In this document: positions 1-64,000 of the stretch, one piece after another
How the letters are laid out: every line of letters begins with the position of its first letter
How positions within the stretch are numbered: the first letter of the stretch is position 1
Source: a virus
Reading direction: 5' to 3' (one strand)
DNA length: 64,000 bases
Virus record (IMG/VR): IMGVR_UViG_3300042401_001747
The notes under the pieces: model-generated
What the model saw: only the letters and a program-made list of their open reading frames with translations
The model's database searches: none
Told to the model about the DNA's origin: nothing
Position numbers and translations under genes: made by a program

Positions 1-1573
1 TAAGTATTTCAAAAGGGTTGAGCGGCAGTTTTTTTATTCCATCACCAAACTCGGCCTGTTCATGGGCTCCAAAAACTATCGATTCGTTGCCAATTTTAAA
101 AACTTGACCTGTCCATATGTATTCTTTTGGAGTAAAGCCTTCCTCCACTACCGGTGAGGAAGAGACGTTTGACGTTTTTAATAAAAGGTCAGACTCAAAA
201 GTGTAGTCACCATCACGAAGAACGTCTTCACCGTCACTATATTTTGCAAAGAAGCCATATTTTCTGAATCCTTTTGCTCCGTAATCCGCTGTTCCGTTGT
301 TTACATAATTAAACCATCTTCTAGTTTCTGCACTGGAAGTAATGTTTGTATCTGGGTTTTTGATAAGAACATGGTCAAGAAGGGCTTCTAGGACTCCTGC
401 TTTTTGCGATTCCTTGCTTGCATTGTAAGAAAGAAGCTTAGTTGCTTCTCCTGTCGGGGGTTCGGAAAATGTAAGGCTTGCGATTTGTCCGCTTTCGTCC
501 TCGATAAATACAGAAAAACCATCTTCTGATTGAGAAGTTTTTATGTCATATCCATCGCCGTTAAAACGAATAGAAGAATACTCTTTGCCGTCCCGAGAAG
601 TTTCTAGAAGTTCTGACGGGTTGCGCTTGTCGTTATAGTCCGCTGATTCGTCGTAGATATTTTGTGCGTTATAGCGCCTAGCTGCACCGCTAGAGAGTCT
701 TCCCGACGAGGGAGTGGCTGCAGAAAATGCTTTTCCATCTTCGCTCAGTGCGTCGCTATGCTGAAGGTCTCTTTCTGGAAAAACCTCACGGTGGGTATTA
801 AACATTTCAGCAGCAATGCCTCTTCGCCTATGGCCGCCGCGTGTATTTATTTGAAAAACTTCGTTTCTGTCTTCTACATACCATGTCTCTAATGCCGCAA
901 TGATTTTCATTTTTTCGTCACCAAGCGCGCTACGTAGTGCATCCTGCATATCTACGTCATCTATAGATAGTGGTGATTTTTTCCCATTAAAAGGGTTTTC
1001 TCCTTGTTGATTAAAATTATCAAGAAGTTTTTTGCGCTTTTCATCTACCGCAGAAGATGAGTAAGCCCTTACTTCGCCATCTTTATCCAGAACTATCCAG
1101 TAGTCTTCTTCTTTACCCTTTGGCTGAGTTGACCTAACTTTTTTTGCAGCTTTTAAGTTTCCATAGTCATAAACTTCAATCTCCGAGAGTTGAGTCATGC
1201 CGCTAGATAGTCTTTTTGGCGAGGGTGTCTTGTCAGAAGACGAAGACGCTATTGAATCCGGAGTCCCTGGCTTTTTCCCTTGACCGTCAATTCCGACCCA
1301 TACTGGCTTTGTTGTTCCCTCATCTGCCCAGCCATCACCGTCAACGTCCATTCTGGAGCCGGTAGGTTTTCTTTTTCCCGGCTTACCGCCCGTGGGGAGC
1401 TCGATATTTCCGAGTCTTCTTCTTTTACGTCCTTCGCCAATTGTCGGTCTATTTACTCCGCGAGAAGCTAAATACTGACCAAGTCGCCCTACGGCCGCTT
1501 TTTCCTCTTGGTTGGCCGCCAGACCGCGTCTGGACTCCTCGAAAGGGATGGGGAATTCATTATCGGAAGACAT
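1..1573 (-). CDS. Large multidomain (polyvalent-type) protein, 3' end beyond the window; GNAT-like acetyltransferase module bracketed by RLSSG motifs
   Basis: Missing from the ORF track because it has no stop in the window. Manual translation from ATG 1573 is open to position 1 (MSSDNEFPIPFEESRRGLAANQEEKAAVGRLG...). GNAT acetyl-CoA motif HRRRGIAAEMF followed by HSDALSEDGKAF. RLSSG at aa 121 and 292. TATTAT -10 lies 8 nt upstream. Confidence 0.85.
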   Translation of the reverse strand, partial: MSSDNEFPIPFEESRRGLAANQEEKAAVGRLGQYLASRGVNRPTIGEGRKRRRLGNIELPTGGKPGKRKPTGSRMDVDGDGWADEGTTKPVWVGIDGQGKKPGTPDSIASSSSDKTPSPKRLSSGMTQLSEIEVYDYGNLKAAKKVRSTQPKGKEEDYWIVLDKDGEVRAYSSSAVDEKRKKLLDNFNQQGENPFNGKKSPLSIDDVDMQDALRSALGDEKMKIIAALETWYVEDRNEVFQINTRGGHRRRGIAAEMFNTHREVFPERDLQHSDALSEDGKAFSAATPSSGRLSSGAARRYNAQNIYDESADYNDKRNPSELLETSRDGKEYSSIRFNGDGYDIKTSQSEDGFSVFIEDESGQIASLTFSEPPTGEATKLLSYNASKESQKAGVLEALLDHVLIKNPDTNITSSAETRRWFNYVNNGTADYGAKGFRKYGFFAKYSDGEDVLRDGDYTFESDLLLKTSNVSSSPVVEEGFTPKEYIWTGQVFKIGNESIVFGAHEQAEFGDGIKKLPLNPFEIL

Positions 1574-1608
1574 TTAATTAAATAATACCATTAGAAGATA
1601 TGCGCAAA

Positions 1609-1962
1609 CTAAAGCCGATTACCGCATTTAGTGCATATCTTGGCCCAAGGATAGAAACGCATCATTTCCATTGGGTGGTCACATTCGAGCAATCTCTTGG
1701 CTTCGGAATTAAGAATGTTTCTAATCCACGCAGAAAGGGTCACCTGCTCTATGTTGGCAGCTTCTTTCCATCTGCCTCTTTCGTAGTCGTTGGTACGAAT
1801 AAGGACCTGTTTGTCTGCTGGACCGTCTGAAGCGTCAATTAAAGGTGAGACAGTGGGTGTCAAGGTTTCTGCAACCTTGTCCATAGCTACGCGAATATTG
1901 TCAAGTTCGTCATTTTCATTGTTCGATATCGTCATCGCTTGGGTCCCTGTAGTTTGGCTCAT
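1609..1962 (-). CDS. Ribbon-helix-helix-like DNA-binding protein with C-terminal Zn ribbon
   Basis: KQVLIRT...RWKEAA...TLSAWIRNIL fits an RHH pattern; CDHP...CTKCG at the C-terminus. True start may be ATG 1935. Confidence 0.55.
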   Translation of the reverse strand: MSQTTGTQAMTISNNENDELDNIRVAMDKVAETLTPTVSPLIDASDGPADKQVLIRTNDYERGRWKEAANIEQVTLSAWIRNILNSEAKRLLECDHPMEMMRFYPWAKICTKCGNRL

Positions 1963-2584
1963 CCGTTGAGTCAGATACTACTTCAGCGTCGATAATCAAA
2001 CCTTCATCTTCTTGGTTTTTTCTAAGAATTGCATAAACAGTCTCCTCTGGTAACACCCCAGAAATCGCCATTAATTCCAGCAACTTTCTTGCTTCTGATT
2101 CGGCATCGAAACCAACTGCAGGCATTGTTACGCCAGGCTGGCCCGCAATAGTCGCGCGAACTGTTTGATTTAGGGTTCCGTCAACGTTTACGTTTACGTT
2201 CGTCTGCTCCATGCCAAGCAATTTCGTTCTTCGGTCCATTATGGAGAGAACTTGCTGTATTGCCTTGAGGTCCGGCTCTATCTGCATTTCTGTTCCATCG
2301 TCACCGACTATGCGTCTGTGTTGCGTCATGGGCCATATTGCTTGCTGCAGGTTGTCTAAACGCTCCAGCTCCATTCTCAAGACTTCAGGGTAAGCGAGGA
2401 TGGCTTCCTTGTTCATCTTTTCAAGCTGACGTTGGATAGACCTGGACACTGAGGCTGAAGAAACACCAAATCTTCTGGCTATTTCATTTACGGAAGTTCC
2501 TGCTTGACGCATCTTGAAAATGCGCATGTCTCTTTCGTTTAGAAACTCTTTAGTAGTAATTGGTTTTGATTTTTCGTCACTCAT
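1916..2584 (-). CDS. HTH DNA-binding protein, terminase small subunit-like
   Basis: N-terminal HTH (SVNEIARRFGVSSASVSRSI) followed by ELERLDNL...DLKAIQQVLSIMDRRTKLLG, a pattern seen in actinophage TerS-like proteins. Confidence 0.55.
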   Translation of the reverse strand: MSDEKSKPITTKEFLNERDMRIFKMRQAGTSVNEIARRFGVSSASVSRSIQRQLEKMNKEAILAYPEVLRMELERLDNLQQAIWPMTQHRRIVGDDGTEMQIEPDLKAIQQVLSIMDRRTKLLGMEQTNVNVNVDGTLNQTVRATIAGQPGVTMPAVGFDAESEARKLLELMAISGVLPEETVYAILRKNQEDEGLIIDAEVVSDSTDEPNYRDPSDDDIEQ

Positions 2585-4422
2585 TTAACAGCCTTAGACC
2601 ACTCGACGACCTCAAATGGAAATCTGACGCCTCTCTTAATTTTAGTAGGCCATTGGCGCTCGTCACGAGCACCTCTGAAATGGCGTACATCATAAACATA
2701 GCCTCCCAATGCCGTTGGGTCTGGCTGAAGAGAAATACCGAACTCTGGCCACCTAGACCAGACAGCCGAACCGAACGGACGCAGGTCCCTGCTTGTCATA
2801 CTTGTACCAAGAGGGGCGTGATGCTCAATCCATAGGGCGCATTTATAGATGGTTCTAATCGTGTCCAAGTATTTTGCAACTTCTAATGCGATTGACTCAG
2901 AAGTTCTGCCACCTGGGTCTAAGAACGCCTTATAAAGAGGACCTATGACCAAAAGCTCAGGCTTGACCGTATCAAGCGCTTCTTCAAGAATCGCCCTATC
3001 GCTAGCCTTCAGCAAATCCATTCCAGATGGACGAGTTAGCAATTCGGCGTTCAGGCGAGACACGCGACCCTGCGACATGGCTTGAAGCGCTATAGAGCGA
3101 CCAGTTCTTCTAATGATTCTGTCTGGGTTTTCAAGGTCAACCGTAAGTGTTGTGATTGGTTTCATGGGTTGAAACGAAAACGGATGTATTCCAGCCGCTG
3201 AAAGAAGCGCAACCTGTCTAGCCAACATTGTTTTACCGACACCTTCGGCAGCAACAACAATAACTCTTTCTCCTCTTTCAATAAGGCCAGGTATAGCCCA
3301 ATCGTAAGAGTCTCCATCGGATTCATTAATAAAATCGTTCCAGTGAACAAGACGGCCCGTATCTAAAGTAAAAGAAACAGTTGCCGTTGCGAGAATGAGA
3401 CCGCTTTTTGCTATCTTCTGTTTATTATTTAGGTCGCTTCTGTCTAAGATTTCTTGAATCTTGGTTAGAGCCAAGTCTTCAGGAGAAAGTTCGTCTGTAA
3501 TCTTTGATTCAGAAACAACTACTTCATTAAATCCATCCGCAGACATTTGTTCCGGTTCTGGTTCTTCTGGAATGTACGGAACTAGTTCGTCAATAGCTTT
3601 TCCAGCCTCAAGGTGGTCCGTTATGTCCTTGTGCTCTGGGCATACCCAGACTTGAGCGTCACATCCCACCGCTTTAAGTTTTTCACAAACATCTAAAGCG
3701 TGTTTTAATCCAACCTCGTCTTTGTCGGCGATTATCTCCACAACTAAACCAGCAAGGGGTTCGGTATGAATATCAAGCCATTTCCCAGCACCACCAGGCA
3801 TGGTTGTAGCAATATAACCAGCGTCAGTCAACGTGTCTACGTCTTTTTCGCCCTCTACAACCCATACGGCAGCATCAAACTTCTTTGAGTTTATAACTGC
3901 GGGAAGATTGTAAAGAACCTTAGGTATATCGCCGAGGCTGTACTCCCAGCCACCTCTAGAGTCGGGCTTTCGTTGACTAAATGTTTTCTTGCCGTTCTCG
4001 TCTACGTATCTAAGCTTTTGGAATAACAGTTTTCCATTTTCGTCCGTGTAGTCGTAGGTTGCTACCAATGTTTGCTTTGTTGAAGGTGTAGGTTTTGCGA
4101 CCACTGGTTTTTTCTGTTGCTCTGAGCTTTTTGGTGGAGAAACTGGACGATAATCTTTGTTCTGTAGATAGTCCGAATCGTCTTTTCGTGGCATCAAATC
4201 TGCAACACTCAAACCAACGGCAGTACATATCTCTTCTACGTTGCAGGACATTCCTCGATGACAGGTAACGAGAACTCGACCATCCATTCCTTGTCCAACA
4301 GAGAGAGACGGATTAGCGTCATCATTTCTGCAGGGACAGCGCGCAATCCATCCAGAGCCAGCCTTACGAACACCATCTAATAAGGCTAGAAAATTTTCAG
4401 TTTCTAAAGAAGGATTTGTCAT
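2581..4422 (-). CDS. DNA primase-helicase (Zn finger, TOPRIM, RepA/AAA-type helicase)
   Basis: CPC...CH.G Zn-binding region; TOPRIM motifs VVEGEKDVD and IADKDEVG; Walker A AAEGVGKT; IEHH and RPFGSAVW helicase motifs. Confidence 0.9.
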   Translation of the reverse strand: MTNPSLETENFLALLDGVRKAGSGWIARCPCRNDDANPSLSVGQGMDGRVLVTCHRGMSCNVEEICTAVGLSVADLMPRKDDSDYLQNKDYRPVSPPKSSEQQKKPVVAKPTPSTKQTLVATYDYTDENGKLLFQKLRYVDENGKKTFSQRKPDSRGGWEYSLGDIPKVLYNLPAVINSKKFDAAVWVVEGEKDVDTLTDAGYIATTMPGGAGKWLDIHTEPLAGLVVEIIADKDEVGLKHALDVCEKLKAVGCDAQVWVCPEHKDITDHLEAGKAIDELVPYIPEEPEPEQMSADGFNEVVVSESKITDELSPEDLALTKIQEILDRSDLNNKQKIAKSGLILATATVSFTLDTGRLVHWNDFINESDGDSYDWAIPGLIERGERVIVVAAEGVGKTMLARQVALLSAAGIHPFSFQPMKPITTLTVDLENPDRIIRRTGRSIALQAMSQGRVSRLNAELLTRPSGMDLLKASDRAILEEALDTVKPELLVIGPLYKAFLDPGGRTSESIALEVAKYLDTIRTIYKCALWIEHHAPLGTSMTSRDLRPFGSAVWSRWPEFGISLQPDPTALGGYVYDVRHFRGARDERQWPTKIKRGVRFPFEVVEWSKAVK

Positions 4423-4430
4423 CTAGATGG

Positions 4431-4754
4431 TCACCGAGGCAGGAGTAGGTTGACGGGGACTTTAGGAATCATAATGATATTTAGTTTTCTTCTCATTTGA
4501 TGCCTCTCACGTTCTGACGCTCCACCCCATATACCAAAAGATTCGTGATACAAGCCGTAAGACAAACACTCTAAACGAACAGAACAATCTTTGCAAATGC
4601 TCTTCGCAAGTGCAGCATCTTTTTTTGCTTTGCGATAATTGTCTGAGAATTTTCCTGGCTGAGATTTGTCCGCCATAGGAAACCACATGTTGAGGTCTTG
4701 TCCAGTGCAACTACCACCCTCGGGAATACTGTCTATACGTTCAATATTGTTCAC
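4431..4754 (-). CDS. whiB: WhiB-family Fe-S transcription factor
   Basis: C...WFP...ICKDCSVRLECL four-Cys pattern and the GIWGG.SERER signature. Confidence 0.92.
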   Translation of the reverse strand: MNNIERIDSIPEGGSCTGQDLNMWFPMADKSQPGKFSDNYRKAKKDAALAKSICKDCSVRLECLSYGLYHESFGIWGGASERERHQMRRKLNIIMIPKVPVNLLLPR

Positions 4755-4784
4755 TAGTAAACCCTGTCTTGCCGTGGGGAGAAG

Positions 4785-5195
4785 TTATTCTCCTGCGATA
4801 CGGATTACATCGCGAGATGAAAGATACACGACTGCGCTGCGAATCACAAGTTGACCGTTGATATCTTCTGAAGCAACATCTACTGCTTCCATCGGAACAC
4901 CTATTCTGGAAGCAATCGCTGCTCTGGTTTTTTCTATTCGAGTTTCTTGTTCTGCTAAATCATCATCGTAAAAAACGTTTGATGGAGAAGGTGCAGTAAA
5001 AGACTTAAGCTCTACTTGCTTTTCTTTGGCGCGCAAGCACCACATGCACGCAATATCACTTGATGAAGCTTTGCGTTTTCTAACATCAATATGACCACAA
5101 GAAAGCTTGTGCTGATACGTTAGTTGTCCCCATGCTCCTATTTTTTCAATAGAAATAATGGCCCTACGTGGGGCTTTTCGTCGTTCTGTTGTCAT
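4785..5195 (-). CDS. Hypothetical protein with putative Zn-binding motif
   Basis: LSCGH...CMWC; same strand as neighbours, tightly packed. Confidence 0.6.
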   Translation of the reverse strand: MTTERRKAPRRAIISIEKIGAWGQLTYQHKLSCGHIDVRKRKASSSDIACMWCLRAKEKQVELKSFTAPSPSNVFYDDDLAEQETRIEKTRAAIASRIGVPMEAVDVASEDINGQLVIRSAVVYLSSRDVIRIAGE

Positions 5196-5222
5196 TTGGG
5201 CGAAGCTTTCCTCTCGGAAAGA

Positions 5223-5549
5223 CTAACGCTTAAACAGTTTTGAAAAGATTCTCTTCAAGGTGCCAACGCGAGCAGGGGCTTCCTTCTTCACAAGGTCTTT
5301 AATCTCGTTTGTGGTGGATGAAATGAAATCTTTAAATTCAGATGTTCCATCAACGAAATTAATTTTAATCGTTTCCAATTCGTGCAATGCTTCATGAATT
5401 ACTGCTGCTTCAACGGCAGGCTTAACGCTCTTCTTCTTTGGAGCCGCAGTTTTCTTGGCGGGAGCCTTTTTGGCGGGAGCCTTTTTCTTGGCTGCAGCCT
5501 TCTTGACTGGTGCTTTTTTTGATGATGTTTTTTTCTTGCTATCGCTCAT
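5223..5549 (-). CDS. Histone H1-like Lys/Ala-rich basic protein
   Basis: KKAPAKK repeats in the N-terminal half. Confidence 0.65.
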   Translation of the reverse strand: MSDSKKKTSSKKAPVKKAAAKKKAPAKKAPAKKTAAPKKKSVKPAVEAAVIHEALHELETIKINFVDGTSEFKDFISSTTNEIKDLVKKEAPARVGTLKRIFSKLFKR

Positions 5550-5641
5550 GGCTAAAACAATAGCGTACGGGTATGTCGTACAGGGTAAAACAACTTTATT
5601 TGTTTACCCGTATTCTGAGGGTCATTGACTAAGATTTTTTC

Positions 5642-6280
5642 GTGGAGCAATATGTAAATGATTTTAGTAAAATGGCACTGGCATTGACCTCGGCCCAAAT
5701 GGCTAAGGATGAAGCGGTCAGTGAACACGGACTAGGAGAAGAGCTCTCGATTCATTTTCTAGCTTGGCTAGACAACACCCTCATAGCGATTTGCCAAATG
5801 AACGGGGAAACTGGCAAGCTTGACCCTGAAACTAGGTTCAATAGATGTAAAGAGTTATGCAAAGTCCTCAGGACGGACTTGTGGTCAACTGCGATAACTA
5901 TGGTTTCAGAAGGATATTGCTCCCTAGACTCCTACAAGACCAAGAACATGGACCTTGCCACCGCTTTTGCTGACCAAAGTCTCCCGGTTTACGAGTGCAT
6001 AACCGTTAGTCATACGTCCATTGATGAAGATACTGACCACGTTTCTCCCGTTTCAATGGTTGCAGCGCCGTACAAGATTGAAATAGGCAGAAAAGTTAGC
6101 TGGAAAGAGGTGTTGGTTTATCCAGAAAAAGCTGACGAATACACTCGCCAGACCAAGTACCCGACCATGCTCCGCAGGGTTTTGCAGATGGACCCAGACG
6201 ATTCCGTTACTGGAGACAATCTAGCCACAGCGACATCCAAGATTTCCGACCTAGGGTTTATAATGCAGAGATTAATTTAA
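5642..6280 (+). CDS. Hypothetical protein
   Basis: 212-aa ORF, GTG start 6 nt after a TAAGAT -10. Confidence 0.7.
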   Translation: MEQYVNDFSKMALALTSAQMAKDEAVSEHGLGEELSIHFLAWLDNTLIAICQMNGETGKLDPETRFNRCKELCKVLRTDLWSTAITMVSEGYCSLDSYKTKNMDLATAFADQSLPVYECITVSHTSIDEDTDHVSPVSMVAAPYKIEIGRKVSWKEVLVYPEKADEYTRQTKYPTMLRRVLQMDPDDSVTGDNLATATSKISDLGFIMQRLI

Positions 6281-6293
6281 GTAAACTTATATT

Positions 6294-6623
6294 ATGTCTG
6301 AATTTTATAATAGTGCTGGATTTGGTGAGTCATCCCTCTTTAGAAATGATGCGTCTGGAATAGATATCCACAGGGCAGACAGACAGCCATGCCCGGTCTG
6401 TGGTCACCCTACTGGAGACTGCGTAGGAGATACTCCCGCTCCGGAGACAATATGGGGATACAACACTTCGTCTTCGCTAGACAACTCGTTAACTTTCTAC
6501 ATTGAAGAAGATTATTTTGAAGAACGTGAAATTGCGCCCGGAATAATTACAAAGATTCTTGTCTTTAAAAAGGGAAAAAACATTCCTTTGGCCACTGCAA
6601 AAGAATACGGTTTCATAAAATAA
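6294..6623 (+). CDS. Hypothetical protein (CPVCGH motif)
   Basis: 109-aa ORF; TAAACT -10 lies 6 nt upstream. Confidence 0.7.
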   Translation: MSEFYNSAGFGESSLFRNDASGIDIHRADRQPCPVCGHPTGDCVGDTPAPETIWGYNTSSSLDNSLTFYIEEDYFEEREIAPGIITKILVFKKGKNIPLATAKEYGFIK

Positions 6624-6714
6624 ATTTCATCGTCTCTCGACTTTTTCTTTATTCGTTTTTGCGCTACACTCATTTACTCACAGTTATTAAGTGACCCCTA
6701 CCTGACAGGAAATT

Positions 6715-8640
6715 ATGAACCTCATTGACGATGAATTTATTGCCTCATACGCGAACAAGCAAGTCCCTTGGGGCTTTAACGGAATGGGTGAAATCGTTTT
6801 TTTGCGCACCTATGGTCGCTTAAAAGAGAATGGCGATATTGAAACATGGGCTGAAACAATTCAGCGAGTTGTTAATGGAGCAATTGCTATTGGTGTTCCT
6901 TACACCAGAGAAGAAGCTGAAGAACTTTTTGACCACATGTACCACTTGAGGTGTTCAGTAAGCGGTAGAGCGCTTTGGCAGCTTGGAACTCCAATGGTTG
7001 AATCTTTTGGTGGAGCATCGTTGAACAACTGCTACTTCACAAACATCGAAAAGATAGATGACTTTGAGTTTCTCTTTAACTACTTGATGCTTGGTGGCGG
7101 AGTTGGATTTTCCGTAGAGCGTTCAAAGATTCATGACCTTCCCAAAGTGAAGTCTGGCGTTGTTATTTCACACGAACGAACAAACGATGCGAACATCATT
7201 GTTCCAGACTCACGAGAGGGCTGGAGCCGTCTACTACATGCCGTATTGAAGTCATACTTTGATACTGGTAAGTCTTTTACTTACTCAACAATTCTTGTAC
7301 GAGAGTACGGAGCAAAGTTAGGCAAGATGGGTGGAACTGCATCAGGTCCTGGTGCGCTTATTGAAGGCGTCGAAGACATTTGTAAAGTTTTGGAAAACAG
7401 AGTAGGAAAGAAGCTTCGGTCTATCGATGTTTTGGATATTTGTAACATTATTGGTCGCGTTGTTGTTTCCGGCTCGTCGCGTCGGTCGGCGCAAATAGCC
7501 GCAGGCGACCCTGATGACGTTTTGTTCCAGCGTGCCAAGAACTGGGGAAGTGGAAACATTCCTGCATGGCGAGCAAACAGCAACAACTCTATCTATGCCG
7601 ATGGTTGGGACGAGATTCCTGCTGAGATTTGGAAGGGCTACGACGGTTCTGGCGAACCATACGGATTCCTTAACAGAAAGCTTGCAAGAGCCGTCGGTCG
7701 ACTTGGTGAAAAGAACGTTGATAACTCAATCGAAGGTTTTAATCCATGTGCCGAAATCGGCCTAGCAGATGGAGAGTCGTGCAACTTGTCCACAATCTTC
7801 CTGCCGAACGTGGAATCCGTAAAACAGTTGATGTCTATCTCTCGTCTTCTCTACATGACACAAAAGCAAATAACACGACTTTCGTACCCGTTTGAAAAGA
7901 CAACCAAGATTGTTCGCAAGAACGCCAGAATTGGACAAAGCGTCACAGGAGTGCTTCAAGCCTCCGAACAGCAGGTTTCTTGGCTCTCCACGACATACGA
8001 CTACCTTCGTGACCTTGACGCCGAGTACTCAGCAGAAAAAGGCTTTCCGAAGTCCATCCGTCTTACCACCGTACAGCCCTCTGGGACGCTCTCTCTGCTT
8101 CCTGGGGTCACTCCGGGCATACATCCGGCCTTTGCAGCCTATTACACCCGTAGAGTCCGTTTTGGCTCGAATGACCCACTTGTGGAAGCCTGCCGTAAGA
8201 GGGGCTACAAGGTTGTCTGGGATATCGGTATCGATGGACGAGAAGACCACACCCGTTATGTTGTTGAGTTCCCTTGTGAATCACCGCAGGGGTCGATTCT
8301 GGTCAGTGAAATGACAGCGGTTCAGCAATTGGAGTGGGTCAAGAAGCTTCAGACAGAATGGGCAGACAATGCCGTATCGGTCACTGTGTATTACCGCAAG
8401 GAAGAACTTGAGGAAATCAAGCAATGGCTTTCAAAGAATTACAACGACAGCGTTAAGTCTGTTTCGTTCCTTCTTCACACAGACCATAACTTTGTTCTTC
8501 CTCCATACGAAGAAATCACAAAAGAAGAGTACGAAAAGACTGTCGCAAAGATTGACTTCACTATTCCGCTTGTTCAGTCAAAGTTCGATGGAGAAATTGA
8601 CATGGAAGATTGCGCAACAGGAGCCTGCCCAGTAAAGTAG
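6715..8640 (+). CDS. nrdJ: Class II (adenosylcobalamin-dependent) ribonucleotide reductase, monomeric RTPR type
   Basis: LNNC, GGGVG, RRSAQI, active-site NPCAEI, TVQPSGT and C-terminal redox pair CATGACPVK; no NrdB/NrdF partner nearby. Confidence 0.93.
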   Translation: MNLIDDEFIASYANKQVPWGFNGMGEIVFLRTYGRLKENGDIETWAETIQRVVNGAIAIGVPYTREEAEELFDHMYHLRCSVSGRALWQLGTPMVESFGGASLNNCYFTNIEKIDDFEFLFNYLMLGGGVGFSVERSKIHDLPKVKSGVVISHERTNDANIIVPDSREGWSRLLHAVLKSYFDTGKSFTYSTILVREYGAKLGKMGGTASGPGALIEGVEDICKVLENRVGKKLRSIDVLDICNIIGRVVVSGSSRRSAQIAAGDPDDVLFQRAKNWGSGNIPAWRANSNNSIYADGWDEIPAEIWKGYDGSGEPYGFLNRKLARAVGRLGEKNVDNSIEGFNPCAEIGLADGESCNLSTIFLPNVESVKQLMSISRLLYMTQKQITRLSYPFEKTTKIVRKNARIGQSVTGVLQASEQQVSWLSTTYDYLRDLDAEYSAEKGFPKSIRLTTVQPSGTLSLLPGVTPGIHPAFAAYYTRRVRFGSNDPLVEACRKRGYKVVWDIGIDGREDHTRYVVEFPCESPQGSILVSEMTAVQQLEWVKKLQTEWADNAVSVTVYYRKEELEEIKQWLSKNYNDSVKSVSFLLHTDHNFVLPPYEEITKEEYEKTVAKIDFTIPLVQSKFDGEIDMEDCATGACPVK

Positions 8641-8644
8641 ACAC

Positions 8645-9193
8645 ATGTCTAAAAATATGTCCTACGAAGAGCGTTTTTTCCAAAAGGTAAACAAGACCGA
8701 ATCTTGTTGGCTATGGACGGGCGCTTTGAATTCCAAAGGCTATGGTTCCATGGGTTTTGAAGGCAAAACTACAAGCACGCACAAGCTCAGTTATTTATGG
8801 TTTAGAGGCGAAATACCAGAAGGAATGTTTGTCTGTCACACTTGTGACGTCCCGCCGTGCGTTAATCCTGAACATCTTTTTTTAGATACAAATTCAGGAA
8901 ACATGAAGGATATGTTCAAAAAGGGAAGAAACCCCCCTCAGACGAAAAAACAGACTCATTGTAAAAAAGGTCATTCTTTTGAGGAATTTGAACCGCTTGT
9001 ATACGTGAAGAAACAGGGTAGGCAAATTGGTAAAGAATACAGAACCTGCAAGGAATGCAAGCGCATAAGTGACTCAAAAAGAAGAGGCAAGAACCTTGAG
9101 TACATGCGCGAGTACAATCTGAAAAACAAAGAGAAGCTAAATGAACAGCAAAGAAACCTGTATCATGCTAAAAAGAATAAACAAAACCCCTAG
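8645..9193 (+). CDS. Free-standing HNH homing endonuclease
   Basis: CWLWTG...GYG...VCHTCDVPPCVNPEHL...N..DM core, plus THCKKGH...CKEC Zn/DNA-binding tail. Confidence 0.88.
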   Translation: MSKNMSYEERFFQKVNKTESCWLWTGALNSKGYGSMGFEGKTTSTHKLSYLWFRGEIPEGMFVCHTCDVPPCVNPEHLFLDTNSGNMKDMFKKGRNPPQTKKQTHCKKGHSFEEFEPLVYVKKQGRQIGKEYRTCKECKRISDSKRRGKNLEYMREYNLKNKEKLNEQQRNLYHAKKNKQNP

Positions 9194-9265
9194 CGTCGGT
9201 GGCCCAAGGGATAAGGCAACAGACTTCTAATCTGTAGATTGCAGGTTCGAATCCTGCCCGACGCG
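9193..9265 (+). tRNA. tRNA-Arg (anticodon TCT, reads AGA)
   Basis: Acceptor GCGTCGG/CCGACGC, D-arm, anticodon arm ACAGA-CTTCTAA-TCTGT, T-arm GCAGG-TTCGAAT-CCTGC; CCA not encoded. Confidence 0.95.
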
Positions 9266-9288
9266 CAATATCACTATAGGATTTAGCT

Positions 9289-9672
9289 ATGAATATCAAC
9301 ATAGGTTCAGACCCGGATTTCCAAAACATCCTTGACCGTTTTGCTGACGGCATACCGGCAACCATTGACTGCGGTTATGGCTGGGCGGAACTAATAATAA
9401 AATGCGATACTATTTTATTTACTCAGGACCCGAACTATACGGTTGCGCAGATAAAAGAAAAGTTTGGTGGACTGCGGTTTTACTTCAATCTTTCAAACAT
9501 GGAAGAATACAGTAAAGTTAATTCGCTGATTCTTGCTATCGAGCAGGATTCTTTCAGCGTGTGTGAGAAATGCGGTGAACCAGGATATCCACGCAAGGTG
9601 GAGACGTCAGGAATGCGTTATACGTCTTGCGACGAGCACGAAATCTATTCCCACATTTCAGGGTTGGGGTGA
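9289..9672 (+). CDS. Conserved phage hypothetical protein
   Basis: GW...QIKEKFGGLRFY...CEKCG motif, familiar from phage hypothetical proteins. Confidence 0.75.
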   Translation: MNINIGSDPDFQNILDRFADGIPATIDCGYGWAELIIKCDTILFTQDPNYTVAQIKEKFGGLRFYFNLSNMEEYSKVNSLILAIEQDSFSVCEKCGEPGYPRKVETSGMRYTSCDEHEIYSHISGLG

Positions 9673-9750
9673 CCCACTGCTTTTTTTATCTTTATAGCTG
9701 TTCTTGCCACAACAACGGCTGAAACAATTGCCGCTAGCCAGTTAATAACG

Positions 9751-10209
9751 TTATTTATTTTTTTCTTCACGTATTGGTCCTCCGGTGACCCAAGCGCGAC
9801 AAGTTCTCTTTGAAGCGCATTTAAAGTCGAATGCTTCACAGTATCCTAGTTCACCAGCTTCGTCTATTGCTCCCCATTCGTCTTTTCTGTCGTCTCCAAC
9901 AAGTCCGTCTTGTATGCATGACTTCATTTGTGGGGTGACAATAAAAACTGCGCAATTGCCGCATTTCTGCTTCTTAGCCTCTTCGGTGCTTACTTCCCAC
10001 TCGTTGGCAAGTTTGGACCAGAACTCTTCGTTTTTCTCTTCTGGATTAAGCGGGCCATAGTCGGCAACAGCAATTGCCTTTTTACGATTTAGTAGGTTTA
10101 CCGAAACATCTTTTGTTGCCGTTGGGCATTTAGCAGAATCGTCTGCCTTTTCTTCTATGCGTATTCCTTTAATTGGTCCACGATATGAAGCCCATGTATT
10201 GTTGTTCAT
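9751..10209 (-). CDS. Cys-rich conserved phage protein (probable metal binding)
   Basis: CPTAT...YGPLNP...FW...CGNCAVF...GYCEAFDFKCASKRTCRAW.GGP. Confidence 0.75.
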   Translation of the reverse strand: MNNNTWASYRGPIKGIRIEEKADDSAKCPTATKDVSVNLLNRKKAIAVADYGPLNPEEKNEEFWSKLANEWEVSTEEAKKQKCGNCAVFIVTPQMKSCIQDGLVGDDRKDEWGAIDEAGELGYCEAFDFKCASKRTCRAWVTGGPIREEKNK

Positions 10210-10604
10210 TTAAATTCTTCCCAGGTTTTGTCTCCTTGGCCGTAGTACTCACGAGCGTAGCCCGATGAAACTATGTCCTGATTAAGGCATGCGGTTAATT
10301 CGGATTTGACGTCCTTGTCGGAATATATTAAAGCCAGTACTCTTCCGTACTTATCGTCCTTGCCAGCAATCGTCTTTAAAAAGACCGTAGAGTGTCGCGC
10401 TGTCCAGTCCGTAGTAAAAGATTTTGCCTTGAGGCCCATTTGTTTTTCCGCTAAATCTTTGGTACGTGACTCCGGGGTATTTACCCCATAAAGTCTTACT
10501 CTGGCTTTGTGGTGAATACTAAACCCCAGGTCTATCATCACGTCCAGAGTGTCTCCGTCTATTACCTTGAGTACTTTTGCTGTGTACCAGTATTGCTCAG
10601 CCAT
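10206..10604 (-). CDS. Thermonuclease (staphylococcal nuclease-like)
   Basis: VIDGDT, VRLYGVNTPE, DKYGRVLA, GYA motifs. Confidence 0.9.
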   Translation of the reverse strand: MAEQYWYTAKVLKVIDGDTLDVMIDLGFSIHHKARVRLYGVNTPESRTKDLAEKQMGLKAKSFTTDWTARHSTVFLKTIAGKDDKYGRVLALIYSDKDVKSELTACLNQDIVSSGYAREYYGQGDKTWEEFK

Positions 10605-11418
10605 TTTTTTGCTTAGCCTTGCGACGCTGTTTCATCATTTTTGCTGCCTTGGACATTCTTTTTAGTTCTTCTGAATCTTCCGAAACATAAGACTGCGATG
10701 CGGTTTTGGACGAAGGCGCTAGCTCGGAAATGTTTCTCCGAAGGGATGCGCGTATCGCTTGCTGCTCTTCGGACATGGATTCACTCAAGAACAACATTCC
10801 ATCAGGAGGTATAAGTCCTTTAAGTTCTTCTGAATTAATAAATTCGTTATAACTATCTGGCGAAAACTTATTAAAGTAGTCGTAAGAAAAATGTGATTTC
10901 TTAGATTTAGAATTCTGGTATCTTTCCAGCATTCTTCTTCCTTTTGCTGCAAGCTTCTTGGCATCTTCGATATTTTGAGGCACCGGTTCACCCCAGGCTG
11001 AAGCCGATAGAGCCAATCTAGTTGCTCTGCCCTTTTCGTCTTTCATAGGGCCTGATGGGTTTGTGAAGAAACGAGTCAAGAAAGAACCTTTTCTTCTCAT
11101 CTTTTCAGGAGTATCGGCAGCCCCCCTTACTCCTGGCTTCAAGCTAGCTCCTTCTTTTCTTTTGAAGTAAGCTCGTCCGGCAGCAGTCAGGCCACCCTTT
11201 GGGTCTTTAAGTACTGGTTTTTTTGAACCTTTGACTAGTACTTCCTGGAAAACAAAAGAGCCGTAATATTCATCGAATATTGGGTGCATTTCAATGTGCT
11301 TCAGCTCAATCATGGATTGGCTGGCTATCTGCTCAAGGGCTAGTTCTACCTCTATTTGGTCAGATAGGCCCTGGAGTTCTTCAAACGTTTTTTCGATGTC
11401 ATCAAATGGATTAGTCAT
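10597..11418 (-). CDS. DUF6321-like head-region protein
   Basis: KDPKGGLTAAGRAYF...LKPGV...RRKGSFLTRF...TRLALSASAWG basic domain, recognised from memory of this family. Confidence 0.6.
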   Translation of the reverse strand: MTNPFDDIEKTFEELQGLSDQIEVELALEQIASQSMIELKHIEMHPIFDEYYGSFVFQEVLVKGSKKPVLKDPKGGLTAAGRAYFKRKEGASLKPGVRGAADTPEKMRRKGSFLTRFFTNPSGPMKDEKGRATRLALSASAWGEPVPQNIEDAKKLAAKGRRMLERYQNSKSKKSHFSYDYFNKFSPDSYNEFINSEELKGLIPPDGMLFLSESMSEEQQAIRASLRRNISELAPSSKTASQSYVSEDSEELKRMSKAAKMMKQRRKAKQKNG

Positions 11419-11449
11419 ATAAGATATCTTCTCATAGTTTTTGGGTTAT

Positions 11450-11493
11450 AAAAGGCAAAAACCCCGCCCACCCCCTAAAGGATGAACGGGGTT
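11450..11493 (-). terminator. Rho-independent terminator after the major capsid gene
   Basis: Minus strand AACCCCGTTCATCC...GGGTGGGCGGGGTT stem (with G-U pairs) followed by TTTGCCTTTT, about 15 nt after the capsid stop. Confidence 0.75.
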
Positions 11494-11507
11494 CCGCTTA
11501 GTGCTTA

Positions 11508-12875
11508 TCAGGCTGGTGCGCTGTTGAAGGTTACTTCGACGAATGCTTCTGGGCGCTTGACAGCGAGTGCAAGTCTTTGCTCTGCAAGGATAACGATTGC
11601 GTTGCGGACGAAGAAGTCCGAATGCTGTTCGCTGATGCGGATGCTTGCTTCTTCACGGTCGTACAACTGTGCTCCGGTACCGAAGGCTCCAACAAGTGCC
11701 TTACCTTCAGTCATTGCTGGAGTGTCAACGATTGGCATACGCCAGACGCGTGGCTCGCCACCCATTGCAACCGAAACTGCGATGAGGTACTGGCCGTTAG
11801 TGTCCTTGGTAAGCTCGATGTCTTCCCAGTCGTTCGGGTGAAGAACGATGCCGCTTGGCTCGTAGTACGCAAGGAACGACAAGGTTGCCGCACGACGAAG
11901 TGCATCTGCCTTGGTGTCTGGTACTGGCAGAGCTGCACCGCTTGACCAGTTGTATGTCTGAATGTTTGGTGTGTTACGAACGCCCAACAAGTTTTCACCA
12001 GCACCGTTACCGTTGAGGATTTGGTTATCCTCAAGGAGACGGAGACCGTACATCAATTCGTTGTCGATGATGCTGCGGAGCTGTGGCTCGTCTGCAAGAA
12101 CGTTACGGTGTGCTGCTTCCCAATGTGCAAGTGTACGCACTGGAGCCTGCTCACCAACGAAGGCGAACGAAGACTGTGGCTTGACACCGAATGCGGTATT
12201 GCCGGCGTTACGCTCTGCAACTGTTGATGCACTGTTTACGCCTGCTCCAGCCTGCAAGGTTGTGAAACCAAGTTGACGGAAGTATTCGATAACTGCAGCG
12301 TTTGTCTTGCGGACTGGGAACAAGTCACGAACACGCTTTGTACGTGTTGGTGGCAATACCATTGGGTCACGCTGTACGGAACCAAATGAACCAAGACGGC
12401 TATCGGTTACTGCTGTTGTTGGCAGACCCGAGTAAACGTCCTTTACGTTGTAACCAGAGGTGTATGAAGTCAACGATGCAGCAATTTGCCATGGTGAAAC
12501 CATGTTTGCTCCATTGCGGCCACCATTAAGTGCCTTGAACTCTGCTGAATCAGTGAACATTTGACCAATTGACTTGATTTCATGTGATGACAAGCTACCA
12601 AGGTCTGCTGCAGCGGCAGCATAAGCTGCTCCTGTGGAGCTACCTGATGGCTGTGATGCCCAGTTATCAACTTGGTTCATGGTCTCAAGGTCACCGATAA
12701 GGCCCTTGATTTCTTTGATGTCGCGCATGTTCTTGTCGAACGCTGACTTTTGCTCAGGAGTAACGACTACTGTGCCGTCCTCGATTTTGAATGAATCTGC
12801 GATGGTCTTATTGTCTGCCATCTTTGTGCGAAGAGCTGATTGTAGTTCTTCTGTACGTGCTTTGTCTTCCGACAT
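11508..12875 (-). CDS. Major capsid protein, HK97 fold with N-terminal delta (scaffold) domain
   Basis: RVRDLF, VAE...KPQS, VRTLAHW, LRSIIDNELMYGL, QILNGNG, HPNDWEDIEL.KD.NG.YL, FVRNAIVILAEQRLALAVKRPEAFV; coiled-coil N-terminus; GAGGAG RBS. Confidence 0.96.
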   Translation of the reverse strand: MSEDKARTEELQSALRTKMADNKTIADSFKIEDGTVVVTPEQKSAFDKNMRDIKEIKGLIGDLETMNQVDNWASQPSGSSTGAAYAAAAADLGSLSSHEIKSIGQMFTDSAEFKALNGGRNGANMVSPWQIAASLTSYTSGYNVKDVYSGLPTTAVTDSRLGSFGSVQRDPMVLPPTRTKRVRDLFPVRKTNAAVIEYFRQLGFTTLQAGAGVNSASTVAERNAGNTAFGVKPQSSFAFVGEQAPVRTLAHWEAAHRNVLADEPQLRSIIDNELMYGLRLLEDNQILNGNGAGENLLGVRNTPNIQTYNWSSGAALPVPDTKADALRRAATLSFLAYYEPSGIVLHPNDWEDIELTKDTNGQYLIAVSVAMGGEPRVWRMPIVDTPAMTEGKALVGAFGTGAQLYDREEASIRISEQHSDFFVRNAIVILAEQRLALAVKRPEAFVEVTFNSAPA

Positions 12876-12958
12876 TGGGTTCTCCTCTTATGAGTTGGGT
12901 GGGGGTATTGGTATTTTGTCCAAGGCTTAGGTAAGCACCCAGCTCTTATGTATAAACA

Positions 12959-12994
12959 AAAATAACAGATAATTCACACCTCTCGGTGTAACTA
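12959..12994 (-). promoter_or_regulatory. Candidate late promoter (TAGTTACAC-N21-TATTTT)
   Basis: One of four copies with identical spacing; lies upstream of the major capsid gene. Confidence 0.6.
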
Positions 12995-13031
12995 ATAATA
13001 TTTTGCAATTAAAGTACGTAAATAGATTACG

Positions 13032-13703
13032 TTACTTACTAATGAGCTCTCGCGTGAGGGATGTTTTCCTTGTGACGCTTGACTTTGGTTTTTCGCGTAA
13101 GACAGTCCTGACGGCGTTTCTGGTTTCCTGTTCACGCCTCTTGCTGACGTTTCTTCTGCCCAAAGATGTTGAACCAGTTCTATTGGAATAATCAGTCATA
13201 TTTGTGCACGGCATCCATACCGTGCGTCCTGACTTGCTCACTCTTCTACTGATTCCTATGCACCCAATCTGGCGAGAACGAGCCTTGGCGGATTCCGGGT
13301 CAATAAAGACGTCTACGTCGTTATCTCTTACAAACTCTGGGCCGACACCCTTTTCTTCGCAGCATCCAATGGATTTACCACTAAAAGACGTAGACGAGAC
13401 GATTCCTCCACCTTCCAGTGAGCCGATTCCTCGTATTGGTGCTTCCGTCAGGTTTTCCCATCCATCAGAGCGTCGTTTTCTCTTGTTTTTTCCGATGCTT
13501 CTTTTTGTTCCCGCTTCTTTAGCTCCTGGAACGACACTTCTCCATCTTGATGTCTCGGCAGTGTTTGAGATTCTTTCCATCTCTTCCATGGAAGCGCAAG
13601 GCATCCATCTACCTTCTGAATCTTTGTGTGCGCCGGAGCACCCTATGTCTTGAGCAAGACGCAGAGCCAATACTTTTGCTTTTGCTGGAGATTTACCTTG
13701 CAT
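13032..13703 (-). CDS. Head-region protein with two IGCxG...WMPC repeats
   Basis: IGCSGAH...WMPCASM and IGCIGIS...WMPCTNM. Confidence 0.75.
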   Translation of the reverse strand: MQGKSPAKAKVLALRLAQDIGCSGAHKDSEGRWMPCASMEEMERISNTAETSRWRSVVPGAKEAGTKRSIGKNKRKRRSDGWENLTEAPIRGIGSLEGGGIVSSTSFSGKSIGCCEEKGVGPEFVRDNDVDVFIDPESAKARSRQIGCIGISRRVSKSGRTVWMPCTNMTDYSNRTGSTSLGRRNVSKRREQETRNAVRTVLREKPKSSVTRKTSLTRELISK

Positions 13704-14385
13704 GTTTTATTTCGTTTCTAGTGTAAGAAACCCGTGCTGAGATTGATTCCTTTTGGCCAGCCATCGATTCTCGGGTAATGCTTTCCAGGGTCTTGGCTCT
13801 GCGAGTTAATCGACGACTTGAAGAAGTTTCTGCTGTTTTTCTATTGGCTGTTTTTCTAATAAATCCTTGACCAAATTGTCCATATATGAGTTCTGTCTCT
13901 ATTTGTCCAAACTGCGCTTTGGGATGAGATTTCACAGAGCGAGATTTTTCGTCAAAAAAAACTTTTCCTGACTTTATTCTTCTCTTGAATTCTGATTTTT
14001 TCTTAAGGTTTTTAAAGTTGCTGGTCTTGAAAGAAATAGCGTTAAGTTTGTTGACTACAGAGGAAAACGACCTGATTGGCGTATTTTCTATAGGGTCACG
14101 ATTTGAGCTTTTATCGTTTTTTACAGTAGCTATATAGCGATACGATTTTTTATCAATTGCTTTAGAAACAGGCTCGTCCTCTACTATTTCTGAGTTTTCG
14201 AAGAATCCGGTAAAAATGAAACCGTCAGGCACTGTTGACTTAATGTTGTAAGCGTCAAAATTAAAATCAGAAACAATCGATTTGCCATATTCGGTAATTG
14301 CTTTTACCTGAATTTTGTCGTTGTTTGAGGTTGCCATAACATGAGGCATTCCTCCAAAAACGTCCTTGATAAAACCGATTTTCAT
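13693..14385 (-). CDS. Hypothetical head-region protein
   Basis: 230-aa ORF overlapping both neighbours. Confidence 0.7.
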   Translation of the reverse strand: MKIGFIKDVFGGMPHVMATSNNDKIQVKAITEYGKSIVSDFNFDAYNIKSTVPDGFIFTGFFENSEIVEDEPVSKAIDKKSYRYIATVKNDKSSNRDPIENTPIRSFSSVVNKLNAISFKTSNFKNLKKKSEFKRRIKSGKVFFDEKSRSVKSHPKAQFGQIETELIYGQFGQGFIRKTANRKTAETSSSRRLTRRAKTLESITRESMAGQKESISARVSYTRNEIKHAR

Positions 14386-16412
14386 TATATAGCTCCACTA
14401 ATTAATTTTTTAAGAGTATCTTTTCCAGCATTCAAGTTTTCTAGTCTTGCATCAAACAGTTTGCCAAGAATATTCAGATGTATTTTTTCACCCTCAGAAA
14501 GGCCGTATTTGGATAGAGATTTTTGAAATTCTAATGAGTTGAATTTTTTTGCTCTTTGAATCATTAAGGACAAAAACTTCATGAATGCAACTCTTTGTTG
14601 TGCTTTGAGCGACTGGTAGTAGTCGGAATATGAAGGAGTAAGTTGCGTTGCGTAGAAATCGTTTATTCGCATATTCATGCGCTTTGTAATTTCTATCTTG
14701 GACAAATCAACAAGTCCAGATGTTACGTTTTGTCCTGCTATAAGTCTTCTTGCGTCAGGAGTGTCTATGGTGTAAATAGACGTAAGTGGGCGTTCTCTTT
14801 GGTCGGTTAGGTAGTCCGACACCATTAATGCAGCAACATCAGAAGGCTCAAGTTCATTGAACTTTATCTCTGGGTTGAAGACGCCACCGGGGATTGCGCT
14901 CGTAACCTCTTGTCGTAAGAATCTTCTTACTTCTCCTGGTTTGTCAGCAAAAATTACGTCTGGAGACTCTAGTCCGAGCTGTTGTTGAACATCGGCAGCG
15001 AATCTTTCCCCAATGTGCTGAAATCTATTTGGTTTGTTGTAAAGAAATAACCGCTCTGTAGGGGTGGCGATAGCAACTATGTTGTTGGCAAGTTTCTGTT
15101 TTTGAATCACTCCAGATTTAGACAAAACTTTGGACATGATTTTTGGGTCAATATCTGACATTGAGCCACCATTTACGAGATGCTGAACTGCCGAATCAAC
15201 ATTGGATATCAGCTTTCTGCGTGGCCCGAAAGATTCCGTATCGCGCGTGGACGAAGACTGAGGTTGCGTCATCATGCGCTTTCCCCATACCTGTGATGCC
15301 CAGCTGATTCTGCCTTTGACTATTTCGTTTGGGTTCTTGACTCCTACGAAATCCTCGGAATAGAGCATGCCGTCACCGATGGCATCAGCAAGCGCTTTGA
15401 GGCGTTTTGAAGGGTCTCTTGAGTTATCGATTGCAATAACTTGATTTAGTGTTCTTCCAAGTTTTCTTCTTTCGCCAACTTCCAGTGCTCTGGCTTTTTC
15501 TAGCGTGACAGACGAGCCGCCCGGGAGTACGTAAATTAAAGAAGTCACTCCAGTATTCGAAAGAAGGCCAAGCTCCTCTCCTCCGATGTCTTTTGGAGAA
15601 AGGGCCGACATTACGAAATACGCCCCCTCCATGTCTCTGTTGTCAGGGATTGCTCTTAGTACTTTGTTGGGAACAACTGGTTCAAGCACGAAGCCATCAC
15701 GACGAATCATTCTTCTTACTTTTAAGCCCGATTCTTTATTGAACTTACCTATTGAACTTATTTCTTCTTTTAGCCTGCTTAGAGACGCACGACTATTGAA
15801 GGCTCCGACTTTAGGTATTTGAGGTGCGCGAGACAGAATAATTGAGCTGTCGTAAGGAGACCCCGTCAGGTCTCTTCCGCGTGTTTGTGAAGATATTCCT
15901 GAAGTAAGGGCTCCTCTGGCTGCCCCTATTGCTGCTCCTAGAGCAGAAGGTATTGCAAAGAGCTTTGCACCACAAGTGGAAAGCCTATTGTCTGTAAATC
16001 TTCCACCGTATTGATATCCCTCTGGGCATCGATGAGCCCTGTTTTGCCCAGGAAGCGAACCGCCACGACCCCCTGGGCGTCCTGGGGTTATTGTTCTGTA
16101 AATAGCAGAACGTACTGGTGAGCGCAGTGGGCCAGAATCTCCTGGGACCGCCACGCTTAACGCCGAGCTTCCCAACTGTCGCAAAGCGTTCGCCTTAAAC
16201 TGCATTCCACTAGATTGCTGATTACGCTGAATTCTTCTGGTGTTGCCGAATTTTCTAGACAAAGCTTTGTAATCGGTAATTTCTTGAGTTAACGTTTTTG
16301 TCCCGCGAATATAGTCAATATTTTGTTTTTGAGCAGGGTTAAACAGTAAAACCCTTGTTACCAGTATCTCATTCCCGCTACAGCAGTCGTTTGCGTTATC
16401 CACAGCACTCAT
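14385..16412 (-). CDS. Putative virion protein: CPxG...FTD...C motif plus degenerate HipA/PI3K-like kinase domain
   Basis: RCPEGYQYGGRFTDNRLSTC; C-terminal GERFAADVQQQLGLESPDV...SDYLTDQRERPLTSI resembles E-x2-A...LGL-x2-P and D-x5-DR-x3-N with substitutions. Confidence 0.6.
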   Translation of the reverse strand: MSAVDNANDCCSGNEILVTRVLLFNPAQKQNIDYIRGTKTLTQEITDYKALSRKFGNTRRIQRNQQSSGMQFKANALRQLGSSALSVAVPGDSGPLRSPVRSAIYRTITPGRPGGRGGSLPGQNRAHRCPEGYQYGGRFTDNRLSTCGAKLFAIPSALGAAIGAARGALTSGISSQTRGRDLTGSPYDSSIILSRAPQIPKVGAFNSRASLSRLKEEISSIGKFNKESGLKVRRMIRRDGFVLEPVVPNKVLRAIPDNRDMEGAYFVMSALSPKDIGGEELGLLSNTGVTSLIYVLPGGSSVTLEKARALEVGERRKLGRTLNQVIAIDNSRDPSKRLKALADAIGDGMLYSEDFVGVKNPNEIVKGRISWASQVWGKRMMTQPQSSSTRDTESFGPRRKLISNVDSAVQHLVNGGSMSDIDPKIMSKVLSKSGVIQKQKLANNIVAIATPTERLFLYNKPNRFQHIGERFAADVQQQLGLESPDVIFADKPGEVRRFLRQEVTSAIPGGVFNPEIKFNELEPSDVAALMVSDYLTDQRERPLTSIYTIDTPDARRLIAGQNVTSGLVDLSKIEITKRMNMRINDFYATQLTPSYSDYYQSLKAQQRVAFMKFLSLMIQRAKKFNSLEFQKSLSKYGLSEGEKIHLNILGKLFDARLENLNAGKDTLKKLISGAI

Positions 16413-17052
16413 CCTCTAGTGAAGACGTTTTCAGAACCTGAGAAAAGGATTTCTTTCCGGATTCGTCTTCACCCTCTATTTGCCAATTTTTGTCATTTCT
16501 TAAGAAGGTCACAAAATCTTTTTCCATCTCGCAAAACTCATTCAGAACCTTCATAGCGTGGAAAATATCCGACTCTGTTACGACCGAATTTTCGTTTGAT
16601 TTAAAATCGGTATCTGGTTGTTCGTAAAAGAACAAATCAGAACCAAATGGTGAATCAGATTTTTCTCCAGAAGTCCTAATCATATTTTTAGGCTTCTTTC
16701 CTGAAAGAGAAGTGTTGAATTGGGAATCCGTCCAGTTGGTCAGTTTCCGGAGCTTCTTCCTGCAGTTCTTCATACCTGGATGATGGCAACCTTCGTTTGG
16801 CCAAAGACCAGTAGTTTCGTGATGCAACCAAGCACAGATATTGTTTAGTGGGTACAGTTCTGGGTGATTAACCAGAATGACCCGACACCTGCGAAAGCCG
16901 CCTGGTTTCTTCATGATGGGACGCCAGTATCTGAGTAGGCGTTCAAGGTTTCCACGCCTTGGTCCTCTACCACGCAAGATGTCCCCAGTGACAAGCTCTT
17001 GGGGCAACAAACCGCCAAGAGGGTCTGCCTTGATTCCGTCACTGTTCATCAT
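16396..17052 (-). CDS. Head-region protein (YW...RC...CAxLH...GxWP domain)
   Basis: GNLERLLRYW...GGFRRC...ICAWLHHETTGLWP motif, recurrent in actinophage head modules; function unknown. Confidence 0.7.
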   Translation of the reverse strand: MMNSDGIKADPLGGLLPQELVTGDILRGRGPRRGNLERLLRYWRPIMKKPGGFRRCRVILVNHPELYPLNNICAWLHHETTGLWPNEGCHHPGMKNCRKKLRKLTNWTDSQFNTSLSGKKPKNMIRTSGEKSDSPFGSDLFFYEQPDTDFKSNENSVVTESDIFHAMKVLNEFCEMEKDFVTFLRNDKNWQIEGEDESGKKSFSQVLKTSSLEDECCG

Positions 17053-17557
17053 TTATGGCCTTTTCTATACTTCTCATAGTCTTAACTGAAAGCCACGCAA
17101 AGTCGCGTTCTTCTAGCGACTTAAAGGCGTAATCGTTTACGTTTAACTGTACCACCTCGCTGCAGCACGAGTTGGAAAGCATGCGGCGAGTGATTTCGTC
17201 CAGTCGGAAAGACTTAACAGACTTTTCAGTTTTGTCTATCTTTTTCTTATTTTTACCAAGCGCTGAATGCATTGGCATCGAGTCCATGAGTGAATCGTTT
17301 ATTGGACGTGTTTTCTCAATAAAGGTTTCGTACCATGCTCCCGACAAGGGGTCTTTGGGGGAGTCCCATACGAATCTTTGAAAAGGAGTGTTTCGTAGTT
17401 TTGTAAGATTTCTAGCCGTACTTGACAAGTGCATTAAATCCATTTTTACAATCGAGCCGTCAGCCTTCTCAACAGCCGCATCCTTCTGGCCTCTTTTTGC
17501 GTCCACGTCGTAATAAACACGCGAGTCCCCAAGAAGCGCTACAAGTGCAGCTCTCAT
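17039..17557 (-). CDS. Hypothetical head-region protein
   Basis: 172-aa ORF; ATGA overlap with the upstream giant gene. Confidence 0.7.
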   Translation of the reverse strand: MRAALVALLGDSRVYYDVDAKRGQKDAAVEKADGSIVKMDLMHLSSTARNLTKLRNTPFQRFVWDSPKDPLSGAWYETFIEKTRPINDSLMDSMPMHSALGKNKKKIDKTEKSVKSFRLDEITRRMLSNSCCSEVVQLNVNDYAFKSLEERDFAWLSVKTMRSIEKAINDEQ

Positions 17558-20500
17558 AGCTTTCCTCCATATATGGATGTCACTTTTGGCTTATTTGTGG
17601 TTTTCATTTGCTTAAGTAAGTCTTTCGCTGCTGCAATAATTTCCTCAGCTATGGAGTCCTTAAGGGTTGACTCAACAGACTGGCCTGCTTTGGCACTCTT
17701 TGAATGAGAGCGAGCGTCTTCAATATTGAAACCATTCGGGTGAGCAAACTTGACATTATTCAGGCCACGCTTAGCAAAGTCGTCTTTCATCTTCTGCGAT
17801 GCTCTGTATTTACGGAGCATGGACATGCTTGCCGTGTCTAGCGATTGTCCTCCACCCATAGAGTAGAAGTATTCAATCTCTTCTTGAGAAAATCCAGCTT
17901 TTCTTAACTTGTCAGCAATCGATACGGCATCAACAACGTCGGAAATGTCTTCTTTCGCCGAGGCGGCTTCAATCTTGCTCAATGGAACGTTTATTTGTTC
18001 GATATCAGCAACGTCAAATCCGCCCAGAATCTGAGCCTCAAAAGGTTCCCTGGTGGAGCCTTCGGGTAGTTTCTTGTCGAACGAAGATGGCATTTTTCCA
18101 CTAGAGCTTCTTGATGCGTTTGCGTTCGAAAAATCGTTATTCAAAGAAGAAGAGAGCATATGTAGAAGAGCTTCTCGTTTTGTTTCTTCAGCGTTTACTC
18201 CGTCGGCATTAAGGATTGCGTCAGCTACGTCATCTCTGTTACGCGAGTTAAGCATTACGGGCCTGTGAGCCGAAGTGAGAGCATTGCCTCGTCCGTAGGC
18301 GACTCGGTTTGACACTCCAGGGCGCAAAACTATTTCCATGTCACCCAGAGCAGTTAGGCCGTCTCCAACCAAATCTTCGTCCCCTACTTCAAACACGCCA
18401 TCTGGTCTGAGGTTTCCAGGCATTCCGCCTTTTGTAATCTGGGCACGTTTTGCATCCATGTGAGATTTGTGAACTAGATATCCACTTACTGGCATCATGT
18501 CCGGGTCAAGAGAACCGGGAAGACCTATTCTTGAATAGTATTCGCTAGCGTAGTTTTTAGGAGACATTCCTACCGTCTTGCCTGAAGCAGGAGCCTCAGT
18601 AGTCTTTCCACTGCTCAGTCTCTTGCCTTTACGCATTTTTGCCAACCTGCCAACAGATTCTCTTTCTGCGGGAGCATCTGCCGAAGGTTTTGTTCTCACA
18701 TTACGAACGGCTGCGTCAAGTTCTGCCTCACGAGCCCGTGCTGCTGGACCAGCTCTTCTCGTCAGTGCATCTTGTTGCCGAGTCAATACTTCTTCTGCAT
18801 ATGCAGGGTTGTTTCTCATCCCGACTGAATCAATCTCGATAAAGTCACCTTCTGCATAGATTTCAGCCGCAAGGTCATCCATGCCGTCGTTGATTTCTTT
18901 CAGCACCCTGTCTCTTTCTCCAATTTTAACTTTCTTAACATCGCCTTCTTCGAAGTCAACAGCTCCAGTAAGTTTTGCGTCCTTGATTCCTAATCCTCTT
19001 TGAAGAACTTTTGTTAAAGTAAGACCACTAATGATGTCTGTCTGAACTTCGTCAACGTGTAAGGGGATTTGCTGGTCGTCGTCTACTTCTCCGTTAAATA
19101 CGGTTATTGCGCTCCATCTATGGTGTCCGTCAAGTAGCAACTTATCTGAGGTTGCCAGAATGGGGTCCATCATTGCACTGGTACCCCTTCTTTCAGAAAG
19201 TTTAGCCTTAGCATTGGTGTCTTCTTTTAGGGCTTGAATTAAAGCATCGGTGAATTCTTTTGTTCCCCTCTTGTATCTTCCGTCTTTTGTAAGAACTTCG
19301 GTGTAGTGCTTAACGGCAGCTTTCAGTGATTTGTGCATCCCATCGGTCTGTACGGCATCTAATTCCTGTTGAGAAGGAGTGTAATCATCCGGGTTAACAG
19401 CCAGGTTTTCTTTTATTGAATCGTCACCCAATTTCCCTCTAATTATTTCCTTAATCATTTCTTCTCCGGAAACTTCAAAAAGATTCCAGTCCATATTTTC
19501 TATTACGAACTGTCTGTCTTCATCTGATATAGAGGCAGCGGATTCTGGACTCTCCTGAATTTTTTCCATGATTCCTTCAAATCTTTTTTCACCGTCCCAT
19601 GTTTTTATTTTATAAGGGTCAACATGTTTATGAGGGGCCTCTTTGATAGGAATCTGTCCAGCAAGACCGAGCTCTGCTCCGCGAGTATTTGCTCCTGCTA
19701 AGCGTCCACCAGCCTGAGGCATTTTTGCTCGTGGAATACCAAAATTGTTTCCGCAGAAAACGTTTTCGTCTCCATCGTAGAAATTGCAAAGATTCGTTTT
19801 GTATTGGTCGCCAAACTTTTTTAAGAATTCTTTTTTTATTTTTTCTTGGAAAACGGAAGGGTCTACGCCGTCGGCACCATCGATTTTTTCTGCTTCTGCC
19901 TTAAAATCAAGCCATTCTTTTTCATTATTGGCAATAATGTCTTCACCCATTGTTTCGATGTCTTTGAAGAATTCTTGCTGGAGTGTTTTTGCAAAACGTA
20001 AAGACTCTTTTTGTTTTTTAGCTATTGCTTCGTCGGAGGAGTACTCAAGGGTGACGTGATGACCCAGCGCCATCAATGCTATTGCTTGCCCGACATTGTC
20101 AACCTTATAAACAGCCATGTCCTTGGGGTCTGAGCTCGTAAATAACGGCTTCATGTCGCTTGGTTTTACCGAGTCACCAAAATCTTCTTTCAGCTCTTCA
20201 GGGGTGTATTCGTGAAGAGGTTTTCCGCGCTTACGAACTTTTGCTAGAACGTCTCCGGCTATTTTTCTAGTCGCATCCCTCTGGGCATTGACTTGTCTTT
20301 CTTTTGCCCTCGCTGCATAGTCTGGATTGTTTGAAAGACCAACCGAGCCAAGCTGAATAAAGTTTCCTTCGGCGTACTTGTCGTCCACAAGAGTTCCTAC
20401 GTTTTTGGTCAAGCCTTCCATGAGTTCAGATATTTCTTCCTTACCGATGTCGGTTATTTCTCCCTCTTTCCACTTGTTTTCAGCTCCGAGGCGCGCTTCC

Positions 20501-36896: not shown

Positions 36897-38957
36897 CTAA
36901 ACAGTTTGACCGAAGTTCCAAGCGGAACGAGCCTCATTTTCAGCCAGTTGATATTGACCATAAGCGAAGAAGTCGGTATACATTTCCACTAAGCCGTCTC
37001 TGAAGAACGAATATCGTCTTTCTTCGTCTGCGTATTCAAAAGATTTAATCATAAGTGAATTAATTTCTGAAAAATTCGCTTCATTTATTCTTTTAATTCT
37101 TGAAACGTGAGCATCAACCATTGCGCGAAGGTCCTTGACTGGGAGAGCTTTTACTTTTACTCCCTTTTCGGACGCTTCGTTTACTCGTGACTCAAAAGAA
37201 TCGCTAATAATAGAAGAAACAACCGGACGGATGTCTTCCTCTATCTGCTTATTCCATGTCTCAATTGACAAAACCGAGTCAACATCAAGAGTTCCGTGCA
37301 TTAAGGCCTTTTTAGACTTCAAGCCGCTAGCTTTTTCTAGCACTACTCTTTGTTGTCTTTCCGCTACACGCTCAACGCTTCTCGCAAGAATTTCAGTCCA
37401 TCTTTCAATTGACTGTTCGTTCTTGTCAATCATTTCTTTTACTTGAATTTGATTACTAGGAGAAGACGCAACAGTCATTGGCTGCGGAAGTCCACCAAGT
37501 GCCTCGGTAGGAATAGTGGTTTGAGCCAATTCGCCACCTTCGGCCATTCCGGCTTCGGCCATTGCCCCCTGCATGGTGTTCGTATCCAGAGGAATAGTCT
37601 CTGCCATTGGAGGAACCGGAGTTGGCATTCCAGGTGGCATTCCAGGCATTCCAGGTGGCATCCCCGGCATTCCTGGAGGGGCCCCAGGAGCCCCAGGAAT
37701 TTGAGCCTGTCCTTCTTCCATCTTCTTTTTCGTGTTTGCAATAGGAATAAGGTTTGGATTCTGAAGAAGCGAGTCAGCCAAGTCGGCATCTACTTCTTTG
37801 CGTGACGAGCCAGTTCTGTACTCGTTCGCACTAATTAGCCCAGACTGGAATTCCTGTAGTAAATACTTGTCCCGCTCTTGCTTGTAAAGCATGAGGATTG
37901 GAACTTCGGTTGTGTCAAAATCCAGATAGTACTTTTCATCAAGTTCGTCCAGCGCTCTAGATATTGGCTCCAAATGGGGAAGCATTGTCTCCATCCAGAA
38001 AACACGAATTTCTTCTGAGGCGTTACTGAAGGTTCTGCCAGAGGCGTTACCAATAACAGACTCAGGAACACCAAATGCAGAAAGTATTTCTTCTTTAGTT
38101 ATCTGACGCATCTGGACATAGGCAGCATCGCGTGGGTTTGCAGAAGTATCGACAAAGTCAACTCCGTCGTCTGCCGCGATAACCGTAGTGTGTCCAGCCC
38201 TTGCTAGGTTTCCTCTAAATCTGTTACGAAGTTCTTCTTTGTCGTCTTCATCAATTTCACCTCTGACAACCAACAGTCCACCCGGACGTCCGTCATTAAG
38301 AAGGTAGTTTCTGTTGTAAATCTTGGCAAGGTTTTCAATTTCTATGGCCACGCCTGCTGCCTCAAGAGGCGTAAGCGATAGGTAAGGGTCAATGGGGTGA
38401 GGGCGTCTAACCCAGCAGACATCTTCTGGCTTGAGTATTATTTTCTCGCCATAAGGCATTTGCACTTCGTAGCCAGAAACAAACGTTTTAGGGTCTGGTA
38501 TCGGTGCTGTTGACTGAGGTGGAAGAAGGTTGAGCCCAATGATTCCACCATCACGTCCACGTATCTTTTCTATAAAAGCTCCACGAGTACCCAGCATGAG
38601 CTGAGCAGAAAGCCTGTATCTAAAAATAAAAGAGTTTTCTCCGACATTGGCTTTATTGTTTAAAATCTCCAGCAGAGGATTGCGATTTGCTTCGCGGCCC
38701 TTAACAATTTCGCCGTGTTTTGAATTGTCTTTTCTTAAAATCATCGGCAAGCGCGCTTGGTTTCCCGAGATTGCGTCAATACACCTATTGACCCACGTGA
38801 TTTTAGACATGCCTTCGCGATAGGCGCGCTCTATGTCCCAAGAGTCACGATATGCCTTCCCAGCGAGGGATGGGTTCATGGATATGGGGGCTCCGTATCC
38901 TAAATTTTTGCTTGATTGTGAGCCCAAGCCTTTGTTTTGAGGCGAATTCCAGCCCAT
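36897..38957 (-). CDS. Portal protein (HK97 family) with Pro/Gly/Met linker and MuF-like C-terminal extension
   Basis: WVNRCIDAIS, L.LRG.AF, LSLTPLEAA, NDGRPGGLL, EEILSAFGVP, TFSNA...FW; C-terminal QLAENEARSAWNFG. Confidence 0.92.
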   Translation of the reverse strand: MGWNSPQNKGLGSQSSKNLGYGAPISMNPSLAGKAYRDSWDIERAYREGMSKITWVNRCIDAISGNQARLPMILRKDNSKHGEIVKGREANRNPLLEILNNKANVGENSFIFRYRLSAQLMLGTRGAFIEKIRGRDGGIIGLNLLPPQSTAPIPDPKTFVSGYEVQMPYGEKIILKPEDVCWVRRPHPIDPYLSLTPLEAAGVAIEIENLAKIYNRNYLLNDGRPGGLLVVRGEIDEDDKEELRNRFRGNLARAGHTTVIAADDGVDFVDTSANPRDAAYVQMRQITKEEILSAFGVPESVIGNASGRTFSNASEEIRVFWMETMLPHLEPISRALDELDEKYYLDFDTTEVPILMLYKQERDKYLLQEFQSGLISANEYRTGSSRKEVDADLADSLLQNPNLIPIANTKKKMEEGQAQIPGAPGAPPGMPGMPPGMPGMPPGMPTPVPPMAETIPLDTNTMQGAMAEAGMAEGGELAQTTIPTEALGGLPQPMTVASSPSNQIQVKEMIDKNEQSIERWTEILARSVERVAERQQRVVLEKASGLKSKKALMHGTLDVDSVLSIETWNKQIEEDIRPVVSSIISDSFESRVNEASEKGVKVKALPVKDLRAMVDAHVSRIKRINEANFSEINSLMIKSFEYADEERRYSFFRDGLVEMYTDFFAYGQYQLAENEARSAWNFGQTV

Positions 38958-38964
38958 CTATTAC

Positions 38965-39231
38965 CTACTCAAGTCCCAAAAGAAAGCCAAATATTCCACA
39001 GCCGACACCGGCAACCACCCAACCGGCAGGCATAAATATCATTCCTGCTCCAATACTAGTAAACAGTATAAAGCAAAACATCAGTACATTTGCGGACCTT
39101 GGTCTATTGACTTGTCTAGCCACAAAAAGAAATGGCGCTTTAATAATTCTTACAAAGTCAGAGCCTTTTGTTTTTACTCTTTTTATTAGCTTGGCTCTTC
39201 TGGTCTTTGTGTTCGATGACGCTGGGGGCAT
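38965..39231 (-). CDS. Small membrane protein upstream of the portal
   Basis: Basic N-terminus and two hydrophobic segments; likely start ATG 39231, 7 nt after TACTGT. Confidence 0.65.
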   Translation of the reverse strand: MPPASSNTKTRRAKLIKRVKTKGSDFVRIIKAPFLFVARQVNRPRSANVLMFCFILFTSIGAGMIFMPAGWVVAGVGCGIFGFLLGLE

Positions 39232-39302
39232 GTAACATACAGTAGCGCACAAATTGCCCCAAATGCACTAAGGGCTTTAATTGATTGGTCAATATATATC
39301 TC

Positions 39303-40616
39303 ATGGCTACAAAATCTAACTGGGATGAAGTACTTGAGTACCTGAGCCCAAAGCTGCCACCATTCTGCCCAGAAGAACCCTCAATTAATCAAAAAGTTTT
39401 TTTAAGAACTAATTCTATAGAGGCATTATTTGGAGGTGCGGCCGGAGGAGGAAAGTCCTCAGCCCTCCTGATGGCGGCGCTTCAGTATGTAGACGTTCCT
39501 GGCTATTCAGCCCTTCTCTGCCGTAGAACCTTTGCCGACCTTTCCCTGCCTGGAGCCTTGATGGACAGATTCAGGGCGTGGATGAGTAACTACGACGACG
39601 TTCACTGGAACAACAACACTTTCGTTGCCACCTTTCCATCTGGGGCCCGTATCTCCTTTGGTTACCTAAATAACGTAAATGACTACCTACGATACAAAGG
39701 TTCGGAATTTCAATTCATAGGAATGGACGAAGTTACCGAAATCAGAGAATCCGACTATAGATACCTCTTCTCTCGTCTTCGTCGACCCGCCAGTGGTCCA
39801 ATATCTCAGGTTCCGCTAAGAATGAGGGCTGCATCAAACCCAGCCCCTAACTGGGTGAGACAAAGGTTCATTGTAGAAGGCAAGGAGACCGGGCGCGTCT
39901 TCGTGCCATCCACGTTGAAGGACAACCCAGGAATTGACGCTGTTTCGTACCGTCAGGCCCTTTCAGAGCTGGACCCCGTTGAAAGACGACGCCTAGAAGA
40001 AGGAGACTGGTGGTCAACGACCCTCGGTAGCCTCTTTCAGCGCGAGGCCTTTCTTGTTATTGACCCAGAAGAGATACCCGTCATAACCAACTCAGCAAGG
40101 GTGGTCCGGTTTTGGGACCTTGCCGCGACAGAGCCACATGCTGGATACCCAGACCCCGACTGGACCGTAGGAACCCTAATGATGTTTGATGGCGGTGTTG
40201 CCTATGTTCTTGACGTAAAAAAGGCCAGAGTCAGGGGTGAAAAGGTGGAGCAACTCATCGCTAAGACGGCAGAAGAAGACGGTTTTGGTGTTGCCATCAG
40301 AATGGAGCAGGAGCCTGGTTCTTCAGGCAAGGCCCTGGTTGACCAATACGCCAGATACGTGATTCCTGGATACGATTTCGGCGCAATGCGCCCAACGGGA
40401 GATAAGGTCACAAGAGCTAGGCCTTTTGCTGCTGCCGCTTCAAACGGAAACGTGAGGCTAGTTCGCGCTTCATGGTTGACAGATTGGTTGGATGAATTTT
40501 CTTCATTCCCAGAAGCCTCAAACCATGACGACCAAATAGACTCCGCAGTTGGAGCATTTACCTATCTAACAGGTTTAGGGTTGCCACAACGCAAAAGAGC
40601 TTCTATACTCATCTAG
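39303..40616 (+). CDS. terL: Terminase large subunit
   Basis: Walker A GGAAGGGKS, Walker B FIGMDE, ASNP coupling motif, RNase H-like FWDLAA...D and HDDQIDS. Confidence 0.95.
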   Translation: MATKSNWDEVLEYLSPKLPPFCPEEPSINQKVFLRTNSIEALFGGAAGGGKSSALLMAALQYVDVPGYSALLCRRTFADLSLPGALMDRFRAWMSNYDDVHWNNNTFVATFPSGARISFGYLNNVNDYLRYKGSEFQFIGMDEVTEIRESDYRYLFSRLRRPASGPISQVPLRMRAASNPAPNWVRQRFIVEGKETGRVFVPSTLKDNPGIDAVSYRQALSELDPVERRRLEEGDWWSTTLGSLFQREAFLVIDPEEIPVITNSARVVRFWDLAATEPHAGYPDPDWTVGTLMMFDGGVAYVLDVKKARVRGEKVEQLIAKTAEEDGFGVAIRMEQEPGSSGKALVDQYARYVIPGYDFGAMRPTGDKVTRARPFAAAASNGNVRLVRASWLTDWLDEFSSFPEASNHDDQIDSAVGAFTYLTGLGLPQRKRASILI

Positions 40617-40652
40617 CAAATCACCTATCTAAACTTAAATGAGGTACTAGTA

Positions 40653-41150
40653 ATGAGCTTGGAAAAAATCCAAGAGCTCCGCTCTTCTTTAATCAACCTT
40701 GACAAAGAATTGTCCTTGTTCATATCCGGGGAACCTACACCAGAAGAAGCCGGTCAAGGACTCGCAGAGTTGAACCTTTTGAAAAGAGATGTCGCGCTCG
40801 TTTATGATTCCTTCGCACACGCTCTGTCCGAAATCATGGGTTCAGTAGAGATGCTGTCACTCCCTGACGGCACCACGATTGAAAAGAAGTCAGCCTACGA
40901 CAGAAAAGGCTGGAAGCATTTAGAGCTCGGTTCAGCCGTAGCGGAACGTCTTGTAAAAATGTCTATTGACATGGACACTGGAGAGGTGACAAAGTCTCCA
41001 AAGGAAATCGCAGAAGAAATGCTTGCCTACTGCGCTCCGTCATATTGGAGAATTAAAGAACTAAACAAAATCGGCTTAAATGCCGATAACTTTAGTGAGA
41101 CTGGCGAACTCAAAACAAGCATCATCGTTCGCAAACCTAAAAATACATAA
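40653..41150 (+). CDS. Hypothetical protein
   Basis: 165-aa ORF with GAGG RBS. Confidence 0.7.
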   Translation: MSLEKIQELRSSLINLDKELSLFISGEPTPEEAGQGLAELNLLKRDVALVYDSFAHALSEIMGSVEMLSLPDGTTIEKKSAYDRKGWKHLELGSAVAERLVKMSIDMDTGEVTKSPKEIAEEMLAYCAPSYWRIKELNKIGLNADNFSETGELKTSIIVRKPKNT

Positions 41151-41178
41151 ACATACTTAACTAAACAAGGAGACCTAC

Positions 41179-41871
41179 GTGTCGTCTATTAATATCAATA
41201 ACTCAGAGAACATTTCGCGTCTCTTAGCAGAGCCTTTCTCGGAAGAAATGGAACGCACGAGAATCAAGGGCGGAATTTCGCTCATCTATCTTCCGATAAG
41301 TGAAGTCATCAATCGTCTTAACAAAGTTTTGGGCGTTGACAACTGGTCGTTTGAAATCGTTTCCGTTCGCCGTGACGATGTGGATACAGATGAAATTGTT
41401 GCTCACGTATCGTTAACTGCCACCATAGGTGATTTAACCGTCATTAAACACGGTTTTGGTGGTTCCTCAGTGAAGCGTCAGAAGAAAGACAACAAGCCAC
41501 TTGACCTCGGAAACGACTTTAAAGGGGCCGTCTCTGATGCTCTTAAAAAGGCCGCTCAGCTATTGGGTGTCGGTCTATACCTCGCACGCTCTGCAGATGC
41601 CTTAGACGCGGAATACGCATCCTCTGCGCCAGCCCCACAACCCGAGGTGCCATCAGAGATTGATGAAAAATGGACCAACTTTGTTTCAGTTGCAAAAACA
41701 CTGACACAAGAACAAAAAGACTCATTGAACACTTTTTGGACCAATCATTCAAACGGGAAAGCAAAGCCCACTCGCGCTACCGTGACTGAAGAAGACATTG
41801 ACACCCTTGTTGTTGAGGCAATGCGTTTGTCGTTTGGTGCAACTCTTGTTGCAAAAACAGATGACAACTGA
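41179..41871 (+). CDS. Rad52/Rad22-family (Sak-like) single-strand annealing protein
   Basis: LIYL...VINRLNKVLGVDNWSFEI...K.G.G...FKGAVSDALKKAAQLLGVGLYL. Confidence 0.88.
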   Translation: MSSININNSENISRLLAEPFSEEMERTRIKGGISLIYLPISEVINRLNKVLGVDNWSFEIVSVRRDDVDTDEIVAHVSLTATIGDLTVIKHGFGGSSVKRQKKDNKPLDLGNDFKGAVSDALKKAAQLLGVGLYLARSADALDAEYASSAPAPQPEVPSEIDEKWTNFVSVAKTLTQEQKDSLNTFWTNHSNGKAKPTRATVTEEDIDTLVVEAMRLSFGATLVAKTDDN

Positions 41872-42640
41872 CCAAGACGGGCTCATGCAGGCCCCAGAAC
41901 TGCTTTCTCCTTCTTCAATATCCACATTCCAGCAATGTCCTATGAAGTTTAAGTACAGCAAGATTGATGGACTTAGGGACTCTCCGACAGAAGCAACAAT
42001 GCTTGGCAACTTTGTTCATGAAATCCTAGAAACAATGTACGCCCTTCCCTCCGAACAAAGAACACAAGAAACCGCTCGCCAACTGGCGCGAGATTTATGG
42101 GCTGCAAAATGGGAAGCAGAAGTCACCACTTTAATCCGTGGGGAAAAAGAACTGCGTCTTTTCAGATGGTCTGCCTGGTGGTGTGTTGAAAATCTCTGGA
42201 TGCTGGAGCAGCCACAAGAAGTTGAGCCGTGGGGCATCGAAGAGCATGTGGAAGGCGAGATATCCGGAATCAAACTTCATGGATTTATAGACCGCTTGCA
42301 CCTAGATGGAGATACCGCAAAAGTTTCCGATTACAAAACAGGCAAAACACCGAAAAAGAATTACATTGAAGATAAGTATTTTCAGCTAATTATCTATACT
42401 CAGCTCCTCAAAAGCCTCGGCATAGAGGCCAAGAAGTTTGAGATAGAGCTTCTGTACCTAAAAGATGGGGTTAGGTTTGCAAAAGAAGTAACTGCAGAAG
42501 ATGTGCAGAAAGTTGCTTCAGTGATTGCAGAAGTAAGAGCAGGCATAGAAGAGCGCTGCAAGAATGGATATTTTGAACCCAACAAAACCATTTTATGTAA
42601 CTGGTGTGGGTTTAAGAAAATATGCCCTGCGTGGCAGTGA
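41861..42640 (+). CDS. PD-(D/E)XK RecB/Cas4-like exonuclease with Fe-S Cys cluster
   Basis: LSPSS...CP, GNFVHEILE, GFIDRL...SDYKTGK, QL..Y, CNWC...CP. Confidence 0.88.
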   Translation: MTTDQDGLMQAPELLSPSSISTFQQCPMKFKYSKIDGLRDSPTEATMLGNFVHEILETMYALPSEQRTQETARQLARDLWAAKWEAEVTTLIRGEKELRLFRWSAWWCVENLWMLEQPQEVEPWGIEEHVEGEISGIKLHGFIDRLHLDGDTAKVSDYKTGKTPKKNYIEDKYFQLIIYTQLLKSLGIEAKKFEIELLYLKDGVRFAKEVTAEDVQKVASVIAEVRAGIEERCKNGYFEPNKTILCNWCGFKKICPAWQ

Positions 42641-42652
42641 CCCAAAAAATAT

Positions 42653-43168
42653 ATGAACTCAAGATGGAATGATGACACTTTTGCTCGCATGGTCGCCGAA
42701 GAGGTAAAAAACAAAGTTACCCCTTTGGAGCGCGCGGAGCTCAGGCTGGTCGAAAACTGGGATAGATGGAAAAGAGCTTTGCTTGCCCTGTCCGAAAACC
42801 TTCAAAGACAAATAGAAAGTATTGAGGCAGATAGTGAATCTGACCAAAAACGATACTCTTCGTTGGACTTCAAGTTTAAAAAACTCAATGACGAGACACA
42901 GCGTTATTACAACGAAAAAGCAACACGAATAAACAGGTTTAAGTACCATGTTGACCGTCGGCTTGACGAAGTTTGCGTAATGATTGAGACTGGCGAATCC
43001 ACTCTGGAAGACGGGTGGAAGGAGGTCGATTTCTACAGAAGAGCAATCATCGCTCATAGAACACTAATGAGAGACTTTGACCTGGAAGATACGGCAATCG
43101 ACCGTTCTTTGTGGGAATGCCTTGACAGTAAGTGGACTTTTGATTCTATAAACAACGACAACCTCTAG
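42653..43168 (+). CDS. Hypothetical protein (coiled coil)
   Basis: 171-aa ORF within the operon. Confidence 0.7.
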   Translation: MNSRWNDDTFARMVAEEVKNKVTPLERAELRLVENWDRWKRALLALSENLQRQIESIEADSESDQKRYSSLDFKFKKLNDETQRYYNEKATRINRFKYHVDRRLDEVCVMIETGESTLEDGWKEVDFYRRAIIAHRTLMRDFDLEDTAIDRSLWECLDSKWTFDSINNDNL

Positions 43169-43188
43169 TGCTGTATTCTTTAGCTTAG

Positions 43189-43557
43189 ATGAAGCCAAGG
43201 AAACCACTAAAGCGAACACCGTTAAAACGAACCTCACTAAACCGAGGAACTAAACCAATCCCAAAAAGAAGCAAGAAAACGGAACAGGTTTATGTTGAGA
43301 GACGTAAAATCGTTTCTTCTATGCTTGCCGAGTTTCCTTTTTGCTTTGCGTGTCCAGTTTTTGCCAAACATGACGGCTTGACAACGTTTATTCATAAAAA
43401 CAGCGTAGACGTGCATGAGTTAATAAGAAGGTCTCAAGGCGGGTCAATACTTGACGAAGAAAACTTGGTAACAGTCTGCAGAGCCTGCCATACCAGGATT
43501 GGTGAAGAGCCTTCTTTGGCCTTTTCTTTAGGATTAGCAAAACATTCTTGGGAATGA
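43189..43557 (+). CDS. HNH-like endonuclease
   Basis: CFAC...DVHE...RSQGG...NLVTVCRACH. Confidence 0.75.
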   Translation: MKPRKPLKRTPLKRTSLNRGTKPIPKRSKKTEQVYVERRKIVSSMLAEFPFCFACPVFAKHDGLTTFIHKNSVDVHELIRRSQGGSILDEENLVTVCRACHTRIGEEPSLAFSLGLAKHSWE

Positions 43558-43572
43558 ATGTATTATTTAATC

Positions 43573-43660
43573 ACTCCTTAGAATCGCTACCTGGGGACAT
43601 TATAGGTACATGGGCAGGCTGGCGCGGCAATAACGCGACTGCCTGCCTTTGTATTTATTT
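43573..43660 (+). ncRNA. Candidate small structured RNA or strong terminator
   Basis: TGTATTAT promoter-like element upstream; hairpins TACCT/AGGTA and GGGCAGGC..CGCG-GCAATAA-CGCG..GCCTGCCT, then a U-rich tail. Confidence 0.35.
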
Positions 43661-43678
43661 GCTATAGTCAGACTTACT

Positions 43679-44194
43679 ATGCGCCTCATGGGTCTTGACC
43701 TCTCACTAACATCCACAGGAATATCCATGGACGGCGTGACCAGCGTTGTACGGTCTAAAGCAAAAGGGGCCGAGCGTCTCTCTGACATCACAAGAACCGT
43801 GTTGCATGAGTGCTTAGAAAATGAAATCATTTGCGTTCTGATTGAAGGTTATTCGTTTGCTTCCAGAAGTGGACAAGCATTCAGTATTGGCGAACTCGGT
43901 GGCTGCATTAGGATGACACTGTTTGAATGCAATATTCCTATTGTTGAAATCCCGCCCACCTGTCGTGCAAAGTTTGCAACTGGACGAGGAAATGCATCAA
44001 AAGGAGAAGTCATTTCTGCCATCTCAGCAAAGACCGGGATTATATTTAGTGGAGCATCTGGGAACGACGAATGTGATGCATGGGTTCTTGAGCGAATGGG
44101 AATGGTTCGCCTCGGAATAGATACTCAATGGGAATGGACAAAAGAGCAACTTTCTGCACTTGACAAAGTAGACTGGTCTCCACTAGAAGGATAG
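43679..44194 (+). CDS. RuvC-like Holliday junction resolvase
   Basis: GLDLSLTSTG, LIEGY, ELGG, KFATGRGNASK, DECDA acidic active-site motifs. Confidence 0.88.
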   Translation: MRLMGLDLSLTSTGISMDGVTSVVRSKAKGAERLSDITRTVLHECLENEIICVLIEGYSFASRSGQAFSIGELGGCIRMTLFECNIPIVEIPPTCRAKFATGRGNASKGEVISAISAKTGIIFSGASGNDECDAWVLERMGMVRLGIDTQWEWTKEQLSALDKVDWSPLEG

Positions 44195-44196
44195 GT

Positions 44197-44544
44197 GTGA
44201 ATAAAAGTATGAGAAGTTCTCCAATAAGCCAAATTGACATTGAACAGGAATTGATTCGTTTAATGGATTCCTTAGAAGAGGAAACTGAACAATTTGAGTC
44301 GTTATCTATGGACATGGCTAAGAAAGAGTCTTTCTATAAGGCGAACTGGGCGCGAGAGTACCTATCAGCCAAGGGTTCAATTAAGGAAAGAGAGGCTTGG
44401 GCTGATTATAAATTAGACCAAGAACATTTTGAATATAAGTGCGCTGAAGCTTTGGTTAAGTCAAAAAGAGAAAAGCTTTCCTCGGTTCGCGCATCAATGG
44501 ACGCAATCAGAACACTCAATGCCAACGTAAGGTCTCAGGTATAG
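44197..44544 (+). CDS. Coiled-coil hypothetical protein
   Basis: 115 aa, ending RTLNANVR. Confidence 0.7.
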   Translation: MNKSMRSSPISQIDIEQELIRLMDSLEEETEQFESLSMDMAKKESFYKANWAREYLSAKGSIKEREAWADYKLDQEHFEYKCAEALVKSKREKLSSVRASMDAIRTLNANVRSQV

Positions 44545-44546
44545 AT

Positions 44547-45410
44547 ATGGCTAATGGAATACATGAATCTCTGGAATCCCTGGCTTTCGACATAAGCCTT
44601 CTTGAGTCCCTCCATAACAATCCACGAAGAGGAGACGTTAATGCGATTATGGCATCCTACGCCGAGTTTGGACAGATTAAACCAATAGTGATAAGACCCA
44701 ACGGAGACGGTACAGCAACCGTCATAGCGGGCAATCACCAACTAGAAGCAGCAAAACTTCTTGGGTGGGACAAGATAGCTGCTGTTCAGTTTGACGTCGA
44801 TGACACTAGGGCCATGGCTTTTGCTATTGCTGACAACCGAACAATGGAGCTTGGGTACACCGAGCCAGAACTTCTTGAAGAGTTTGTTTTAGAAATGGTC
44901 GACTTTTATCCAGAACTTTTAACTGGATTGGGATGGGATGAATTTTCAACAGCCGAAATTGAACAGCGCTTCATCAGAGAAGACAATCGGGTAGTCGAGC
45001 CAGGGGCTGGATTTATGTCCCCTGTAATTAATTCTGATTACGGAAACGGATTTAGTTCTCGGCTTGATAAATTTTCCGACTATGAAGATTCTGATGAAGA
45101 TGCTCTAGTTAAAGACGCTCCAGAAATGGATAGAAATGTTGTTTCAGTAACTCAAACAGGAGACGGAAAACAGAGAATCGACATCATGCCAGGCATGAAT
45201 CAAAACGATGCAGTAATTAGAGGTTCAACAACAATTGCTCCTGGCTCGGCACCAAGAGCCGTCGTTCAGTACACAATCGTGTTTGACAACACGGACCAAC
45301 AAGCACGATGGTATGAATTCATGAAATGGCTAAAAGCTGACCCAGCTGTTGCTGGCGTAACAATGGCCGAAAAACTAATCGACTTCATAGACCAACACAT
45401 AGAAATATAG
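44547..45410 (+). CDS. ParB/Srx N-terminal domain protein
   Basis: NPRRGD...FGQIKPIV...VIAGNHQLEAAK.LGW...ADNR. Confidence 0.85.
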   Translation: MANGIHESLESLAFDISLLESLHNNPRRGDVNAIMASYAEFGQIKPIVIRPNGDGTATVIAGNHQLEAAKLLGWDKIAAVQFDVDDTRAMAFAIADNRTMELGYTEPELLEEFVLEMVDFYPELLTGLGWDEFSTAEIEQRFIREDNRVVEPGAGFMSPVINSDYGNGFSSRLDKFSDYEDSDEDALVKDAPEMDRNVVSVTQTGDGKQRIDIMPGMNQNDAVIRGSTTIAPGSAPRAVVQYTIVFDNTDQQARWYEFMKWLKADPAVAGVTMAEKLIDFIDQHIEI

Positions 45411-45418
45411 GATTACCA

Positions 45419-45622
45419 ATGGAACAGACCATAGAACAAAAATGTAGATACCTCCTCGGCAGAGGAAAAGTATCGCCGGCCGAGTGCGCTGAAGTTTTAG
45501 AGGCGCTTGATACTCGCATCTCTGAAGCAACGTACTGGAAAAGCGTAGCTGAAAACATGATGCGCGAGAACAACGAGCTTCGTGCCGAGGTATCACGCCT
45601 CACTCAAATCGCAAGATACTAA
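45419..45622 (+). CDS. Small hypothetical protein
   Basis: 67-aa ORF that fills the gap exactly and abuts the next ATG. Confidence 0.55.
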   Translation: MEQTIEQKCRYLLGRGKVSPAECAEVLEALDTRISEATYWKSVAENMMRENNELRAEVSRLTQIARY

Positions 45623-46762
45623 ATGACTCGTCAGCGCCTATTTCTTGATATGTCCTGCGTTGACGCAGCAAGACAGAGAATACGGCACGTCTACGACACC
45701 TTCGATACTGTCTGTGTACAGTTCTCTGGAGGCAAAGACTCCACTGCGATTCTGTATCTAGCAAAAGAAATACATGAAGAGCGAGGCCTTGGTCCAGTAA
45801 AGGTAATCTTTCGAGACGAAGAGATGGTCAGTCCTACTGTCGTAAAGTACGTGGAAAAGGTTCGCAACTACGACTGGGTTGATATGGAGTGGTACTGCCT
45901 TCCTTACCCTGCAGAGATATGGTTTCTAGGTCACAGGCTTACTACTATTTTGTGGAGCCAGCAAAGATTCGAACAAGACAGATGGGTTAGACCCATGCCT
46001 CCGTGGGCCATTAGTGGTAAGCATTTTGGTTTAACTCATGAAGTTTCTCTTCCTGAGCAGACCGACTATTACACGATGCAGGGGAAAAAGGGAAACGTGG
46101 CTTTCCTGACCGGTGTTAGGGCTAGTGAATCAATGGTTCGTTATCGCTCTGTAGTTCAAAAATTGCACGAGAACTACATCAATATCCCATACAAGTTAAA
46201 AAAGGGAATCCCTTTAAAGTTTGCAAAAATAATCTACGACTGGAATACGAATGATGTATTCAAGTTTATTATTGAAGAACATGAAGCGGAATACTGTGAG
46301 TATTACGACCTGGCTGTAACCACGGGGAGCAACACGAGAGTCGGCATCCCTCTGCATGCTACGGCAATTCGCAGAATAGGTGACGTAGTTGCTACTGAGC
46401 CAGAATTCTACGACAGACTGTTTGACTGCTTTCCATACATAGATGCCCAAAGACGCTTGTGGGCTGATTTTGATTCAGAAAAACTCATAGAGAGCTATGC
46501 GCGAAGAGGATTTGATGGGGCGTCTGCGTTTATTGACAAGTACCTAATAGGTGATAGACGAAAGACCGAGGCTCGTGTTTATGTTTCAAAATTTAGAAAG
46601 AAACACCTGAGCGACCCTCATGGATATCCAGTCAGCTGGCTGATAAGAAACTTAATGCTTAACGATATTGACGTTAATTCACCAACCCCTGTGGGTCCCA
46701 AAACCAGAGCTCACGCTGTACGAGCACTGGAACTAGAAAGAGCAGATATCTATGAATATTAA
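45623..46762 (+). CDS. PAPS-reductase-like PP-loop protein (IbrA/DUF3440-like)
   Basis: QFSGGKDS PP-loop, GVRASES..R, IYDW...DVF, YD...RVG.P. Confidence 0.85.
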   Translation: MTRQRLFLDMSCVDAARQRIRHVYDTFDTVCVQFSGGKDSTAILYLAKEIHEERGLGPVKVIFRDEEMVSPTVVKYVEKVRNYDWVDMEWYCLPYPAEIWFLGHRLTTILWSQQRFEQDRWVRPMPPWAISGKHFGLTHEVSLPEQTDYYTMQGKKGNVAFLTGVRASESMVRYRSVVQKLHENYINIPYKLKKGIPLKFAKIIYDWNTNDVFKFIIEEHEAEYCEYYDLAVTTGSNTRVGIPLHATAIRRIGDVVATEPEFYDRLFDCFPYIDAQRRLWADFDSEKLIESYARRGFDGASAFIDKYLIGDRRKTEARVYVSKFRKKHLSDPHGYPVSWLIRNLMLNDIDVNSPTPVGPKTRAHAVRALELERADIYEY

Positions 46763-47309
46763 AATCGAGTACGTTGAACCATCCCTGCTTTCTGTTCCTG
46801 AATGGAAAGCCACCTATACCCTGCGTCCAGAGATGCTTGTCATTTCTGCCTCTTTGTCTCAGTTTGGTTTTATTCAGCCGATACACGTCAGGCTTGCCAC
46901 TGGGGAGATAATCGACGGCTCAGAAAGATATCTACTGGCAACGAATATTCCACAAATTCTTGCCATGAGTGAGGGGAAAATACCAGTCGTCTATCACGAC
47001 GTCGACAAAATGGATGCCATGATGATGCATCTTCGACTCAACAGGGGGCACTCCCATGTGCTCGCCCCCAAGACATCCGACATCATTAGAACACTAAGAC
47101 GCTCTGGCAAATACGGCATTTCAGATTTTGAAGACATGCTTTGCATGCGTTCAGAAGAACTCTCTTTAATGCTTGACGGAAGTCTCTATAAAGTGAGAAA
47201 AATCAAAGAGCATAATTACGCCAGGGCATGGATTCCAATCGAGGCTCCGCCTGGCTCACTAGAGTCATCTACGGTCTCTATTGAAAGACCCCCAAATCCT
47301 GACAGATAA
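46752..47309 (+). CDS. ParB-like protein (IbrB-like)
   Basis: SL..FGFIQPI...EIIDGSER...LNRGH; overlaps the PAPS-reductase gene. Confidence 0.75.
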   Translation: MNIKIEYVEPSLLSVPEWKATYTLRPEMLVISASLSQFGFIQPIHVRLATGEIIDGSERYLLATNIPQILAMSEGKIPVVYHDVDKMDAMMMHLRLNRGHSHVLAPKTSDIIRTLRRSGKYGISDFEDMLCMRSEELSLMLDGSLYKVRKIKEHNYARAWIPIEAPPGSLESSTVSIERPPNPDR

Positions 47310-47353
47310 ATATTTCTGGTATATTTGTAAAAAGACTTTTAGTAAGGAACATT

Positions 47354-48160
47354 ATGCCAGGAGTACGTTACGGCCCAGACATATCCGACGATGCGGCCTA
47401 CTTTGTTGACAAAGTCAAGGAAATTCAAGCCAAAATTCGCGCAGGGGGTAAGCCAAACGCGACGGAACGAACAACACTAGCAAACGCCGCAAGTTTGGCT
47501 AAAAACGTTTTTGGCGTCAGCGAAAAAGATTTTAATAAAGGCAAGCTTGGCGATATGGCGGATATGGCGCGATATGGTGGCTCCAAGCCTCTAAGCCGTC
47601 GAGCAAAAGACTCACGAACGGGCACAGAAATGACCAAGTCTGTGGCAGAAGAATTGCTGGATAGGTCTACTGGTAAGAATAGTCGTGGCAGTAGAACAAA
47701 GCCCGCAGAAGGCACCTACTACGCAGGACGTACTCGTTCGAAGAGATTCCGTGAACTTGAAGCAAGAGCCACCAAACGTTTAAACAGGAACGGGCTGGAT
47801 GTAGGTAAAAGGTCTGTAAAGAGAGGGGGGACTAATCCAAAAAATTTCAAAGACAGAGTAGACGGATTCCAGTTCGCCAAAACGAGAGGCAACTCTTCTG
47901 ACATAATGAACCGAGTGCGAGGAGGCGATGGTCCTAGCAGAATACAGTTAGGAAAACCGCGTAAAGACGGTACTCGTTCTGCCGCAGGTTTTGGAATTCG
48001 GCCACCCTTAGCCAAGTCTCAGCAACAAAAAACAAGAAGAGCCAAGGCTGCAACAACGCCCAAAGCACCTAAATCTGCAAGCTCGGTACGCGCCGCTGGA
48101 AAAAACACCAAAAGAAAAGCAGCAGTCAAAAAAGGCGGAAAGACTGGAAAGAAAAAGTAA
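47354..48160 (+). CDS. Highly basic Arg/Lys-rich protein (possible DNA-condensing or core protein)
   Basis: 268 aa dominated by R/K/G/A, with a histone-like tail; AAGGA RBS. Confidence 0.65.
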   Translation: MPGVRYGPDISDDAAYFVDKVKEIQAKIRAGGKPNATERTTLANAASLAKNVFGVSEKDFNKGKLGDMADMARYGGSKPLSRRAKDSRTGTEMTKSVAEELLDRSTGKNSRGSRTKPAEGTYYAGRTRSKRFRELEARATKRLNRNGLDVGKRSVKRGGTNPKNFKDRVDGFQFAKTRGNSSDIMNRVRGGDGPSRIQLGKPRKDGTRSAAGFGIRPPLAKSQQQKTRRAKAATTPKAPKSASSVRAAGKNTKRKAAVKKGGKTGKKK

Positions 48161-48172
48161 AATTACAACCTT

Positions 48173-48610
48173 TTAAACGGCTGTAATTTCATCCTCTTCG
48201 TCCCCTAGGACTTCCTCTTCATCCATTAGTCTCCAGCTGTGCCATCCAAGTCCGGCATCCGGTTCAGCGTCCTCTAGGAAATCTTCGTAGTAATAATCGT
48301 CTTCTTGGCCAAAGTCTTTTTCTATTAAGAAGTTCTTCACGGATTCTGTTGGTTCAAATGTCGCCAAATACTTTCCCGTAGAACTTTCTACTCCAACAAC
48401 CCTTAGTCCGCATATAGCCATAAGGGTGGACGCGACCAGCCACATATAATCGCCTAGCTCTACTTTTTTGTCGTCGTCTTCTATTTCGGGTTCATGCTCG
48501 GTGTAGTAGTAAAATAATCCCTGATGAAGCCTGTCTATAATATTTACAGTTGCGGCTCTTCTTGCGTCTTGGTCCGCAAACAAAGTGCCTTTAATTTCTT
48601 GCTCTGACAT
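48173..48610 (-). CDS. Acidic hypothetical protein, paralog of 48623..48925
   Basis: IIDRLHQGLF...VASTLMAICGLRVVG...YLATFEP. Confidence 0.7.
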   Translation of the reverse strand: MSEQEIKGTLFADQDARRAATVNIIDRLHQGLFYYYTEHEPEIEDDDKKVELGDYMWLVASTLMAICGLRVVGVESSTGKYLATFEPTESVKNFLIEKDFGQEDDYYYEDFLEDAEPDAGLGWHSWRLMDEEEVLGDEEDEITAV

Positions 48611-48622
48611 ATTTATCCTTCT

Positions 48623-48925
48623 TTATTGAATATTGTTTTTAATAGCAAAGTCACTAAAAGACTTATAGGGCTTGAATCGTGCAACATAATCGCCTTCGAT
48701 ATTTTCCCCAATAATGTTCATTCCTGCAACTGCCATGACTACGGTGGCCATTTCAAAGGACTGATTTGCTAAATCGTCAATTTCATCAGGCGACTCAATT
48801 CCGCCCTCGGGCATAAATAATGCAAACAACGCTTGAGTGACCCTATCTAAAACGCTCATATTGGCTTCAGATATCTCTTTGTTGTCGAATTCAACAGTTG
48901 GATTAAATTTTGATGAATCACTCAT
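48623..48925 (-). CDS. Hypothetical protein, paralog of 48173..48610
   Basis: VLDRVTQALF...MATVVMAVAGMNIIG...YVARFKP. Confidence 0.7.
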   Translation of the reverse strand: MSDSSKFNPTVEFDNKEISEANMSVLDRVTQALFALFMPEGGIESPDEIDDLANQSFEMATVVMAVAGMNIIGENIEGDYVARFKPYKSFSDFAIKNNIQ

Positions 48926-49043
48926 CTCCGTAATCTACACCGGAATCACCCAGCGGGCAACCCCAGTGTTCGGCTAGGTCATTGCTAGGTGTTAGAATTT
49001 GATACAACATTTATTTGCAACATCGCTTTAACCGGGAGCCGCC

Positions 49044-49688
49044 ATGATTGTCTCAGTCAACGACATTAAGACATATATGGACATCAAATTGTCCGCTCGC
49101 CAAGAAGACGCTGCAGAAATGATTCTGGCTGGCCTTCAAAGTGAAATGGAAACTTTCCTTAAGCGTCCAATAGAGGTTCAGGAATTTACCGAAGAAATAC
49201 GCCTTGACTCCAATCACACGGGAGTCCCAATGGGTTCGTTTTTGACATCAAACGACAATACGTATAACTCTTCGTACACTTCAAGTCCAAGCAACGATAC
49301 AACAACATGGGCAAGTCCTCCCCCAACCGTCTATCTGAAAAATACTCCGATAGTTTCGGTTGACGAAGTTAAAGTAAAACCACTTTTCGGAACAGAAAAA
49401 GTTCTTCAAGAAGAAGTCGATTACATCACTAGAAAATATGGAATTGATTACTACTACGGATGGTCCGACGATTTGGTGACAATAACTTATACCGCTGGTC
49501 TAGACGGAGCATCAATACCCATCTTCAAGATTCTTATTATTAGAGCGGCTGCACGTGAAATGCAAAACATGTACGACGACGTTGTTGGCGTAAAAGACTT
49601 AAATACACGCGGTACTGGGCCACTTATGACCGGTTTTCTTGATACCGAACTAGGTTCGATTAGGAAATATAGACGAGTTCGGGTATAA
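49044..49688 (+). CDS. Head-tail adaptor (gp6/gp15-like)
   Basis: VSVNDIKTYM...ETFLKRP...TPIVSV...VTITYTAG...L..YRR; first gene of the neck/tail block. Confidence 0.75.
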   Translation: MIVSVNDIKTYMDIKLSARQEDAAEMILAGLQSEMETFLKRPIEVQEFTEEIRLDSNHTGVPMGSFLTSNDNTYNSSYTSSPSNDTTTWASPPPTVYLKNTPIVSVDEVKVKPLFGTEKVLQEEVDYITRKYGIDYYYGWSDDLVTITYTAGLDGASIPIFKILIIRAAAREMQNMYDDVVGVKDLNTRGTGPLMTGFLDTELGSIRKYRRVRV

Positions 49689-49692
49689 CAGC

Positions 49693-50193
49693 GTGGCTAG
49701 AAGAAACGTTTTAATAACAGTCACGGACGTTGACTGGCAGGGGAAAGATGCTGTAGACAGACTGCAAAACATGAAAGACAGGGCTAACGATATGGGTCCA
49801 GTTTTGCGATGGGGAAAAGACTATTTACAAAGAGCTTATTCAAAAAACTTTACAACGATGGGTGCGATGTCTGCAAAGGCGATGTTAAAGGGGGCGTGGC
49901 CTCCTCTTGACGATGACTATGCGTTTCAAAAAGCTGAACGTTATCCCGGCGCTCCAATGATGATGATTACTGGAGAGCTTTTTAGAAGCGTTGCCAATAT
50001 GGCTTCTAGTCCCAAAAACGTGATTACGGAGATGGAGGGGACTTTTGTTATCGACAGCCCTATAGCCAGATTTCATCAGTACGGGACGCGAGACATGCCA
50101 GCAAGAAAAATATTGTTTATTCCTCGAGATTTTGACAGAGATATAAATAAAAAAACACTCCAGTACATCATTGAAGGAAGCAAATTAATATGA
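49693..50193 (+). CDS. Neck / virion morphogenesis protein
   Basis: W.PL...TGELFRS...ARFHQYGTRDMPARKIL motif. Confidence 0.75.
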   Translation: MARRNVLITVTDVDWQGKDAVDRLQNMKDRANDMGPVLRWGKDYLQRAYSKNFTTMGAMSAKAMLKGAWPPLDDDYAFQKAERYPGAPMMMITGELFRSVANMASSPKNVITEMEGTFVIDSPIARFHQYGTRDMPARKILFIPRDFDRDINKKTLQYIIEGSKLI

Positions 50194-50798
50194 CGGCTTT
50201 AATGAATGGTTCTCATTTTGCAAAAAAATATGTCAATGATTACTTGACACAGGACCTCCCAATAAGATTGATTCGCTATAGAAACGGCTGGAATCTAGAC
50301 AGCACCCTACTCCCTGACCCTGGTCAGTACATAGCCTACGAACCGCTAGCCATAGACGAGTGGCCTTCAATCATCACCGTAACGACCTCAATGAATGGAT
50401 TGGAGCGCATAGGCTTCGATGGGTCAGACCCCCTCTATAGGGTCTCCTACAGCATGAGGACGTACATCTGGGTCCGTGACGAAGGCAACGAACCAACGAC
50501 GGTCATGAGAGACAGATTGACCACTGTGGTGAGAAGTGCGCTTCTTGACTACCCCTGCCTAAAGGCCTATGACTCTAGAACTTCGTTTAGGGCGGTAATA
50601 GGCGAAAACAGCATTCGTGAAGAATATTCAGACATCACTCTACTAAAAGGCGAGAGAATGATGGCTGGTGCCTACATCTCCTACGTCCTCGAAATAGACG
50701 AAGTTGTCACAAGAGAGCCTATTGGAGTTGTGGAATCAATAGAAATAGAAACAGTTACCGCAGGGACCAATGAAGAAATGCCGTCACTTGATAATTAG
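50190..50798 (+). CDS. Tail completion/terminator-like protein
   Basis: Position between neck and sheath; WPSI motif. Confidence 0.55.
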   Translation: MTALMNGSHFAKKYVNDYLTQDLPIRLIRYRNGWNLDSTLLPDPGQYIAYEPLAIDEWPSIITVTTSMNGLERIGFDGSDPLYRVSYSMRTYIWVRDEGNEPTTVMRDRLTTVVRSALLDYPCLKAYDSRTSFRAVIGENSIREEYSDITLLKGERMMAGAYISYVLEIDEVVTREPIGVVESIEIETVTAGTNEEMPSLDN

Positions 50799-50824
50799 TT
50801 TTTATATTTTTAAAGTTCAATTCA

Positions 50825-50860
50825 TAGTTGCACAGAATAATACGTACCCCTCTGTACAAT
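50825..50860 (+). promoter_or_regulatory. Candidate late promoter (TAGTTGCAC-N21-TACAAT)
   Basis: Motif copy upstream of the tail sheath gene. Confidence 0.65.
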
Positions 50861-50909
50861 TGAAATCACAATCACAAACGGGATTCCCAATGCGAAACAG
50901 TGAGGTCCT

Positions 50910-52364
50910 ATGCCTGGCGTAGTTATATCAACTTCAGTAAGAACCGGTCCTTCGACCACAACAGTACGCGAGTCGTCACAGTTGTTTGTCGTAGGCCTGA
51001 CAGAGAGAGGCCCTTCAGACGAGCCTGTACTCATCCAAAACCTGGGAGAGTTCGAGGACGTGTTTGGAGGCTACCTAGCCGGTACCTACACTCACTCAAC
51101 CCTAGAAACATTTTTTGAAGAAGGTGGTACACGGGCTTACGTTGCAAGAGCCGTTGGAGCATCTGCGACAGTGGGAAGCCTTACGCTTTACGACAGTGCA
51201 GAACCCGTTATCACTCTTACCGCAAACGGAGCGGGCCCATGGAGCGCAGATGTTGAAATCGTAGTCACTCAGCCTACGGTAACTACGTTTAAAATTGACA
51301 TCTGGTACGACGGAGCACAAAAGTACTCAACAGGAACAGTGTCTACGTCATCCCAGGCAGCGGGAAGAATAAATCTCAGCGCAATAGCCCAAAGATACGT
51401 AAACGCAACAGTAAACAGCACGACCCTCATCCCGGACGCTGTTGGTTTAACCCCTCTCACTACGGGGGTATCAAACAATAACCTAGTTAACCAATCTGCC
51501 TATGAATCAAAATTGGGGCTCTTTAATGACGCTCTTGGTTCTGGTGCAGTAGTTTGTCCAGAAAATTCCAGCGACGCAATGTCGGCTGCTTTAATTACGC
51601 ATGCAAATACATACAGCAGAATTGCTCTTTTGTTCGCTGGAGAAAACGACTCTGTTGCTACGGTCAAAACAACAGCACTTACGCTCCAAGCTGAAGACGG
51701 TGCAGAACACGCAGCCCTGTACTACCCATGGGTAGAGGTTCCAACTAGTGTTCCAGGAGTTACTCGATTTATTCCACCAGTGGGATATGTTGCCGGCAAG
51801 CGGGCGGTTGCTCACAACCAAACTGGCCCACACCTTCCTGCAGCTGGTCTCATTTCTGCAGCTGGATTCGTGGTTGGCTTAAGTGCTGACATCAACAAAT
51901 CAGTTGGTGACGACTTGGATGCCAATAACGTAAACCCAATCAGAATCATTCAAAACACAATAAGAATATACGGTGCACGTTCACTGTCGTCTGACATTGA
52001 CAACTTCCGCTACATCACCCAGCAGGACGTTGTAAATACAATCGTTACAGAGTGTTACCGTTCTATTGAAGATGTTGTATTCAGTTCCATCGACGGCAGA
52101 AATACTATTTTTGCTAACATTGAGTCGCGATTAATATCAATTTTGTCGGTCATGCGTGGCATTGGGGCTCTTTACCCAGCTTTTGATGCCAATGGCCGCC
52201 AACTTGATAACGGTTATGTTGTGAAGTGCGATTCTTCGCTTAACCCAACATTGCAGTTGTCTGAAGGATTGGTCAAAGCGAAAGTTGGCGTTCGCGTCAG
52301 CAGCGTCGGTGACAGAATCGAAATCGATATTGTCAAGTCAAACCTAACCTCAACAGTGGTTTAA
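50910..52364 (+). CDS. Contractile tail sheath protein
   Basis: MPGVVI, GLTERGP, FFEEGG.RAYVAR, ALYYPWV, PP.G.VAG, VNPIR, IYGARSLS. Confidence 0.92.
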   Translation: MPGVVISTSVRTGPSTTTVRESSQLFVVGLTERGPSDEPVLIQNLGEFEDVFGGYLAGTYTHSTLETFFEEGGTRAYVARAVGASATVGSLTLYDSAEPVITLTANGAGPWSADVEIVVTQPTVTTFKIDIWYDGAQKYSTGTVSTSSQAAGRINLSAIAQRYVNATVNSTTLIPDAVGLTPLTTGVSNNNLVNQSAYESKLGLFNDALGSGAVVCPENSSDAMSAALITHANTYSRIALLFAGENDSVATVKTTALTLQAEDGAEHAALYYPWVEVPTSVPGVTRFIPPVGYVAGKRAVAHNQTGPHLPAAGLISAAGFVVGLSADINKSVGDDLDANNVNPIRIIQNTIRIYGARSLSSDIDNFRYITQQDVVNTIVTECYRSIEDVVFSSIDGRNTIFANIESRLISILSVMRGIGALYPAFDANGRQLDNGYVVKCDSSLNPTLQLSEGLVKAKVGVRVSSVGDRIEIDIVKSNLTSTVV

Positions 52365-52380
52365 ACAGAGGAAGTTACCC

Positions 52381-52878
52381 ATGTCAAAAGTAGCGCAAAG
52401 ACAAGTACTGGCAACAATAGTTCCAAGCACTTTCAGCGATAATGCCAAACAGCAAACCAACGTGCAGGCCAACCTGCCGAAGTGGGAAGGATTCCGCTTT
52501 GCTCAGGTTTCAGGTGGCGAGATAACAGCATCCGTAGAGAAAATCTACGAAGGCGGAAAGTCTAGACCGACAGTCCTGTGTGCCCCTTCAGAAATAGGCG
52601 ACATCACGCTGACTGCTCATTACGATGACGATATGAATACCTCACTTACAAGTGCTGGTATTGGACGCAAAATCAAAGACTTGCGTCGATTTGTCGGAAC
52701 GGCCTACTTCAACCTTACAGTATCTGTTTACGACTGCGATATCAAGGACCCAACCAACGACCGCATTTACACAAATGCACTGCTTGTTGGAATGACCGAG
52801 CCAGAAGGTGACTCGTCATCTGGAGCTCCAGCCACGTTTGCATTAACGTTCGCAATCTCAGACGTAGACGCCGCTTAA
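52381..52878 (+). CDS. Tail tube protein
   Basis: Follows the sheath; FAQVSGGE...YEGG...DITLT...EPEGDSSS...ALTF. Confidence 0.8.
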   Translation: MSKVAQRQVLATIVPSTFSDNAKQQTNVQANLPKWEGFRFAQVSGGEITASVEKIYEGGKSRPTVLCAPSEIGDITLTAHYDDDMNTSLTSAGIGRKIKDLRRFVGTAYFNLTVSVYDCDIKDPTNDRIYTNALLVGMTEPEGDSSSGAPATFALTFAISDVDAA

Positions 52879-52884
52879 ATACGC

Positions 52885-52920
52885 TAGTTGCAACGCCGGG
52901 CAATATGTCTGTGCTAGCTT
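52885..52920 (+). promoter_or_regulatory. Candidate late promoter (TAGTTGCAA-N21-TAGCTT), leaderless start
   Basis: Motif copy; ATG 52927 lies 6 nt after the -10. Confidence 0.55.
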
Positions 52921-52926
52921 CTCAGC

Positions 52927-53478
52927 ATGAGCGATAATCCCCTGTACACGACCGAAGACTCCGACGACGTTAAGAGCAGCAAAAAGGCTGTTCAGCGCGA
53001 TGGACTTACTTCTTCTGTAAAAGAAGAGACACAACTTGACCGTTTGCGTTCTGTTGTAAGAAAGAAAGTTGAACGCCCTGTTGTTCATATTCCTGTCACA
53101 GAACGTGATGGCGTGAGCATTAAGGTCAGCCCAAACATTACTCAGTCACAGATGAAAAACTGGAGAAAATCTGCTGGCGAAGACTCACGAAATGGTCTTG
53201 ATGCCACCAAATTTGCCTGCCTGGTTATTGGTAATACGACCATAGGCATCTGTATGGACGATGAAGAAATCTATGACGAGAGTGGCAATAACCTAAACTT
53301 TGCTCACCCGTTGGTTTTGGAAATGACAGACACTACCCGTCCAGTTCCAGACGCCGTGCGTGCCATGTTTGGTGTTGACCCTCATATAGAATCAGCCGCT
53401 TTGGCAATCCTGGACGCCGCTGGATATTCAGATACTGTTGCCGCGGTGGACCCTACGAAGGAATCTTCGACGAACTAG
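52927..53478 (+). CDS. Tail assembly chaperone (G-like)
   Basis: Between tube and tape measure; ends VDPTKESSTN. Confidence 0.8.
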   Translation: MSDNPLYTTEDSDDVKSSKKAVQRDGLTSSVKEETQLDRLRSVVRKKVERPVVHIPVTERDGVSIKVSPNITQSQMKNWRKSAGEDSRNGLDATKFACLVIGNTTIGICMDDEEIYDESGNNLNFAHPLVLEMTDTTRPVPDAVRAMFGVDPHIESAALAILDAAGYSDTVAAVDPTKESSTN

Positions 53479-53642
53479 TTGAAGATTCCGTAGTCATCTC
53501 CGCAGCAAGACTCGGAGAACTTTTCCACGTTAATCCTTTGGAACTTATGAACTTTGACGATAATGACTGGTTGGTCCTTCTCGCCTGTGCTAAAGTAATA
53601 AGTAACGACCGCGAAGAGCAAGAGCGCAAGTCGAAGACTTAG
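53454..53642 (+). CDS. Frameshift extension of the tail assembly chaperone (GT-like, -1 frame)
   Basis: Open -1 frame YEGIFDELVEDSVVISAARLGELFHVNPLEL...RKSKT* with no upstream start codon; slip site GGACCCT followed by a hairpin. Confidence 0.75.
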   Translation, partial: YEGIFDELVEDSVVISAARLGELFHVNPLELMNFDDNDWLVLLACAKVISNDREEQERKSKT

Positions 53643-53709
53643 GGACACTGCTCCCATAGCTTGACCGCCTTAGACTCACGTGATGTAAAAATCACTTTGG
53701 GCAGGCTAT

Positions 53710-56700
53710 ATGGCAGACGAAAATATTAATGTAAAAATTAAATTTGATGCCCAAACTGGTGAAATTCGCCGTGCAATTGCGGAAATTGCAGTTTTACACA
53801 AAAGACTAGACAAGCTTTCTAGCGGCAGAACAGACAAATTTGCCAACAGTACAAACAAAAGCTTAAAAAGCGTCACTAATGGCTGGAAGAGAAGCTTTGA
53901 CTTTATAGATAAAGGCGCAAAGATGGCAGGCAAAGGCCTGACCAAGTTCCTGGGAATGTCCGTCAAGGGTGTTGTTGCTGAAATGGCAATACTTGGCGCA
54001 ACAATGATTGGTATTCACGCATTATTTGCTGCAGGACAATTTCTAGTTAAAGCCTACAGGGGTGCCATGCAGATGCTTTCGGCGGGCGCGGCGGGGGTGG
54101 TCGTTGCAATATCTGCAGCCTCAGCGGCAATACGAGAACAGCAAGCAGCAATATACGCCTATAGAGGCAAAGGTGCTCCAGCTTTTGGGTCAGCAATGAA
54201 TCAGACTCGCATGGCGATGAGAAACCTACAAGCCGACGCGGCTTTGTCCAGTCTCGGAATAGAAGCACTCAACAAGGCATATGGAAATATGTCGAAGTCA
54301 ATGAACACCGGACAAATAAACCAAAGCGGTGGAGCAATCAAAGCTTTGATGGACTTTGGTTCGGCAGGTCAAGACCCAGCTAAAGGGCTTGAGCAAGTAT
54401 CTATAGTTATAGCCGCACTTTCTGACAAAAAGAAAAACATCAGTGACGTCATAACTGAGGCAAAAAAACTAGGTCCAGAAATGGAATCCGCCTTAAAAAA
54501 GGCAAACGTCAAGACCAAGAAACAATTCCAAGAACTTCTGATGTCCGGAGACCTTGCTAAGAAGGGTGGAGTTTCTGGTCAGTTTGACGCAGTGAACAAT
54601 ACTTTGATTAGCCAAATGAAAGGGTACTTCACTCGTCTACGTGGTGAGTTCGCAGATTTTGGTGACCAGTTTCTTGAGCCGTTAAAAGTTGCATTCGCTC
54701 GCGTATTTGACAAAGTCAGAACTGACTTAATGCGTGTTTTTGCTGCAATTCAGTACAGCTTTGGTGCAGAGGAAGGCATAAATAACTTTGCAAGCGCTAT
54801 AGAAAAAGCATCTGGCTGGCTAGTAAAAATGATTCGCGAATACCTACCTGCCGCAATTGGCATGTTTGACAGAATCGGTGATTGGTATACCAAATTCAAA
54901 CGTGGTTGGAATCTTGTTCTAGATGCAACACGTCCGCTCATCGACGGAGCAAAGGTTCTGTATAAGGCCTTGGACCCGGTATGGGATTCCATCAAGGGGG
55001 GCGCTCAAAACCTTACGCTTTTCAAGGACCTCCTGGAAGAAAATAGTTTTTTTGTTGAAGAGTTCGGTCAACGCATAGCAGACATCATCGACACCCTTTC
55101 CGAATACTTTATGGGTCTCAAGAAAAACTTTGCCCAGATGGCTCCATTTATAAACGACCTTTTGGCGGGTCTTAATCAGGTGTTTAAAGTTCTTACCGGA
55201 ATCATGACTGTTGGAGCTGGAAGCGGTCTCGGAGCAGCTCTTGCTCCACTAATGGGTGCTGCTGTTTTGGGAAGAGGATTGGCCGGAGTCAAGGGCCGCT
55301 TAATGCCCAAGTCTGGAAATCACACTCAAAACATGAACGTAACCGCTACCAACGTAAGCATTAATAATGGTGCTGGTCCAAGGAATGCCGGGACAACAAA
55401 TGAAGGCCGCAGAGTTTCTTCGGGCAGTACCGCTTCTCCCATGGTTTATCCTGGTAGTAGCGCTTTAGGAAAAATTTCTGCACCTTCTGTTTATGGTCCG
55501 TCATCTCAATTAAGTGTTTTTAAAGCTAGCACCAATAAAGAAGCATTTGCCGCTATGCGAGACACTCCAAACCGGAGATTTATTCAAAATATCCGAGACG
55601 GTAGCAAGGTACAGGTCCGTGGAAGCGACTTCGAGACAAGACACTCAGAAAGATTTGCGGAAAGACAAGCAATGGGACGAGGAGCTGGCTATGCGGCTTT
55701 TGGGCAGCCAAAGGACCCATATTCGTCGCCTACCATTATGGGTCGTGACGGAAAGCCTCAACCAAACCCTCAGTTTAATCTTGCAAAGTCTGCTCGTTTT
55801 CGTGCCGAACAATCTCTCAACGGTCGCTCCAGACGCGAATTGCATCAAATAGCAGCAGACAAGGGAGTCACTGGAATAACCAAGAAATCTACAAGAGAAG
55901 AAATCAATAGACAAATACTTGCAAAAAAGGGTTCAGTTGCAGAGTTTAAAAACGACCCTCGCCCTGTTGGGATAGGAACCGGGATTAGTAATGACGCTAA
56001 ACGTTTAAAAAGCTTTGCTAAAGGTGGGGCCAGCAGGGTTAAGTATGGTGGGGCGCGAGCATTGGGTGGCTACAGGGGCGCAATGTCTTTTTTACAATCT
56101 GGTGCATACGACCCTGAAACAGGAGAATACAAAAACACAAAAGAACAACGTGATGAAATAAACAAAAGATACGAAAAAGCCACCAGCGCCGATACAAATC
56201 GTAACCGTGGCAGCAGAATGTTCGCAAAATTAAATCGAGCTCGCGAAACCAATAGAATGCTGCGAAATGATAGCAAATTTGGAGCCGGCACAAAAAAGTT
56301 CAATAACAGTATGGGGGCAAGGGCTGGTGTAGGAATAGGACTTGGAATGGCAAGTCAATACGCTCCAGAAGAAATGCGTGGAGCCATGGCTCTTGGAGCA
56401 ACTGTTGGCACCATTAACCCAATGCTTGGACTCGGTGTTGCTGGAATAGGTGGAGCCATGAAGGCTCAGGGCGCAATGAAAGGTGCCCTGTCTGGTGCTG
56501 CTGGTGGAGCGGCTCTTGGCGGAATGTTGGGACCACATGGTGCGGCGATTGGTGCCGGAATAGGTCTACTTGTCGGCGGAATAATGGGAGCCGTAAATAA
56601 GGGTAAAGCTCAACTTGCTGCGGCTAAAGCGACAGTCATGGAAAGCCTCGGAGAGCTTTACATGGGAACCATGAAAAGCGCAAATGCAAAATTCCAGGAA

Positions 56701-64000: not shown

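Follow-up and report, generated by a model that had tools for sequence, protein, structure and literature searches.

The locus described here raises the question why several giant proteins of one phage should repeat the same pentapeptide, RLSSG, along their length. It belongs to an uncultured tailed phage of about 150 kb, of which a 64,000-nt part, hereafter the window, was analysed and whose host is probably a freshwater actinobacterium. The initial annotation of this DNA had taken RLSSG for a protease site at module junctions. The analysis bears this out in so far as the motif is selected, located in linkers and brackets modules of giant virion-associated proteins; cleavage is what we infer from this pattern, as is everything on the cutting enzyme, on the bond that is cut, on loading into the capsid and on timing. 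Of the readings considered, a cleavage signal suits the sequence evidence best, and we would give it a probability of about 0.75.

The motif and the proteins that carry it

A six-frame search of the window returned eight exact copies of RLSSG. They are all on the minus strand, and each coordinate agrees with the initial annotation, which had also noticed that codons differ between copies. All eight codon sets are in fact distinct, and a DNA repeat origin was rejected because of these differing codons. From composition one would expect 0.04 copies over all 20,801 aa of ORFs, and 0.01 over the 6,337 aa that make up the three giant proteins, in line with the earlier estimate of far less than one copy. 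Once the collagen-like tail-fibre repeats are set aside, RLSSG is the most frequent pentapeptide of the window ORFs. The true unit is broader, namely x-[LF]-[SA]-S-G. This core occurs nine times in the three giants, against 0.64 in shuffles keeping the composition of each protein, and 1295 times in 148 homologous giant proteins, against 145 expected. Linkers around the sites are rich in Ser and Gly, which could favour accidental copies, but with this excess over shuffles and with columns conserved over deep divergence, an origin of the motif by chance, from low-complexity composition or from a DNA repeat can practically be dismissed. A motif count over a whole phage proteome, proposed at the time of annotation, was carried out on a complete relative and was positive, with 23 of its 27 core motifs lying within four proteins (the three giants and the tape measure). 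A text search of the literature for "RLSSG" matched only papers on restless legs.

The 2916-aa protein (28020-36770, minus strand) is an S78-protease/cargo fusion of the polyvalent protein type. Pfam finds S78, ArdC-N, MPTase and UvrD domains in this one ORF and PHROGs agree, so that these four names of the initial annotation stand, while its GNAT and ParB modules, neither of them found by Pfam, are a language-model lead only and a weak lead, respectively. The 110 homologs of the protein are 2000-5000 aa long; a megablast search of GenBank phages with the gene gave no match. Four sites are present, all on the minus strand. Site 1 (KLNSG, aa 662, 34773-34787) lies in an AlphaFold2 segment with pLDDT below 50 and reads KLSSG in 90%-identical relatives. 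Site 2 (RFSSG, aa 776, 34431-34445), with S and G unchanged in all of 25 sequences, is at the edge of a low-confidence segment. Both had been listed as variants, and their alignment with KLSSG/xLSSG in homologs identifies them as real variant sites. There follow the ArdC-N plus MPTase zincin module with a folded core at aa 781-1097 (33480-34430; Pfam, phrog_7245, AlphaFold2), site 3 (RLSSG, aa 1178, 33225-33239) at the end of an 85-residue low-confidence linker, the SF1/UvrD-type helicase module at aa 1183-2388 (29607-33224; PF00580, PF13245, PF13538; phrog_1967) and site 4 (RLSSG, aa 2389, 29592-29606), found in the six-frame search and in the homolog alignment.

The second giant protein, of 2897 aa (17554-26247, minus strand), carries RLSSG at aa 1263 (22447-22461), aa 1313 (22297-22311), aa 1451 (21883-21897) and aa 2543 (18607-18621). 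The sites at aa 1313 and 1451 are column-conserved; the column at aa 1263 is not fixed and homologs have equivalents nearby, and the counterpart of aa 2543 in homologs is a site closing the equivalent module, at about aa 2020-2060. In 38 homologs the same regions hold 3-7 sites per protein. Not every module is set apart by sites, with 1087 aa between those at 1451 and 2543 and none in aa 1-1262. A degenerate RLSST is found at aa 1412, and RSSSG at aa 2713 is not conserved and probably no site.

Of the third giant protein the window holds the first 524 aa (2-1573, minus strand), the gene continuing beyond its end. This gene adjoins replication genes and is placed outside the head module. RLSSG is found at aa 121 (1199-1213) and aa 292 (686-700). 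The homologs, 2000-6500 aa long, have 7-18 sites each, one of them (L016) at aa 108, 283, 437 and 993. Comparison with homologs defines a leader module at aa 1-102 (1268-1573, minus strand), directly past which the first site is found. A leader of about 100 aa is common to about 35 giant proteins, which have it at the N-terminus, and to 71 S78 fusions, which have it at aa ~520-630. In every case the first motif comes after it, in the N-terminal copies at aa ~103-126; the family of the 2897-aa protein is without it.

The fourth carrier is a 1597-aa protein (53710-58503, plus strand) which from gene order, after the sheath (50910-52364) and tube genes, is in the position of the tape measure. It has two conserved sites, KLSSG at aa 35-39 (53812-53826, plus strand) and RVSSG at aa 568-572 (55411-55425, plus strand). 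For the first, 23 of 25 homologs, with identities as low as 40%, have a copy at aa 35-40, spelled KLSSG, RLSSG, RFSSG, RFASG, RLASG or KLGSR. The second is present in 24 of 25 at aa 557-607 (766-784 in three longer homologs), the exception being a 456-aa fragment. The motif is thus not confined to head proteins. These two sites had been overlooked by the earlier reader, whose remark that no other protein carries a copy holds for the exact pentapeptide only.

Conservation, linkers and clade-specific versions

In alignments of homologs down to about 31% identity the motif is fixed in its columns, its S and G being 100% conserved, against flanks which are variable and gap-rich. Conservation in homologs had been named in advance as a point on which the protease proposal depends, and the positions are indeed kept. 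All three sites tested fell within AlphaFold segments with pLDDT below 50, or at their margins, and these segments flank folded units.

The motif comes in three clade-specific classes, xLSSG (A), GFASR (B) and GLASx (C), and the residues flanking the core are strictly class-specific. A single 4223-aa S78 fusion carries 19 copies of GFASR. In the third clade GLAS was counted 26 times in proteins of more than 1000 aa, and the tape-measure sites switch in step, with GLAS at aa 21 for the first and at aa 580/589 for the second. A genome of this clade (G006, 132 kb, 88% complete) contains 34 copies of G-[LFM]-[SAG]-S against 7.4 expected. The capsid proteins of phages with the three different versions are 72-73% identical to one another. 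Reading of the motif by a host protease once the proteins enter the cell would account for the code being shared by capsid cargo and tape measure, and some Staphylococcus phage capsids are matured by host proteases (PMC8569155). Against this stand the three versions in phages whose other proteins are closely similar, which a phage-encoded reader fits better, and we regard a host enzyme as very unlikely.

The motif might also stay uncut and act as a docking or handling signal, be it for chaperone, capsid or portal binding, for threading through the tail or for modification of Ser. Every carrier is expected to pass through the tail channel and the invariant Ser could be modified, both of which agree with such a role. 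What makes it improbable is the occurrence of up to 19 internal, non-terminal copies per protein in numbers that scale with those of the modules, the likeness of small residues about one hydrophobic residue to protease sites, and the succession of leader and first site, which mimics known cleaved propeptides; no kinase or modifying enzyme was tied to the motif in this analysis. The cargo-loading peptide of encapsulins, which is terminal, occurs once and has several hydrophobic anchor residues, was rejected as a model because of the same internal sites, up to 19 per protein with one hydrophobic residue each. Self-cleavage through an N-to-O acyl shift at Ser was dropped, as were a lipobox and a sortase signal, because the motif lies in disordered linkers, has no Cys and is unlike LPxTG/LAxTG.

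Candidate cutters

As an explanation of the whole we favour a processing signal cut by the S78 protease, a proposal to which we give somewhat less than even odds. In disordered linkers x-[LF]-[SA]-S-[GR], here RLSSG, would be the signal for proteolysis, and its carriers would be the proteins that exit the virion with the DNA, that is the three multi-enzyme cargo giants and the tape measure. A phage-encoded protease would break up every giant chain so that its modules, ArdC/zincin, helicase and a GNAT-like one among them, come apart, and the shared leader before the first site would be a removable loading tag. The leading candidate for the cutter is the HK97-type S78 protease at the N-terminus of the 2916-aa protein.

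The initial annotation had named as cutter either the fused S78 protease or a zincin. The fused prohead protease is confirmed by Pfam and PHROGs as the N-terminus of the 2916-aa protein (aa 1-182, 36225-36770, minus strand), with a PF04586 match of 42.9 bits over aa 32-175 (gathering cut-off 21) and a phrog_80 match with an E-value of 6.5e-26; a phmmer search of PDB sequences with the domain gave no match. It is 75-98% identical in 23 diverse homologs, with 105 invariant positions including H70, S134 (in SIGY) and E160-V-S-P-V. H70 and S134, invariant across 98 sequences, are candidate catalytic residues by analogy with HK97 gp4. The S78 domain is universal and in most homologs fused to the protein richest in motifs, and the motif persists in genomes where ArdC/MPTase was not found.

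The head genes are encoded on the minus strand in the order portal, 2916-aa, 556-aa and 2897-aa proteins and, further on, capsid protein, a synteny kept in L012, L017 and L018. The portal protein (36897-38957) matches phrog_2662 with an E-value of 8.5e-64. The HK97-fold major capsid protein (11508-12875; phrog_10, PDB matches to HK97 gp5) has an L-S-S at aa 95-97 (12585-12593), where the helical N-terminal part meets the conserved body. This candidate maturation site, part of an xL[ST]S[RHS]EIKSIG found past a variable Ala-rich stretch in 121 of 121 close homologs, would speak for S78. The AlphaFold model of the protein, with a mean pLDDT of 41, is not good enough for locating this site, and only its helices at the N-terminus (aa 1-68) are confident. 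For clades B and C the junction is ambiguous. The 556-aa protein (26263-27933) is, from similarity and conserved position, the probable scaffold, its aa 455-525 being 56% identical (E 1e-19) to the C-terminus of the protease-scaffold gp30 of a Gordonia phage. The Gordonia phages are the closest isolates, with about 48% capsid-protein identity; they have the protease-scaffold as a separate 501-aa protein and no motif enrichment. More distant S78 hits (L010, L011) were set aside as ordinary protease-capsid genes with neither cargo nor motif.

Several observations count against this reading as a whole, namely the probable scaffold, which has no motif, the capsid junction of the GFASR clade, which has no invariant Ser, the position of the third giant gene outside the head module, and modules not separated by sites. 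Against S78 as the only cutter stand the two conserved tape-measure sites, since a protease confined to the procapsid should never meet a tail protein. In addition, no fixed substitution in S78 separates class A from class B, and class C is marked only by E129Q, R141D and Q143I. With S78 nearly constant while the flanks are class-specific, something else may read the flanks.

The tape-measure sites call for a cutter that works outside the procapsid, and a zinc metallopeptidase carried in the virion could be that cutter. Its substrates would be all proteins that are ejected, the tape measure among them; it would probably work once they have reached the host, and the cut could fall before Leu/Phe (hydrophobic P1'). 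The main candidate is an unclassified zincin-like domain of the 2897-aa protein with HExxH at aa 604-608 (24424-24438, minus strand), Q611, E705 and E709; where present, the ArdC-linked MPTase, with its HETIH motif, could also be the cutter. Self-processing of polyvalent proteins by zincins was proposed by Iyer et al. 2017 (PMC5512222), P1 DdrB being the named case for MPTase. HExxH, the Q and the downstream ExxxE are invariant in 17 sequences from all three clades, with counterparts in clade B (L012) and clade C (L017, G006), and the domain (aa ~480-760) diverges strongly between clades, as expected of a reader co-evolving with its signal. However, it has no significant Pfam and no PDB match and profile comparison shows no relation to MPTase; having no peptidase-family match, it may be no protease or may target host proteins. 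MPTase-PolyVal is missing from G006, where PF18818 gave no hit at E<=1, and also from the head module of a second GLAS-clade genome, and an ArdC/MPTase HMM was likewise negative in G006, L017 and L020. Absent from genomes that use the signal, the ArdC-linked MPTase cannot account for cutting in every clade. Cutting after ejection is moreover equally open to S78, which is also delivered. A zincin cutter is possible but somewhat less likely than S78, which is the leading candidate by a small margin.

Known systems, the leader and the poly-A run

Polyvalent proteins have 2-15 distinct enzymatic or effector domains per polypeptide, with MPTase and ArdC-N as hallmarks, and assemblin-like peptidases are rare among them and "always at the C termini" (PMC5512222). 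The proteins described here are alike in being giant multi-domain ArdC-N/MPTase/helicase proteins with predicted delivery and possible processing by their own peptidase; the hallmark domains ArdC-N and MPTase-PolyVal occur together with S78 and UvrD in one ORF, which is encoded among virion genes. They differ in that S78 is N-terminal, in about 100 proteins, and in having a junction code which comes in clade versions and also marks the tape measure, while that paper has no junction motif.

One short motif recurring in several head-packaged proteins, as seen here, is known from prohead processing of T4 IP/Alt and of the ejection proteins of phiKZ and SPN3US. The T4 prohead protease gp21 reads a capsid targeting sequence, L/I-x-E. 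The motif of SPN3US gp245 and phiKZ gp175 is A-x-E, and such giant-phage proteases cut ejected head proteins at this three-residue motif and remove N-terminal propeptides (PMC10052503). Leader and first site resemble the propeptides of T4 and SPN3US, an analogy which may count for S78. There the protease is of the T4 type, the motif contains Glu and the cuts remove propeptides of single proteins, whereas here we find an S78 protease, small residues, up to 19 internal sites delimiting enzyme-sized modules, and a tail protein among the carriers. Herpesvirus assemblin and HK97-type cleavages share with the present case the protease fold superfamily and the combination of a hydrophobic residue, a small residue and Ser. 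Assemblin sites read V/L-x-A with the cut before Ser. In phi12 the capsid protein is cut between R128 and L129 and the tape measure was found as fragments (PMC8569155). A cut between R and L of RLSSG would resemble that of phi12, and three scissile bonds fit the motif.

If the motif is a cutting signal, a single gene would bring into the host, together with the phage DNA, as many as about 20 individual enzymes for anti-defence or takeover, and the code would mark module boundaries from sequence in thousands of unannotated metagenomic giants. It would be the first defined multi-site motif tied to an HK97-type (or new zincin-type) virion protease, its clade-specific versions being a natural system for protease-substrate co-evolution, and the long-standing question whether, and by which enzyme, polyvalent proteins are processed becomes testable by a simple co-expression assay.

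Within the 2916-aa protein, hmmsearch with the leader HMM finds a partial leader copy at aa 534-580 (35031-35171, minus strand; E 1.5e-8), while BLASTP among window proteins gave no shared targeting domain and no internal duplication at E<1e-3. Direct reading of the sequence shows a run of ten A inside this copy (35139-35148, minus strand), encoding L-K-K-K (aa 541-544), the KKK of which is invariant in 25 of 25 homologs. The run is a candidate for slippage, lying where the protease part gives way to leader and cargo: a run of nine A would lead to a stop at aa 546, and one of eleven to a stop at aa 550. With their structural-plus-protease part, slippery run and long enzyme extension, which the protease would cut afterwards, these proteins recall retroviral Gag/Gag-Pol and the tail chaperones G/GT, which have a heptamer with a pseudoknot in place of a poly-A homopolymer. 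For a large family of uncultured tailed phages a retrovirus-like strategy may tentatively be outlined, in which a protease-plus-assembly protein was extended into a giant cargo polyprotein, the poly-A run would set the ratio of short to long form, one leader would load at least a dozen enzymes into the capsid, and a phage protease reading one clade-specific code would cut all delivered proteins including the tape measure; we think it rather unlikely to hold in all its parts. In two relatives (L018, L019) the protease and leader-cargo parts are in different frames that overlap at the run, and in the window it is the long form that is read in frame across the ten A.

Conservation and clade versions of the motif

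All eight exact copies of RLSSG listed by the initial annotation were found again by a six-frame search of the window, on the minus strand and in the same three ORFs: 2..1573, which is open at the window edge, 17554..26247 (2897 aa) and 28020..36770 (2916 aa). No codon set is repeated among the eight copies. Composition predicts 0.04 copies across the non-overlapping ORFs (20,801 aa), and the three giant proteins contain 9 matches to the relaxed core [LFM][SA]SG versus 0.64 in shuffles keeping the composition of each protein. Within the window, RLSSG is outnumbered only by pentapeptides from the collagen-like G-x-y repeats of a tail-fibre protein (61766-63289, plus strand), in which GATGP occurs nine times. 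The restriction of the motif to the giants holds for the exact pentapeptide and fails for its variants, since KLSSG and RVSSG are present in a 1597-aa protein.

For the 2916-aa protein there are 110 homologs of 2000-5000 aa, encoded on contigs as long as 180 kb, and the motif is present in nearly all of them. In a 25-sequence alignment reaching down to about 31% identity, the sites at aa 662, 776, 1178 and 2389 hold their columns. The core x-[LF]-[SA]-S-G is fixed (conservation of S and G reaches 100% in three of the sites out of four), its first residue is variable, and the flanks are weakly conserved and gap-rich. In an AlphaFold model of aa 641-1240, made from the 25-sequence alignment, all three modelled sites fall inside segments of pLDDT <50 or at their margins. 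These segments form the boundaries between three units, namely a helical hairpin, the ArdC/MPTase core (aa 781-1097) and the first part of the helicase module. Each of the 38 homologs of the 2897-aa protein bears 3-7 sites, which fall in the same two regions; part of the sites hold their alignment column and the rest are displaced by a short distance. RSSSG at aa 2713 shows no conservation in these homologs and is probably not a site. The family of ORF 2..1573 comprises proteins of 2000-6500 aa with 7-18 sites each, and the first two sites of the window ORF are kept in a 78%-identical relative. Over 148 homologs, [LFM][SAG]S[GR] has 1295 occurrences where 145 would be expected. The motif is a linear signal under selection.

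Related phages carry other versions of it. In one relative, which shares the gene order, the 4223-aa S78 fusion contains 19 copies of G-[FL]-[ASG]-S-[RG] and the proteins next to it contain hardly any; in a third clade the motif reads G-L-A-S-x.

Two local deviations are seen in the window. The first site of the 2916-aa protein (34773-34787, minus strand) is KLNSG, versus KLSSG in 90-97%-identical relatives, a Ser-to-Asn change just before the otherwise invariant Ser. The span between the sites at aa 1451 and 2543 of the 2897-aa protein (18622-21882, minus strand) measures 1087 aa against about 565-590 aa in two close relatives (P0232 and L004), so that the window has an additional module of about 520 aa, and no motif divides the two halves.

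Genome setting and tape-measure sites

The window comes from an uncultured myovirus. Its minus strand carries, in order, the portal, the 2916-aa, 556-aa and 2897-aa proteins, several small genes and an HK97-fold capsid protein; its plus strand carries terminase, sheath, tube, the 1597-aa protein in the tape-measure position and fibre genes. Among the modules named by the initial annotation, those of the 2916-aa protein were recovered, from the N-terminus a Peptidase_S78 prohead protease, ArdC-N, an MPTase zincin and a UvrD-type helicase. GNAT (aa 126-291 of the first ORF) and ParB (aa 1456-2542 of the 2897-aa protein) are leads, the former from a language model (score 0.94, ten best family-bearing matches in one family or clan; Pfam E 0.16 only), the latter weak. 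A 613-aa head-module protein of a GLAS-clade relative (L020, 14082-15923), with a Zeta-toxin domain and one GLAS site, illustrates how freely cargo content varies.

The nearest isolates are Gordonia phages (capsid protein about 48% identical), in which the protease-scaffold is a separate protein of 501 aa and a search for motif enrichment found none. The 556-aa protein (26263-27933, minus strand) is probably the scaffold, because its C-terminus matches that of the Gordonia protease-scaffold gp30. The same match suggests that an ancestral protease-scaffold gene may have received the cargo as an insertion.

In the 1597-aa protein, the position of KLSSG (aa 35-39) is occupied in 23 of 25 homologs, at identities as low as 40%, by KLSSG, RLSSG, RFSSG, RFASG, RLASG or KLGSR. 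Of these 25 homologs, 24 have a second site (RVSSG in the window) at aa ~557-607 or, in three longer ones, at aa 766-784; the exception is a 456-aa fragment. The motif count was extended to a whole proteome in G004, a complete relative (158,021 bp, terminal repeats, 198 ORFs), where four proteins, the three giants and the tape measure, hold 23 of 27 core motifs and the remaining 39,579 aa hold 4, about the chance level. The tape measure of G006, a GLAS-clade genome (132 kb, 88% complete), carries GLAS at aa 21, 580 and 589; its sites thus shift in step with the cargo code.

Candidate proteases

The system is closest to two known kinds, polyvalent proteins and protease-processed virion cargo. 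Iyer et al. 2017 (PMC5512222) define the polyvalent proteins, suggest self-processing by zincins, place assemblin-like peptidases only at C-termini and mention no motif. SPN3US gp245 cleaves ejected head proteins after A-x-E (PMC10052503); in phi12 the capsid protein is cleaved between R and L, and the tape measure occurs in fragmented form (PMC8569155). We consider the motif a putative cleavage signal, with a probability of roughly three in four. It would act as a processing code read by a protease, a reading well supported as a hypothesis and unproven; cleavage between x and Φ, between Φ-[SA] and S, or between S and G would all fit.

That the S78 protease makes the cut is possible, at somewhat under even odds. 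It is universal, is fused to the motif-richest substrate and retains H70 and S134, and in 121 close homologs of the capsid protein L-S-S is invariant at the junction of the N-terminal helical part with the conserved body (L-G-S near this point in the GLAS clade, only G-Y-A-I / I-P-T-R in the GFASR clade). However, an S78 enzyme confined to the procapsid ought not to meet the tape measure, the probable scaffold has no motif site, and across clades S78 keeps 75-98% identity, no fixed substitution setting the xLSSG class apart from the GFASR class.

Cutting by a zincin seems unlikely, though hardly negligible. The ArdC-linked MPTase was rejected as general reader, since it was detected neither in G006 nor in the head module of another GLAS-clade phage. 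The second candidate is an unclassified zincin-like domain of the 2897-aa protein (23968-24807, minus strand; HExxH at 24424-24438), whose HExxH (aa 604-608), Q611 and E705/E709 are invariant in the family, occur also in the clade B and C counterparts and fit a gluzincin pattern, although no peptidase family matched it in Pfam, PDB or profile comparison. A host or other enzyme is very improbable as the cutter.

Leader module and candidate slippery run

The first 102 residues of ORF 2..1573 (1268-1573, minus strand) form a conserved leader. It stands at the N-terminus of about 35 giants of this family, where in every case the first motif comes next, at aa ~103-126, and is internal in 71 S78 fusions (aa ~520-630), just ahead of the first site; it is absent from the 2897-aa family. 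In the 2916-aa protein, aa 534-580 (35031-35171, minus strand) are an incomplete copy of the leader. The leader consensus, R-L-G..[LI][AG]SR.IDRP.IG ... PTGG.PG.RKPTGS ... DGDGWADEGT, itself contains a motif-like [LI][AG]S[RG].

The protease part is joined to the leader-cargo part at an A10 run (35139-35148, minus strand), which encodes an L-K-K-K that is invariant in 25 of 25 homologs. Loss or gain of one A would end the frame at aa 546 or 550, within 9 codons. The run looks like a candidate programmed slippage site that may set the ratio of short to long forms, and the arrangement of a protease part followed by a leader-cargo part across it would resemble Gag/Gag-Pol. In two distant phages from different assemblies, L018 (~9795-9815) and L019 (~2867-2880), the S78 ORF ends just past the run (A10, A13) and the leader-cargo ORF goes on in a different frame, overlapping the run.
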